A stretch of DNA of 64,000 bases from Methanocaldococcus sp. 16A (GTDB taxonomy: Archaea > AGJL01 > Methanococci > Methanococcales > Methanocaldococcaceae), in NCBI GenBank assembly GCA_049860595.1, contig CP187551.1. The stretch is one strand, 5' to 3'. Positions 1 through 64,000 of this stretch are shown one piece after another. Positions within the stretch are counted from its first letter, which is position 1; each line of letters opens with the position of its first letter. The position numbers and the translations under genes are program-made. The notes below the pieces were generated by a model. The model saw nothing but the letters and a program-made list of their open reading frames with translations. It ran no database searches and was not told the DNA's origin.

Positions 1-189
1 GTTTGGGTTTATCCAAAAAATCCAGACTCAATTGCTTGGGGTGTTGATAGGGTTTTATCAGATTTTAGTTTTAGAGAGTATATAGTTAATAATGCCAAAA
101 AAGATGTCTATGAAAAATATAACTGGGACAATATAGCTAAAGAGACAATAAATGTTTATAAAATAGCTATGGAAATGATGGGAAAATAA
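1..189 (+). CDS. 3' end of GT4-family glycosyltransferase (glycogen cluster), partial
   Basis: Frame 1 reads VWVYPKNPDSIAWGVDRVL...YNWDNIAKETINVY...MMGK*, a typical GT-B C-terminus, directly upstream of GH15/GH57 genes. Confidence 0.75.
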   Translation, partial: VWVYPKNPDSIAWGVDRVLSDFSFREYIVNNAKKDVYEKYNWDNIAKETINVYKIAMEMMGK

Positions 190-202
190 CCAAGGTGATA
201 AA

Positions 203-415
203 ATGCAAGATATGTGGGGAAAAATTGGTGAAACTGCTGGAAGAATCTACCATTTATTAGAAAAAGGGGAAAAGAGCTTATCTCAAATAGAAAAAACTCT
301 TAAAAAAGAAGGTTATAATTCCAATATTGTGAAAATGGCTATTGGATGGTTAGCAAGAGAAGACAAAATATCTATATTGAAAGATGAGAAAAAGTGGGTT
401 ATTAAACTGAAATAA
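203..415 (+). CDS. Small winged-helix protein (DUF2582-like)
   Basis: 70 aa with IGETAGRIY...MAIGWLAREDKI signature; GGTGA RBS. Confidence 0.8.
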   Translation: MQDMWGKIGETAGRIYHLLEKGEKSLSQIEKTLKKEGYNSNIVKMAIGWLAREDKISILKDEKKWVIKLK

Positions 416-440
416 AAACCTTAACTTTATTTTTAATAGC

Positions 441-2288
441 GTGATTTATATGAGTGGAGTTGTTGGAAATAACAGTTTATTAGCTAAAATTGGAGATTAT
501 GGAGAAATTAGCTACATTTTTTATCCACATGTGGGTTATGAAACTCACTTCTTTGACTCTGCATTAGCCATTTATGATAAAAAGGTAAAATGGCATTGGG
601 ATGATGATTGGGACATATCTCAAAAATATATTGAAGGCACGAATATATTCAAAACCATATTAGAAGATGATAAAATTATATTGACAATTAAAGACTTTGT
701 TCCTGTTTCTCATAATGTAATCATTAGAAGATTACATATAAAAAATAAACTTGATAAAAAATTGAATTTTAAATTATTTTTTTATGAAAGTTTGAGAATT
801 GGTGAAAATCCTTCAGAAAATACTGTAAGATTTTTAGAAGATGGATGTATTGTTAAGTATGATGAAAAATACGTTTTTTGTATAGGAAGTGATAAAAAGA
901 TAGATTCATTCCAGTGTGGAAATAGATACAGCAAAAATAGTGCATATATAGATATTGAAAATGGAATACTAATGGAGCATAAAGAAAGCTATGGATTAAT
1001 GACTGATAGTGCCATATCGTGGAATATAGAAATTGATGAGAAAAGAAGTTTGGCATTCAACATCTATATTCTTCCACAAAAATTTGATGGAAACTTTGAG
1101 ATAATTACTGAACAACTAAAGATTATAATGAACAACAATGAGCATATTAAAAATCTCTCAATGAATTATTGGAAAAATATTATAGGAGACATAAAAAGAT
1201 TTATTCATCCTGAATTTAGCTCAAATAAAGATATTCTTTCTATAGCCAAAAGGGCATTAATGACTCTCTTAATGTTATGTGATAAAAATGGGGGAATTAT
1301 TGCTGCTCCTTCTTTGCATCCCGATTATAGGTACGTATGGGGGAGAGATGGAAGTTACATAGCAATTGCATTAGATTTATTTGGAATTAGAGGAATTCCA
1401 GTAAGATTTTTTGAATTCATGACTAAAATTCAAAATGCTGATGGTTCATGGCTACAAAACTATTATGTTAATGGAAAACCAAGATTAACTGCTATGCAAA
1501 TAGACCAAGTAGGCTCTGTGTTGTGGGCTATGGATGTGCATTATAGATTAAGTGGAGATAGAAAATTTGTTAAGAGATACTGGGATACTATTGAAAAGGC
1601 TGGAAATTATTTAAATTTGGCTGCTTTAAACTTCACGCCATGCTTTGATTTATGGGAAGAAAAATTTGGAGTTTTTGCATATACGATGGGAGCTATCTAC
1701 GCTGGGTTGAAATGTGCTTATAGCATGAGTAAGGCTGTTGATAAAATAGATAAAGTTAAACATTGGGAAAAGACACTTGAATTCTTAAAATCAGAAACTT
1801 CAAAGAGATTTTATTTAGAAGAGGAAGGTAGATTTATTAAATCAATAAATCCATTAAATAGGGAGATAGATACAAGCATTTTGGGTTTAAGTTATCCTTT
1901 CAATTTAATTGATATTGATGATGAAAGGATGATAAAAACAGCTAATGCTATTGAAAAGGCATTTAAATACAAAGTGGGGGGAATTGGGAGGTATCCAGGA
2001 GATATATACTTTGGAGGTAATCCATGGATTATAACCACACTGTGGCTTTCTCTATATTATAGAAAGTTATCTAAAGTTTTAAAAGAGAAAAATGATGATA
2101 GGGCAGATATATATTTACAAAAATCTAAAAAATTATTTGATTGGGCAGTTAAATATAGTTTTAATGGTTTGTTTCCAGAACAGATACATAAGGACCTCGG
2201 TATTCCAATGTCTGCAATGCCTCTGGGATGGAGCAATGCAATGTTTCTTATCTATATATATGAAAATGATGATATTATAATACCATAA
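441..2288 (+). CDS. Glucoamylase, glycoside hydrolase family 15
   Basis: YRYVWGRDG, DLWEE, FPEQI and PLGWSNA motifs. Confidence 0.92.
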   Translation: MIYMSGVVGNNSLLAKIGDYGEISYIFYPHVGYETHFFDSALAIYDKKVKWHWDDDWDISQKYIEGTNIFKTILEDDKIILTIKDFVPVSHNVIIRRLHIKNKLDKKLNFKLFFYESLRIGENPSENTVRFLEDGCIVKYDEKYVFCIGSDKKIDSFQCGNRYSKNSAYIDIENGILMEHKESYGLMTDSAISWNIEIDEKRSLAFNIYILPQKFDGNFEIITEQLKIIMNNNEHIKNLSMNYWKNIIGDIKRFIHPEFSSNKDILSIAKRALMTLLMLCDKNGGIIAAPSLHPDYRYVWGRDGSYIAIALDLFGIRGIPVRFFEFMTKIQNADGSWLQNYYVNGKPRLTAMQIDQVGSVLWAMDVHYRLSGDRKFVKRYWDTIEKAGNYLNLAALNFTPCFDLWEEKFGVFAYTMGAIYAGLKCAYSMSKAVDKIDKVKHWEKTLEFLKSETSKRFYLEEEGRFIKSINPLNREIDTSILGLSYPFNLIDIDDERMIKTANAIEKAFKYKVGGIGRYPGDIYFGGNPWIITTLWLSLYYRKLSKVLKEKNDDRADIYLQKSKKLFDWAVKYSFNGLFPEQIHKDLGIPMSAMPLGWSNAMFLIYIYENDDIIIP

Positions 2289-2319
2289 AAATATATGCAA
2301 AATTTTGTGATGTGATAGC

Positions 2320-3744
2320 ATGTTAATAACATTTAATTTTGAAGTTCATCAGCCACATAGATTAAATAAAGATATTAACATGAAAAGAACATTATGGGAA
2401 AAATATGTGGATACAAAATTAAATAAAGAAATTTTTAATAAGGTTGCTAATAAATGCTACATTCCAGCAAATGAACTAATGTTAGAGCTTATTGATGAAT
2501 ATGATTTTAAAGTAAATTATTCAATTACAGGAATTTTTATAGAACAGGCACTAGAATTTAATGATTACGTGTTAGATTTATTCAAAGATTTGGTAAAAAC
2601 TGGAAATGTAGAACTTATTGCTGAAACTTATCATCACTCATTATCAAGTTTGTTTGAAAGTGAAGAAGAGTTTATTGAAGATATTGAGATGCATAGGAAA
2701 CTATACAAAGATGTGTTTAGTTTTAAAGCTAAGGTATTTAGAAATACTGAGCTAATATACAATAATAGAATCGCAAAAATAGCTAAAGATTTAGGTTTTA
2801 AAGCTATATTTACAGAGGGAATAGAAAAAATTTTGGGTTGGAGAAGTCCAAACTATTTATATCAATCGCCAGATGGTATGAAGATTTTGCTGAGGAATTA
2901 TAGGTTGAGTGATGATATTGGTTTTAGATTTTCAGCAAGAGATTGGAATGAATATCCATTAACGGCTGATAAATATGCTACATGGTTAGCATCAACACCT
3001 GGGGAAGTTATAAACATTTATATGGACTATGAGACATTTGGAGAGCATCACTGGAAAGAAACTGGGATATTTGAATTTTTAAGATATTTGCCTATAGAGA
3101 TAGCTAAGCATGAGCATTTAGAGGTTGTTAATGTTAGTGAAGTTGTTGAGAGATTAAAGCCGAGAGGAGAAATTTATGTGCATGAATTCTCTACAATATC
3201 TTGGGCAGATACTGAAAGAGATGTAAGTGCATGGTTAGGAAATAAGATGCAGAGGATATCTTTTGAAAAATTAAAGGATATTGGAAAATTTATAAAAGAA
3301 AATAAAAATAAATTAAAGAAATTAGGAAAATTTGATGAAATTTATAAGATATACAAAGTTCTACAAACAAGTGACAACTTCTATTATCAATGCACTAAAG
3401 GTTTTGGAGACATGGATGTTCATAATTATTTCAGTCACTTTGACATACCTTTTGATGCGTATGCAAGTTATTTAAACATTTTATATGATTTTGAATATCA
3501 TATAAAGGAAATGTTAATTAAATTAGAAATTAACAAAGAAGGTATTGACAAAAACACCAATACCAACAATCAGAAAGAAAAAGATACAAAAAATATAACT
3601 GAAGAAAATTCAATAAAACCATCCATCATAATAGCAAACGATGATATAAAGGATACAGAAAGTATTTATAACCAAGATAAAAAAGAAGATAAAGATAAAA
3701 ATGATAAAAAACATGATGCATTTGGAGGATTTATAATTGTGTGA
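2320..3744 (+). CDS. Alpha-amylase, glycoside hydrolase family 57
   Basis: EVHQP, ETYHHSL, FRNTEL, YMDYETFGEH, SWAD motifs; low-complexity charged C-terminal tail. Confidence 0.92.
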   Translation: MLITFNFEVHQPHRLNKDINMKRTLWEKYVDTKLNKEIFNKVANKCYIPANELMLELIDEYDFKVNYSITGIFIEQALEFNDYVLDLFKDLVKTGNVELIAETYHHSLSSLFESEEEFIEDIEMHRKLYKDVFSFKAKVFRNTELIYNNRIAKIAKDLGFKAIFTEGIEKILGWRSPNYLYQSPDGMKILLRNYRLSDDIGFRFSARDWNEYPLTADKYATWLASTPGEVINIYMDYETFGEHHWKETGIFEFLRYLPIEIAKHEHLEVVNVSEVVERLKPRGEIYVHEFSTISWADTERDVSAWLGNKMQRISFEKLKDIGKFIKENKNKLKKLGKFDEIYKIYKVLQTSDNFYYQCTKGFGDMDVHNYFSHFDIPFDAYASYLNILYDFEYHIKEMLIKLEINKEGIDKNTNTNNQKEKDTKNITEENSIKPSIIIANDDIKDTESIYNQDKKEDKDKNDKKHDAFGGFIIV

Positions 3745-4985
3745 GGGAGAGAATGAAAGGAAAGTGTGTTATATTTATTATAGATGGGTTAGGAGATAGA
3801 CCAAACGAGAGAGGATTAACTCCTTTAAAAGAGGCGAAGACTCCAACAATGGATAGAATTGCTAAAGAAGGAATTTGTGGATTAATGAATGCCATAGATA
3901 TTGGTGTAAGACCGGGAAGTGATACAGCTCACTTAGCTATTTTGGGCTACAATCCTTACGAGGTTTATACTGGTAGGGGGCCATTAGAAGCTTATGGTGT
4001 TGGTTTAGATTTAAAAGAAGGAGATGTAGCATTTAGATGTAATTTTGCTACTGTTGATGAGAACTTTGTTGTTTTAGATAGAAGAGCTGGAAGAATAAGT
4101 CCAGAAGAAGCTAAAGAGTTAGAAAAGGAGATTGATGGTTTAGAGATTGATGGAGTTAAAATTATTTTTAAATCTTCAAAAGGATATAGAGGAGCTTTAG
4201 TTTTGAGAGGAGAAGGTTTGTCATGCAGAGTTAGTGATGGAGACCCGCATGAAGAAGGAGTTAAAGTTAGCGAGATAAAGCCATTAGATGATTCAGAAGA
4301 AGCGAAAAGAACTGCTAACATCTTAAACAAATTATTAAAAATTGTTTATGAAAAACTAAATAATCATCCTATAAATGAAGAAAGAAGGAAAAAAGGATTA
4401 CCACCAGCTAACATGATATTACCAAGAGGTGCCGGAGTAGTTCCAAAGATAGAGAAGTTCTCTAAAAGATACAATATGAGAGGAGCTTGCATCTGTGGAA
4501 CTGGACTAATAAAAGGGATGGCTAAAATGATTGGTTTAGATGTTATAGAAGTTGAAGGAGCTACAGGAACACCAAAAACAAACTTTATGGGCAAAGCAAA
4601 GGCATTGATTGAAGCATTAAAAGAATATGATTTCGTCTTAGTGAATGTTAAAGGAGCTGATGAAGCAAGCCATGATGGCAAATATGAACTTAAAAAAGAG
4701 GTTTTAGAAAAAATAGATGAGATGCTTTCCTATGTATTTGAGCATATTAACAAAGATGATGTTTACTTTGTATTAACTGGAGACCATTCAACACCAATAG
4801 AGGTAAAAGACCACTCAGCAGACCCAGTTCCAATAGTTATTTGGGGAAAGAGTGTTAGAGTTGATGATGTTACAGAATTTAATGAATTCAGCTGTGCAAA
4901 AGGAGCTTTGCATTGGATTAAAGGAGAGCATGTAATGAAGATTTTATTAGATTTAACTGGAAGAAATGAGAAATTTGGTGCATAA
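3741..4985 (+). CDS. apgM: Cofactor-independent phosphoglycerate mutase, archaeal type
   Basis: IIDGLGDRP, PGSDTAHL (catalytic Ser), DEASHDG, TGDHSTP. Confidence 0.92.
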   Translation: MRERMKGKCVIFIIDGLGDRPNERGLTPLKEAKTPTMDRIAKEGICGLMNAIDIGVRPGSDTAHLAILGYNPYEVYTGRGPLEAYGVGLDLKEGDVAFRCNFATVDENFVVLDRRAGRISPEEAKELEKEIDGLEIDGVKIIFKSSKGYRGALVLRGEGLSCRVSDGDPHEEGVKVSEIKPLDDSEEAKRTANILNKLLKIVYEKLNNHPINEERRKKGLPPANMILPRGAGVVPKIEKFSKRYNMRGACICGTGLIKGMAKMIGLDVIEVEGATGTPKTNFMGKAKALIEALKEYDFVLVNVKGADEASHDGKYELKKEVLEKIDEMLSYVFEHINKDDVYFVLTGDHSTPIEVKDHSADPVPIVIWGKSVRVDDVTEFNEFSCAKGALHWIKGEHVMKILLDLTGRNEKFGA

Positions 4986-5048
4986 CTACTCTCTATGAGA
5001 GCTTTCTACATCTTAGAGAATATTAGAATAGATAATAGATAAAGTAGT

Positions 5049-5450
5049 TTATAATAAAATTTTACTTTCTCCATTTTTTAATAACAAAACGTTTCCTCCA
5101 AAAGCTCGTTTAAACAGCTCTGAATTTTCAGTATGCACTGGAATTATATAATCTGGGTCTATCCTCTTTATAATCTTCCCCAAATCCTCTTTTGAAACAT
5201 GTCCAGATGTGTGTAGAGTTTTATCAAAAATTGGTTTTCCATTCTCATCAACTTTAAAACCATGAATTTCAAAGTTAAAGTGTTTAACCCAATTACACAA
5301 TCTCAAAAAGCTGAACTCTTGTTCTTCTCCAAATGCTTCACTTGAAGAGTAAATATAAACTCCTCCATTTGGATTAATAATCTAATAAATGAGGCATGTC
5401 ATAGAATGAAAAGCAAAGAATATAGCTTTCTTGATTGTTTCTAATATCAA
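5049..5450 (-). pseudogene. C-terminal fragment of MBL-fold (RNase J-like) hydrolase
   Basis: Reads DIRNNQESYILCFSFYDMPHLLD, a frameshift near 5379, then INPNGGVYIYSSSEAF...LHTSGH...IIPVHTE; N-terminal metallo-beta-lactamase core missing. Confidence 0.7.
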
Positions 5451-6196
5451 ATGGTAAATGATATTGAAAAAATTAGAGGAGGAGTTCATATAGCAGTTCA
5501 AGGATATGAAGTAGATAGAATTACTGAAATTCCAATATTAAGAAGAGCTGAGAAGGTTTATTTAATATGTATGCCTGAAAACATAGATTCTGAATTATGT
5601 AATTCCTAAAAAACTCTTAGATGATTTATCTGATAAAGAGAAAGAAGAGCTAAAAAAAAGAATATTTACATAAATATAATTGTTCATATCTTCCAAGAAG
5701 TTTTGGACTTAATGAAGTTAAGATAATTTATCCTTTTGAAGTAACTTTACCAAGAGAAGAGTTATTAATATTCTTAAAATTTATTGGAAGAGCAGAGAAT
5801 AGGGGTTTAACTATAAAAGAGCTTAGCATTCTAACAAAAGAGGAATTCTTAAATGTAGATTTAAATAATGAAGAAAGTATAAAGAAGTTGATAGAATCCA
5901 CAGAAGATAGTACATCTATTAGTAAGAATAAGTTAGAGAATATGAAAAATACTATTATGAAATTAAAAGAACTTGTTGGTAGTGATATTGAAGATTTAAA
6001 AAAGATTATCAATTGGAGAAAAATTAGTAAAAGTTCAAATAAATCATCAAAACATAATAATTTAGTTTGGATTAATAAAAATGTTGTTGAAAAATTATTA
6101 GAACTTGAATTAATTGAAAAACCTGAAAAAATAGGTAGGTCAAAATATGTAAAAATTAGTGAAAAAGGAAAAATATTATTAAACTATGTTGGATAA
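5451..6196 (+). pseudogene. Decayed DUF6293/CARF-like plus winged-helix regulator
   Basis: ATG 5451 MVNDIEKIRGGVHIAVQGYEVDRI...AEKVYLI, then stops and an apparent internal deletion, YVIPK remnant, then continuous frame LPRSFG...wHTH (LLELELIE...GRSKYVKISEKG). Confidence 0.6.
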
Positions 6197-6207
6197 GTGG
6201 TGGAATT

Positions 6208-7425
6208 ATGTATCTAACTAAAGAAGAAGAGAAAATATTAGATGGAGAGTATGGAGAGGCTTTAAGAAGATGTATGAATTTGTTAGTGTCTTTGGGAGAC
6301 ATTTATGGAGCTGAAAAATTAATTCCAATAAACTCAGCTCAAATTTCAGGAGTTTCATACAAAACCATTGGAGATATTGGATTAGAATTTTTAGAAGATT
6401 TTGCTAAAGAAAATGTTAAAGTTAAAGTTCATTCTACTCTAAATCCTGCTGGAATGGATTTAGATATATGGAAAGAGCTTAGAATAGAAGAGGAATTTGC
6501 CAAAAAGCAGTTAAAAATAATAGAGGCATTTAAAAAAATGGGAGTTGAAATTGGATGTACTTGCACACCTTACTTAGTTGGAAATCTTCCAAAATTTGGA
6601 GAGCATATAAGTTGGGCTGAAAGTTCAGCTGTGAGTTTTGCAAACTCTGTTTTAGGAGCTAAGACAAATAGAGAAGGAGGACCGTCTGCATTAGCATCAG
6701 CAATAATTGGAAAAACACCATATTATGGCTATCACTTAGATGAAAATAGAAAAGCAACACATATCATTGAATTAGATAATCAATTAATATCTAACTTTAA
6801 ATTTGGAGAGAGTTTTTATGGAGCTTTAGGTTATTTAGTTGGAAAGATTGTAAAAAATGGAGTGCCATATTTTGAAAATCTATATAAATTGCTTCCAAAT
6901 AATGATGATTTAAAATCTTTAGGGGCTGCAATGGCGGCAAGTGGAGGAGTAGCTTTATATCATGCAAAACATTTAACAGCTGAGTGTAAGGTTAAGGAAG
7001 TTATTGATGATAAAGTTGAGAAAATATCTATTGGAGTTGATGAGATAATTGAAGCTTATGAAAAATTAAATACAACAAATGAAGAACCAGATTTAATCTG
7101 TGTTGGCTGTCCTCACTGCAGTTTAATGGAAATTAAAAAAATAGCAGAGATTTTAAAAGATAAAAAATTAGATGCTGATTTATGGGTTTGTTGCTCTTTA
7201 CATATTAAAGCAATAGCAGATAGAATGGGATATTCTAAAATCATTGAAAAAGCTGGAGGAAAAATAATTAAAGATACTTGTATGGTAGTTTCACCAATAG
7301 AAGATTTAGGATATAAAAAAGTAGCAACAAATTCAGGTAAAGCAGCAGTATATTTGCCTAATTTTTGTAAAAGTGAGGTAATTTTTGGAGATATTGTTGA
7401 GATAGTTAAAAATAATGTAAAATAA
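6208..7425 (+). CDS. Aconitase X catalytic subunit (phosphomevalonate dehydratase large subunit family)
   Basis: CTCTPY, WAESSAV, GCPHCS, DTCMVVSP motifs. Confidence 0.88.
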   Translation: MYLTKEEEKILDGEYGEALRRCMNLLVSLGDIYGAEKLIPINSAQISGVSYKTIGDIGLEFLEDFAKENVKVKVHSTLNPAGMDLDIWKELRIEEEFAKKQLKIIEAFKKMGVEIGCTCTPYLVGNLPKFGEHISWAESSAVSFANSVLGAKTNREGGPSALASAIIGKTPYYGYHLDENRKATHIIELDNQLISNFKFGESFYGALGYLVGKIVKNGVPYFENLYKLLPNNDDLKSLGAAMAASGGVALYHAKHLTAECKVKEVIDDKVEKISIGVDEIIEAYEKLNTTNEEPDLICVGCPHCSLMEIKKIAEILKDKKLDADLWVCCSLHIKAIADRMGYSKIIEKAGGKIIKDTCMVVSPIEDLGYKKVATNSGKAAVYLPNFCKSEVIFGDIVEIVKNNVK

Positions 7426-7503
7426 TTAAAAATAAGTGAGAATAGTAAAAAAATTAGGGAATATACTTGTATAGAGATTCGCCCTCTCTATGGAGTGGAG
7501 ATA

Positions 7504-7527
7504 ATGCTAAATCCAATAATTTTATTT
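7504..7527 (+). pseudogene. Orphan recoded copy of first 8 codons of cbiB (MLNPIILF) with its own RBS
   Basis: ATGCTAAATCCAATAATTTTATTT vs ATGTTAAATCCGATAATTCTATTT at 7587; 3 differences, all synonymous. Confidence 0.75.
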
Positions 7528-7555
7528 GAACCTTTTAAAAAAAGGTTCATCAAAA
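7527..7555 (-). repeat. Palindromic repeat TTTTGATGAACCTTTTTTTAAAAGGTTCA
   Basis: 10-bp stem with 3-nt loop; same family as 27900-27928, with a compensatory change. Confidence 0.8.
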
Positions 7556-7586
7556 TCACCTTAGATAGTTTTATAAGTGTGAAATT

Positions 7587-8510
7587 ATGTTAAATCCGAT
7601 AATTCTATTTTTAACTGTTATCTTTGATAGAATTATTGGAGAACTGCCAGAGAAAATTCATCCAACGGTTTGGATAGGGAATTTAATAGCTTTTTTAGAG
7701 AATATATTTAAATCTACAAATTGTAAAAATATATATAGAGATTTTTTATTTGGCATCTTAACTACAACTATAACAATAGGAGTTGTAGGAATTATATCAA
7801 TTTTTTTAGAAAAATTTATCTTATTATTGCCATTTCCTTTAAATTATCTTATCTATGCCTTTGTTTTATCAACAACCATTGGATACAAATCATTATTTGA
7901 GTTCTGCAGAAAGCCAATTGAATATATTAAAAATAAAGATATAGAGAAAGCGAGGGAAGCTGTTCAACACATTGTTAGCAGAGATGCATCAAAATTGGAT
8001 GAAGAGCATATACTATCAGCAGCAGTAGAGAGTTTGTCTGAAAACATAACTGATAGCATAATAGGGGCTTTATTCTATGCTATTATTTTTGGATTGCCTG
8101 GAGCTTTTGTATATAGAGCAATAAATACCTTAGATGCAATGATTGGCTATAAAAATGAAAAATATTTATGGTATGGAAAATTAGCAGCAAGATTAGATGA
8201 TATTGTCAATTTTATTCCATCAAGGATAGCGGGGATTTTGCTAATTATTGCTTCCCCATTTTATAAAGGAAATATCAAGAGAGCAATATATGGATTTTTA
8301 GAGGAAGCTAATAGAGTACCTTCACCAAATTCTGGATATACAATGGCTACATTAGCAAATGCTTTAAATATAACATTAGAAAAGATTGGATATTATAAAC
8401 TTGGTAGTGGAAAGATAGATGTTAAAAAATCTTTAAATGCATTTAAGGCCGTTGATTGTGTAGTAATTATATTTTTAATAATTTACAGTTTAATCTGGTG
8501 GGTATTATGA
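7587..8510 (+). CDS. cbiB: Adenosylcobinamide-phosphate synthase
   Basis: HPTVWIG, IVSRD, ESLSENITD, YRAINTLDAMIGY, ARLDD, SPNSG. Confidence 0.93.
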   Translation: MLNPIILFLTVIFDRIIGELPEKIHPTVWIGNLIAFLENIFKSTNCKNIYRDFLFGILTTTITIGVVGIISIFLEKFILLLPFPLNYLIYAFVLSTTIGYKSLFEFCRKPIEYIKNKDIEKAREAVQHIVSRDASKLDEEHILSAAVESLSENITDSIIGALFYAIIFGLPGAFVYRAINTLDAMIGYKNEKYLWYGKLAARLDDIVNFIPSRIAGILLIIASPFYKGNIKRAIYGFLEEANRVPSPNSGYTMATLANALNITLEKIGYYKLGSGKIDVKKSLNAFKAVDCVVIIFLIIYSLIWWVL

Positions 8511-9580
8511 TGAACAAATCTCATTATCCATCAGAAGTTCCAGATGATAGATTTGAGGTTTTAAATAATCTTAAAGATTGTCAAAAGCCTATTAAAATTC
8601 TATTACTTGGAGGGGTTGATAGTGGCAAAACTACTCTAACTACTTTTTTAGCTAATGAACTTTTAAATTATGGCTTTAAAGTGTCTATAATTGATTGTGA
8701 TATTGGACAAAAAAGTATTTTACCTCCAGCAACTATAAGCTTATCATTTCCAGAAACAAATTTTAGCAATTTGTATGAAATTAAACCTTATAAAAGTTAT
8801 TTTGTTGGTTCAACAGCTCCAATTCAATTTTTTGGAGAGATGGTTGTAGGAACTAAGTTGCTGTGTGATTATGCCAAGGATAAGGCTGATGTTGTTATAG
8901 TTGATACCACTGGGTTGATATCAGGTTCTGGAGCTGATTTAAAGAGGATGAAAATAGAGATGATTAAGCCAGATATTATAATAGCATTGCAAAAAAGAAA
9001 TGAACTTAGACAGATATTAAAGCCCTTTGAAGATAAAATTAAGGTTTTTTACTTAAAAGTTTATGAAAATGCAAAATCATTTAGTAGGGAAGAGAGGAAA
9101 GAAATTAGAGCAGAAAAATGGAAAGAATACTTCAAAAACTCAAAAATTTATAATATTGGTTTTAATGATGTAGTTATTAGTGGAACTAAGATATTTCAAG
9201 GAGAGAAGATTTTGGAAGATGAAAAATACCTATTAGAATCACTTTTTAAATGGAAAATACTCTATGGAAGTAAATGTGAGGGAAGATATACAATAGTAAA
9301 AAGAGATTTGGTAAATATGCCAAGACAGGTTGATAAAAACATTCTATACTATATTGAGCCAGAAAGATTTAACAACTTAATAGTTGGATTGATTGATGAA
9401 GAGGGCTTTTGCATTGGATTGGGTATTTTAAAAGCTATTGATTTTGAGAATGAAACATTAGAGATTATATCACCAATAAATGAAGATGAAATTAAAAATC
9501 TTAAAGAAATAAGGTTTGGAAGAATAAAAGTTAATGAAAATGGGGAAGAACTTGGTTTATTAGATAGAGATTTAATATAG
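8507..9580 (+). CDS. Clp1-family polynucleotide 5'-hydroxyl kinase
   Basis: Walker A GGVDSGKTT, DCDIGQ, DTTG; ATG overlaps cbiB stop. Confidence 0.85.
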   Translation: MMNKSHYPSEVPDDRFEVLNNLKDCQKPIKILLLGGVDSGKTTLTTFLANELLNYGFKVSIIDCDIGQKSILPPATISLSFPETNFSNLYEIKPYKSYFVGSTAPIQFFGEMVVGTKLLCDYAKDKADVVIVDTTGLISGSGADLKRMKIEMIKPDIIIALQKRNELRQILKPFEDKIKVFYLKVYENAKSFSREERKEIRAEKWKEYFKNSKIYNIGFNDVVISGTKIFQGEKILEDEKYLLESLFKWKILYGSKCEGRYTIVKRDLVNMPRQVDKNILYYIEPERFNNLIVGLIDEEGFCIGLGILKAIDFENETLEIISPINEDEIKNLKEIRFGRIKVNENGEELGLLDRDLI

Positions 9581-9667
9581 GACTTTTGCAGTTTATATAA
9601 TTAATAAGAAACTTCGCATCTTTAGGTGTCTATATTCATATCAAAAATCATTCCTACGAAAGTCCTA
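9578..9667 (+). mobile_element. MITE copy 1 (TAGGACTTT..AAAGTCCTA family)
   Basis: Terminal inverted repeats; flanked by TAATA direct repeats; supplies the TAG stop of the Clp1 gene. Confidence 0.75.
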
Positions 9668-9695
9668 TAATATAATGTTTATAGATGTGAGATAT

Positions 9696-9938
9696 ATGCT
9701 TAAAGAATTATTAAATAAAATCTTTTGGCATCCTAAGTATAAAAAAGAAGATTTTGAAGTTATTATATTGCATAGAGGAGCTGAAGAAAATAAAAAAATC
9801 ATTCCTTTGGATGATGTTGAACTTAAAGGGAACTATCTGATATATTTTGATACCTATATTCCACTACATAGAATATTAGAGATTAGAAATAATAAGACTG
9901 GTGAAATTTTGTATAAGAAATTAGGTTTTCAAAAATAA
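9696..9938 (+). CDS. MJ1316-family (RNA cyclic-end recognition) protein
   Basis: LLNKIFWHP...HRGA...IPLHRI signature. Confidence 0.8.
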   Translation: MLKELLNKIFWHPKYKKEDFEVIILHRGAEENKKIIPLDDVELKGNYLIYFDTYIPLHRILEIRNNKTGEILYKKLGFQK

Positions 9939-11120
9939 CAACAACAAACCTGAAAATATTGCTAAGAAACTTCCATATAAAAATGTTATTTCTGGATTTA
10001 TTTTCCATAGATAACCAGCTATCAAACTTGCAGGTAAGCTCGTTAATCCTACTACAGTATAAAACAGCCCCAAAGCTGTAGCTCTAATATCTTCTGACGA
10101 TAAATCAGATACATAAGCTTTCTGATTTCCAGCAAATGAGGCATAGGCAATTCCATATAAAGCAAACAACAATATTAAGCTTTTTTGAGACATAAAGTAA
10201 GCAAATCCTAAAGAAGTAATTCCATAAAGTATATATCCTAACGTTAAAACACTTTTTCTTCCAATTTTGTCTGATAAAATTCCAAATGGGATTGAAAATG
10301 TGGCATAAAAGATGTTATATAAAATATAAAGAGCTATAGGAATTACAATAGCCATCTTCTCATCCACTATCATTAAAAATTCTTGAGCTCTTAAAATATA
10401 AAACATATAGCTAAAATTACTTAAAGTAAATATGGCTGAGATTAGAATAAATAGCTTTAACTCTTTTGACAAGTTTTTAATTCCAACTCTAAATGTTATT
10501 TTGTTATTATTATTGGAAACTATCTTTTTTTCTTTAACAAAGTATAAAGGAATTACAGCGAGAAATCCAATAACTGCTGCTATTAAAATTATCTGATTAA
10601 ATTTATACTGGAAAAATAATATACACAATAGCGAAATAGTAGAGCCCAATATAGCTCCTGCAGTATCAAAAGCTCTCTGTATTCCAAAACCTTTACCCAA
10701 AGTTTTAGGCATACTTTCAGATATTATTGCATCTCTTGGGGCAGTTCTTATTCCTTTTCCCATTCTTTCAAGGGATGAAAATATAATTGCCGATAACCAG
10801 CTTTTTGATAAACCTAATAGCAGTTTAAACATTGAAGATGTTAAGTAACCTAAAATGACAAATATCTTTCTTTTTCTTACTTTATCTGAATAATAACCAA
10901 TTAAAACCATCAAAATATTTGAGATAAATTCCCTCAGACCTCCAACTAAACCAATTGATAAACTTCCCCCTCCAAAACTTGTAATAAGCATTGGCAAAAT
11001 TGGCATTATCATCTCACTACTCATATCATTCAAAAAGCTTGTAAATCCTAATAAATAGACATTTTTAGATAATTCCTTATTATTCTTTTGTAAATTTTGT
11101 TTTTCCACATTTCTCACCAT
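9921..11120 (-). CDS. MFS transporter
   Basis: Hydrophobic repeats, SDKVRKRK and SDKIGRK motifs, GKGIRTAPRDA. Confidence 0.88.
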   Translation of the reverse strand: MVRNVEKQNLQKNNKELSKNVYLLGFTSFLNDMSSEMIMPILPMLITSFGGGSLSIGLVGGLREFISNILMVLIGYYSDKVRKRKIFVILGYLTSSMFKLLLGLSKSWLSAIIFSSLERMGKGIRTAPRDAIISESMPKTLGKGFGIQRAFDTAGAILGSTISLLCILFFQYKFNQIILIAAVIGFLAVIPLYFVKEKKIVSNNNNKITFRVGIKNLSKELKLFILISAIFTLSNFSYMFYILRAQEFLMIVDEKMAIVIPIALYILYNIFYATFSIPFGILSDKIGRKSVLTLGYILYGITSLGFAYFMSQKSLILLFALYGIAYASFAGNQKAYVSDLSSEDIRATALGLFYTVVGLTSLPASLIAGYLWKINPEITFLYGSFLAIFSGLLLLFLKT

Positions 11121-11231
11121 AAAATAATGGAAAAGAAGTTAAATAGAATTTTCTCAATTTATATGCTTAATTATAAAGATTTTATTTCTATTTCTACAAA
11201 AATTTTATTAAAAAATAGTAATGGCTAAGTA

Positions 11232-11276
11232 ATAGGACTCTCGCAGTTTATACATTTATTTTTGTGAGAGTCCTAT
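11232..11276 (+). mobile_element. MITE copy 2, internally deleted (45 bp)
   Basis: ATAGGACTCTCGCA...TGTGAGAGTCCTAT with TAAGTA direct repeats. Confidence 0.7.
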
Positions 11277-13102
11277 TAAGTAGAAACTTTTCTTGCAATG
11301 TATCCGCCTACAAACCCTATCAATCCTCCAACTATTGCAGATATGATGACAGCAATACCGTTATTTTGTTTTGTAGCAGTTTCTTCATTAGCACTAACAA
11401 TATTCTCATTTGTATTAATTATATTAATTTCATTCTCAAAACTTTCTTTAGTTCCTTTATTATCTTTATTCAACTCTTTTACCACATCTATATCCATTTG
11501 GGCATAGTAAGAGCTATATTTATAGTACATAATCTTTGATATGTTGTCATCTAAGCTATTTGCATATTCATAATAACCAAGGGCTGATATTGGAGTTATT
11601 CCTAAGTTTTCAGCCAAGTTTATTTTATTTCTTGAATATTTTTTTAAATATTCTATATCTCCAAATATAACTAATGGTATCTCTGCTTTTACGCAAGTGT
11701 CTATGCTTTTAGCTATTGCCAATAGATAATCTTTTTGATTATAAGCTTTTTTTGCAGATTCTAAATCATTTTCAAGCTCTCCAGTAACTAAGTTAGGATA
11801 TAATGTCTCTACATAAGTTGAAATTGTTTCAGCATTATCTAAATACTGCTGAGCTAAAGATTTTAATTTAGATTCAGATATTCTTTCACTTTCATTGTTT
11901 TCATATAAAGAAACCCACCACACTGCACTATCTCCTCTTAACTTTGCAAAGCTACCGTATTTTATTGCATCATCATAATGCCCTAAGTAATAGGATTTCC
12001 AAGCTTTGTCTAAGAGCTCTTCAGCTTCAGCAATTCTAACCCTTCCTGCCAGTATCTCTTCAAAGTTATCTACAGTTAAATTTTTTGAATAAACTACTTC
12101 TTTATCATAGTTTATCTTATTTTGAACATTTAAGAGGTAATTTTTTATATCTTCTTCACCAGTTAAGTATTTTAAGGTGTGTTCAATAGTTTCAAGTTTA
12201 ATTAATGCATTAAATGCTGAACATGTTGCAGAATAATATTTGTTATTAATATATTCTTGATTAGCTTTCTCTAATAAGGTTTTTGAAGCTGTTAGCTCAG
12301 ACAACAACATTTTTTGATATTCATAACTAACATACACATCCTCTAATTCTTTGGATACATTTTCATACTTTTTATTGGCTATTTTTAAGACTTCTTCACT
12401 TAATTGTTTCATTATTTTTTGGTATTTATCCTCAATAATAGGATTTTTAGGATATTCTTTCATCAAAATTTTTTTATTTGTAAAGTAAGGAATTGCATCA
12501 TAAATACTTCCAACTTCTATAACCTTAATCCCCAATTTTTTACCAAATTCTACTGCATCTACTTTATTACCATCAACTTCAATATACCTCTGCCCTTTTG
12601 GTATTAGCATAATTGTACAGTTTGCTTTTTTAGCTGCTTCTATTTTTTCCAAAATTCCTCCAACAGGTCCTATACTACCATCCGGATTTATTGCACCAGT
12701 CATCATAACATTTCTATTTAAAGTCCAATTCATTAATGCACAGATAATCCCTATAGTCATTGTTCCTCCTGCTGATGGCCCTCCAACAACTGGAACATCA
12801 CTTCTAACAATAATGTAGGTATTGTATTTGTTTATGTCTTTTCCTGTTACTTCTCCTGCCACTCTCGCAGCGATTCTTGCAGAGCCCTGCATGTCTAATT
12901 CAGTTAAAGGCATAGTATCCATGAAAACGTGCCCATCTCCTTCAGTAACATTTATTTGTATATTTATTGGAACCCCCACATATCCTACATCTGTTAAAGA
13001 CACTGCTGGAGCTTTTATAATTACTGCAAAAGCTGAATTTAAAAGAAATGTTATTAACAGCAAAGCCAGCATTTTTTTCATAATCTCCCTCCAAATATTC
13101 AT
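11276..13102 (-). CDS. Secreted, membrane-anchored S16 (Lon-like) serine protease
   Basis: Signal peptide, GPSAG catalytic Ser, GPVGGILEK catalytic Lys, C-terminal TM helix. Confidence 0.88.
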
Positions 13103-13162
13103 AAAACTACATTAACAACATTAATACATAAATAATTAACCTTCCCATAAATAAAAATAGTA

Positions 13163-13269
13163 TAGGACTTTCACAGTATATGTATTAAATTTGGAACTTT
13201 GACACTTTTAGGTATCTATATTCATAACATAAAATATAGAAATATAGTTTATTTCTCGTGAAAGTCCTA
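13163..13269 (+). mobile_element. MITE copy 3
   Basis: TAGGACTTTCAC...GTGAAAGTCCTA with TAGTA direct repeats. Confidence 0.75.
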
Positions 13270-13294
13270 TAGTAAAGAAAATGTAGTGATGATT

Positions 13295-14754
13295 ATGGAA
13301 AGAGAAAGTTGGAGTACTAATTTGGGATTTATATTGGCAAGTGTTGGTTCCGCTATTGGATTAGGGAATATTTGGAGATTTGGATATATGGTTTATACAA
13401 ATGGTGGGGGGGCTTTTTTAATTCCTTATATAGTTGCTTTACTCTGTGTGTAGGGATTCTATTAATGGTTCTTGAATTTGCTATTGGGCATTATACAAAA
13501 AAATCTGCACCTTTAGCTTTAGAAAAATTATATAAGGGTTCAGAATGGGCAGGATGGTTTGCAGTTATTTCAGGGTTTATTATAACAAGTTATTATGTAG
13601 TTATCATAGCTTGGTGTCTCTATTATTTGATAATTTTAGTTATCTATGGCTACCCATCTGACCCTAATACTTATTTTTTCCATAATATATTGCAAATATC
13701 ATCTGGTGTGGAGGATATTGGTGGAATTTCTTATGGAATATTGGCATCTACTTTATTAGTTTGGGGAATTGTAGCTTTAATTATAAGTGCTGGAGTTAAA
13801 AATGGATTGGAAAAAGCAAATAAGATAATGATACCTTTCCTTTTGTTTTTAGTGATTTTGTTAGTTTTAAACGCTTTAACTTTGCCAGGGGCTTTAACTG
13901 GGATTGAGTGGTATCTAACTCCTAATTTTTCAGCACTACTTGATTACAATGTATGGTTAAGTGCATTTTCACAAATATTCTTCAGTTTATCTTTAGGATT
14001 TGGTATTTTAATTGCCTATGCAAGCTATCTACCTAAAAAAAGTGACTTAACAATAAATGCATTTACAGTATCTCTATTAAACTGTGGTTTCTCATTTTTG
14101 ACAGGTTTTGCAGTATTTGGGACACTTGGATATATGAGCTACATAAGTGGAATTCCTTTAGATAAAGTTGTTTCTGAAGGAATAGGATTGGCGTTTGTTA
14201 CATTTCCAAAGGCATTATCTCTATTACCATTTGGAAGTAAGATATTTGGGATAATATTCTTCTTAGCTTTGGTTTTTGCTGGAATATCATCAGCTGTTTC
14301 AATTGTAGAAGCTAGTGTCTCAGCAATTATGGATAAGTTTTCATTAAGTAGAAAAAAAGCTCTGCTCTATGTTTTAGCTTTATTTGTTATTATTTCACCA
14401 ATATTTACAACTGGAGCTGGGCTGTATTATTTAGACATCATTGACCATTTTGCTTCAGGATATCTCCTCCCAATAGCTGCAATTTTAGAAATTATAGTTG
14501 CTATATGGTTATTTGGTGGAGATAAGATTAGAGAGTATGTCAATAAACTTTCAGAGATAAAGTTAGGAGTCTGGTGGAACTACTCAGTAGGAATTGTTTC
14601 ACCAATGATATTAGCAGCTGTTGTGTTGTTAGACGCTTCAAATATCATAACATCAGGTTATGGAGGCTATAAAACAATATATGTTATATTGGGGGCTTTA
14701 GTTATTCCATTAACGTTTGTTATAAGTGTTATACTTCAAAGATTAAAAAAATAG
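13295..14754 (+). pseudogene. Sodium-dependent NSS (SNF) transporter, frameshifted
   Basis: ATG 13295 MERESWS...[12 protein letters not shown]...GGGAFLIPY ends at TAG 13451; the rest is in another frame; an extra TG in TGTGTGT at 13445-13451. Confidence 0.8.
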
Positions 14755-14770
14755 AGTAGAGGGATAAAGA

Positions 14771-14893
14771 ATGAATCTTGGAGCAATAGCAATGTTTATA
14801 TTTGGTGCGGTAATTTTATGGGGAGGAGCAATTTATTTCTTATGGAGGTCTATGAAAAGTAAAAATAACATGAAAGAGGAAGAAACAAAGTAA
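14771..14893 (+). CDS. MetS-family small subunit of NSS transporter (40 aa, absent from ORF track)
   Basis: MNLGAIAMFIFGAVILWGGAIYFLWRSMK... single TM helix with LWGG motif, directly after the NSS gene, with RBS. Confidence 0.75.
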   Translation: MNLGAIAMFIFGAVILWGGAIYFLWRSMKSKNNMKEEETK

Positions 14894-14901
14894 TCATTTA
14901 T

Positions 14902-15303
14902 TTATACCATTCCAAAAACTTCAAAATATTTTTTCTGCCTAACAACCATTACTGGAATGTTGTTTTCTATTAATTTTTCTTTAAGTTCTTTATCATTTGT
15001 TGCTACAATGACATTTTCGTTTTCTTTTGCATAATTTAATATTGCTTCATCTGCATAACCTTCATGGTTAATTAATTTATAGTTTTTTATTTTTGCAAGA
15101 GCTAAATTAATTGCTAATTTTTCCTTACCTTTTAAATCTCCGCTTCTTAATAACTTCTCCAACTCTTCCTTTACAGGAGAGAGAATAACAATTTCAAATT
15201 TTGAATTTATAGCTCTTTCTATTTCATAATCAAAGTTTATCTTATGCTTAAAAACATAAATTAAAAAGTTAGTATCAGGAACTATTTTGTATATGGCTAT
15301 CAC
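14902..15303 (-). CDS. PIN-domain protein (Fcf1/VapC9-like)
   Basis: PDTNFL, EELE, ADEAIL, VATNDKELK. Confidence 0.85.
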   Translation of the reverse strand: MIAIYKIVPDTNFLIYVFKHKINFDYEIERAINSKFEIVILSPVKEELEKLLRSGDLKGKEKLAINLALAKIKNYKLINHEGYADEAILNYAKENENVIVATNDKELKEKLIENNIPVMVVRQKKYFEVFGMV

Positions 15304-15321
15304 CCGAAATAATTATTCTAA

Positions 15322-15410
15322 TAGAACTTTTGCAGGAAAAATTTTTTGATTGAATATAGACCTTTAGGTGTCAAAGCTCCTTATTTAATATATAAACTGC
15401 GAAAGTCCTA
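15322..15410 (-). mobile_element. MITE copy 4
   Basis: TAGAACTTTTGCAG...CTGCGAAAGTCCTA with TTCTAA direct repeats. Confidence 0.75.
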
Positions 15411-15421
15411 TTCTAAGAATT

Positions 15422-18400
15422 TTAGGATTCATTAACCTTAACCTTTGAAATTCCACTTTCTTTTGTTACGTTGATTATAGTGTCTGCAACATCTTCAAGT
15501 TCTCTATGGTGGGTTATAATTATCATCTGTGGAATGCTTTTAACTTTTCTAAATATTTCAGCTAACTTAGCTCTTCTATTTTCATCTAAATATACTGTTG
15601 GTTCATCTAAGATAATACAGTCAATTTTACTCCCAATTAAAGCGTTAGCTATAGCCAATCTTAAAGAGAGAGCAACAGCTATCTGTTCTCCTCCACTTAA
15701 ATTATCTATAGTTAAAATGCCGTTTGGTGAATGAACCTTTATCTCAAAATCTTCAGTAAGTTCTACAAAGCTATATGGTAAATCAAACTCGTTAAATGCT
15801 TCATTTAAATATTTCTGGATTAATGGAACATATTTCTTCCTAAGATACTTTTGAAATCCATCTCTACTAAACACACTTCTAACTTTATTTAAATAGTTAA
15901 TGAACTTTATTAATTTCTCTTTTTCTTTTTCCAACTCATATAATTCCTTTAATTTTTTGTTTATATTTTCAATATCGTCTTTTAAATATTTTATTTGAGA
16001 TTCTATTTTTCCCATTTCTATTTCAGCATTTTTAAGTTCATTCTGCTTTTTTTCAAACTCTTTCTCTATTTCTATATATTTTTCATCAGAATAATTTATC
16101 TCATTGAGTTTTTGATTTATATAGTTAATTCTCTCTTCTATGTCTTTAATTTTTTCATTAACTTCTAAAATTTTATTGTTTAAGTAATTTTCAATATCTT
16201 CTTCTCCATATCTTTTTTTGATGTTGTTTAAAGTAATTTCTGCTGAATTGCATCTCTTATATATATCCTCAAGCTCATACGCTCTCTTTTTATAGCTCTC
16301 TAATTTTTCATTTAGTGATAAATATTCCTTATACATTCCTAACTTTAATAACATTTTATTTTCAATTTCTTTGAATTCATTTTCTTTCTTTTTAAGCTCT
16401 ATAATTTTATCTTTTAAATAAGACACTTCTTTTTCTTTTTCTCTTAGTTTTTTTAGTTCTTCTCTGCATTTTTCTTTATTCCATCCTTTAACTATCTCTT
16501 TAATGTTTTCAATTCTCTCTTTAAGATTTTCTTCATTAACACTATTCAAATATTTCATTGCAGACACATACTCGTTATATTTATCTTTAATTTCATTTAA
16601 TTTGGATTTAGCTTCCTCTAACAATTCATTTATTGATTTTCCATTGATAACATAGATGGACAGCTGATTTTCAACATCTTTTAGCTCTTTTTCAAGCTCA
16701 TCCAATTTTAACTTTAAACTTTCCAAATTCTTTTGTCTTTCATAGTATTTAGTTTCAAGCTCTCTAAGCTTTTTCTCTTTACCAATTTCATTATTTATTT
16801 TGTTTATTTCATTCTCAATTTCAATAATTTTTCTTTTTATTTCTTCTAATTCATTGTATTTATTATTTAATTGAGCTTTATGGGAATATATTAAATCCTG
16901 CTTTTTATTCTCGTCTATTGGTGTTTTACACAATGGACATTTTCCTTCAACATCTTTAAGCTCTTCTAAAACTTTATTTATATTTTTAATTTCATTATTA
17001 ATTTCACCAATTTTTTGTTTCAACTCTTCTTTTTGTTTTTGTAATTGAACAAGTTCATCTTTCTTTTTCTCAATATCTTCTAATGATTTTTTGATTTCTT
17101 CAATATTCATAGCATTTAACTCAATCTCAATTTTTTCAATTTCATAGGAAATATTTTTTATATTATCTTCTAATGATTTTTTATTTTGCATTAATTTAGT
17201 GCATTCTAAGTTTAATTTGCTATATTCGTCTATTTTCTTCTCCAATTCTAAGTATTTCTCATAGTATTCTTTATATTCATTAGCAACTTTTTTATATTTC
17301 TCAATCTCATCAAGCTTTTCATGTAGATTTTCAAGCTCTCCAAGTAGTTCCATAATATTCTCAATTTTCTCAATATTTCCTTTAATATTCTCTAAAATCT
17401 CATCTAATTTATCAATCTTATCTTTATATTTACTTTTATTAATATATTCTTTTAAATTTTTAATATCCTCTTCAATAGTTTCTAATCTCTTAGACAACTT
17501 TAAGTATTCTTCATAAGTTGGTTGTAAATCTCTTAATCTTCTCTCAATTATTCTAATTTCATCAATTAAGGATTTATATTCTTCATATTCATTTTTATAC
17601 GCTTTTAAGATATCTTTTACTTTTAAAACTTCATTTAAATCATATTTTAAGTTTTCAAGTTCATTAGTGGCGAGTTCTAAAGCTTTGTTTCTTTCTTCAA
17701 GTTTAGTTATTAATTTTTCATACAAGGATTTTTTATTTTTCCAATCTTCAAAATTCTTTTTAGCAGTTTCAAATTCATCCCTACTTTTATCTATCCTACT
17801 TTTGATTATTTCAAGCTCTTTTTCTTTTTCAGATAACTCATTTTCTTTATTTTTTAATTCATTCTCATAATTTTTTTTCTGATTTAGATTACCTTCAATT
17901 TCTCTTAACTGTTTTTCATACTCACTAATAACATCTTTCATTTTTTGGTAGCATTTTTCTAAATCATCAATTCCCAAAAGCTTTCCAATAACTTCTTTTC
18001 TTTCAGATGGCTGTAAATTTAAAAGATTCGCTATTTCTCCCTGCTTAATATATATGGAATTTAAAAATATGTCCTTATCTATTCCCAAAATATCAGAAAT
18101 TGCTTTATTAACCTCACTAACTGTTCTTGCATATAAAGTTCCGTTTTTATATAATTTAGCTGAACTTCTTCCGTTGTATTCTCTAATAATTTTATAGTTA
18201 TTTCCATTAACTTTAAAATCAAGTTCTACTGTCATTGCTTTTCTATTTTTAGTTATAACTGCATCATAACTTAATCCCATTTTCTTTAAAGCATCAGCCC
18301 CAAATAAAGCAAAAAACATAGCCTCAAATATTGATGACTTTCCACTACCGTTTTCTCCAATAATAGCAATAATTCCTTCATTAAAGTCTATTTTTGTATT

Positions 18401-18451
18401 AACATGGCTTTTAAAGTTGTTCATTTTTATACTATTTATTATCATAAACAT
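15422..18451 (-). CDS. rad50: DNA double-strand break repair ATPase Rad50
   Basis: GENGSGKSS, long coiled coil with CPLC zinc hook, LSGGE, ILDEPT. Confidence 0.95.
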   Translation of the reverse strand: MFMIINSIKMNNFKSHVNTKIDFNEGIIAIIGENGSGKSSIFEAMFFALFGADALKKMGLSYDAVITKNRKAMTVELDFKVNGNNYKIIREYNGRSSAKLYKNGTLYARTVSEVNKAISDILGIDKDIFLNSIYIKQGEIANLLNLQPSERKEVIGKLLGIDDLEKCYQKMKDVISEYEKQLREIEGNLNQKKNYENELKNKENELSEKEKELEIIKSRIDKSRDEFETAKKNFEDWKNKKSLYEKLITKLEERNKALELATNELENLKYDLNEVLKVKDILKAYKNEYEEYKSLIDEIRIIERRLRDLQPTYEEYLKLSKRLETIEEDIKNLKEYINKSKYKDKIDKLDEILENIKGNIEKIENIMELLGELENLHEKLDEIEKYKKVANEYKEYYEKYLELEKKIDEYSKLNLECTKLMQNKKSLEDNIKNISYEIEKIEIELNAMNIEEIKKSLEDIEKKKDELVQLQKQKEELKQKIGEINNEIKNINKVLEELKDVEGKCPLCKTPIDENKKQDLIYSHKAQLNNKYNELEEIKRKIIEIENEINKINNEIGKEKKLRELETKYYERQKNLESLKLKLDELEKELKDVENQLSIYVINGKSINELLEEAKSKLNEIKDKYNEYVSAMKYLNSVNEENLKERIENIKEIVKGWNKEKCREELKKLREKEKEVSYLKDKIIELKKKENEFKEIENKMLLKLGMYKEYLSLNEKLESYKKRAYELEDIYKRCNSAEITLNNIKKRYGEEDIENYLNNKILEVNEKIKDIEERINYINQKLNEINYSDEKYIEIEKEFEKKQNELKNAEIEMGKIESQIKYLKDDIENINKKLKELYELEKEKEKLIKFINYLNKVRSVFSRDGFQKYLRKKYVPLIQKYLNEAFNEFDLPYSFVELTEDFEIKVHSPNGILTIDNLSGGEQIAVALSLRLAIANALIGSKIDCIILDEPTVYLDENRRAKLAEIFRKVKSIPQMIIITHHRELEDVADTIINVTKESGISKVKVNES

Positions 18452-18460
18452 CCCCTAAAT

Positions 18461-19570
18461 TTAGAGTTTATTTGCATTAAAAAATTTTTTGTAATAGTTA
18501 TCTAATAGTTCTTTCCAATCTTCATTATTAACAAGAGATTTATACAAATTTAAAACCAAATCTCCATCAAGATTTTGTTTTTTAGCATAATCCAACAAAA
18601 GTTCTTTAATATTTATGGATTCAATGTCAATATCTTCTGAAATATCAATTAGTTCATCATCCACTACAACAACTTTATTAACTAAAATTTTTTCTTTTAA
18701 AGTCTCAAACCATGGTTTAAATTCTCTTTTAATCTTTCCAAAAACAATTGGTTTATTTTTGCATTTGTTTATCTTTTCTATAGCATCACTAAGAGTTTTT
18801 TGGTCTCTAATATTCACTTCTATAAATTCTCTACACTCAATATTAATTTTTTCAATATCATTAATGTCTAAAGAATTTTTACTAAAATCAACTAAATAAA
18901 AACCTTTTCCATTCTTTTTGTAATCTTCATACTCATTTCTATAAATAATTTCTGTTGAACCACCATAAGATAAAATTCCATCATTAAATCTCTCTAAAAT
19001 CCTATTATGTATATGCCCAAACGCATAGTAAGAAAATTTTGGTAAATCAAAATGCTCTAACTCATAATCAAATGGAATATATGGATTAATTCCCTGATGA
19101 AGCATCAATATTTTCTTTTTATATTTGTTAGATTCAACTTCAAATTTTTTTAATTTCTCTACTAATTCCTCTCTTTTGCTCTTTCTGTGATAGTATGTTC
19201 CACAGATAAATATCTCCTCTCCATTTACATTTATGACATCATAACCATTTAATATTTTAACATAGTCCTTTAATAAAGCTAATGGTGATTCTCTTCCCAA
19301 TCTTTTAGGCATTTCATGGTTTCCCCCAATAATATAAACTTTTATATTTTTCTCATGCAATTTTTTAAATGCCTGCATGGCTATTCTTAAAGCCTTTATT
19401 GGAGGCCTTAAATCATTAAATAAATCCCCACTATGCAAAACAACGTCTGGCTTTATTTCTAAAATTTCTTTTATACATGAAATAAATGAGTTGTATATGT
19501 CTTCCTCTCTTTCATCTAAATTATACTGTCTATAACCTAAGTGATTATCAGCTATATGAACAAACTGCAT
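18461..19570 (-). CDS. mre11: DNA double-strand break repair nuclease Mre11
   Basis: ADNHLG, SGDLF, GNHE, HQG, GHIH phosphoesterase motifs; adjacent to rad50. Confidence 0.95.
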   Translation of the reverse strand: MQFVHIADNHLGYRQYNLDEREEDIYNSFISCIKEILEIKPDVVLHSGDLFNDLRPPIKALRIAMQAFKKLHEKNIKVYIIGGNHEMPKRLGRESPLALLKDYVKILNGYDVINVNGEEIFICGTYYHRKSKREELVEKLKKFEVESNKYKKKILMLHQGINPYIPFDYELEHFDLPKFSYYAFGHIHNRILERFNDGILSYGGSTEIIYRNEYEDYKKNGKGFYLVDFSKNSLDINDIEKINIECREFIEVNIRDQKTLSDAIEKINKCKNKPIVFGKIKREFKPWFETLKEKILVNKVVVVDDELIDISEDIDIESINIKELLLDYAKKQNLDGDLVLNLYKSLVNNEDWKELLDNYYKKFFNANKL

Positions 19571-19609
19571 TACCTCACCTCATTTATAAAGTTTAGTTTA
19601 TAGGACTTC

Positions 19610-20304
19610 GAGACTGTCAAGATAAAGATTAAATAAATATGTGTAAATAAAGGAAGATATGAAACTTACGATAGAAATGTTAAAGGAAGGGATTAAGAAG
19701 ATAGTTAAAAGGAATAAGAAGTCGATAGAGATTAAAATTTTAGCTGGAATTTTGTATTATTTAGGATTATCGTTAAGAAAGGTTAGTTTGTTTCTTTCTC
19801 AATTTGAAAGTATAAGTCATGAATCGGTTAGAACATATTATCACAAGATTAAGGAGATTTTAAACGAGCCTGAAAGAAAGACAAGAAACCTAATAGCAAT
19901 CGATGAAACTAAACTAAAGATTGGAAATGAAACTATTTATGTATGGTCTGCTATCGATGTGGGTTCTAAAGAATGTTTAGGTATCTATGTCTCTAAAACA
20001 AGATGCTACCTCGATACAATCTTATTCGTAAAAAATATATTAAAATTTTGCTCGAATAAACCAAAGATTTTAGTCGATGGTGGCAAATGGTATCCGTGGG
20101 CACTGCAAAGATTAGGACTAAAATTCGAAAGAGTTCGATTCGGTTTAAGAAATTGTGTCGAAAGTTTCTTTTCCCTACTCAAACGAAGAACTAAATCTTT
20201 CTATAATCGATTCCCAAGTAATACTAAATTCTCAACCGTCATTAGCTGGCTCGTATCTTTCTCCTCTTTCTATAACTTCTTTCTCTCCTTATCTTGACAT
20301 CGTC
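19610..20304 (+). mobile_element. IS6-family insertion sequence, 695 bp
   Basis: 16-bp imperfect IRs GAGACTGTCAAGATAA and GACGATGTCAAGATAA (reverse complement); 9-bp duplication TAGGACTTC at 19601-19609 and 20305-20313. Confidence 0.88.
19659..20297 (+). CDS. IS6-family DDE transposase
   Basis: [27 protein letters not shown]; stop codon inside the right IR. Confidence 0.9.
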
Positions 20305-20395
20305 TAGGACTTCTAAAGGAATAAAAATCCATGAGGAAAGTTGATGCCTTTGAAAATCTAAATATCTTAACAAATATATAAGTGCGAAATTCCTA
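20305..20395 (-). mobile_element. MITE copy 5, interrupted at its end by IS6
   Basis: TAGGACTTC...GTGCGAAATTCCTA, 91 bp. Confidence 0.65.
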
Positions 20396-20478
20396 TAATA
20401 GCAATATAAATTATTTTAGCATAAAATTTAAATATGTTAAATTTGCTTTAACAGTTTTTGATATCAATGGTGGTAATT

Positions 20479-21183
20479 ATGAGAGTTATAGGAGTTATAG
20501 GCTATAAGGATTCTGGTAAAACTACACTAATTGAAGAAATTTTAAAACAATCTGATAAAAAAATAGCTGTTATTAAACATGCAGGAGAAGATATAGAAGT
20601 AGATAGAGAAAAAACTGACACTTACAGACTATCAAATGCAGGGGCTAAAGTAACTGTTTTATCAACTGACAGCAAAACAGTATTTTTTACAGGTAAGATG
20701 GATTTAGAGAATATTTTAGCAGAGTTATCAGATTATGATATAGATTTTGTTATCATAGAAGGTTTTAAAGAAGCTTTAAAAAGATTAAATATTCCTAAGA
20801 TAGTTATGCTTAAAGATAAAGAGGGTAGTGAGCTAATTGATGAACATACAGCAATGGTAATTGAAGATTACAACTACAACATTGATGATGTTTTAAAGAT
20901 TATTTATGAAAAAGCTACAATCCCCACAATGAACTTAAACTGTAAACACTGCGGGTATAATTGTAAAACATTTGTTAAGGCAGTTGTTAAGGGAGAGGCT
21001 AAGTGGGATGATTGTGTATTAGCGAAAGGTATAAAAATAATTGTTGATGGTAAAATAATCCCGGCTGTTCCTTTTGTATCTAAGATTGTTGGTAACACAA
21101 TTAAAGCAATGGTTGAGTCATTAAAAGGTGTTGATAATCCAAAGACCATTAAGGTTGTGATTGACATTTCTAAGATAAAATAA
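20479..21183 (+). CDS. mobB: Molybdopterin-guanine dinucleotide biosynthesis protein B
   Basis: GYKDSGKTT, AVIKH, IEGFK, C-terminal CKHCGYNC Fe-S motif. Confidence 0.88.
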   Translation: MRVIGVIGYKDSGKTTLIEEILKQSDKKIAVIKHAGEDIEVDREKTDTYRLSNAGAKVTVLSTDSKTVFFTGKMDLENILAELSDYDIDFVIIEGFKEALKRLNIPKIVMLKDKEGSELIDEHTAMVIEDYNYNIDDVLKIIYEKATIPTMNLNCKHCGYNCKTFVKAVVKGEAKWDDCVLAKGIKIIVDGKIIPAVPFVSKIVGNTIKAMVESLKGVDNPKTIKVVIDISKIK

Positions 21184-21334
21184 ACAAAACCAAAATATTT
21201 AAATACTAGTAGTGTATTATAGTAAAGTTGGTTACAATTTAAACATCAATATGAAGGAATATAAATTCCGCTGTATCTATAAATATTTTGTGATATATAA
21301 ATAAAAATATAAAAATATGCAGGTGAGGGATATC

Positions 21335-21604
21335 ATGGAGAAATACGAAAAAGCAGCAGAGATATTTAAGGCATTTGGAGACCCAACAAGATTAATGATT
21401 TTAAAGCTATTAGCTGAGAATGGAAGCATGTGTGTTTGTAAGATAATAGATGAATTAAAAAAGCCACAACCAACAATCTCACACCATTTAAACATTTTAA
21501 AGAAAGCTGGAATTGTTAAAGCAAGAAAAGAAGGAACATGGAACTTTTACTACATAGTTGATGATAGAGTTAAGGAAATTATCAAGTTAGTTGACGAATT
21601 ATAA
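21335..21604 (+). CDS. ArsR/SmtB transcriptional regulator
   Basis: FKAFGDPTRL, MCVC, QPTISHHL. Confidence 0.88.
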   Translation: MEKYEKAAEIFKAFGDPTRLMILKLLAENGSMCVCKIIDELKKPQPTISHHLNILKKAGIVKARKEGTWNFYYIVDDRVKEIIKLVDEL

Positions 21605-21808
21605 ATTTCTCTTTTAAAATTTAAATTGAAGTGTTTTATTTTTTCTTTTTTAACTTTAAAAAATATTTATATCTTTTTTAGATTAATATTATAAATCCTT
21701 AGAAGCTTATATTGTAATTCTAATTAATGATATCAATTGCAATAATATTTAAATTTTATTTTAAATTTATAATTAATAACGAATTATTTTCATAATTAAG
21801 GTGAAATT

Positions 21809-22912
21809 ATGGGAATTGAAGAGGAAATTAGAAGAATAGAAGAGGAATTAAAAAAAACACCCTATAACAAAGCTACACAGAAACACATTGGTAGGTTGAA
21901 AGCTAAGTTGGCTAAATTGAGAGAGCAAGCACAAAGTAGAGGGGGAGGTGGAGGAGGTAAGGGATATGCTGTAAAGAAGAGTGGAGATGCTACTGCAGCT
22001 TTTGTAGGATTTCCATCTGTTGGAAAATCAACCTTGCTAAATAAATTAACAAATGCTAAATCAGAAGTCGGAGCTTATGCATTCACAACACTAACAATTG
22101 TTCCAGGAGTTTTAGAACATAAGGGAGCTAAAATTCAGCTTTTAGATGCGCCGGGAATTATTGTTGGAGCCTCATCAGGAAAAGGTAGAGGGACTGAGGT
22201 TTTATCTGCAGTAAGAAGTGCTGATTTAATTCTATTGACGGTTGATATTTACACCTTAGAACATCTTCCAGTTATTGAAAAAGAGCTTTACAATGTAGGA
22301 ATTAGATTAGACCAAAGACCGCCAGATGTTAAAATTAAAGTTAAAGATAGAGGAGGGATTGATGTTAGCTCAACCGTTCCATTAACACATATAGACGAAG
22401 ATACGATTGAAGCAATCTTAAATGAATATAGAATACATAATGCAGATGTTGTTATAAGGGAGGATATAACATTAGAACAATTTATTGATGTTGTAGCAGG
22501 GAATAGAGTTTATATCCCGTCTTTAGTAGTTGTAAATAAGATAGACTTAGCAGATGAGGAATATCTAAAATATATAAAACAAAAATTAGAGGAATTTGGT
22601 AAAGAGTATGTTTTAGTTTCAGGAAATAAAAATATTAATTTAGATTTATTGAAAGATAAAATCTATGAAAAGTTAGGATTTATAAAGATTTATTTAAAAC
22701 CACAAGGAAAAAAGCCAGATTTCGATGAACCACTGATTATGAGAAAGGGGGCTACTGTAAAGGATGTTTGTGAGAAGTTGCATAAAGATTTTGTTAGGAA
22801 TTTTAGATATGCTCAAGTATGGGGAAAGTCTGCAAAACATCCTGGGCAGAGAGTTGGATTAGACCATAAATTAGAGGACGAGGATATTTTAACAATTGTT
22901 ATAATAAAATAA
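21809..22912 (+). CDS. DRG/OBG-family GTPase with TGS domain
   Basis: NKATQKHIGRLKAK, GFPSVGKS, YAFTT, DAPG, NKID. Confidence 0.93.
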   Translation: MGIEEEIRRIEEELKKTPYNKATQKHIGRLKAKLAKLREQAQSRGGGGGGKGYAVKKSGDATAAFVGFPSVGKSTLLNKLTNAKSEVGAYAFTTLTIVPGVLEHKGAKIQLLDAPGIIVGASSGKGRGTEVLSAVRSADLILLTVDIYTLEHLPVIEKELYNVGIRLDQRPPDVKIKVKDRGGIDVSSTVPLTHIDEDTIEAILNEYRIHNADVVIREDITLEQFIDVVAGNRVYIPSLVVVNKIDLADEEYLKYIKQKLEEFGKEYVLVSGNKNINLDLLKDKIYEKLGFIKIYLKPQGKKPDFDEPLIMRKGATVKDVCEKLHKDFVRNFRYAQVWGKSAKHPGQRVGLDHKLEDEDILTIVIIK

Positions 22913-23008
22913 TTATCGAAATAATAAAAAATAGAGAGAATATCAATAAAGAAAGCAGAACACTCTATAGAATAAGAGGCAGAGACCTATGGTTTGGGAG
23001 ATGAAAGT

Positions 23009-23893
23009 ATGGAGATTGAAGGCTATGAAAAAATTATAGAGGCGGGAAAAATAGCTTCTAAGGTTAGAGAAGAAGCAACAAAACTAATAAAACCAGGAGT
23101 TAAGTTATTAGAAGTTGCTGAATTTGTTGAAAATAGAATTAGAGAGTTAGGAGGAGAACCTGCTTTTCCATGCAACATATCAATTAATGAGATAGCTGCC
23201 CATTATACACCAAAATTGAATGATAACTTAGAGTTTAAAGAGGAAGATGTTGTTAAATTGGATTTAGGAGTTCATGTAGATGGATATATTGCAGATACAG
23301 CAATAACAGTAGATTTATCAAACTCTTATAAAGATTTGGTAAAAGCTTCTGAAGATGCATTAAACACAGTTATTAAAGAGATAAATCCACCAATGAACAT
23401 TGGAGAGATGGGAAGAATTATTCAAGAGGTTATTGAAAGTTATGGCTATAAACCAATTTCCAATCTCTCTGGACATGTAATGTATAGATATGAGTTGCAT
23501 ACAGGAATAAGCATACCAAACGTTTATGAACGAACAAATCAATATATTGATGTTGGAGATTTAGTGGCTATAGAACCATTTGCAACAGATGGATTTGGTA
23601 TGGTTAAAGATGGAAATCTTGGGAATATTTATAAGTTCTTAGCTAAGAGACCTATTAGATTGCCACAAGCAAGAAAACTTTTAGATGTTATATCAAAAAA
23701 CTATGCCTATTTACCATTTGCTGAGAGATGGGTTTTAAAAAGTGAGAGTGATAGGTTAGCTTTAAACTCTTTAATAAGAGCATCTTGCATATATGGGTAT
23801 CCAATATTGAAAGAGAGAGAAAATGGTATAGTTAGCCAAGCAGAGCACACAATATTAATAACTGAAAACGGCGTTGAGATAACAACAAAATAG
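23009..23893 (+). CDS. map: Methionine aminopeptidase type II
   Basis: [37 protein letters not shown]. Confidence 0.94.
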
Positions 23894-23907
23894 ATTATGG
23901 TGATAAG

Positions 23908-24474
23908 ATGATTGTTATTTTAGACAATGGAGGACAGTATGTTCATAGAATACACAGAAGTTTAAAATATATTGGAGTTAGCTCAAAAATTATCCCAAAT
24001 ACAACACCATTAGAAGAAATTGAAAGTAATGAAGAGGTTAAAGGGATAATATTAAGTGGAGGTCCAGATATAGAAAAAGCAAAGAGCTGTATAGATGTTG
24101 CTTTAAATGCAAAACTTCCTATTTTAGGGATTTGTTTAGGGCATCAGTTAATTGCATTAGCATATGGTGGAGAAGTTGGGAGGGCTGAAGCTGAAGAATA
24201 TGCATTAACAAAAGTTTATGTTGATAAGGAAAATGATTTGTTCAAAAATGTTCCAAAGGAGTTTAATGCATGGGCTTCACATAAGGATGAAGTTAAAAAA
24301 ATCCCAGAAGGTTTTGAAATTTTAGCTCATTCAGATATATGTAATGTTGAGGCAATGAAGCATAAAACAAAACCAATTTATGGTGTTCAATTCCATCCTG
24401 AAGTGGCACATACAGAATACGGAAGTGAAATTTTGAAAAACTTTTGTAAGGTTTGCGGTTATAATTTTGAATAA
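23908..24474 (+). CDS. guaAA: GMP synthase glutamine amidotransferase subunit
   Basis: LSGGP, GICLGHQ, QFHPEV. Confidence 0.92.
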
Positions 24475-24541
24475 TAACAAAATTTATATATGCTGATAAC
24501 AACATATATCTAAATAATTCAAATCTTTTTTGGTGGGATTA

Positions 24542-25108
24542 ATGCCATTATTACTAATTGTTGTTGGTTTAATCATCACATTGATTATTTTAGGTATTGT
24601 AATTTATGTTATCTCAATATATAACAGATTTCAGACATTAAAAAATGGGGCTGAAGCAACATTAGGACAGATAAGAGTAGCTTTAAAAAAGAGATTGGAT
24701 ATGATTAATCAGCTTGTTGAAGCGGTTAAAAGCTATGCAAGTTTTGAGAAGGAGACATTAACAAAAATAACTGAATTAAGAAGTAGTGTTTTAAAGGCAA
24801 ACACAACAGAAGAAATTCAAAATATTGAGAGAGAATCAAGAAATATTTTGGGAAATATTTTAGTTGCTGTTGAAAACTATCCAGAGTTAAAAACATCTGA
24901 GACAGTTAAAGAACTAATGAAAGCTATAAGAGAGATAGAGGATGAGATTGCAAGACATAGATACACATACAACAATATAGTTCAGGAATTTAACACAAAA
25001 ATTGATGTGTTCCCTTCAAATATTGTAGCAAATATATTTGGATTTAGAAAGATGGATTACTTACAGTTTGAAGAAGAAATCTACGAAAGACCTAAAATTA
25101 ACTTTTAA
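24542..25108 (+). CDS. lemA: LemA family protein
   Basis: N-terminal TM helix, ENYPELK, RYTYN, FPSNIVA. Confidence 0.88.
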
Positions 25109-25132
25109 ATTTTTTAATTTTGAGGGATTTTT

Positions 25133-26977
25133 ATGAGAGAAGAAAAGAAAATGGTTATCTTTTGCATAGTTATTTTTGTTGTTGGAGTTTTAGGCATATT
25201 ATTTGTAAATTCAGATATATTTAGTTACTCTTCTGATGTTTATGTCAAAAATTATGAAGCAAATCTATATATTGACAAAAACTTAACCTTAGAGGAATCA
25301 TATACCTATGAAATTTTAGCAAATAAAAAATATAAAATGCTATATAGAGATTGGAAGGTCCCACTAACATATAATGAAACCTTAAAAACTCCTTATGTGG
25401 AGTTATTGAATCTTTCAGCATTTTCAAAAAATATGTATGGTTATGTTGTAGATTATAAAGGAAGAGTATATCTTTTTGGTGGGGATACCATAGTTAAATA
25501 TAATCTTCTAAGTCTTATAAATTACTACAACATAAAGAATGAAGTAGGTTTTTACAATCCAAACCATTACGGTGTAGGTAATTATAATATGCATTATAAA
25601 TTTTTTATTTATCCACCAATTGAAACAGACAATAAAACATCTCACATAAATTTATTGATAGCAGATGAACACATACCTTACGAAAATGTGAAAATAAACA
25701 TAATTGATAAAAATAAAAGTATTTTAAATTTATTTGTCTATCCAGATACATACAAAGTACACAAAACTAGTTTTGGTTATGTTATTGAAGGTAAAAGTGG
25801 AAAAGATGAGCCTATAGAGTTAGAATTTCTTTTAAAACCAAATACAGTTAATGGTTATGTAACCTATTATGGTTATATAGCAGATGTCAGAGAGAAAACA
25901 ATTTCAGCATATAGAAACTATCAAATGATAAACAATTTTTCAATAATATTGAAATACTTCCTAATGTTTTTAATATTAGTATTTCCTTTGATAGCCTACT
26001 ATATATATTTAAAATATGGAAAGGAGAAATTTTATGTTGTTCCAGAGTATTTAAGCTATGTTCCAAACAAAAATAGAAAGCCATGGGTAGTTAATCTTAT
26101 ATTTAATGGTGAAGTGGGAAATTTTGATAAAAATGGATTTTATGCTACATTATTAGATTTACATAATAGAGGCTACATAAAGATAATTAGGGATAACGGA
26201 GATATAAAAATAAAAATTTTAAAGAAAGATGAAGAATTAAATGATTTAGACCTATATGAGAAAGAAGTTATGGACTTTTTGATTAGATATGCTAAAGATG
26301 ATGAGTTCAATCCAAAAGACCTTGAAAATTCTATTTCAAAGGTAAGAGATGAATATAAAATTAAAAGGTTGTGGAATGAGATTAATAGCGTTATGAAATA
26401 TCCTCCATTTTCATCAACATTAACAAAGATGTTCTTAGAAACAAAAGGTAAAGATATATTATGGATATCTTTGGCTGTCTCTATAGGATTGGCGTTAATT
26501 TTATTTGGTATCTCAATGAATTACTCTAAATACTACCCAGCACTTAAAGATATTCCATATCTCTCAATTATCTTAGTTATACAGAACATAATATTGATAT
26601 TAACTCCAAAATCTCTATTTGGAAGATGGAAAAACGACTACTATAAAGAAAAACTTGAATGGGATGCATTTAAAAAATTTCTATCTGACCTTGCGATGAT
26701 TAAAAAATATTCTCCAGAAGATATTTCAATTTGGAAAGATTGGTTAATATATGGAACTGCTTTAGGCGTGGGAAATAAAGTTGTAGAGGCTATGAAATCA
26801 TTAAATATAAATATTCCTGAAGCAGATATAGCTCCAGCAGTTTATATTGCATATGGTTCAATGTATTCTTCCATAAATAATGCTTATAGCTCTACTGTCG
26901 CAAGTTCTTCTTCAAGTTCTATTGGTGGCTTTGGAGCTGGAGGAGGATTTGGTGGCGGTGGAGGAGGAGCAAGATAA
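25133..26977 (+). CDS. DUF2207 membrane protein
   Basis: [16 protein letters not shown], Gly-rich tail; typical lemA partner. Confidence 0.85.
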
Positions 26978-26990
26978 ATAGAGGGAAATT

Positions 26991-27755
26991 ATGGAAAAAA
27001 AGGTTATAATAGTTGGAGCAGGTCCAGGGGACCCAGAGTTAATAACAATCAAAGGTAAAAAGGCAATAGAAGAGGCAGATGTTATTATTTATGCTGGCTC
27101 GTTAGTTAATGAAAAGCTTTTAGAATATAACAAAAAAAATGCTGAAATTTACAACAGTGCAAATATGGATTTAGAAGAAATTGTTAATGTAATGGTTAAA
27201 GCAGTTGAACAAGGAAAAAAAGTTGTTAGATTGCACACAGGAGACCCATCTATTTATGGAGCTATAAAGGAGCAGATTGATGAATTAGCAAAACATGGAA
27301 TAGATGTTGAAATAATTCCAGGAGTTAGTTCTTTATTTGCAGCAACTGCATCATTGAAGGTTGAACTAACTCTTCCAGAAGTCTCTCAGACAGTTATTAT
27401 TACAAGACCTGAAGGAAGAACCCCAATGCCAGAAAAAGAAAAGCTTAGAGATTTGGCTAAGCACCAATCAACAATGGCTATTTTTTTAGGAGTTTCAATG
27501 ATTGATAAAGTTGTTAAAGAACTAATTGAGGGAGGTTATAAAGAAGAAACTCCTGTAGCTGTTGTATATCACGCCTCATGGGATGATGAGAAAATTGTTA
27601 AAGGAACTTTAAAAGATATTGCTGAAAAGGTAAAAAAAGAGGGGATTAAAAAAACTGCCTTAATAATTGTTGGAGAAGTTTTAAATCCTAAGCATTATGC
27701 ATATTCAAAACTTTACGATAAAGAATTTGAGCATGGATACAGAAAGAAAAAATAA
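26991..27755 (+). CDS. cbiF: Cobalt-precorrin-4 C11-methyltransferase
   Basis: VGAGPGDPELIT, YAGSLV, RLHTGDPSIYGA, PEVSQTVI. Confidence 0.93.
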   Translation: MEKKVIIVGAGPGDPELITIKGKKAIEEADVIIYAGSLVNEKLLEYNKKNAEIYNSANMDLEEIVNVMVKAVEQGKKVVRLHTGDPSIYGAIKEQIDELAKHGIDVEIIPGVSSLFAATASLKVELTLPEVSQTVIITRPEGRTPMPEKEKLRDLAKHQSTMAIFLGVSMIDKVVKELIEGGYKEETPVAVVYHASWDDEKIVKGTLKDIAEKVKKEGIKKTALIIVGEVLNPKHYAYSKLYDKEFEHGYRKKK

Positions 27756-27928
27756 TTTTGATGATGAAACTTTTTTTAAAAGCATAGAAGGAAACCCTCT
27801 ATTGCTATACACCACGTCCATTAAGTTGCCCCTAAAAGGGGCAATTAATGTCCAATATTATTGTGAGGCATTTCCGAGCGTAGCGAGGCAATGCATCCGT
27901 TTTGATGAAACTTTTTTTAAAAGTTTCA
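27756..27928 (+). repeat. Composite repeat: 120-bp multi-hairpin core between 21-bp direct repeats, ending in a palindrome
   Basis: TGATGAAACTTTTTTTAAAAG at 27762-27782 and 27903-27923; internal hairpins include TTGCCCCT-AAA-AGGGGCAA and GCATT..GAGCGTAGCGA..AATGC. Confidence 0.75.
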
Positions 27929-27932
27929 TTTA

Positions 27933-27980
27933 AAGCTCTACAACAAAGAGTTTGAGCATGGCTATAGAAAAAAGAAATGA
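27933..27980 (+). pseudogene. Orphan recoded copy of the last 15 codons plus stop of cbiF
   Basis: KLYNKEFEHGYRKKK* vs KLYDKEFEHGYRKKK* at 27708-27755; 10 nt differences, one amino-acid change. Confidence 0.85.
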
Positions 27981-28193
27981 CTACTTATTTTTTCTCTCTT
28001 CTATTTTTTCAAGCAATATTTTTAAATCAGTTTTTTTAGTTATGTTGGTTTCTTTTTCTAAGAGCTCTTTAACTTTTTGTTCAAGCTCTTCTAAGCTTTC
28101 AACACTTTCTAAAAGCCCTTTAATAAACTCCATATTCGCCATATAAGGCAAAGCATCAAGCATCAACAATTTAATCTCTTCTTTTTGGCTCAT
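27981..28193 (-). CDS. Small hypothetical protein
   Basis: 70-aa ORF overlapping the upstream DUF2304 gene; native codon usage. Confidence 0.65.
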   Translation of the reverse strand: MSQKEEIKLLMLDALPYMANMEFIKGLLESVESLEELEQKVKELLEKETNITKKTDLKILLEKIEERKNK

Positions 28194-28515
28194 ATCTATC
28201 CCTTATAGCAATTTCTCTAACTATATGGGTTATCTGCCTCTCTAAGGCATCAATCTTAGCATACAACCTATAAATTAAGTAGAATAGAAGTACAATTGAT
28301 ATATACATGAGAGCATCTACTCCTCTTCCAACCCCTAAAATATTAGCTACATATCCAAAGAATTCTGGAAATATTAAGAATACAACAACAGAACTCCAAA
28401 CAAAAATCCAGAATAAACCTTCATTTAGTGTCATACTTCTCTTTTTTAACTGTAATATAACCCTTGACAATGCAAACAATGCAAATGCAATCCCAACTAT
28501 CTGAATCAATCCCAT
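28171..28515 (-). CDS. DUF2304 membrane protein
   Basis: LGVGRGVDAL, ITHIVREIAI. Confidence 0.8.
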   Translation of the reverse strand: MGLIQIVGIAFALFALSRVILQLKKRSMTLNEGLFWIFVWSSVVVFLIFPEFFGYVANILGVGRGVDALMYISIVLLFYLIYRLYAKIDALERQITHIVREIAIRDRYEPKRRD

Positions 28516-28599
28516 AATCTTTCCTCCAAAATTTTTATAAACTTCTTACTTTATTAATACTTCTACTAAGGTCATATATATTTTTAGTTAGGGATTGTT

Positions 28600-29508
28600 A
28601 TGAGGCATCTAATTTCAATGAAAGACATGGGGAAGAATGAGATTTTAGAGATTTTAGAAGAAGCTAAGAAGATGGAAGAGCTTTTAAATACAAAGAAACC
28701 TTTAAAGTTGTTGGAAGGGAAGATATTAGCTACTGTTTTTTATGAACCCTCAACAAGAACACGGCTGAGTTTTGAAACAGCCATGAAGAGGTTAGGAGGA
28801 GAAGTAATAACAATGACTGATTTAAAAAGCTCCTCTGTTGCAAAAGGAGAGAGTTTAATTGATACAATTAGAGTGATTAGCGGCTACGCAGATATAATTG
28901 TTTTGAGGCATCCAAGTGAAGGAGCTGCAAGATTGGCAAGTGAGTATTCAGAAGTTCCAATTATAAATGCTGGAGATGGTAGCAATCAGCATCCAACCCA
29001 GACACTTTTAGATTTATACACAATAATGAGAGAGATTGGAAAAATAGATGGAATAAAAATAGCTTTTGTTGGAGATTTGAAATATGGAAGAACTGTCCAC
29101 TCCTTAGTTTATGCTCTCTCTTTATTTGACAATGTTGAGATGTATTTTGTATCCCCAAAAGAATTAAAGATGCCAAGAGATATAATTGAGGATTTGAAAT
29201 TTAAGAATATAAAATTCTATGAAAAAGAAAGTTTAGATGAAATTAATGAGGATATAGATGTTTTGTATGTGACAAGAATTCAAAAAGAGAGATTCCCAGA
29301 CCCCAATGAATATGAAAAGGTTAAGGGTAGCTATAAAATAAAAAGAGAATATGTTGAAGGAAAAAAGTTTATAATCATGCATCCTTTGCCAAGAGTTGAT
29401 GAGATTGATTATGATGTTGATGATTTACCTCAAGCAAAGTATTTTAAACAGAGTTTTTATGGAATTCCAGTAAGAATGGCTATTTTGAAGAAATTACTGT
29501 TAAGTTAA
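28600..29508 (+). CDS. pyrB: Aspartate carbamoyltransferase catalytic subunit
   Basis: FYEPSTRT, NAGDGSNQHPTQ, RIQKER, MHPLPR. Confidence 0.96.
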   Translation: MRHLISMKDMGKNEILEILEEAKKMEELLNTKKPLKLLEGKILATVFYEPSTRTRLSFETAMKRLGGEVITMTDLKSSSVAKGESLIDTIRVISGYADIIVLRHPSEGAARLASEYSEVPIINAGDGSNQHPTQTLLDLYTIMREIGKIDGIKIAFVGDLKYGRTVHSLVYALSLFDNVEMYFVSPKELKMPRDIIEDLKFKNIKFYEKESLDEINEDIDVLYVTRIQKERFPDPNEYEKVKGSYKIKREYVEGKKFIIMHPLPRVDEIDYDVDDLPQAKYFKQSFYGIPVRMAILKKLLLS

Positions 29509-29512
29509 AAAA

Positions 29513-30595
29513 TTAAAATAAAAATCTTTTTAACTCAATAGCATTGTACGGACACATCTCATGACAACAATAGCAGTTTATGCATTTTTTCCTATCTATT
29601 TTCAAATTAATTATTGCATTAACTGGGCAAACCTTTTCACAGATTCTACACTTTAGGCAGTTGCTTCTATTTATCTTTGGTTTTGGTGTCATAAGATTGA
29701 AAATTATTTTAATTATTTGAGGAGGCAATATAGAATTTAAAAAAACTGTGTCTGGTTTTTTAAATTTGATAGGTTTTATTTCATTGAGAGATTTTTTCTC
29801 ATTTTTATCTGCATCTATTACTTCGAAATCAACTTTAAGCAATCTATTTGTTAAAATGTCGTCCATATTATAACCAATATAATAGGAAGCAAATAAATCA
29901 ACTGCAACAGGATTTGTAGAGCTTATAACTATCTTTGAATGCTTTGGCTTTCCGTTACTTGGTCCGTTTCCTTCCATTCCCCAAATTCCATCCATTATGG
30001 TTATAATTTTCCTATTCTTGGTTATAAATTTATAAAGCTCTACCAACAACTCTGCAAAATTTTCTTCCTTTGGAAAATGTCCATGAAGTTTTGGCTTTAA
30101 ACCTCCAGGAATACAGCCGTATAAATTTTTAACAGCTCCAGTAAATTTCATTAAAATGTGAGTTTTTAATTTTGGGATATTTATTATTAAATCACTCTCA
30201 ATAACCGTTTTTGGAATTGGGATTTCTTTATCAAGAATTTTTATTTTTACGTGCTCATCTTTCTCAAATGGAATATATTCTATACCATATTTTATGCAAA
30301 CATCTTCAATTCCAGAAACTCTAAAAGATTTTCTTGTTGAATATCCAGATGACTCTCCAACAATAATTTCTCCATTAAAATTATTCTGTAGATATTTTAT
30401 AATCCACTCTAAGAATTTTGGATGTGTTGTAACTGCTCTCTCAGGAGGATAAGGTCCAAGAATATTTGGCTTTATTAATATTTTATCAAATTCTTTAAGA
30501 TTGCAAGATTTAAATGTTAAATCTAAAATGTTATTATCTAATGAGTCATAATTTTCCCTTATTGCATAATAAACTTTTTCCATTTTATCCCTCAT
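29513..30595 (-). CDS. DUF362 protein with C-terminal 2x[4Fe-4S] ferredoxin
   Basis: LIKPN, TTHP, PKLKTH, GAVKNLYG, MEGNGP; two CxxCxxCxxxCP motifs. Confidence 0.85.
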   Translation of the reverse strand: MRDKMEKVYYAIRENYDSLDNNILDLTFKSCNLKEFDKILIKPNILGPYPPERAVTTHPKFLEWIIKYLQNNFNGEIIVGESSGYSTRKSFRVSGIEDVCIKYGIEYIPFEKDEHVKIKILDKEIPIPKTVIESDLIINIPKLKTHILMKFTGAVKNLYGCIPGGLKPKLHGHFPKEENFAELLVELYKFITKNRKIITIMDGIWGMEGNGPSNGKPKHSKIVISSTNPVAVDLFASYYIGYNMDDILTNRLLKVDFEVIDADKNEKKSLNEIKPIKFKKPDTVFLNSILPPQIIKIIFNLMTPKPKINRSNCLKCRICEKVCPVNAIINLKIDRKKCINCYCCHEMCPYNAIELKRFLF

Positions 30596-30628
30596 TAAAA
30601 TTATTTAATTTATTATTTAGGTGGTTCT

Positions 30629-31375
30629 ATGATTTATGTTGATGCCCACTGTCATATAGAGGATAAAGCATTTAATAAAAATAGAGATGAAGTAATTGAG
30701 AGAGCTAAAAAAGAGAATGTTATAATAGTAACAAGTGGAGCAAGCTTAGGAGGATGTTTAAGAGCTTTAGAATTTAAGAAAAAATATAATATTTATATTT
30801 ATTTAACTTTAGGTTATCATCCTTCAAGGGTTAAAGCTGATGATAAAGTTGTAGAGAAGGTTTATAATTTAATTAAAAATAATGAGAATGAGATTTTAGC
30901 TGTTGGAGAGATTGGGATGGATATTAAAGATGAAAACTATGAAAGGCAAGAAGAAATATTTAAAAAATTTTTATCATTAGCAGAAGAGCTTGACAAACCA
31001 ATTGTAGTTCATGCAAGAGGTTTTGAGAGGAAGATATTTGATATAGCTAAAGATAAAGTTGATATTATGTTCCACTGCTATAGTGGAGATGTAGAGTTAG
31101 CTAAGGAAATAATTAAGGAGGAGCATTTAATATCAATCTCAACATTGGTTTGCTTTTCAGAACATCACAAAAAACTTGTTGAGAGCTTAGATTTGGATTA
31201 TTTAACAACAGAAACTGATAGCCCTTATTTATCTCCTATTAAAGGTACTAAAAATGAACCAAAAAATGTTAAATTGGTTGTTGAAGAGATAGCTAAAATT
31301 AAAGAGATGGATGTTGAAGAAGTGGCAGATATCATTTATAAAAATACTTGCAAATTTTTTAAGAGGAGATTATAA
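30629..31375 (+). CDS. tatD: TatD-family metallo-nuclease
   Basis: DAHCH, VGEIGMD, VHAR, FHCYSG, ETDSPY. Confidence 0.9.
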   Translation: MIYVDAHCHIEDKAFNKNRDEVIERAKKENVIIVTSGASLGGCLRALEFKKKYNIYIYLTLGYHPSRVKADDKVVEKVYNLIKNNENEILAVGEIGMDIKDENYERQEEIFKKFLSLAEELDKPIVVHARGFERKIFDIAKDKVDIMFHCYSGDVELAKEIIKEEHLISISTLVCFSEHHKKLVESLDLDYLTTETDSPYLSPIKGTKNEPKNVKLVVEEIAKIKEMDVEEVADIIYKNTCKFFKRRL

Positions 31376-31752
31376 TGTTTTACTTAAAACCTATTGGAAT
31401 TGTAGAGCAGAATGAGAATTATACTATTTTAGAGATATTTGATGAATATATAGATGGATTAGATGGTTTAAAAGAAAGAGATTATATTATTATTCTCCTT
31501 TGGTTTCACAAAAGTGATGATGAGGAAAAAAGAAAAATTTTAAAGGTTCATCCAAAAGGGAATATAAAAAATCCATTAAAGGGAGTGTTTGCTACTCGCT
31601 CTCCATATAGACCAAATCCTATTGGAAAATACACAGTAAAAATCCACAAAATTAATAAAAATAAAATTTTTATTGATAAAATTGATGCTTATGATAAGAC
31701 ACCAATTATTGATATAAAAATATTTTCAGAAGAGTTGGATTGTCCAAAATAA
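31375..31752 (+). CDS. tsaA: TsaA/TrmO-family tRNA methyltransferase
   Basis: LKPIG, GVFATRSPYRPNPIG, TPIIDIK. Confidence 0.85.
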   Translation: MFYLKPIGIVEQNENYTILEIFDEYIDGLDGLKERDYIIILLWFHKSDDEEKRKILKVHPKGNIKNPLKGVFATRSPYRPNPIGKYTVKIHKINKNKIFIDKIDAYDKTPIIDIKIFSEELDCPK

Positions 31753-32673
31753 TTATTTTCTATCTCCATAATATATCTTTAATGCCTCTTCTAAACTCTT
31801 TCCTTCAATAGTTATTGCATATATTGCGTTGCACATCCTTATAGCATCATCTAATGGTTTTTGATGGATATTTCTTCCTGTTGCATTACCCCTTGCTCCA
31901 CTAATATTTATCTGCTCCCAAATCTGCCTTAAGAATTTCTCCGGCTCTATACTTTTTCCTCCAGCACATAAAACTCCTGTTCTCCCTGCAGCTAAAACTG
32001 CCTCTTTAAATCTCTCTGCTGGATTATCACACTTTGGATAATTAACTTTAACAAAATCAGCACCTAAGCATGCTGCAACTCCTGCAGCTCCAGCAATTAA
32101 ATGAGGGTCTTTTTCATCTTTAACATTCTTACCCCTTGGATAACTCCAAATTATTGCAATTAATCCATGCCTATGAGCTTCTAATATAACTTTAGATGCC
32201 TCTTCAAACATAATATGTTCATATTCACTTCCTGGATATATAGTGTAGCCAACTCCTAATATATTTAGCCCAGAGTTTTCTTTAAACTCAACAACATCTC
32301 TAACCGTTACTAACGCTCTGCTTATAGGGTCTCTACTTTTTACTAAATGTGTCTTTGAATTAATCTTTACAATATAAGGAATCTTTTTATAATCCATTCC
32401 ATATCTTGCTATTAAACCAAGTTGGGTGGCAAAAGCACAAATCTTTCCCTTACTTGCTATATTAAATAAATGCTCAGGAGTTGCATCTTCTTTAGCAATA
32501 TTTTCCCCAAAGAAGTCATCATTTAAATGCTCCATCTTTTGGTCTCCAGCAAATAACATAACATTTCCTGTCTTTTTTGTTAGTTCTAAATAGTTGCTAA
32601 TATACTCTTTTTTAACGGTTTCTGGAACAGTTAATGGAATTTTTACATCTCTCTTTCTAAGTTTTTTTACCAT
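31753..32673 (-). CDS. DhnA-type class I aldolase (MJ1585-like)
   Basis: FAGDQK, WSYPRG, GADFVKVNYP Schiff-base Lys, AGG, GRNIHQ. Confidence 0.85.
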   Translation of the reverse strand: MVKKLRKRDVKIPLTVPETVKKEYISNYLELTKKTGNVMLFAGDQKMEHLNDDFFGENIAKEDATPEHLFNIASKGKICAFATQLGLIARYGMDYKKIPYIVKINSKTHLVKSRDPISRALVTVRDVVEFKENSGLNILGVGYTIYPGSEYEHIMFEEASKVILEAHRHGLIAIIWSYPRGKNVKDEKDPHLIAGAAGVAACLGADFVKVNYPKCDNPAERFKEAVLAAGRTGVLCAGGKSIEPEKFLRQIWEQINISGARGNATGRNIHQKPLDDAIRMCNAIYAITIEGKSLEEALKIYYGDRK

Positions 32674-32760
32674 AAAAACCCCCACAATTAATATATGTAT
32701 TATACCAAAATAGTATATTATTAACAACATCCTATTAATAAATTCCTGTTGGGGGAAAGT

Positions 32761-34197
32761 ATGGAACTATTTGAGACACTAAAGAAAAAAATTCCTAAAA
32801 AAGAAGTTATAACACCTGAAGAAATGGCAATTATTGATGATAATGCAGAATATTTAGGAATTCCAAAAATATTGCTAATGGAAAATGCTGGAAAGGCTGT
32901 TTATGAAGAAATTAAAGATATTGACGCTGAGGAGTATGTTATATTCTGTGGAACTGGAAATAACGGGGGAGATGGGTTTGTTGTGGCAAGGCATTTGGGA
33001 AGAGGGGAAGTTATATTAATAGGAAAAGAATCAGAGATAAAAACTTATGAAGCAAGAGAAAACTTTAAAATACTAAAAAATTTGGCTGAGTTTGGAAATA
33101 TTAATATTAGAGAAATTAAAAGGGCTGAGGAAGTTGAAGATATATTTGAAAGATTAAAGGATAAAAAGGCTGTTATTGTGGATGCGATGATTGGAACTGG
33201 AGTTAAAGGAGAGCTGAGAGAGCCGTTTAAAACAATTGTTGATAAAATTAACGAATTAAAAAAAATAAACAAAGATATTTTCGTTGTTAGTGTAGATGTT
33301 GAAACTGGAAACTTAGAGAGTGATTTAACCATAACTTTCCACAAAAGAAAGACGATAAATAAAGATAATTCCATTGTAAAAGAGATTGGTATTCCAAAAG
33401 AGGCTGAGTATATAGTCGGCTGGGGAGATTTAAAAGCTTTAAAAAGAAGAGATAAGAATAGTCATAAAGGGCAGAATGGAAAAGTTTTAATTATTGGAGG
33501 TAGTAGAGATTTCTTTGGGGCTCCAATATTAGCTGGCTTAGCGGCATTAAAAATTGCTGATTTGGTTGGAATTTTATCAGTTGATAAAGTTATAGACAAG
33601 CTAAATCATCCAGAGTTTATTTTATATAGAGTTGAAGGAGATTATTTAAGCTCTCAACATGTTGATTATGCTTTAAATATAGCTAAAAAGTATGATGTTG
33701 TTATTTTGGGTAATGGTTTATCAGCTAACAATAGAACTAAAGCATTTGTAAATGAATTCCTATCAAAATATGATAAAAAGGTTGTAATTGATGCTGACGC
33801 AATTAAAGTTATTGATTACAGCAACTTTGTATTTAAGGAGAATTATATCTTCACTCCACATAAAAAAGAGTTTGAATACATGAATATTGACTTAGATAAT
33901 ATTGAAGAAATAAAATCAACAATTGTGTTAAAGGGAAGATATGATATAATATTTAACGCCGATAATTTAAAAATAAATAAAACTGGAAATGCTGGTTTAA
34001 CAAAGGGGGGAACTGGAGATGTCTTAGCTGGTTTAATTGGAGCGTTGTTTGCTGTTAATGAACCATTTATTTCAGCATGCTGTGGGGCTTTTATTAATGG
34101 CTATGCTGGAGATTTGTTATTGAAAGAGAAAGGTTATTACTATACTCCCCTTGATTTAATTGAGAAAATCCCTAATGTCTTAAAAATCTTTAAATAG
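32761..34197 (+). CDS. nnr: Bifunctional NAD(P)H-hydrate epimerase/dehydratase
   Basis: LMENAG, GNNGGDG, HKGQNG, DADA, TPHKKE, GGTGDVLAG. Confidence 0.9.
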   Translation: MELFETLKKKIPKKEVITPEEMAIIDDNAEYLGIPKILLMENAGKAVYEEIKDIDAEEYVIFCGTGNNGGDGFVVARHLGRGEVILIGKESEIKTYEARENFKILKNLAEFGNINIREIKRAEEVEDIFERLKDKKAVIVDAMIGTGVKGELREPFKTIVDKINELKKINKDIFVVSVDVETGNLESDLTITFHKRKTINKDNSIVKEIGIPKEAEYIVGWGDLKALKRRDKNSHKGQNGKVLIIGGSRDFFGAPILAGLAALKIADLVGILSVDKVIDKLNHPEFILYRVEGDYLSSQHVDYALNIAKKYDVVILGNGLSANNRTKAFVNEFLSKYDKKVVIDADAIKVIDYSNFVFKENYIFTPHKKEFEYMNIDLDNIEEIKSTIVLKGRYDIIFNADNLKINKTGNAGLTKGGTGDVLAGLIGALFAVNEPFISACCGAFINGYAGDLLLKEKGYYYTPLDLIEKIPNVLKIFK

Positions 34198-34205
34198 GAG
34201 GGATT

Positions 34206-35075
34206 ATGAAGGCGGATTTGCATATACACACAAAATATTCAGGAATTTGTAGATTTTGGAAACTTAAATTTCCCGACTCTGTTGAAGAGCCGAGAAATAT
34301 ATTAAAAGTTGCTAAGAAAAGAGGTATTGAAATTATAGCAATAACAGACCACAATACAATTAGGGGAGGAGTGGAAACAAAAAAATTAGAGAAAGAGTTT
34401 GGAGTAGAGGTTATTGTAGGAAGCGAAATTATGACTACTGAGGGGGAAATTATAGGATTATTTTTAAATGAGGATATACCAAAATATTTAACTCCTGAGG
34501 AGACAATAGAAAGAATTAAAGAACAAGGAGGTTTAGCTATAGCCCCACATCCATATAGCCCAATATGTAAAGCCCTTGGGGATAGAATATTTGATTTAGA
34601 TTTAGATGGAGTTGAGGTTTTTAATGCCTATCATAGAGATGGAATTGTAAATAATATAGCTTTAAATAAGGTTATAAAAAATTATTACAAAAAGCCATTT
34701 GCATTTATTGGTAGTAGTGATGCCCATATATCAAAAATGGTTGGTAATGCATACACCCTATTTGAAGGTAATTCAGCTGATGATTTATATAAAGCAATAA
34801 TTAAAAAAAGAACAACTTTTGGAGGAAAACCTACTCCTTTATATCAAGCCATATTATGGAGTTATGATATTGTTTATGAGTCAGAGAAAATGTTAATAAA
34901 ATCTTTAATATTTAAGATAGATGATGACACTATAGATTCAATAAAATTTCATAAAAAGATTTTAGGAGTTTTTGGAGGATTTATCTATATGTTTACACCT
35001 CTTCCAATAGTTTCAGGATTTTTAGGGAATTATTATCTTAAAAAGAAAGCAAAAGAAAAAATGAAAGAAATATAA
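34206..35075 (+). CDS. PHP-domain metal-dependent phosphoesterase
   Basis: DLHIHT, ITDHN, APHP, SSDAH. Confidence 0.88.
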   Translation: MKADLHIHTKYSGICRFWKLKFPDSVEEPRNILKVAKKRGIEIIAITDHNTIRGGVETKKLEKEFGVEVIVGSEIMTTEGEIIGLFLNEDIPKYLTPEETIERIKEQGGLAIAPHPYSPICKALGDRIFDLDLDGVEVFNAYHRDGIVNNIALNKVIKNYYKKPFAFIGSSDAHISKMVGNAYTLFEGNSADDLYKAIIKKRTTFGGKPTPLYQAILWSYDIVYESEKMLIKSLIFKIDDDTIDSIKFHKKILGVFGGFIYMFTPLPIVSGFLGNYYLKKKAKEKMKEI

Positions 35076-35099
35076 AATGTAATTTATAGTTTGAGAACA

Positions 35100-35305
35100 T
35101 GATGATGGGGTCTGTCCAACATGTATAGCTTAACATCTATATTGGACTTGGGCGTCATCAACATCGCCTCCCTCTGGGTTCATTGGGAGGCTCTTCATCA
35201 GTCTCTGCCCCTGTCGAGGGGACCCCAACTCCTCCCATTACTTAAATTCGATAATAACTGCCCCTCTTGGGACTTCATTTTCTCCCGCATCTGGGGCAGT
35301 TATAA
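35100..35305 (-). ncRNA. Candidate structured non-coding RNA with K-loop
   Basis: GC-rich island in AT-rich DNA; multiple perfect stems; K-loop GCCUCCC-AAU-GA-ACCCA-GA-GGGAGGC on the minus strand; TTTATATA box at 35336-35329. Confidence 0.65.
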
Positions 35306-35366
35306 CTTCTATTTCTTATATATGGATATATATAAACCTTTTGGTAATGAAAATCCATTAATCCAT

Positions 35367-36263
35367 ATGCTTATTGATGGACAGTTTCAAATGGCATTGC
35401 AGATATTTATAAAGATACTACCAATAATGTTTTTTGGAATTCTTTTAGCAAATCTTATGTGCCATCTAAATATTTTATACAAACTTCAAAAATATATAAA
35501 AAATAAATACTTCCCAATAATTGCTGTCTTTTTTGTTAGCTCAACATCAGGTAGTTTTTTATTAAAAAATTTATTAAATAAGGGAGCAATTTCAGAAGAA
35601 AATCTTTTGCCAATCTACTTTTTAGGGATGTTTGTATTTGGAATCCACATAATTTTATTTTATGCCATACCAATGGCTACAAGTTTGGGTTGGTATGTTG
35701 GAGGCAGCTATGTGCTAATAAAATTTTTAGTAACATGCAATTATTTGATTATAAGTGTTTTAATGCTTAAAAAAAGGAAATATGATATTGATATTGAATT
35801 TAAATCAAAATCAGAAGGTTTATATGGAGCTATAAGAGATACATTTAAGCAGTATTTTAGAGTTTTAACTTCGTTTGTCCCATCAGTTTTGATAATAACC
35901 TATCTGATAGAGCATGGTCTATTGGATGTTGTTGAAAATTTTGCAGGTTCTTTATTAAATGCCTTAAATTTATCCCCTACTATTTTAGTAATAGTGCTTA
36001 CAGGGTTAGCTACAATTTCAGGGGCTATAGGTATTGCATCTGGACTTTTAGATGAAAATATATTATCCCCAAATGAAGTTCTCTTTTCATTATTTCTTGC
36101 GGAATTTTTGAATAGGATAGTACTTTATTTGAGAAAGTATTTACCAATACAGCTCTCAATATTTGGAAAAATTGGGGCAAAGTTAGCTACTTTGCATTTA
36201 ATTGTTTATGAGGTATCTTTTTTAATTGTAATGGTTATTTGGTATCTCTTTTTTATTCTATAA
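35367..36263 (+). CDS. Polytopic membrane protein (nucleoside-recognition/Gate-like)
   Basis: Hydrophobic helices begin at Met 35367; the ORF-track extension to 35121 runs through the ncRNA and is probably spurious. Confidence 0.7.
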   Translation: MLIDGQFQMALQIFIKILPIMFFGILLANLMCHLNILYKLQKYIKNKYFPIIAVFFVSSTSGSFLLKNLLNKGAISEENLLPIYFLGMFVFGIHIILFYAIPMATSLGWYVGGSYVLIKFLVTCNYLIISVLMLKKRKYDIDIEFKSKSEGLYGAIRDTFKQYFRVLTSFVPSVLIITYLIEHGLLDVVENFAGSLLNALNLSPTILVIVLTGLATISGAIGIASGLLDENILSPNEVLFSLFLAEFLNRIVLYLRKYLPIQLSIFGKIGAKLATLHLIVYEVSFLIVMVIWYLFFIL

Positions 36264-36304
36264 TGTTAAGAATTTAGTTTTAAAATTTATTTTTAAACAT
36301 CCCA

Positions 36305-36319
36305 ATTAATTTTTCTAAT
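36305..36319. promoter_or_regulatory. Candidate operator ATTAAT-TTT-TCTAAT upstream of the yedE pair (weaker copies at 36332 and 36362)
   Basis: Exact reverse complement of the copy at 48733-48747. Confidence 0.5.
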
Positions 36320-36430
36320 AACCAAATATCCATTAGATTTTTTTACAAAAAATTTTTTATAATTAGAAATTTTAAATAAACCATAGCATCTTCTAAATAC
36401 CATATTAAAAAACCTAAAGATGGTGAGGAA

Positions 36431-36889
36431 ATGAGAATTTCCCCATTAACAGCAGGGTTGATAGGAGGTTTTACAGCAGCAATGTTGCAAGCATTGTTTA
36501 AAGTGTTTCCACCTCCAGCTTATGGTATCTGTATAGCATGTCACACAAGAGATTTAGTAAATTGGATTGTCAATCACTTATTTGGAACTTCATTAGGTTT
36601 AGCTCCTGTATCAAAAGTTTTTCCTGTTTTAACTGTTGTAGGTATCTTTATTGGGGCTTTAATAGCCGCATTTGTTCATAAAGAGTTTAAAATAAAACAA
36701 ACCCACAACCCAGCTATTGGTTTTATTTTAGGAATTTTGGTTATTAATTTTGCCCTATTAATGGGAGGTTGTCCTGTTAGAGAGACTTTAAGAACAGCTT
36801 ATGGAGATATTATAGCGTTGATTAGTTTAATAGCTATGTTTGCTGGGGTAGTTGTAGCTAGTGAGGTTTACTTAAAAAGAAACCTCTAA
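36431..36889 (+). CDS. YeeE/YedE sulfur-selenium transporter, N-terminal half
   Basis: YGICIACHTRD and MGGCP motifs, TM helices. Confidence 0.8.
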   Translation: MRISPLTAGLIGGFTAAMLQALFKVFPPPAYGICIACHTRDLVNWIVNHLFGTSLGLAPVSKVFPVLTVVGIFIGALIAAFVHKEFKIKQTHNPAIGFILGILVINFALLMGGCPVRETLRTAYGDIIALISLIAMFAGVVVASEVYLKRNL

Positions 36890-36908
36890 AAATGTTTAGG
36901 GTGGTTTT

Positions 36909-37382
36909 ATGGAATATCTTCACGTAATTGGAACATTTGTATTTGGAATAATTTTAGGTTATTTATTCCAGAGAGCAAGAATGTGTTTTGTTGGAGGAAT
37001 GAGAGATTTCTATTTAATAAAAGATACATGGTTAATCAAAGGTTTATTTGGGTTCTTTGCTGGAGCATTAATTGGATATATTATATTTAGTGCTGCTGGA
37101 TTAATTTCAGCATTTCCATGGTTTGTTGATAAAGGATTATCCCCAATACCAGGAGACCCATTGGGCGCAAGTGGAACTTTAATGGGGCATTTAATAGTGG
37201 CTATTATTGGTGGATTTGGAGTAGGATTTTTCTCAGTTATTCAAGGAGGTTGCCCATTAAGAAACTACGTTATGGCTGCTGAAGGGAATAAAACAGCTAT
37301 TGCCTACGTGTTTGGATTAGCCGTTGGAGCAGTTATATTCCATAAGTTTGTAGCTCCATTAGTAAAAGCAATATTAATTTAA
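36909..37382 (+). CDS. YeeE/YedE sulfur-selenium transporter, C-terminal half
   Basis: QRARMCFVGGMRD and GGCPLR motifs. Confidence 0.82.
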   Translation: MEYLHVIGTFVFGIILGYLFQRARMCFVGGMRDFYLIKDTWLIKGLFGFFAGALIGYIIFSAAGLISAFPWFVDKGLSPIPGDPLGASGTLMGHLIVAIIGGFGVGFFSVIQGGCPLRNYVMAAEGNKTAIAYVFGLAVGAVIFHKFVAPLVKAILI

Positions 37383-37415
37383 AAATTTAAATCTCTTTTT
37401 TTCTTTTGTGAGAGT

Positions 37416-37886
37416 ATGAAAGGAAAAAAGATAGCTATTGTTTCTCACTGCATATTAAATCAAAATAGTGTTGTTAATGGTTTAGAGAGAGCTGAAGGGG
37501 CTTTTAATGAGGTTGTTGAAATTCTTTTAAAGAATAATTATGCTATAATCCAATTACCATGTCCAGAGTTGCTATATTTAGGAATTAATAGAGAAGGAAA
37601 AACAAAAGAGGAATATGACACAAAAGAATATAGAAAACTATGCAGAGAACTTTTAAAGCCGATAATTAAATATCTGCAAGAATATACAAAAGATGACTTC
37701 AAATTTATTTTAATTGGAATAGAAAACTCTCCAACATGTGATATTTTTAAAAATAGAGGAATCTTAATGGAAGAACTTTTAAAAGAGATTGAGATATTAG
37801 ACATTGATGTTGAGATAATTGCATATCCAAAAAATGAAGAAGATTATGAAGAATTTATAAAAAATTTAAAGAAGATGATAGAATGA
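37416..37886 (+). CDS. TudS/DUF523-related putative desulfidase (CD3072-like)
   Basis: HCILNQNS, QLPCPE, SPTC, GILME. Confidence 0.72.
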   Translation: MKGKKIAIVSHCILNQNSVVNGLERAEGAFNEVVEILLKNNYAIIQLPCPELLYLGINREGKTKEEYDTKEYRKLCRELLKPIIKYLQEYTKDDFKFILIGIENSPTCDIFKNRGILMEELLKEIEILDIDVEIIAYPKNEEDYEEFIKNLKKMIE

Positions 37887-38614
37887 TTTTGGGAATAGAT
37901 GTTGGCTCTACAACAACAAAAATGGTTTTAATAGAAGATGAGAGAATAGTTTGGTATAAAATAGAGGATATTGGAGTTGTTATTGAAGAAGATATTTTAT
38001 TAAAAATGGTTAAAGAAATTGAGCAGAAATATTCAATAGATAAAATTATAGCAACTGGATATGGAAGGCATAAGATTAGTTTTGCAGATAAAGTAGTTCC
38101 AGAAGTTATTGCTTTAGGAAAAGGAGCTAATTATTTCTTTAATGATGCGGATGGAGTTGTAGATATTGGAGGACAGGATACAAAGGTTTTAAAAATTAAT
38201 AAAGATGGAAAAGTTATTGATTTTATCCTATCAGATAAATGTGCCGCTGGAACTGGAAAATTCTTAGAAAAATCTTTAGATATTTTAAAAATTAATAAAA
38301 ATGAAGTAAATAAATATAAATCAGATAATGTTGCTAAAATATCATCAATGTGTGCAGTTTTTGCTGAAAGTGAAATAATAAGCTTACTGTCTAAAAAAAT
38401 TCCAAAAGAAGAGATTTTAATGGGAGTTTATGATAGTATAATAAATAGAGTTATTCCAATGATAAACAAGCTTAAAATACATAATATAGTATTTAGTGGT
38501 GGAGTCGCTAAAAATAAAGTTTTCGTTGATATGTTTGAAAAAAAGTTAAATAAAAAGCTTTTAATTCCAGAAGAACCGCAAATTGTTTGCTGCGTTGGAG
38601 CCATATTAGTGTAA
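37883..38614 (+). CDS. ASKHA [4Fe-4S] ATPase activator (HgdC/DCCP-reductase type)
   Basis: GIDVGSTTTK, ATGYGR, DIGGQDTK, KCAAGTGKFLE, SMCAVFAESE. Confidence 0.88.
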   Translation: MILGIDVGSTTTKMVLIEDERIVWYKIEDIGVVIEEDILLKMVKEIEQKYSIDKIIATGYGRHKISFADKVVPEVIALGKGANYFFNDADGVVDIGGQDTKVLKINKDGKVIDFILSDKCAAGTGKFLEKSLDILKINKNEVNKYKSDNVAKISSMCAVFAESEIISLLSKKIPKEEILMGVYDSIINRVIPMINKLKIHNIVFSGGVAKNKVFVDMFEKKLNKKLLIPEEPQIVCCVGAILV

Positions 38615-38625
38615 ATTTAATATTA

Positions 38626-39765
38626 TTATTTTTCACTTAAGAATAACGGTGGCAAGCTATCATCAACACCTGGAACATAACCAAAGGTATCTCTAATCTT
38701 CAACTGCATTCTGTGGAATATATAAGCTAAAGGGATATCCATTGGGCAGACATCTTCGCATTGCCCACAATTTATACAGCTTTGAGATATATGGCTCAAT
38801 CTAATCCCCTGGAACATTAAAGGATTTGGCGGGATTTTTCCTTTTTCATCAATATAATCTTTCTCTAATCTACATTCAACACAGAAGCAGAGTGGGCAGT
38901 TGTCTCTACAACCATAACACTTTATACACCTATTCCAATATTTCTGCCACTCTTTAAGATTTGGATATTCATCTTCCAAATGTATTTTTTGGAATTTTTT
39001 AGCCAACTTTATCATGACATTCTCTATTTTCTCTCTAATTTGAATTGCCTTTTCTGAAGGTTCTTTAATTTTGATATAGCCTTCTTTTTCAGCATCCTCA
39101 ACTAATTTTTTTCCTTTTTCTGAACAGATTTCAACAAACGTCCAGCCCTTTTCAGCTCCCCAATTTCCACAAGCTAAATCAGCCATTCTTGGAACCATAA
39201 CTTCACATCTTTGGCAGTTCTTCCTTCTACCAAAACCTTTTTCTTCTAACTCATCTATTTTGATAGCTTTATGTTCTCCATTTTTTAATTCAATAATAAA
39301 CTTCCCCTTATCTATTTCTTCCTTAACAACATCTAATGGATTAACTTCATAAAATAGCTCAATCATTTTCATAGCAGTTATTGGACTTATTGTCCCTCCA
39401 CAATTCAAACCAATCATATAGATGTTATCTAAATTTACCTGGTTTAACTTTGCCAACTCTCTAATCGCCATCGCATCACATGGTTTAGTAGAGACAGCAA
39501 TTTTTTTATTACTCAAATATTTGCTAATTATCTTTCCAAAATTTGTTGGTGCACAGTGCAAAGAGCCAGCAGTTTCTATCAATTCATCAGAATTCGTTAT
39601 AAATGCTGGAATTCCATCATAAATATCTTCTCCTCTCTTTAAAGCTAAAACTCCATCAACAAGCTTGTTATCTAATAAATATTTAAATAGGGCTGTTACT
39701 GCCCCTCCACATTCTGCTCTCTTTAAAATTTCATTATCTGTAGCTTGGATTAATGCATATTTCAT
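38626..39765 (-). CDS. fdhB: F420-binding FdhB-type subunit (ElpB-like)
   Basis: [32 protein letters not shown], two ferredoxin motifs. Confidence 0.85.
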
Positions 39766-40880
39766 AATACCACCTTAGTTATTTCTTTTTGAATGTCTTC
39801 TAATGAATTGAACCCTAAATCAATTCCAAGCTTTTCAGCTAAGCTTTTTATTATAAGATAATCATCCATAGCTTCTCCAGGAGGGTTTACAGCTTTGTTT
39901 ATTTTTTGAATTCTTTTATCAGTGTTTGTAAAGGTTCCCTCTTTCTCAGCCCAACAAGTTGAGGGTAGAACTACATCAGCTAATTCAGCTGTTTCACTCA
40001 TTATAATATCTTGGACAACTAAAAATTCAGTATTTTTTAGTGCATCTTTATCGATTAAAGCTGGATTTTCCCCCATTATGTATAAGAACTTTGAGTTTTT
40101 CAATAACTCAAAATATTCATCTTTATTTAAAGGAGGAATGCCAATAAGTGTTGCCCCTACAGTATTGCAGTGCTTAGCAACTGGCAAAACTTTAGCAATT
40201 TTAGGCATTTTATCAACATCTATTGGTGCATTGATTATAATAATAGTGTTTTCATCAACATTACCTAAATCAATATCCTCATAGCTATCAACCTTTACGA
40301 ACTTGTCGGCATTTAATTTTAGGATATCTTTCTCCTCTATATTGAAAATTGTTACCTTAGCCCCTTTATCCTTTGCCCTAACAACCTTTCTTCCAATTAA
40401 TGCATGTTGCCCAAAAACATCACCAATAATTATGATGTTTTTTGCGTTCTCAATGTCATCAATTGTTGTAGAAATTTCAGCATAATTGGCTTTAGGAGAA
40501 TTGCAGATACAATGCCCAATTTTAGCTTTTAAATTATCAGCCAACTTTTTTAATGCATAGTTGTCTTCATTTGTACATTTTCCAGAGGCAATAAATGTTA
40601 TGTCATCAGCATCATAGCTCTTTAATTTCTCTGCAATAAAGCTTAAAGCTTCATCCCAACTGACTTCAACAAACTTTCCATTCTTTTTAATTAATGGCTT
40701 TTTTAATCTTTTCTCATGGTAGATTATTTTGTAGCTATTTTTTCCATTTAGACAGTTTTTTCCTTCACTTATTGGATGTCTCTTGTATGGATAAGTACCA
40801 ACAACTTTGTTATCTTTGACGATCAAATCAATTCCACACCCAACACTACAAGTTGGGCAAATTGTATGAACAACCTTCAT
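39762..40880 (-). CDS. Truncated FdhA-like protein lacking Mo/W-bisPGD segments (ElpA-like)
   Basis: N-terminal CPTCSVGC...KNC [4Fe-4S]; only 372 aa; GHCICNSP replaces the catalytic loop; no C-terminal dinucleotide-binding domain. Confidence 0.75.
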
Positions 40881-40899
40881 GTTATCACCTTATTATTAT

Positions 40900-41274
40900 T
40901 CATGAGGCAACCTTTTGAGCTGAGATCTCAACAACTGGAATTGTCTTGATTTCAACATGCATTTCCTTTGTGAGATTTATCATGCCTACTAAAATTTGAA
41001 GCAATCTATCCAATATTGATTGTGAGATGTCCTTTGAAATACAGTCAATATTTTCATCGAACTCTACAACTCCCTCAACAATAAACGATATTGAAAGTTC
41101 ATCTATTTTTAAATTGTATACATAACCATATGAGTTGTCACTAATTTTCTTGTATTCAATGTTCCAATCCATATCTAACTCCAACCTCTGATTTTTTGGA
41201 TTTTCTTTTGGTCTTACTAATCTTAGCTTTTCTATGCTTATTTTCATATTCATTATAATCACCGTATTACTCAT
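40900..41274 (-). CDS. Hypothetical protein heading the FdhA/B-like module
   Basis: 124 aa, strong RBS GGAGGTGA, own TTTATATA box near 41307-41300. Confidence 0.7.
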   Translation of the reverse strand: MSNTVIIMNMKISIEKLRLVRPKENPKNQRLELDMDWNIEYKKISDNSYGYVYNLKIDELSISFIVEGVVEFDENIDCISKDISQSILDRLLQILVGMINLTKEMHVEIKTIPVVEISAQKVAS

Positions 41275-41403
41275 ACATTAATATCACCTCCCATTTTTGT
41301 ATATAAAATTTACTACTTAATTCAAATTATTATTACTAAAATAATACAAAATTTTAAAAAGTATTACTCAACTGACAAAAAATTATAATTGGGCATTATT
41401 AAT

Positions 41404-42711
41404 CTACAAAAACTCCTTAACTTTCTTAATGAGCATCTTTAATATCTCTCTATCTGGTAAAACTCCATCTGGAGGGTCTATAACCTTCTTTAACTGAATT
41501 GGAACTCCATCCATTCTATAGGCAGTTCCTTCGCATTCTACTCCTGCAATTGCTGGTGGGATAATGATGTTAGCCAACTCTGATGTAGGTGTGTTATGAG
41601 GGTCTATGCAAATTAATGGGATTTCTGCCATTCTTTCAACTGCTTTTTGTGGAAAGTGTGCTCCAGGGTCTGAGGCAATGTTGAGCATAGCATCTGCCTC
41701 TTTTCTAATTAATAAATCTGTTATACTCGTATCTCCTGGATTGAATCTCGGATAGCCTCTTGAAAAATCTACACATAATGGAAAACCAGTAACCCATGTA
41801 CATACTTGATTAAATCCATTTACGTTGTAGTGTCCTCTCATTGGCATTAGTTCAAATTTTGTATAAGCATTTAAATCAATGATTAATTGTATAGCATTAT
41901 CTATATTCCTATGCTTACCTCTTGATTGAGTAACTCCCATACCAAAGAATAAACATCCAAACTGAGCTTTTTTACAAATTTCCATTGCTTCATAGATTAA
42001 ATCTGCTGGAACTCCAGCGACTCTATCTACTTGCAATTCAAATCCTTTTAACACTGCTCTCATTGCACTAACTAATTCATAATCCTTATGCTGTTCAACT
42101 TGCAAGTGTATATCTGCTAATTTTGCAGTATCTGTCTCTCTTGGGTCTACAACAATAACTGTTCTATCTTCTCTTCCTCTTTCTCTGAAAAATCCTCTTG
42201 CAAATACTGAATATCTACTCATATGTCTTGGGTGGGCGTGCATTGGATTGCTACCCCAAAAGATAATTACATCAGCTCTATTTTTAACCTCTCCTAATGT
42301 ACAAACTGGGTATCCTACATCTTGCAATGCCCAAACACTTGGACCGTGGCAAACTTCTGCTGTATTACTAACAACTCCTCTAATCAATTCTGCCAATTCT
42401 ATACCATATACATGTGCATGGCATTCAGTAGCAGAGAATCCATAAATTACAGGTAAATTTGATTCAGCCAATATTCTTGCTGTCTCTTCAATTGCTGTGT
42501 CAATATCAACTTTTTTGAAGTTATCTTTCTTGTTTTCTCTCATTAATGGCTCTCTCCATCTAATTGCCCCTTCAAAATGCATGAACTTAGCATGTCCAAT
42601 TCTACAAGCATTTCTTGTTCCTATAATATGCCCATCATCATCCACTATAACTACAATATCATCACATAATGTTCCACAGAATGGACAGACAACATTTTTT
42701 ATCTCTCTCAT
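41404..42711 (-). CDS. fwdB: Formylmethanofuran dehydrogenase subunit B, cysteine isoform (FwcB type)
   Basis: CPFCGTLCDD, AEVCHGP (Cys ligand, no TGA), HAHPRHMSRY, RGHYNV. Confidence 0.9.
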   Translation of the reverse strand: MREIKNVVCPFCGTLCDDIVVIVDDDGHIIGTRNACRIGHAKFMHFEGAIRWREPLMRENKKDNFKKVDIDTAIEETARILAESNLPVIYGFSATECHAHVYGIELAELIRGVVSNTAEVCHGPSVWALQDVGYPVCTLGEVKNRADVIIFWGSNPMHAHPRHMSRYSVFARGFFRERGREDRTVIVVDPRETDTAKLADIHLQVEQHKDYELVSAMRAVLKGFELQVDRVAGVPADLIYEAMEICKKAQFGCLFFGMGVTQSRGKHRNIDNAIQLIIDLNAYTKFELMPMRGHYNVNGFNQVCTWVTGFPLCVDFSRGYPRFNPGDTSITDLLIRKEADAMLNIASDPGAHFPQKAVERMAEIPLICIDPHNTPTSELANIIIPPAIAGVECEGTAYRMDGVPIQLKKVIDPPDGVLPDREILKMLIKKVKEFL

Positions 42712-42741
42712 CTTTATCACCCTTAAAAAAGATTTAAAAAT

Positions 42742-44706
42742 TTAAGCAGGGTCTTTGAAAGCTCCTTCAATTTGTTTATACAGTTGAATTGTTTTGAAGT
42801 GATTCTGCTCTAAAGCTCCACTTGGACATCCTGCAACGCAAGTTCCACATCCTTTGCATAACGCAGCAATAACCTCACAAACTACTCTGCCATCTTTCTC
42901 AACCAACCTTGGAGCTCCATAAGGGCATTGTTTTACACAAACTCCACAGCCCCCACAGATTTCTTCATTTACTGTTGCAACTATAGGTTCTACTTCAACC
43001 TCCCCCTTAGCTAATGGAATTGCTGCCCTTGCAGCTGCTGCAGAACCTTGTGCAACTGATGCTGGAATATCCTTTGGCCCTTGACAAGCTCCTGCTAAAT
43101 AAACTCCATCTGTTGCTGTATCAACTGGTCTCAATTTTGGGTGTGCCTCCATGAAGAAATTATCCGGAGTTCTTGAAATTCCTAATATTCTTTGGATTTC
43201 ATCTGCTGATTTTGTTGGAACCATTCCTACAGATAAAACAACCAAATCATACTCCTTCTCAATAATTTCTCCTAATAAAGTATCTTCTGCTCTAATAATG
43301 AGATTTTTAGTTTTTGGGTCCTCTAAGATTTGAGCAGGTCTTCCTCTTATGAAGTTAATGCCATATTGCTTTGCACTCCTTTCGTAAAACTCTTCATATC
43401 CTTTGCTAAATGCCCTAATATCCATATAGTAAATATCTATCTCAGTATCTGGAGATTTTTCTTTGATTAATTGAGAGTTTTTCATTGCATACATACAGCA
43501 GACATTGGAGCAGTATTTGTTTCCAACTTTTGCATCTCTTGAACCAACACATTGAATGAATGCAATTCTTTTTGGCTTTTTGCCATCACTTAACCTAATA
43601 ACCTTTCCTCCTGTTGGACCAGAAGCATTAATCATCCTTTCTAATTCAAGAGCTGTTATAACATTATCGTAAATTCCATATCCATACTCTTCCCTAACTG
43701 TTGGGTCAAATACATCATAACCAATAGCACAAATTATTGTACCTACTTCAACCTCAATGTACTCTGGTTTTTGATTAAAGTTTATAGCTTTAGGACCGCA
43801 AACTTTAGCACATAATCCACATTCTATACAGTGCTCTTTGTCAATTGTGTATTTTGATGGAACTGCCTGTGGAAATGGCTTGTAGATAGCTTTTCTCATC
43901 CCTAAGCCCATATCAAATTCATTCGGCACTTCTATTGGGCAAACTTCTGCACACTGTCCACAACCCGTGCATTTTGTCTCATCAATGTATCTTGGCTTTT
44001 TCATAATCGTAACTTTAAAATTCCCTATGTATCCTTGAACATCTACAACCTCTGAGTATGCATAAAGTTTTATGTTAGGATGTTTTGCAACATCAACCAT
44101 CTTTGGAGCTAAGATACAGATAGAGCAATCATTTGTTGGGAAAGTTTTATCTAGTTGAGCCATTCTACCTCCAACAGAAGGAGATTTCTCAACCAATATT
44201 GTTTCAAATCCCATATCTCCCAAATCCAATGCCGCTTGAATTCCTGCTACCCCTCCTCCAATAACCAATGCTCTCTTTGTAACTCCAACTTTAATAAATT
44301 CTAATGGCTCTAACAGCCTTGCTTTTGCAACAGCCATTCTAACTAAATCTTTTGCTTTTTCAGTAGCTTTCTCTTTTTCATGCATATGAACCCATGAACA
44401 ATGTTCCCTTATATTTGCAAACTCAAATAAAAATGGGTTGAGACCAGCTTCAGCAACACATCTTCTAAATGTTGGTTCGTGCAACCTTGGAGAGCAAGCT
44501 GCGACAACAACTCTGTTTAGATTGTATTCTTTAATGTCTCTTTTAATCATCTCTTGCCCAGGATCTGCACACATATACTTATAATCTCTCGCAACAACGA
44601 CATTTTTTAATGTCTTGGCAAATTCAGCAACTTCCTTGCAATCAACTACTCCTCCAATATTTACCCCACAATGGCAAACATAAACACCAATTCTTGGTTC
44701 TTCCAT
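42742..44706 (-). CDS. hdrA: Heterodisulfide reductase subunit A, cysteine isoform
   Basis: [41 protein letters not shown]; no in-frame TGA. Confidence 0.93.
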
Positions 44707-44727
44707 ATTACCACCTTCAATATGGCA

Positions 44728-44742
44728 ATTAGATTTTCTAAT
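44728..44742. promoter_or_regulatory. Candidate operator ATTAGA-TTT-TCTAAT upstream of hdrA
   Basis: Perfect palindrome between an AT-rich TATA-like tract (~44775-44790) and the hdrA RBS. Confidence 0.6.
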
Positions 44743-44790
44743 AGGTTGAAGAATGAAATTATAATGATGAATCTTAATATATTAAAAAAT

Positions 44791-45963
44791 TTATTTCAAC
44801 TCTAAAACTTTCTTTTTTTCGGCTTCAGCGCAGGAGAGACAGAGGAGGCACATTACGCAATAACCTTTTAGAGGCAATTTGCCTCTTGATAATCTTAAGG
44901 TTTTCATTGGGCAGACTTCGACACATTTTCCGCATTTATCACACAAGTATGGGCTAAATTCAATTCTGTTGTATTCCTTACCATTATGCTCTATCTTACC
45001 CAACTTTAAAGCACCAGTTGGGCAAGCTACAGTACATGCTCCACAGACAATACACATTCTAACTTCTTTTTTCTTATCATCTACAACAATCGCTTCAGTT
45101 GGACAGACAGAAGCACATTTCTTCAATACATCGAAATCCTCTTCTACAATAACTAAACCTTCATCAGTTATCGGATGTGGAGAGGCTAATTTAACATCCA
45201 ATTCTAAAGCATCGACTGGACAGATATTTACACATAGCTTACAAGCAGGACATGATTTTGGTGGAACAACAATCATATTTTCCTCATCGACCTTAATCAT
45301 ATCTCCTGGACAGATTTCAACACACTTTAGACAGTAAATACATTTTTCTGCATCAACATCAAATTTCTTAACTTCTTTTCTCCTCTTCTTAGGTATCTTA
45401 CCTGCTACAAAGATGGCATTCCATGGACACGTTTGGGCACAAATACTGCAGTAAATACACTTGCTTTTATCAATAACTGCCTTGTTATCTTCTAAGGTTA
45501 TTGCATCTACAGGACATTCTGGAACACAGATTCCGCAGCCTACACAAGCGTCTGTAACCGCTATAGGTTCTTTTGGAGCTTTAACTTCTTTTTTAGGTTT
45601 GTCTATAATCCCTGGTAAAGAGATAATTTCAATTGGACAAACTTCTATACATTTTTGACATAAAACGCAATGTCCTTTTGAGTAAGGGAAATCATCATCA
45701 ACCTTCTTAATCCCTACAGGACATACCTCCGCACAGGCTCCACACTTCTCACACTTATGAGCTAAGTAATTAACTCTCTTCACAGTTTTTCCTTCAATCT
45801 CTATCTCTTCCTCTACTAACGCCCCTGTCGGGCATACATTGACACACTGCATGCATAATGTACACACATTAAAACTGTCTATATCTATCGCTTTTGTCGG
45901 ACATTCTGCCTGACATGCATAGCACACTAAACACGCTTCTCTCTGGATTGATACTCCACTCAT
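44791..45963 (-). CDS. vhcB: Polyferredoxin (MvhB/VhcB)
   Basis: Many tandem CxxCxxCxxxCP motifs; follows the hydrogenase large subunit. Confidence 0.85.
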
Positions 45964-45964
45964 A

Positions 45965-47383
45965 TTATCCCACTATTTTCTTTAATAATCTACTTCCTTG
46001 GAAGATTTCTAATGATAATTTGCTTTCACCGCCAATTATGTGGGTTGCACATGATAAGCATGGGTCGTAAGCTCTAATTACCATTTCCATATAGTTTAAA
46101 ACTTGGGAAGTAGCATCTTCAGGTCTTCCAATGTATTTTTCAGCAACTTTTCTAACACCAATATCCATAGCAGGGTTGTTTTGAACTGTCGCAACTATTA
46201 GGTTTGCATCAGTTATAATTCCATCTTCATTTGTCTTGAAGTGGTGAATTAAAGTGCCTCTTGGTGCTTCTACACATCCCACACCTTCTCCAACAATATC
46301 CTCTGGTTCTGCTCTAATGTCAGTATCCACAATCTTATCATTCTCTAAAAGCTCTTTTACTTTTTCAGAACTTGATAAAAGCTCTATTAACCTTGCATAG
46401 TGGAAGAGCATTGGATAATGGCATGGCTTTCCAAATTCTTTAATGAATTCTTCATAATACTTTTGTGCTAATGGTGTAGCCATTTTATCTGCAACATTTA
46501 GTCTTGATAAGGTATTTACTCTATATATTCCCTCTTCTGGGCCTTTATCTTTTAAGTATGGGAATTTTAAATAAGAGTAGGGTTTAACTCCCTCAGCTAT
46601 ATAATTTAGATACTCTGATGGATGAAATTCATACTCAACTTTTCCCTCTGCATTTACAACTCTCAATTTTCCATCGTAGAGTTCATGAACTCCATCATTC
46701 ACCATTCCCATATGGTAGGATTCAAAATATCCAATATCTAACAAATCATTTTCTTTTAAGTTTTCAATAAGTTTTTTTCCAATTTCAATGGATTTTTCAG
46801 AAAGTTCAATCGCTCTTTCTGAGAGTTTTAATAGTTCATCCCTCTCTTCTTCTTTTAACGGTTTTGACTGACCTCCAACAACTGCTGTAACTGGGTGGAT
46901 TGCCCTACCTCCAACAACTTTAACAATTGTCTGCCCTATTTTTCTCAACTCTATTGCATCTTTAACAATTTCCTTATTTTCCTTAGAAATTGTCAAGATG
47001 TTTCTTTTTAAAATATCATCTGTTGTTGGGAACATTAAATCAGGAGAAGCTAAGAAATAAAAGTGTAGAGCATGACTGTGGATTGTTGCCCCTTGATGCA
47101 TTAAATTTCTTAAAAGTTCAGCAGTTTCAGGAATTTTTACACCAAAAACTTCATCAACAGCCTTAGCACTTGCTAAATGGTGAGCTACTTGGCAAATTCC
47201 ACATATTCTTGGAGTGTAGATTGGTGCATCCTCTATATATCTCCCTTCCAAAAATTTTTCAAATCCCCTTACTTCAACAACATGAAAATGAACTTTATCT
47301 AAATTCCCATTCTCATCAAAGGATATTGTTATTTTTCCATGCCCTTCGACTCTTGTTACTGGTTCAACTGACAATTTTACCAT
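45965..47383 (-). CDS. vhcA: F420-non-reducing [NiFe] hydrogenase large subunit, unsplit Cys type
   Basis: RVEGHG, RICGIC and C-terminal DPCLSCATH in one chain (no separate Sec-containing VhuU). Confidence 0.9.
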
Positions 47384-47396
47384 CTTACCACCTAAA

Positions 47397-48302
47397 TTAT
47401 CTTAATTTTCCAGGAATTAAAGCACTTGGAAGAGTAAATTTGTAAAAACTACCAATTTTATCTTTTATTGATTTTGGCAATGTAGTTGGGTCTGTTTCTC
47501 TATCTTTATCAATTCCAAAGTCTGAGCATAAGGCGGAAATCATCTTAGCCCCTTGGTCAATAACAGCATCTGTTTTACCATAACAACCGCTACATGGAAC
47601 TCCAACTTTTGGGCATATAGCTCCACAACCAGCTCTTGTTGCAACACCTAAACAAAGATAACCCTGTTCTAAAAGACATATCTCTGGGTCTACTTTCCCT
47701 TCATATTTTCTTTTTATTGTTTCAATTACAACACCATCACTACTTTTTTTCCTTGGACACTCATCACATAAGTTTTTCTTTGGCAATTCTGGTTTTTTAC
47801 CTTCTAATAATGCTTTAAATACCTTGGCTATAATTTCTGGATTTGGTGGGCATCCAGGGATGAAATAATCAACATCTATAACTTCAGAGAGCGGTTTAAC
47901 TCTTGAAGTTAATTGAGGAACTTCTTCACTTGGGATAATGCCTTCATCATTCTTTGTTGATAGAGTTGTTTTATACACCTTCTCCAAGATTTCGTCTTTT
48001 GAATATAGGTTTCCTAAACCAGGAACTCCCCCATAAACAGCACAAGTTCCAAAAGCAATAACTATTTTTGCCTTTTCTCTCATTTCTTTTGCAATTTCTA
48101 AGTTCTCTTCATTTCTTATTCCACCTTCAATTAATGCGATATCAATCTCATCCGGAATTTCCTTAACATCCATTAACACTGGGCAATGAATGAGCTCAAC
48201 ATTCTCTAACAAGTTTAAAAGCTCTTCATGTAAATCTAACAAGCTTATATGGCATCCAGAGCAACAGCAAAGCCAAGTAGTTGCTATTTTCACTACAATC
48301 AC
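47397..48302 (-). CDS. vhcG: F420-non-reducing hydrogenase small subunit
   Basis: [32 protein letters not shown]. Confidence 0.9.
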
Positions 48303-48722
48303 CTATTCTTTTAATTTTTCATTTAATTTTAATGGACCGAGAGATTTTATTGTATTGTAGAATTCAATCATTGTTTGCTGGAATTTTTCTCCCTCTGATG
48401 CTGAAATCCATTCAAATCTAAATCTCTCTGGCTCAATTCCAAACTCTGGAAGTAATTCTTTTAAGAAAATAGATCTTCTTTGCCATTTGTAGTTTCCAGC
48501 ATCATAGTGGCAATCTCCTAAGTGGCAACCTCCAACAAAAACACCATCTGCCCCCTCTTTAAAAGCCTTTAAAACAAGAGATGGCTCAATTCTTCCAGAG
48601 CACATCACTCTAATTATCCTTATACTTGGAGGATACTGCATTCTACCAACTCCAGCAGTATCTGCCCCTCCATATGTGCACCAGTTACAACAAAAGCCTA
48701 TAATTTTTGGCTCCCACTCCAT
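48303..48722 (-). CDS. vhcD: MvhD-type [2Fe-2S] subunit, cysteine isoform
   Basis: [29 protein letters not shown]; ATG at 48722 with GGTGAGAGG RBS. Confidence 0.9.
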
Positions 48723-49044
48723 CCTCTCACCTATTAGAAAAATTAATATGTATATTACTTTTTTCAATATTTGCTTAAAACATAACCAATATTTAAAAAA
48801 TACTATTGAAATCAAATAGAAAATTTTATATATGATATTATACTATTTAATATTGTTAATTTACATATATAAATTTTATACCATCACATTTTCTAATAAT
48901 TACTAAGACATCAAGAAAATTGAAGGTAAAATTTTTAATATTGGCAATATAGTTTTTTAGTAAAAATTTTCAAAAATTTGGACAAAATATATACAATATA
49001 TTAGAAAATCTAATGACTAAATAGATATTAGATTTGGTGATATA
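48723..49044. promoter_or_regulatory. Divergent promoter region with repeated ATTAGA-N3-TCTAAT boxes
   Basis: Copies at 48733-48747, 48883-48897, 49000-49014 (perfect) and 49027-49041; TGACTAA at 49014-49020. Confidence 0.6.
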
Positions 49045-50163
49045 ATGCAACTAAAGGCAATAGAAAAATTAATGCAAAAATTTTCTAATAGAAAAGAACA
49101 ACTCTATAAGCAAAAAGAAGAAGGGAGAAAAGTTTTTGGAATGTTCTGTGCTTATGTTCCAATAGAAATAATTTTAGCAGCAAATGCAATTCCTGTTGGT
49201 TTATGTGGAGGTAAAAATGACACAATCCCAATAGCAGAGGAGGATTTACCAAGAAATCTCTGCCCATTAATAAAATCATCCTATGGATTTAAGAAGGCAA
49301 AATCATGTCCTTACTTTGAAGCATCAGATATTGTTATTGGTGAAACTACTTGTGAAGGGAAGAAAAAGATGTTTGAATTAATGGAAAGGCTCGTTCCTAT
49401 GCATATAATGCATCTTCCACATATGAAAGATGAAGAATCTTTAAAAATCTGGATTAATGAAGTTGAAAAGTTAAAAGAGTTGGTTGAAAAAGAAACAGGG
49501 AATGAAATAACTGAAGAGAAATTAAAAGAAGCTATAGATAAAGTAAATAAACTTAGAGAGTTATTCTATAAGCTTTATGAATTAAGAAAAAATAAACCAG
49601 TCCCAATTAAAGGATTAGATGTTTTAAAAATATTCCAATTTGCTTACTTATTAGATATTGATGACACAATAGAAGTTTTAGAAGATTTAATTAAAGAGTT
49701 AGAAGAGAGAGCTAAGAAAGGAGAAGGTTTTGAAGGAAAGAGAATCCTAATAACTGGCTGTCCTATGGTTGCTGGAAACACTAAAATTGTTGAACTCATT
49801 GAAGAAGTTGGTGGAGTTGTGGTTGGTGAAGAAAGCTGTACTGGAACAAGATTCTTTGAAAACTTTGTTGAAGGTTATAGTATAAAAGATATAGCAAAAA
49901 GATACTTCAAAATACCTTGTGCTTGTAGATATAAGAATAATGAGAGAATAGAGAATATAAAAAGATTGGCTAAAGAGTTGGATGTTGATGGGGTTGTTTA
50001 TTACACATTACAGTGCTGTCACACATTCAATATTGAAGGAACTAAAGTAGAAGAGGCATTAAAAGAGGAAGGCATTCCAATTATTAGAATTGAAACTGAT
50101 TACTCTGAAAGTGATAGAGAGCAGTTAAAAACCAGGTTGGAGGCATTTATTGAGATGATTTAA
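49045..50163 (+). CDS. Double-cubane cluster protein (2-hydroxyacyl-CoA dehydratase fold)
   Basis: [50 protein letters not shown]. Confidence 0.8.
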
Positions 50164-50225
50164 AATAAAAATCCTTTAATTTTCTATTTTTAATTTCCAA
50201 CTGGCAAGTTTCTATATCATAAGAT

Positions 50226-50240
50226 ATTAGATTTCTTAAT
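50226..50240. promoter_or_regulatory. Candidate operator ATTAGA-TTT-CTTAAT
   Basis: Inside the extended palindrome GATATTA...TAATATC (50223-50243), just upstream of a TATA-like TTTATATA. Confidence 0.5.
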
Positions 50241-50288
50241 ATCCAATTTTATATATCTTAATTACATTAATACATTTTTTGTGAGAAC

Positions 50289-50936
50289 ATGATAGGAATT
50301 TGCATGCGCTCCGAGAAAGAATATACTTTTAATAATAAATTGGTGGATTGGGGTTTACATTATAATCCAAAAATAGTTAAAAAAAATAATATTATAGGCT
50401 ATCATGCACCAATTTTAAATTTGGATGAAAAAGAGAGTGTTTTTATTTTAAAAAATATAATTGAAAATATTAAAGGAAGAGATTATTTAACAATCCACCT
50501 ACATAATGGAAAAAATAAAGATATTGATAAAGAACTTTTAATTGAAAATCTATCAATAGTTAATGAATTTGCACAAAAAAATAATGTAAAATTATGCATA
50601 GAAAATTTAAGAGAAGGTTTTTCATCTAATCCAAACAATATAACTGAGATAGCAGATGAAATTAACTGCTTTATAACATTTGATATTGGACATATCCCAT
50701 ACAACAAACGATTAGAATTTTTAGACATTTGCTCTGATAGAATTTACAACTCCCACGTTTATGAGATTGAAATGAATGGAAAACATCTACCTCCTAAAAA
50801 TCTTAACAATTTAAAACCAATATTAGATGCTCTCTTAGACGTTAAATGTAAAATGTTTTTAATTGAATTAATGGATATTAATGAGATTTTAAGTACTGAA
50901 AAGATGATAAAAGAATACTTAGAAACTTATAAATAA
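50289..50936 (+). CDS. Xylose isomerase-like / AP endonuclease 2 TIM-barrel protein
   Basis: HAP, TIH, CIENL, TFDIGH, HVYE, HLPP. Confidence 0.75.
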   Translation: MIGICMRSEKEYTFNNKLVDWGLHYNPKIVKKNNIIGYHAPILNLDEKESVFILKNIIENIKGRDYLTIHLHNGKNKDIDKELLIENLSIVNEFAQKNNVKLCIENLREGFSSNPNNITEIADEINCFITFDIGHIPYNKRLEFLDICSDRIYNSHVYEIEMNGKHLPPKNLNNLKPILDALLDVKCKMFLIELMDINEILSTEKMIKEYLETYK

Positions 50937-50968
50937 ATTCAAAAGCTAAGGATAAAGGTGGATAAGTT

Positions 50969-51799
50969 ATGTTATTTCATCAAAACCTCCAAAATTTTAT
51001 TGATTTTAAGAAATCTTTTAAAGAGCTAACGCTATCTGATGAAACATTTAAAATAATTGAAGAAAATGGTATAAAGTTAAAAGATATTGCCATAGGAGAA
51101 TTTTCAGGTAGAGATAGTGTAGCAGCAATAATTAAAGCTATGGATGAAGGTATCGATTTCGTTTTGCCAGTTGTTGCATTTACTGGAACTGATTATGGAA
51201 ATATAAACATTTTTTACAAAAACTGGGAAATTACAAATAAAAGAGTTAAAGAAATTGATAGAGATAAAGTTTTATTGCCATTACATTTTATGTTCGAACC
51301 AAAACTTTGGAATGCATTAAATGGAAGATGGGCAGTTTTACTTTCAAAAAAATATAACTATTACAGCCCATGTATTGGATGCCATGCATATTTGAGGATA
51401 TTGAGAATCCCTTTGACTAAGCATTTAGGAAATAAAATAATCAGTGGGGAGAGGGTTTATCATAACGGAGATTTTAAAATCGACCAAATAGAAGAAGTTT
51501 TAGATGTTTATAGTAAAATTTGTAGAGAATTTGATGTTGAGCTAATTTTGCCTATAAGATACATAAAAGAGGGAAAGAAAATCAAAGAAATTATAGGAGA
51601 TGAATGGGAACAAGGACAAAATCAATTTTCATGTGTTTTTAGTGGAAATTATAGAGATAAAGACGGAAAAGTAATTTTTGAGAAAGATAGCATTTTAAAG
51701 TTATTAAATGAGTTTATATATCCTGCATCAATTGAGATTTTAAAAGAAGGATACAGAGGGAATTTTAATTATCAGAATATTGTAAAAAAGTTCCTTTAG
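50969..51799 (+). CDS. PP-loop (adenine nucleotide alpha-hydrolase-like) protein with CxxCH
   Basis: FSGRDS loop, PCIGCHAY, ISGER. Confidence 0.65.
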   Translation: MLFHQNLQNFIDFKKSFKELTLSDETFKIIEENGIKLKDIAIGEFSGRDSVAAIIKAMDEGIDFVLPVVAFTGTDYGNINIFYKNWEITNKRVKEIDRDKVLLPLHFMFEPKLWNALNGRWAVLLSKKYNYYSPCIGCHAYLRILRIPLTKHLGNKIISGERVYHNGDFKIDQIEEVLDVYSKICREFDVELILPIRYIKEGKKIKEIIGDEWEQGQNQFSCVFSGNYRDKDGKVIFEKDSILKLLNEFIYPASIEILKEGYRGNFNYQNIVKKFL

Positions 51800-51806
51800 T
51801 GAGAAA

Positions 51807-53093
51807 ATGAGGGCTATTTTAATATTATTAGATGGTTTAGGAGACAGGGGTTGTGAGATTTTAGATAACAAAACACCATTACAATTTGCAAAAACACCAA
51901 ACTTAGATAAATTGGCTGAAAATGGCATGTGCGGTTTAATGACAACATATAAAGAAGGAATTCCCTTAGGAACTGAAGTTGCCCATTTTTTACTTTGGGG
52001 TTATTCCTTAGAAGAATTTCCGGGAAGAGGAGTTATTGAGGCATTAGGAGAGGATATAGAAATAGAGGAAAATGCCATATATTTGAGGGCTTCTTTAGGA
52101 TTCGTAAAAAAGGATGAGAAAGGATTTTTAGTTGTAGATAGAAGAGCTAAAGATATCAGCAGAGAAGAAATTGAGAATTTAATAAATTCTTTACCTACAT
52201 GCATAGATGGATATAAGTTTGAGCTATTCTATTCTTTTGATGTCCATTTTATATTAAAAATTAAAGAAAAAAATGGATGGATTTCAGATAAAATCTCTGA
52301 TTCTGACCCATTCTATAAAAATAGATATGTTATGAAAGTTCAACCAATAAAAGAGTTATGCAAAAGTAGTGTAGAATATAACAAAGCAAAAGACACTGCA
52401 AGGGCTTTAAACAAATATCTTTTAAATGTTTATAAAACCCTACAAAATCATAAAATAAATAGAAAAAGAAGAAAAATGGAAAAAATGCCTGCTAATTTTT
52501 TATTAACAAAATGGGCATCAAGATATAAAAAGGTAGAGAGTTTTAAAGAAAGATGGGGTATGAATGCTGTAGTTTTAGGTAGTAGTTCATTATTTAAAGG
52601 ATTAGCAAAATTCTTAGGAATGGATTTTATAAAGATTGAAAGTTTTGAGGAAGGAATAAATTTAATTCCTGAGCTAAATTATGATTTCATTCACTTGCAT
52701 ACAAAAGAAACTGATGAGGCTGCCCACACAAAAAATCCCTTAAATAAAGTAAAAGTTATTGAAAAGATTGATAAACTTATAGGCAATTTAAAATTAAATG
52801 ATGATGATTTACTTATAATAACTGCAGACCACTCAACACCTTCTGTTGGAGATTTAATTCATTCTGGTGAAAGTGTTCCAATAATATTTTATGGAAAAAA
52901 CGTTAGAATCGATAATGTTAAAGAATTTAATGAAATAGCCTGCTCAAATGGACATTTAAGAATAAAAGGTGAAGAATTAATGCCTCTAATTTTAAACTAT
53001 ACAAATAGGGCACTATTATATGGTTTAAGAGCTGGAAATAGGTTAAGATACTATATTCCAAAGGATGATGACATAGAACTTTTGCAGGACTAA
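51807..53093 (+). CDS. Second ApgM-like phosphomutase (MJ0010 type)
   Basis: LLDGLGDR, LGTEVAH (Thr at the nucleophile position), DEAAH, TADHSTP. Confidence 0.85.
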   Translation: MRAILILLDGLGDRGCEILDNKTPLQFAKTPNLDKLAENGMCGLMTTYKEGIPLGTEVAHFLLWGYSLEEFPGRGVIEALGEDIEIEENAIYLRASLGFVKKDEKGFLVVDRRAKDISREEIENLINSLPTCIDGYKFELFYSFDVHFILKIKEKNGWISDKISDSDPFYKNRYVMKVQPIKELCKSSVEYNKAKDTARALNKYLLNVYKTLQNHKINRKRRKMEKMPANFLLTKWASRYKKVESFKERWGMNAVVLGSSSLFKGLAKFLGMDFIKIESFEEGINLIPELNYDFIHLHTKETDEAAHTKNPLNKVKVIEKIDKLIGNLKLNDDDLLIITADHSTPSVGDLIHSGESVPIIFYGKNVRIDNVKEFNEIACSNGHLRIKGEELMPLILNYTNRALLYGLRAGNRLRYYIPKDDDIELLQD

Positions 53094-53143
53094 GTTTTTT
53101 GAATGGTATCCAATTTCTAAAATATTTAATTATAAAAGTCATA
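53074..53143 (-). mobile_element. Degenerate MITE copy 6 overlapping a gene end
   Basis: TAGAACTTTTGCAGGA is identical to the left end of copy 4; degenerate AAAAGTCATA other end. Confidence 0.45.
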
Positions 53144-53167
53144 TGATTGAGCTGTTGGAGGGATAAT

Positions 53168-53728
53168 TTGATAGGAAAATTAAAGAGTATGTTTGGATTA
53201 AAAAAAGAAAAAGAAACAGAAAAAGATAGCTTAGAAGGAAAGGGATTAATTATATTTGAAAATACAAAGGATGCCATGAAGGCAGAGAATATTTTAAAAG
53301 ATAAATATAAAATTAAGGTGGTTGCTCCTCCAGTAGAGATTAGAGAGGGATGTGATTTGGCAATAGAATATGAGTTAATTGACGAATTTGGAATTAAAAG
53401 AGAATTAGAGAATAACAACATAAAACCTTTAAAATTTATCTCTTTAAATGATTATTCTTTAAAACCATTAGAGTTAATAAAAATTAAAGAAGTTGATGGA
53501 TTTATTTTAGTTAGATGTGGAAATATGAAGATAACTATTGATAAAGAAGGAAATATAGTTAATATCTCTGGTGGTGGTTGTCCTGATGTTCCTTATTTAG
53601 CATTAAAATTAAAAGGAAGAAATATTAAGGATATTAAAGAAGATGAAACTCCAAAAAATTTAGGCTTTACCTTATGTGCATACACATTAAATAAAGCATT
53701 TGAAAAGGCAAAAGAATTAATATCTTAA
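53168..53728 (+). CDS. DUF3343 (putative Se/S carrier-like) protein with Cys-containing C-terminal domain
   Basis: IIFENTKDAMKAE...APPVEIREGCDLAI; CGNM, GGGCPD, TLC. Confidence 0.75.
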   Translation: MIGKLKSMFGLKKEKETEKDSLEGKGLIIFENTKDAMKAENILKDKYKIKVVAPPVEIREGCDLAIEYELIDEFGIKRELENNNIKPLKFISLNDYSLKPLELIKIKEVDGFILVRCGNMKITIDKEGNIVNISGGGCPDVPYLALKLKGRNIKDIKEDETPKNLGFTLCAYTLNKAFEKAKELIS

Positions 53729-54219
53729 ACTTATCTTTATTTTTTATTGTGGTTTTTTCTATTAGTTTTTTCGTTATTTAATAACTATTTTTGGAGTTTA
53801 TTCTATTAACCATTCGTTTTTATGGATTAGTTCTATTATTTTATAACTATTTTAAAATATGGTATTTACTATTCTAAATATAAAACCACAAAATACACAA
53901 CCATTAAAACGAGTCCAATTGGTTCACCAGTTTTCACCTACTCATTCATTATAATTCCCAACTATCCTACTGTCACAATGATTGGTATGTTTTTTATTCT
54001 TTATAATAGTTTTAAATATTTTGTAACCCAAAATCGACAATACTTAAAAGATATTTACTAGAGAGCTCTTATGGTTGCTATAACATCATTATACACAATA
54101 CACAGACAGTGGAAGAAAAAATCATAATTAAATAATCATAACGATTAAATATTCATTATAATAATAAAAATAAAATTAAGATAAACTAAATCCACAAGCT
54201 AAGAAGGGTGTTATCATAA

Positions 54220-56265
54220 ATGAGTCGCTATAGAGTTGGTATCGATATTGGTGGGACATTTACGGACTTAGTTTACTTTGATGAGAAATCCAAGGAGTTC
54301 TCTGTGGTTAAGGTACCTACAACTCCAAAAAAACCTGCAGATGGTGCACTTAAAGCTATAGAGACTGCCAAAATTGAGCTAAAGGATATCTATATGCTAA
54401 TTCATGCTACAACACTTGGAACAAATATGTTTCTTGGTCAGGAAGGTCTAAACCCACCAAAGCTTGCCCTAATAACTACAAAGGGATTTAGAGACATTGT
54501 TGAAATTGGAAGGCAGAGAAGAGCCGATTTATACAATCTATTCTTTGAAAAGCCAAAGCCAATAGTGCTGAGAAGAGACAGGTACGAAGTTGAAGAAAGA
54601 ATCAATGCAAAAGGAGAAATTATCACACCACTTAACGAAGAAGAGTTACGTAGGATTGTTAGGGAGATCTACAGTAAGGGATACGAAATCATAGTAGTGT
54701 CGTTCCTACACAGCTACAGAAACCCTATCCACGAAATTAAAGCTAAAAAGATAATAAAAGAAGTATGCCCGGAGATTGAAGTAATTACATCACATGAAAT
54801 CAACCCCGAATATAAGGAGTATGAGAGAACTAGTACAGCCATCATCAACGCATTTCTAAGGCCAATGATGTCTAAATATTTAACAGCCCTTTTGGAAGCT
54901 TTAAAGAGCAAAGGATTCAAAGGTAGATTCTTCGTAATGCAGAGCAGTGGTGGAATTTCCACCATAGACTACGTAATCAAAAAATCAGCGGCGTTTGTAG
55001 AATCTGGACCGGCTGCTGGAGCAATAGCTGTTGCTTACTACTCTAAAATTACGGGAGATTCGAATATAATCGGATTTGACATGGGTGGAACAACAGCTAA
55101 AGCTTCTACAGTCATAAATCACGAGCCGTCAATAACGACAGAGTATGAGATCGGTGGCAAGGTTCATGCTGGAAGGCTTGTAAAAGGTTCTGGATATCCT
55201 GTTAGGTTTCCGTTTATAGATTTGGCTGAAGTAAGTGCAGGTGGAGGCACTATAGCCTGGGTTGATGAAGGAGGAGCTTTAAGAGTAGGGCCTATTAGTG
55301 CTGGGGCTGATCCTGGACCAGTTTGCTATGGAAGAGGTAATACAAAGCCAACGATTACCGATGCAAACTTTATTTTGGGTAGGCTAGGAGATAAGCTTGG
55401 TGGAGGAGTATTAACACTTAGAAGGGATTTAGCTGAAGATGCATTATCTAAGCTTGCAGATCAGCTTGGAATGAGCTTGGAAGAGACAGCATTCGGGATA
55501 ATAAAGCTTGCAAATACCGTGATGGCTAAAGCTTTGAGAATTGTTACTGTTGAGAGAGGTTATGATCCAAGAGACTTTACGATGTTCGTCTTTGGAGGAG
55601 CTGGAGGTTTGCACGGTGTTGAACTCGCTGAAGAACTGAATGTTAAATCCGTGCTGATTCCACAACACGCTGGAGTGTTCTCAGCTTTAGGACTTCTGCT
55701 TTCAGACTACAGAGTAGACAAGGTTAAGAGTGTAATAAAGGTAGTTGATGATATCAGTGAGGATGAAATAGAAAAAATATACACAAAGCTTGTTGATGAA
55801 GCCGTTAAAGAAGTTAGAGTTGAGAACGCAGAGATAAAAGTAATTAAACAAGTAGATATACGTTATAAAGGACAAGCTTATGAGATTACTATTCCTTGGT
55901 TGGGTAATATTGATGAATGCGTAGAGGCTTTCCACAAAAAGCATGAAGCACTTTACAGTTTCAGCTCTCCAGATGAGAATGTTGAGATTGTAAATCTAAG
56001 AGTTACAGCTATCGGTGTTATGCTTAAACCAGAGATAAAGCCTGAGAAAGTTGTAGAATATATACCAAAGCCTGAATATCACAGAGAAGTCTATTTCAGT
56101 GATGGTTGGATGAACTCGCCAATATATGCTCGTAATAAGCTAAAAGCTGGAGCTAAGATTGAAGGTCCGGCTGTGATTGAAGACTATGACACTACAATAG
56201 TCATTCCTCCGAACTATACAGCTTTTGTTGATGGCCACTTCAACATAAGGATTGTAAGGGATTAG
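54220..56265 (+). CDS. Hydantoinase/5-oxoprolinase subunit A
   Basis: GIDIGGTFTD, EYERTST, SGPAAG, FDMGGTT, SAGADPGP, FGGAG. Confidence 0.92.
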   Translation: MSRYRVGIDIGGTFTDLVYFDEKSKEFSVVKVPTTPKKPADGALKAIETAKIELKDIYMLIHATTLGTNMFLGQEGLNPPKLALITTKGFRDIVEIGRQRRADLYNLFFEKPKPIVLRRDRYEVEERINAKGEIITPLNEEELRRIVREIYSKGYEIIVVSFLHSYRNPIHEIKAKKIIKEVCPEIEVITSHEINPEYKEYERTSTAIINAFLRPMMSKYLTALLEALKSKGFKGRFFVMQSSGGISTIDYVIKKSAAFVESGPAAGAIAVAYYSKITGDSNIIGFDMGGTTAKASTVINHEPSITTEYEIGGKVHAGRLVKGSGYPVRFPFIDLAEVSAGGGTIAWVDEGGALRVGPISAGADPGPVCYGRGNTKPTITDANFILGRLGDKLGGGVLTLRRDLAEDALSKLADQLGMSLEETAFGIIKLANTVMAKALRIVTVERGYDPRDFTMFVFGGAGGLHGVELAEELNVKSVLIPQHAGVFSALGLLLSDYRVDKVKSVIKVVDDISEDEIEKIYTKLVDEAVKEVRVENAEIKVIKQVDIRYKGQAYEITIPWLGNIDECVEAFHKKHEALYSFSSPDENVEIVNLRVTAIGVMLKPEIKPEKVVEYIPKPEYHREVYFSDGWMNSPIYARNKLKAGAKIEGPAVIEDYDTTIVIPPNYTAFVDGHFNIRIVRD

Positions 56266-56266
56266 A

Positions 56267-57979
56267 ATGGATGCTGTAACGATTGAAATTATAAGAAACT
56301 CTACAGAGTATATCGCTGAGGAGATGGGAATAGTTCTAAGAAATACAGCTTACTCTCCAAACATAAGGGACAGAATGGACTGTAGCTGTGCTGTTTTGTC
56401 TGCTAAAGGAGAGCTTGTTGCTCAAGCTGAGCACATTCCAGTCCATTTGGGTAGTATGGCTGTTGGAGCGAAAAACATAGTAGAATACATCGAAAAAGAA
56501 GGTATAGAGATTGAAGACGGCGATGTAATAGTCGTAAATGATCCATATATAGCTGGAACGCATCTAAACGACATAACTCTACTCAAGCCGATATTTTACA
56601 ACAGCAGAATGCTCGGTTTCGTTGCGAATAAAGCCCACCATGTCGATGTTGGTGGGAGAGTTCCAGGAAGCATAGGTATCAATGCAAAGGAGTTTGTTGA
56701 GGAAGGTATAGTTATTCCACCCACAAAGCTAGTCAAGAAGGGCAAGCTCGACAACGAGATCCTTAGGCTGATAGCTTCGAACGTCAGAGTTCCCAAGTGT
56801 ACTATTGGAGATCTAAAGGCTCAAATAGCCTCACTAAACATCGGAACGAAGAGGATTTTGGAGTTAGTAAAGAAATATGGCTATGAATGCGTTGTTGAAG
56901 CTTGGAATAGGAGCTTGGATTATACGGAGAACTATCTAAAGTCTAAGATAGATCAGATTCCAGATTGTGAAAGCGAAGCTGTAGATTACCTTGAGCTGGG
57001 TGATGAACTGATTAACATAAACGCTAAGATCGAAATAAAAGGCAACAGACTTAGAGTAGATTTTACGGGGACTCATGAGCAAATTGACGCTCCACTGAAT
57101 GCCGTTTACGGAGTAACAGTTGCATCAACATCCTTCGCATTGAAGGCTGTTTTAGATCCAGATCTACCTATGAACTACGGCTTTTTTAGAGCGGTTGATA
57201 TCTACGCTCCAGAAGAGACAATTGTAAATCCAGTAAAACCAGCTCCGGTATCGGCAGGTAATGTCGAAACTTCTCAGCGTATTGTAGATGTTCTTCTGAA
57301 AGCTTTATCGGAGATATTTCCAGATAGGGTGCCAGCCGCTTCGCATGGAAGTATGAACAACGTAGTTATCGGTAGTCAAACTTGGACTTTCTACGAAACG
57401 CTCGGAGGAGGTATGGGAGCTCGGCCTAGTAAAGATGGAGTAGATGGTGTACATACGAACATGACAAATACTATGAATACGCCAATAGAGGTTATTGAAA
57501 ACGAATATCCGATACTCGTGCTCGAATATTCTCTGCGAGATGATTCTGGAGGGGCTGGAAAGTTCAGAGGTGGGTTGGGCATAAAAAGGGTCTACAAGGT
57601 TCTATCTAACGCTGTTCTATCGATTATAGCTGAAAGAGTGAAACTCAGACCTTGGGGACTTAAGGGGGGCATGGACGGAGCTTCTGGTGAGCATTACGTG
57701 ATAAAAGCTAATGGAAAAAAGATTCAGCTTTCTGGTAAGGATACTGCTACCTTAAGTAAGGGAGATGTGGTTGTCATAAACACCCCTAGTGGAGGTGGCT
57801 ATGGCAAGCCAGAGGAGAGAGATCCATATTTAGTTTTAGAGGATGTTAAGGATGGTAAGATTTCATTGTCTTCCGCGTATGAGCAATATCTGGTTAAAAT
57901 TGTTGAGAAAAATGGAAAACTTATTGTCGATTTTGATGAAACTGAAAGGATGAGAAGATTTGGCTTGAAAGGTGATTAG
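56267..57979 (+). CDS. Hydantoinase/5-oxoprolinase subunit B
   Basis: HIPVHLG, NDPY..GTHLND, HHVDVGG, NTPIE, DSGGAGKFRGG. Confidence 0.92.
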   Translation: MDAVTIEIIRNSTEYIAEEMGIVLRNTAYSPNIRDRMDCSCAVLSAKGELVAQAEHIPVHLGSMAVGAKNIVEYIEKEGIEIEDGDVIVVNDPYIAGTHLNDITLLKPIFYNSRMLGFVANKAHHVDVGGRVPGSIGINAKEFVEEGIVIPPTKLVKKGKLDNEILRLIASNVRVPKCTIGDLKAQIASLNIGTKRILELVKKYGYECVVEAWNRSLDYTENYLKSKIDQIPDCESEAVDYLELGDELININAKIEIKGNRLRVDFTGTHEQIDAPLNAVYGVTVASTSFALKAVLDPDLPMNYGFFRAVDIYAPEETIVNPVKPAPVSAGNVETSQRIVDVLLKALSEIFPDRVPAASHGSMNNVVIGSQTWTFYETLGGGMGARPSKDGVDGVHTNMTNTMNTPIEVIENEYPILVLEYSLRDDSGGAGKFRGGLGIKRVYKVLSNAVLSIIAERVKLRPWGLKGGMDGASGEHYVIKANGKKIQLSGKDTATLSKGDVVVINTPSGGGYGKPEERDPYLVLEDVKDGKISLSSAYEQYLVKIVEKNGKLIVDFDETERMRRFGLKGD

Positions 57980-58464
57980 AGAGATTGATAACCTTATGAA
58001 ATAGATTTTGTAGTCTTCTACATCTTGATGATATAACATCTAATAGTACAACCACAAACATCGTCGCTCTTAATCTTTCCCAATATTGAATCAACTATTG
58101 CAACAAATCGTTATCTAAAATATCGAGAGGTTAGATAGTTGATTAGAGGCCTTCTATTTATTAGAATATCATTTGTGTTGCTAACTTATTCTTTATCACT
58201 GTTTTTTATGAAGTATTTAAGTTATATCTATTTCTATTTTTTTGATTTTAAGGCAGATATCGTTAATTCACACTCAGTAAAATATGGTGTAGTGTGATAA
58301 TATAAATATTACAAAAATTTTGTCACCTAAAATATTACTAAACAAATAGAAATTATTATATATTGATGACTATTATGCATATAATTATTTGTAAAAATTT
58401 TAAAAATGTGATATTTTGAATATGAAAAGAATTAGAATTTTGTTATGGGGATTATGCGATTTGA

Positions 58465-58740
58465 GGCAGTGATTTTTACATAATGATAAATCATATCCTA
58501 CAAAATGCTGTAATACCAATAATTCCTCTTGTAACTCTAATGTATTGCTAGTTTGAGTTTTCTTGGTTGGGTGTTCAGCTACAACTCCTGAACTAGGGCT
58601 TATGTTGAAAGAAAATGACATACATGGATACAGCATCACGGTTGATGTTTTTTCTAGGTTTGTTGTTGTCAATTTGCATATTATTATTTAATACTCTTGG
58701 AAATGCACTAAGAGGCATTCTCGATCCAGGAAGGGAAAAA
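58465..58740 (+). pseudogene. Decayed C-terminal part of a DppC/NikC ABC permease
   Basis: Frameshifted segments GSDFYIMINHI / NAVIPIIPLVTL / IASLSFLG / TPELGLML / FNTLGNALRGILDP align with the 62683-63546 product. Confidence 0.7.
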
Positions 58741-58775
58741 TGTAATATAAAGATATTATCAAAAAAGGTGATATA

Positions 58776-59408
58776 ATGGATATTAAAGAATATATTAAAT
58801 CAAGATGGGATCATCATGCAAAAAACTACGATGATATACCAGCACACGGTATAAATTCTGAAAAAGATAAAAAAGTTATTAAAAATGCTTTACAGAACAT
58901 ACTTGGAAAAGGAAAAAAAGTTCTTGATGTTGGGTGTGGAACAGGTTTTTTATCATTAATCTTGGCTGAATTAGGACATGAAGTTATAGGTGTTGATATA
59001 TCGGAAGGGATGATAAGTAAAGCGAAAAAGAAAGCCAAAGAGAAGGGATATGATATTTTATTTATGATTGCAGATGCAGAAAATTTGCCTTTTGAAAATA
59101 ACTCTTTTGATGCAGTTGTGGAGAGACACATACTATGGACACTCCCAAATCCAGAAAAAGCCATTAGTGGATGGTCTAAACTTCTAAAAAATGGAGGTAA
59201 ATTAATATTAATCGAAAGTGAAAAAAAGGAAGAAAATATTGCCAGCCACCATTACAATGAAGAAATTGCAAAGAAACTCCCTTTTTCAAACGGTATAGAT
59301 TTGGAAAAATTCAAAGAGATTGCAAATAAATGCAATTTAACATTTAAAGTAGAAACTTTGGACTGCGAAAGAATAAATTTAATGATTATTTGTGAAAAAA
59401 TTTTCTAA
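58776..59408 (+). CDS. Class I SAM-dependent methyltransferase
   Basis: VLDVGCGTG, DAENLPF, RHILWTLP. Confidence 0.88.
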   Translation: MDIKEYIKSRWDHHAKNYDDIPAHGINSEKDKKVIKNALQNILGKGKKVLDVGCGTGFLSLILAELGHEVIGVDISEGMISKAKKKAKEKGYDILFMIADAENLPFENNSFDAVVERHILWTLPNPEKAISGWSKLLKNGGKLILIESEKKEENIASHHYNEEIAKKLPFSNGIDLEKFKEIANKCNLTFKVETLDCERINLMIICEKIF

Positions 59409-59595
59409 TTTTTTTGTTTATTTAATTTATTTAATTTTGATGTTATTGTTAATTGTATATAATATGTGCGTAATTAAGATTATTAAAAAATTAATTTTTG
59501 GTTGTAGAATGATAGGACTGTTAGAGTATTTAATTGAATCCTTGATATACAATTGAAAAGATTCATGTAGAATTTTCTTCATTGTATCCAATGCT

Positions 59596-59610
59596 ATTAA
59601 AAAATCTAAT
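59596..59610. promoter_or_regulatory. Candidate operator ATTAAA-AAA-TCTAAT
   Basis: 59593-59613 matches the reverse complement of 44725-44745 at 19 of 21 positions. Confidence 0.45.
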
Positions 59611-59695
59611 TGCTAAATTATTAAAATTATTTATACCAATTCATCCCAAAAAAAAAATAAGAAGTTTCAAACAGCAAAAGAATTGGTGATGAAAA

Positions 59696-60070
59696 ATGAA
59701 AGTTAAAATTAAAGTTAAGGATTTTGAAGTTGAAGCAGAGCTTTATGAAGATATTGCCCCAAAAACGGTAAGTGCAATAGCTAAAGCACTACCAATAAAA
59801 GGTGTTGTGAATAGATGGGGAGATGAGATTTATTTTGAAACTGATGTTGTTGTTAATGAAGAGGAGAATTCAAAGGAATATGTTGAGTTAGGAGACATTG
59901 CTTATTGGATTCCTGGAAGAGCTATTTGTATCTTCTTTGGAAAGACACCAATAAGCGATGACGACAAAATAAAACCTGCGAGTGCTGTAAATGTTATTGG
60001 GAAAGTTAAGGACTGGAAGAAGTTTAAAGATGTTTGGGATGGAGAGATAATTGAAATTGTTAAGGCATAA
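59696..60070 (+). CDS. Cyclophilin-like fold protein
   Basis: APKT...LP, WGDEIYF, GDIAYW, ICIFFGKTP, PASAVNVIG. Confidence 0.85.
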   Translation: MKVKIKVKDFEVEAELYEDIAPKTVSAIAKALPIKGVVNRWGDEIYFETDVVVNEEENSKEYVELGDIAYWIPGRAICIFFGKTPISDDDKIKPASAVNVIGKVKDWKKFKDVWDGEIIEIVKA

Positions 60071-60820
60071 TTAAACTTTATGCCCTTCAACAAGGAAATA
60101 AGATTTATTTTTCCAAGCTATTCTGTATAGATATGGAACATTTTTATTTAACTCTTCTCTAATCCATTTAAGATTTTTTACAGAAATATTAGTTAAATTT
60201 GCATTTTTAAATAAATTTACAATATCTTCTGGATTTGAACCTCCATAAAATGGGAGTTTTTTATTAATCTCTTTGTCATAGATATTTTTATTTTTCCAAG
60301 GATTTCTTTTTTCATATATCATTATTGCTATCTGTCCAATAAGTTTTCTAATTTTTTCTTCAAAAGTCTTTTCCATCCATTTACCATCAATAGCAACAAC
60401 CTTACCTCCTTTCTTCACAACTCTACTCCACTCATTAATAGCTTTTTGTGGATTTGGCAGAGTCCATAAGAGATGCCTATTTATAACAGCATCAAACTCT
60501 TTATCATCAAATGGTAGGTTTTCAGCATCTGCAATCATAAATTCTATATCTAAACCTCTATCTTTAGCCTTATTTTTAGCCCTTTCAAGCATTTTTTCAG
60601 ATAAATCGATACCAACAACCTCATGCCCTAACTCTGCCAATAAAATTGCCAAAAATCCAGTTCCTGTCCCTACATCCAATATCCTCAATTTTTTATCTCC
60701 AAATGTCTCATATAATACACTTTTCCAGACTTCTGGCAAACCAGAGTGTCCTGGTGAGTTATCATAAGTTTCACTTCTCATGTCCCAATATTTTTTGATA
60801 TAATTTTTTACATCTTCCAT
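60071..60820 (-). CDS. Class I SAM-dependent methyltransferase
   Basis: ILDVGTGTG, DAENLPF, RHLLWTLP; paralog of the 58776 gene. Confidence 0.88.
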   Translation of the reverse strand: MEDVKNYIKKYWDMRSETYDNSPGHSGLPEVWKSVLYETFGDKKLRILDVGTGTGFLAILLAELGHEVVGIDLSEKMLERAKNKAKDRGLDIEFMIADAENLPFDDKEFDAVINRHLLWTLPNPQKAINEWSRVVKKGGKVVAIDGKWMEKTFEEKIRKLIGQIAIMIYEKRNPWKNKNIYDKEINKKLPFYGGSNPEDIVNLFKNANLTNISVKNLKWIREELNKNVPYLYRIAWKNKSYFLVEGHKV

Positions 60821-60831
60821 AATATCCCTCT

Positions 60832-61749
60832 TTATGCATATAAGTGGCATCTAACCTTTCTTTTTTTATCAACTTCAACCAATGGAGGAGTTTCTTTTAG
60901 GCATTTTTCACAGCGTTGTGGGCAGAGATTGTAATATTTACAACCCTCGACAAAACCTAAGCTTTTTTTAATCTCCAATTCTGTATCGGCTATTTCTTCC
61001 TCCATCTTTAGAGATTTTACAAGGAGTTGTGTGTATGGATGTAAAGGCTCATCCAAAATATCTTTTCCTTCTTCAACAATCTGCCCAGCATACATTACAG
61101 CCATTCTATGCCCCATTATGTTTGCAACATCCAAATCATGGGTTATAAATAGATAAGAGAGATTTCTCTCTTTCTGTAATTCTATAAGGAGATTAAGGAT
61201 AGATGCCTGAACAGAAACATCTAACATAGATGTTGGCTCATCACAGACAATAAATTTAGGGTTTAAGGACATTGCCCTTGCTATAACTGCTCTCTGTAGT
61301 TCCCCTCCACTAAGCTCATGTGGAAATCTATTTAAATGGTCTTCTTTTAACCCAACAACTTCTATGAGTTCTTTAATTTTATCATACTCATTATCTGCAA
61401 TTTTGTGAATCCTTAACGGCTCTGCAATGCTATCATATATTGTCCATCTTGGGTCTAATGCAGTATCTGGATATTGAGGAATTAGCTGCATTTCCTTCCT
61501 AATCTTCCTTAATTCTGATTTCTTCATTTTTGTGAGGTTTTTTCCTTCAAAGATAACCTCTCCTTTAGTTGGTTCTGTTAGCATTAACAGCATTCTACCC
61601 AATGTTGATTTCCCACTACCACTCTCACCAATCAACGCCAATGTTTCTCCTTTTTTAATTTCTATATCAACCCCATCAACTGCAACAACCCTTCGTTTTG
61701 AAAATATTCCAAATTCAAAGATCTTATACAAATTTTTACCTTCAATCAT
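60832..61749 (-). CDS. Ni/peptide ABC transporter ATPase (DppF/NikE type)
   Basis: GESGSGKS, LSGGELQR, CDEPT, HPYT, Cys-rich tail. Confidence 0.9.
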   Translation of the reverse strand: MIEGKNLYKIFEFGIFSKRRVVAVDGVDIEIKKGETLALIGESGSGKSTLGRMLLMLTEPTKGEVIFEGKNLTKMKKSELRKIRKEMQLIPQYPDTALDPRWTIYDSIAEPLRIHKIADNEYDKIKELIEVVGLKEDHLNRFPHELSGGELQRAVIARAMSLNPKFIVCDEPTSMLDVSVQASILNLLIELQKERNLSYLFITHDLDVANIMGHRMAVMYAGQIVEEGKDILDEPLHPYTQLLVKSLKMEEEIADTELEIKKSLGFVEGCKYYNLCPQRCEKCLKETPPLVEVDKKRKVRCHLYA

Positions 61750-62683
61750 AGAGATAGCACCTCACAAAGTTCCCATTATGTTCAAAGAATGGGGGCTCTT
61801 TTAGACATTTTTCTGTAGCAAATTCACATCTTGGATGAAACTTGCAACCTTTTGGAGGATTTATCATACTTGGGGAGTTTCCTGGAATTGGTTTTAATCC
61901 ATTGGATGGAAGGGATTCTAAGAGGGCTTTTGAATATGGGTGTAAAGGATTTTTAAAGAAATCTTCTGCTTTACTAATCTCAACCACTTGCCCACAATAC
62001 ATAACTGCAACTCTATCAGCCAATTTTTTAGCAAATGGGATGTCATGAGTTATTAAAAGCAGAGAAAGCTTATCATTATCTTTTTTAATCTTTTCAAAAA
62101 GCTTAACAACTCTAACTTTCTTTATTACATCAACACCCTTTGTCGGCTCATCTGCAATAATTAGCTTAGGTTTTGTTGAAGTTCCCATAGCCACTAAAGC
62201 CCTCTGCCGCATTCCTCCACTGTATTGGTGAGGGTATTCGTAAGCTCTCTTTCTTGCAGGATGAATGCCAAAGTAATCTAAAAGCTCAACAGACCTTTCT
62301 AATGCATCTTTTTTGTTTAATTTTAGATGTAACATCATCGGCTCCGCTACTTGATAACCAACTTTTAATACTGGATTTAGAGATGTTGAAGGACTTTGAG
62401 GAACCCATGCTATTTCTTTCCCCCTAATCTTTCTCATTTCCCTCTCTGGCAGAGAGAGGAGGTTTTTTCCATTAAAGATTATTTCTCCACTAATCTCAGT
62501 ATTTTCTGGCAATAATCTTAGTATTGAAAGTCCCAAAACAGATTTCCCACTACCACTCTCTCCTATTAGGCAGAGAGTTTCACCCTCTTTTATGCTAATG
62601 CTAACACCATTAACTGCCCTAACTTTAACATCCTCTAACAAAAAATTCACATATAGATTTTTAACAATCAGCAAATCATTCAT
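61742..62683 (-). CDS. Ni/peptide ABC transporter ATPase (DppD/NikD type)
   Basis: GESGSGKS, YSGGMRQR, ADEPT, GCKFHPRC. Confidence 0.9.
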   Translation of the reverse strand: MNDLLIVKNLYVNFLLEDVKVRAVNGVSISIKEGETLCLIGESGSGKSVLGLSILRLLPENTEISGEIIFNGKNLLSLPEREMRKIRGKEIAWVPQSPSTSLNPVLKVGYQVAEPMMLHLKLNKKDALERSVELLDYFGIHPARKRAYEYPHQYSGGMRQRALVAMGTSTKPKLIIADEPTKGVDVIKKVRVVKLFEKIKKDNDKLSLLLITHDIPFAKKLADRVAVMYCGQVVEISKAEDFFKNPLHPYSKALLESLPSNGLKPIPGNSPSMINPPKGCKFHPRCEFATEKCLKEPPFFEHNGNFVRCYLYD

Positions 62684-63546
62684 TATGTCACTCTCCTTGA
62701 TTTTGGCTCTAAAACATCTCTTAAACCATCACCAAGTAAGTTAAATCCAAGTATAGCAAGCATTATAGCTAAACCAGGAAATACCATAATCCAAGGAGCT
62801 GTTGTTAGATAGTTTTTTCCAGAGTTTAGAATTTGTCCCCATTCTGGTGTTGGTGGCTGAATCCCTAAGCCTAAAAAACCTAAACTGGCTATGGTCATAA
62901 TCACATTTCCAACATTTAGTGTGGCAAGTACAATTATTGGTGGAATTGCATTTGGGATAATATGCTTTAATAAAATCCATAAATCAGAAGCTCCCATCAT
63001 CCTTGCAGAGGTTATAAATTCCCTCTCTTTTATTGATAAAACAATTCCTCTTGTTAACCTTGCATAGGTAACCCAGTTCGTAAATATAATTGCAAATATA
63101 ACAACCCAAATTGAGGATGTGGATTCTAAAACCACGCACAAAACTCCAACCAATGCAATGTTGAATATAAGTTCTGGAATCGCCAAAAATACATCTATAA
63201 TTCTCCCAATAATGTCATCTACTACTCCTCCAACATATCCACTTATAGCTCCAATTAAACATCCAACAGTTAATGAAATGATTGATATTGTTATAGCAAC
63301 AATTAGAGTTACTCTTGCCCCATAAACAATCCTTGAGAACAAATCCCTTCCCAATTGGTCTGTGCCAAATGGATGTTCTAATGATGGAGGTGACAATCTT
63401 TCAACCATGTTTGTTTTGTAAGGGTCTTTTGCTATTATTGGGGCTAATAAACCAGCTAATGTTATTAAAGAGATAATTATCAAACCCGCAAGACATGTTT
63501 TGTTTTTTAGCATTGCCTTTATTGTATCCTTCAATCTAATCACCAT
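62683..63546 (-). CDS. Ni/peptide ABC transporter permease (DppC/NikC type)
   Basis: HPFGTDQLGRD, EAA-like loop, PEWG, GDGLRD. Confidence 0.9.
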   Translation of the reverse strand: MVIRLKDTIKAMLKNKTCLAGLIIISLITLAGLLAPIIAKDPYKTNMVERLSPPSLEHPFGTDQLGRDLFSRIVYGARVTLIVAITISIISLTVGCLIGAISGYVGGVVDDIIGRIIDVFLAIPELIFNIALVGVLCVVLESTSSIWVVIFAIIFTNWVTYARLTRGIVLSIKEREFITSARMMGASDLWILLKHIIPNAIPPIIVLATLNVGNVIMTIASLGFLGLGIQPPTPEWGQILNSGKNYLTTAPWIMVFPGLAIMLAILGFNLLGDGLRDVLEPKSRRVT

Positions 63547-64000
63547 ATCTTATTCTTGGGTCTATGATTGCATAGAGAATATCAACAATCAAGTTTGTTA
63601 GTGTAAAGATTACTGCACTTAATAGCACTAAAGCCTGAACTACTGGAAAATCCCTCTCTAAAACAGATTTTACAAATAAAGACCCTAAACCAGGCCAGGC
63701 AAATACAACCTCAACCATAACAGAACCTATAATTAAATGGCTTATTGACATGGAGAGATAGGTTAAAATTGGGATTAAGGCATTTCTCAATGCATGTTTT
63801 AAGACAACAGCTTTTTCAGAAAGTCCTTTAGCCCTTGCGGTTAAAATATAATCCTCATTTAAAATATCTAAAAGAACTGCCCTAATAAACCTTGATTTAA
63901 TTGCCATAAAGGATATGGACCAAGTGATAACTGGGAGTATGGCATGTTTAATTGTTCCATACCCATAAGATGGCAAAAGATGTAAATGGACTGCAAACAA
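63536..64000 (-). CDS. Ni/peptide ABC transporter permease (DppB/NikB type), partial
   Basis: TARAKGL, HALRNALIP, WPGLG, RDFPVVQ, DPRIR. Confidence 0.88.
   Translation of the reverse strand: MFAVHLHLLPSYGYGTIKHAILPVITWSISFMAIKSRFIRAVLLDILNEDYILTARAKGLSEKAVVLKHALRNALIPILTYLSMSISHLIIGSVMVEVVFAWPGLGSLFVKSVLERDFPVVQALVLLSAVIFTLTNLIVDILYAIIDPRIRYGD

Follow-up and report, generated by a model that had tools for sequence, protein, structure and literature searches.

A palindrome, ATTAGA-N3-TCTAAT, recurs between the genes of an island in Methanocaldococcus sp. 16A, and the question raised by this locus is which regulator, if any, reads it. We analyzed this 15-mer in a stretch of 64,000 nt (the window), in the whole genome, and in relatives. 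HrsM and a negative regulatory element in the vhc-frc intergenic region are described for Methanococcus voltae and M. maripaludis (via PMC11097638 and PMC5322559). A sequence-only reading of the window had put the palindrome forward as a candidate operator of HrsM. Our analysis points in the same direction: the dyad probably serves HrsM as operator in a conserved selenium regulon, as suggested by its fit to the LysR-type T-N11-A rule, the single LysR_Se protein of the genome, a copy in the hrsM promoter, and the overlap with the selenium stimulon of M. maripaludis. HrsM and the vhc-frc negative element are reportedly the subject of Noll et al. 1999, Sun and Klein 2004, and Quitzke et al. 2018.

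The genes of the island are arranged as follows (window coordinates):

36431 to 38614, plus strand: split yedE (36431-36889 and 36909-37382), a TudS-like gene, and a CoA-substrate activase
38626 to 44706, minus strand: an frhB/fdhB-like gene, a short fdhA-like gene, fwdB, and hdrA without in-frame TGA
44791 to 48722, minus strand: vhcB, vhcA, vhcG, and vhcD, a hydrogenase without in-frame TGA (Cys-type)
49045 to 53728, plus strand: double-cubane reductase gene, TIM-barrel gene, hypothetical gene, apgM, and a DUF3343 Se/S-carrier-like gene
59696 to 60070, plus strand: cyclophilin-like gene (PF04126)

The order TIM barrel, hypothetical, ApgM is that of MMJJ_09720-09740, which are reported to be induced upon selenium depletion (PMC11097638). 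The vhc and double-cubane genes are divergent, and the region between them contains three copies (48733, 48883, and 49000). With the query used, no frc gene was found in this genome, the best match to the frcA-like protein being only 50% identical. The copies of the palindrome and their degenerate neighbors are:

36305 to 36418: degenerate cluster before yedE, at 36305 (2 mismatches), 36332 (3), 36362 (2), and 36404 (3)
44728 to 44742: ATTAGATTTTCTAAT, a perfect match preceding the ATG of hdrA (Cys form) by 21 bp
48733 to 48747: ATTAGAAAAATTAAT, 2 mismatches, preceding the vhcD ATG (48722) by 10 bp and abutting the ribosome-binding site
48883 to 48897: distal copy ATCACATTTTCTAAT, degenerate (2 mismatches) and 147 bp ahead of the double-cubane gene
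49000 to 49014: ATTAGAAAATCTAAT, a perfect match preceding the double-cubane gene by 30 bp
49027 to 49041: ATTAGATTTGGTGAT with 3 mismatches, perhaps a weak second site, at a distance of 27 bp from the perfect copy
50226 to 50240: ATTAGATTTCTTAAT, 2 mismatches, followed after 6 nt by TTTTATATAT and after 48 bp by the TIM-barrel gene
59596 to 59610: ATTAAAAAATCTAAT, 1 mismatch, 85 bp upstream of the cyclophilin-like gene

The two perfect copies, which the sequence-only reading had located at 44728 and 49000, compare with a chance expectation of 0.02 in the window, and none of 100 shuffled windows contained two. That reading had also given the correct positions of the near-perfect copies at 36305, 48733, 48883, and 50226 (2 mismatches each) and 59596 (1 mismatch); the identity of 19 out of 21 bases that it noted between 59596 and the hdrA site applies to the reverse complement of the latter. 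It was likewise right that all seven copies are intergenic, given the vhcD start. The copy at 48733 falls outside the gene if vhcD starts at the ATG at 48722 rather than at the TTG that opens the longest reading frame further upstream; this start is indicated by the alignment to the VhuD model, which begins at residue 35, and by the length of orthologues, 139-154 aa. As a class, the five near-perfect copies show no excess over chance: matches with up to two mismatches numbered 22 in the window (15.7 expected), a count attained by 9 of 100 shuffles, and 11 of these 22 are coding, according to labels from a crude ORF caller that were corrected in two cases (48733 and C1:91146). Since the 2-mismatch class lies at chance level, the weak copies stand on their orthologous positions and not on their own statistics. 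Beyond the island, the window has one intergenic 2-mismatch match, at 5022. The half-site ATTAGA/TCTAAT was the most over-represented 6-mer in intergenic DNA of the island relative to the rest (15 occurrences, 3.04 expected, P = 8e-7); half-sites within 57980-58399 formed no dyads.

For the sites at 36305, 48733, 48883, and 50226, relatives carry perfect or better copies at the corresponding places. Perfect copies are found (i) 10-11 bp before vhcD in G001, G025, and G030; (ii) 31-45 bp ahead of the TIM-barrel orthologue in G010, G001, and G013; and (iii) in alignment with the 48883 copy in G010, the half TTTTCTAATA being invariant in five of six genomes. Among 23 yedE loci, the best copy was perfect in 2, had one mismatch in 11, and two mismatches in 10, with copies recurring at about -126, -99, -69, and -26. 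The perfect hdrA site at 44728 has perfect counterparts at the equivalent place in G001, G011, and G014. The core at 49000, 6 nt after the TATA-like AAATATATA, was unchanged in five of six aligned genomes of genus g1 and one base off in G001, and perfect copies also precede the double-cubane orthologue of G018, a member of another family. The 27-bp spacing of the site at 49027 recurred among orthologous promoters only, which makes this site weak. For the 59596 site, no orthologous copy was found in the other four loci of the cyclophilin-like gene; this gene adjoins yedE in G028 and G013. As for the heptamer TGACTAA, which the sequence-only reading had matched to a negative-control element, the string is present at 49014, but a functional role in this genome was rejected: it is neither enriched (three in the window and 71 on contig C1, both strands) nor conserved, the position reading AAC(T/C)AAA in five of six aligned genomes.

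The whole genome contains four perfect copies, all four intergenic, while intergenic DNA makes up 10.5% of the genome by crude ORF calls. The perfect copies exceed the intergenic background, a comparison that had been proposed along with the candidate operator: among all 6-N3-6 palindromes in the intergenic DNA of the genome, this dyad occurred four times with 0.08 expected (P = 1.6e-6, rank 9). Across 40 relatives, which are not mutually independent, perfect copies numbered 86, compared with 15 for a reversed-pattern control. From 18 relatives, again not mutually independent, 60 perfect copies were retrieved, of which 46 are intergenic. By our own tally, 37 of these 46 flank orthologues of island genes or of selenium-responsive genes of M. 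maripaludis, and four further ones flank the HesB-like selenoprotein gene. The flanked orthologues include vhc, hdrA, double-cubane/HgdB, the TIM-barrel operon, yedE, tusA, modA, and hmd. In the present genome, other copies with no or one mismatch lie at the modA-like gene, selD plus an RlaP-like gene, tusA-dsrE, and hdrA-Sec, and a 1-mismatch copy precedes a gene for an HrcA-type regulator with winged helix and CBS domains. A 1-mismatch match at C1:91146 lies inside an open frame of 350 codons, and a match at C1:415828 has ribosomal genes and a CBS protein as its neighbors. In this genome, the hmd, fruA-like, fwdB, and fdhA-like genes are preceded by no copy with fewer than three mismatches. 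In genus g4, intergenic regions of the frc-vhc type carry two copies, one perfect and 11 bp ahead of vhcD, the other in mid-region with one mismatch. A search for related loci with VhcD was dominated by MvhD of Methanobacteriales and returned no named Methanococcus locus.

In M. maripaludis, genes reported as upregulated on selenium depletion include vhc, hdrA, fwdB, ModA, HgdB, TusAD, Hmd, the TIM-barrel/ApgM operon, YedE, and DUF3343, while hdrA-U/vhu and HesB-like are reported as downregulated and selD mRNA as not responding (PMC11097638). The same source gives about 126 responsive genes, direct and indirect targets not being separated, and states the signal route through HrsM to be unknown; the terms 'motif', 'palindrom', and 'binding site' are absent from its main text. 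The classes of gene that adjoin the motif match those responding in strain JJ of M. maripaludis (Funkner et al. 2024); that study provides expression data only, and from another organism. Seven promoters of this genome picked by orthology to the stimulon had a copy with at most one mismatch in four cases (background 1.6%) and with at most two mismatches in six (background 6.9%), in a set chosen after the sites had been seen and in which a single intergenic region serves both vhcD and the double-cubane gene.

One protein of this genome scored above the cut-off of the LysR_Se family model NF040786 (273.8 bits, cut-off 250), the next-best match reaching 20.4 bits. The gene, hrsM (C1:1090903-1091793), encodes HTH_1 and LysR_substrate domains; a second protein of 282 aa with only the LysR-type HTH (HTH_1) is also encoded. 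At phylum level, the NF040786 search returned this genome and 39 of the same relatives, and nothing else. The hrsM promoter itself contains a 1-mismatch copy, which follows the TATA-like TTTATATATA by 6 nt and precedes the ATG by 25 bp. A copy with at most two mismatches beside a TATA-like box was present in 20 of 30 hrsM loci, from genera g1, g2, g3, and g5 and two families. In the other ten no such copy was seen: the best match near hrsM had at least three mismatches in G016, G003, G013, G038, G020, G017, G035, G029, and G025, and in G002 a 2-mismatch match is present, not beside a TATA-like box.

The shape of the motif agrees with this family of regulators. Including its flanks, the motif extends to 17 bp, T-ATTAGA-WWW-TCTAAT-A, with T at -1 and A at +15 each present in 76% of sites and a spacer of 96% A/T. 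The LysR-type box is described as T-N11-A with dyad symmetry around T and A (PMC11495319); the fit proposed by the sequence-only reading was confirmed, as 11 bases separate T2 from A14 in ATTAGANNNTCTAAT and each half is the exact reverse complement of the other. Perfect and orthologous copies retain the G and C of both half-sites. A test for secondary sites at a fixed spacing, covering 47 sites, gave orthologue-driven peaks only and no general spacing. Upstream of hdrA-Sec, a distal and a proximal copy form a conserved pair.

Whereas enrichment, conservation, and association with selenium-responsive genes were observed in the sequence, we infer HrsM binding, the direction of control, and the effector. 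A dimer of HrsM, or a dimer of dimers, would bind the 17-bp dyad. Judged by eye from the sequence, the sites would lie (i) between TATA box and start at the double-cubane gene, hrsM, and hdrA-Cys; (ii) 6-7 nt or less upstream of the TATA box at the TIM-barrel operon; and (iii) directly ahead of the ribosome-binding site at vhcD and the modA-like gene. When selenium is sufficient, bound HrsM may block assembly or passage of the transcription machinery at these promoters; on selenium starvation, its release would switch on cysteine back-up enzymes and selenium-scavenging genes. The copy in the hrsM promoter would confer negative autoregulation. For the selenoprotein operon hdrA-Sec/vhu, where a good distal and a degenerate proximal copy lie upstream of TATA, activation may be considered.

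An extended model, which we advance tentatively and to which we give somewhat less than an even chance, is that one LysR_Se protein and one 17-bp dyad, variously placed relative to TATA, constitute a two-way global selenium switch. Its off arm would silence the cysteine back-up enzymes and selenium-scavenging genes, and its on arm would activate selenoprotein operons (hdrA-Sec/vhu and, in some genera, HesB-like). In some lineages, the central methanogenesis genes hmd and mtd might be included, and the switch would be conserved across both families sampled in the order. Heptamer repeats near the frcA-like gene of G025 could then be degenerate half-sites (ATTAGT).

Could the palindrome arise without any dedicated binder? 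It is very improbable that the copies arose by chance in an AT-rich genome or belong to ordinary core promoters (TATA/BRE context). Intergenic DNA is indeed 75% A+T, 2-mismatch matches occur at chance level, and several copies adjoin TATA-like boxes, but perfect copies are 50- to 100-fold above expectation even against intergenic 6-mer frequencies, and the reversed pattern, of the same composition, falls far short of the motif. Moreover, copies with at most one mismatch were found in only 16 of 1013 upstream regions, concentrated on selenium genes, and both the half-site excess in island intergenic DNA and the retention of G and C in each half-site speak against this explanation. Equally little can be said for a leader RNA hairpin acting, for example, in attenuation, processing, or translation control: the hairpins would have very little stability (-1.2 to -2.7 kcal/mol at 37 °C), and the dyad sequence is conserved rather than its pairing through compensatory changes. 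Although some copies lie between TATA-like box and start codon and could hence be transcribed, others are upstream of TATA-like boxes (TIM-barrel operon and hdrA-Sec here; hmd in g4). Given the weak hairpins and an Rfam search of 35000-61000 that gave no family, the readings as RNA hairpin or as known RNA family were rejected.

A harder case is a genuine selenium-regulon operator bound by another protein, such as the HTH_1-only protein or an uncharacterised winged-helix protein, with HrsM recognizing something else. We regard this as unlikely. HrsM binding is deduced from sequence, the genome encodes the second HTH_1 protein of 282 aa, and ten hrsM loci lack the proximal copy; on the other hand, conservation of the copy at hrsM extends over two families, the dyad agrees with the T-N11-A rule (PMC11495319), and HrsM reportedly binds the frc-vhc intergenic region (PMC11097638), a region that carries copies in g4. 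The 1-mismatch copy ahead of the HrcA-type regulator gene would make that protein another potential binder. Among the 20 loci printed, however, it was found at up to one mismatch only in this genome and G011, and the promoter conserves a different repeat, TTTATAATCA; this candidate was rejected, as the copy is not conserved.

If the dyad is the HrsM operator, it shares regulator family (NF040786), vhc target, and selenium logic with the Methanococcus HrsM system, and dyad copies occur in the frc-vhc-type intergenic regions of g4. In Methanococcus, however, vhc adjoins frc, whereas here it is divergent from the double-cubane reductase gene, hdrA has its own copy, and the motif marks many non-hydrogenase genes. 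With bacterial LysR boxes such as the BenM operator, ATAC-N7-GTAT (PMC11495319), it has in common the interrupted dyad with 12 positions from T to A, symmetry that varies in degree among copies, and a copy at the promoter of the regulator gene, a feature that is frequent but not general among LysR-type regulators. It differs in the archaeal TATA/BRE context, half-sites of 6-7 bp, and a 3-bp A/T spacer, and the bacterial layout, in which weaker activation sites adjoin a regulatory site of high symmetry, is clear only at hdrA-Sec. NrpR, likewise a methanococcal repressor of a nutrient regulon, acts on a palindrome close to the TATA box or the start of transcription, an inverted repeat found at the promoters of nif and glnA in M. 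maripaludis, but protein family, sequence, and signal differ. The literature searched, which did not include Noll 1999, Niess and Klein 2004, and Sun and Klein 2004, yielded no description of the operator sequence.

HrsM is, to our knowledge, the sole known selenium-responsive transcription factor of archaea. As an HrsM operator, the palindrome would mark genes under direct HrsM control, and a conserved consensus would allow direct and indirect targets to be separated, promoters (including that of hrsM) to be predicted, and exact bases to be chosen for mutation in reporter strains. In both families sampled, it would also link selenium supply to poorly understood genes, namely those for the double-cubane reductase, the TIM-barrel/ApgM operon, the cyclophilin-like protein, split YedE, TusA-DsrE, and the ModA-like binding protein.

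The window (positions 192001-256000 of contig C1 in the 1.62-Mb source genome G000, 30% G+C) harbors a selenium-related gene region, or island, whose genes were named from NCBIfam and Pfam scans.

Genes between 36 and 60 kb of the window
split yedE, TudS-like gene, CoA-substrate activase gene
fdhB-like, fdhA-like, fwdB, hdrA and vhcBAGD genes, all without in-frame TGA
double-cubane reductase gene
TIM-barrel gene, hypothetical gene, apgM
DUF3343 Se/S-carrier-like gene
cyclophilin-like gene, farther along

The closest named matches of VhcD were from Methanocaldococcus sp. (99%) and Methanothermococcus sp. (89%). The hdrA gene at 42742-44706 is a second, Cys-type paralogue found in only 4 of 17 genomes of the genus (G000, G001, G011 and G014), so the cysteine back-up island is patchy within the genus. 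The fdhA-like gene (39762-41274) is short (372 aa), as are its counterparts in relatives (375-380 aa). It covers the 672-position Fdh-alpha model only in parts and is preceded, in a different frame, by a 124-aa ORF without family matches.

Perfect matches to the palindrome ATTAGA-N3-TCTAAT (ATTAGANNNTCTAAT) were found at 44728 and 49000, where the sequence-only reading had placed them; 0.02 were expected on average, and none of 100 dinucleotide-preserving shuffles of the window reached two. The near-perfect copies that it had listed were recovered at 36305, 48733, 48883 and 50226 (two mismatches each) and at 59596 (one mismatch), the last agreeing at 19 of 21 bases with the hdrA copy when that is reverse-complemented. 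All seven are intergenic if vhcD starts at the ATG at 48722, a start adopted because residue 35 of the longest ORF is where alignment to the VhuD model begins and because orthologues measure 139-154 aa. As a class, near-perfect copies were not above chance, since the 22 matches with at most two mismatches (15.7 expected) were reached by 9 of 100 shuffles. Eleven of the 22 matches are coding and 11 intergenic (counting 48733 as intergenic); ten of the latter fall in the 36-60 kb section, the other being at 5022. Isolated half-sites that form no dyad occur in a 420-bp stretch without a called ORF (57980-58399), which may be a gene remnant, its composition looking partly coding-like.

For the whole genome, genes were called with a simple longest-ORF routine, leaving 10.5% labelled as intergenic (168.6 kb, 75% A+T, RNA genes included). 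All four perfect copies in G000 are intergenic, where hexamer frequencies of the intergenic DNA predict 0.08 (P = 1.6 × 10−6). The dyad ranked ninth among all intergenic 6-N3-6 palindromes. Seven of the eight above it have G+C-rich halves; the eighth, ACTTTT-N3-AAAAGT, is a second AT-rich palindrome with six intergenic copies (0.28 expected). When the 13 intergenic regions of the island (2267 bp) were compared with the remaining intergenic DNA of G000 without a prior motif, ATTAGA/TCTAAT was the most over-represented 6-mer (15 vs. 3.04 expected, P = 8 × 10−7) and TATTAGA/TCTAATA the top 7-mer (9 vs. 1.21).

Further intergenic copies in G000
perfect, outside the window: 11 bp before a ModA-like substrate-binding protein gene
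perfect, outside the window: between selD (selenocysteine form) and an RlaP-like gene remnant
one mismatch: 59596, inside the window
one mismatch: 75 bp before tusA-dsrE
one mismatch: 25 bp before a LysR gene
one mismatch: 55 bp before hdrA-Sec
one mismatch: before an HrcA-type wHTH+CBS regulator gene
one mismatch: beside a CBS-protein gene and ribosomal genes

The one-mismatch intergenic copies number six in all; a seventh match was discarded because it sits within a 350-codon open frame. At the selD locus (L004, G000 C1:1222787-1225136), an IS6-family transposase gene separates the selD-side palindrome from the 94-aa RlaP-like remnant. G015, G010 and G001 carry an intact RlaP-like gene (239-243 aa).

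Across 40 relatives the dyad occurred 86 times, whereas its reversed pattern, which has the same composition, occurred 15 times. Sixty perfect copies from 18 relatives were fetched and, by our own ORF calls, classified as intergenic (46) or coding (14); spacers consisted of A/T only in 40 of the former and 8 of the latter. Flanking genes were assigned by best match to G000 proteins and by Pfam.

Genes flanking intergenic perfect copies in relatives (37 of 46 copies)
double-cubane gene: 8
mtd/ZIP pair or ZIP: 6
selD/RlaP-like: 4
hdrA-Cys: 3
TIM-barrel gene: 3
hmd: 3
vhcD, divergent from a frcA-like gene: 2
tusA: 2
yedE: 2
activase: 2
modA-like: 1
corrinoid protein: 1

Four further copies, in genus g4 (loci L095, L100, L102 and L106), precede a HesB/IscA-like gene with in-frame TGA by 26 bp, as checked in L095 (PF01521, 28.9 bits) and flanked by similar sequence in the other three; the G000 homologue (C1:1145780-1146064) has no copy. 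Among the other five, one adjoins a G3E GTPase gene and two have no gene facing them. Over 47 distinct sites, T at -1 and A at +15 occurred in 76%, and the spacer was 96% A/T.

Among the imperfect copies of the window, 48733 has perfect counterparts in G001, G025 and G030 (10-11 bp before vhcD), and 50226 has them in G010, G001 and G013 (31-45 bp ahead of the TIM-barrel gene). Upstream of the double-cubane gene, columns in an alignment of six genomes of the genus were on average 55% identical. Two blocks exceed this level, each invariant in five of the six: the core of the proximal copy (49000) and, in the distal copy (48883), the half TTTTCTAATA. At the distal position G010 has a perfect dyad. 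Copies with at most two mismatches precede yedE at recurring positions in all 23 loci examined, the best being perfect in 2, with one mismatch in 11 and with two in 10. The 59596 copy had no orthologous counterpart in four other loci, where the gene is inside or beside the yedE cluster. A selenium-related role is suggested for this cyclophilin-like gene (PF04126; 59696-60070) by its distance of no more than about 1.5 kb from yedE in G028 and G013.

The regulator proposed to bind the dyad, HrsM, is reported to bind between frc and vhc and thereby to repress the Cys isogenes (PMC11097638, introduction); the words ‘motif’, ‘palindrom’ and ‘binding site’ are absent from the main text of that paper. 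Its Tables S1 and S3 give the log2 changes that M. maripaludis JJ showed when depleted of selenium. Increased were vhcDGAB (+10.9 to +13.8), hdrA (+10.0), fwdB (+9.25), frc (+8.3 to +9.7), an HgdB-type dehydratase subunit (+5.84), ModA (+5.79), two YedE genes (+5.3 and +5.4), Hmd (+5.23), TusD (+4.6), TusA (+4.5), DUF3343 (+2.28), and the xylose-isomerase-like TIM-barrel (+5.47), hypothetical (+2.11) and ApgM (+2.76) genes, these three in the same order as at window 50289-53093. Decreased were hdrA-U/vhu/fwuB (-3.4 to -4.3), the Mtd protein (-3.75) and HesB-like (-2.24), and sps (selD) mRNA did not change. Seven G000 promoters picked by orthology to responsive genes, with the sites already in view and two promoters sharing one intergenic region, carried copies with at most one mismatch in four cases and at most two in six (hypergeometric P about 10−6); the background among 1013 upstream regions was 1.6% and 6.9%, respectively. 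This result is further qualified by hmd, which has no upstream copy in G000.

In g4 genomes with vhcD divergent from a frcA-like gene, the intervening region carries copies: (i) a perfect one 11 bp before vhcD in G025 and G030, with a mid-region copy having one mismatch in G025 and two in the aligned G030; (ii) two one-mismatch copies in G029; and (iii) copies with one to three mismatches at -152, -112 (abutting TTTATATATT) and -66 in G027, G022 and G026. The heptamer TGACTAA, which the sequence-only reading had linked to negative control, is present at 49014 but is neither enriched nor conserved (AAC(T/C)AAA in five of six aligned genomes). Its complement TTAGTCA forms three tandem repeats near the frcA-like end of the 453-bp region in G025 (L110 2100-2125), and the repeat contains ATTAGT, a half-site variant seen at hrsM. 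Heptamer repeats are said to have been described at the M. voltae frc promoter, and those of G025 agree with this.

The protein encoded at C1:1090903-1091793 scored 273.8 bits (cut-off 250) with the selenium-metabolism LysR model NF040786 and carries HTH_1 and LysR_substrate domains. The next G000 match reached only 20.4 bits; it is a 282-aa protein (L335 675-1523, C1:1252175-1253023) with a LysR-type HTH_1 domain only, no LysR substrate domain being detected. In the hrsM promoter of G000 a copy, ATTAGTTAATCTAAT, read towards the gene, lies 6 nt after TTTATATATA. Among 30 hrsM loci, ATTAG-TTAWY-YTAAT is kept at this place in 13 of the same genus, including G000, and in the other family (genera g2, g3 and g5) eight genomes show ATTAGTTTTT(C/T)TAAT immediately next to TATATAT, at a differing distance from the hrsM ATG. 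A copy with at most two mismatches adjoins a TATA-like box in 20 of the 30 loci and is absent from ten: in G016, G003, G013, G038, G020, G017, G035, G029 and G025 the best match has at least three mismatches, and in G002 a two-mismatch match does not adjoin the box. Unlike the hrsM promoter with its dyad, the CBS-regulator promoter conserves another repeat, TTTATAATCA, and has a copy with at most one mismatch only in G000 and G011 among 20 loci displayed. Direct repeats of TTTATAATCA (G000 C1:1368643-1368760; loci L160-L189) recur in most of these 20 loci, in both families, and are probably the HrcA-type wHTH+CBS regulator's own operator.

As had been claimed, the dyad fits the LysR T-N11-A rule, through T2 and A14. 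A dimer of LysR-type regulators typically binds a highly symmetric regulatory site, often in its own promoter (PMC11495319). Judged by eye in G000, copies lie 6 nt downstream of a TATA-like box at the double-cubane gene and hrsM, about 15 nt downstream at hdrA-Cys, 6 nt upstream at the TIM-barrel operon, and immediately before the ribosome-binding site at vhcD and the modA-like gene; all four placements would be compatible with steric repression of the archaeal promoter or of early elongation. Upstream of hdrA-Sec, genomes of the genus carry a distal copy with one or two mismatches, and a degenerate proximal element (ATTAGnnAGTTTAAG-like) was read 3 nt before ATATATTTTTATA in 24 of 29 loci. 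The pair resembles the LysR regulatory-plus-activation layout and may mediate activation, which would fit the operon's lower expression without selenium. A general secondary-site spacing was looked for but not found.

That the dyad is a chance or core-promoter sequence is contradicted by the perfect copies in the window (2 vs. 0.02), the excess over the reversed pattern in relatives (86 vs. 15), the intergenic enrichments of the dyad (4 vs. 0.08) and its half-site (15 vs. 3.04), and the responsive-gene promoters (4/7 vs. 1.6%). Action as an RNA hairpin is unlikely, as stem energies amount to just -1.2 to -2.7 kcal/mol (37 °C), some copies lie upstream of TATA-like boxes, and no Rfam family matched. 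We are highly confident that the dyad truly serves the selenium regulon as a cis-element. Binding by a different regulator seems improbable, and HrsM is the protein that probably binds it.

The literature searched contained no description of the dyad consensus, its order-wide conservation, the hrsM-promoter copy or a motif-defined target list; one copy may be defined in the primary M. voltae papers. Already known were the regulator itself, the family to which it belongs and what it does at vhc/frc; the dyad is predicted to be the LTTR-type operator of this regulator.
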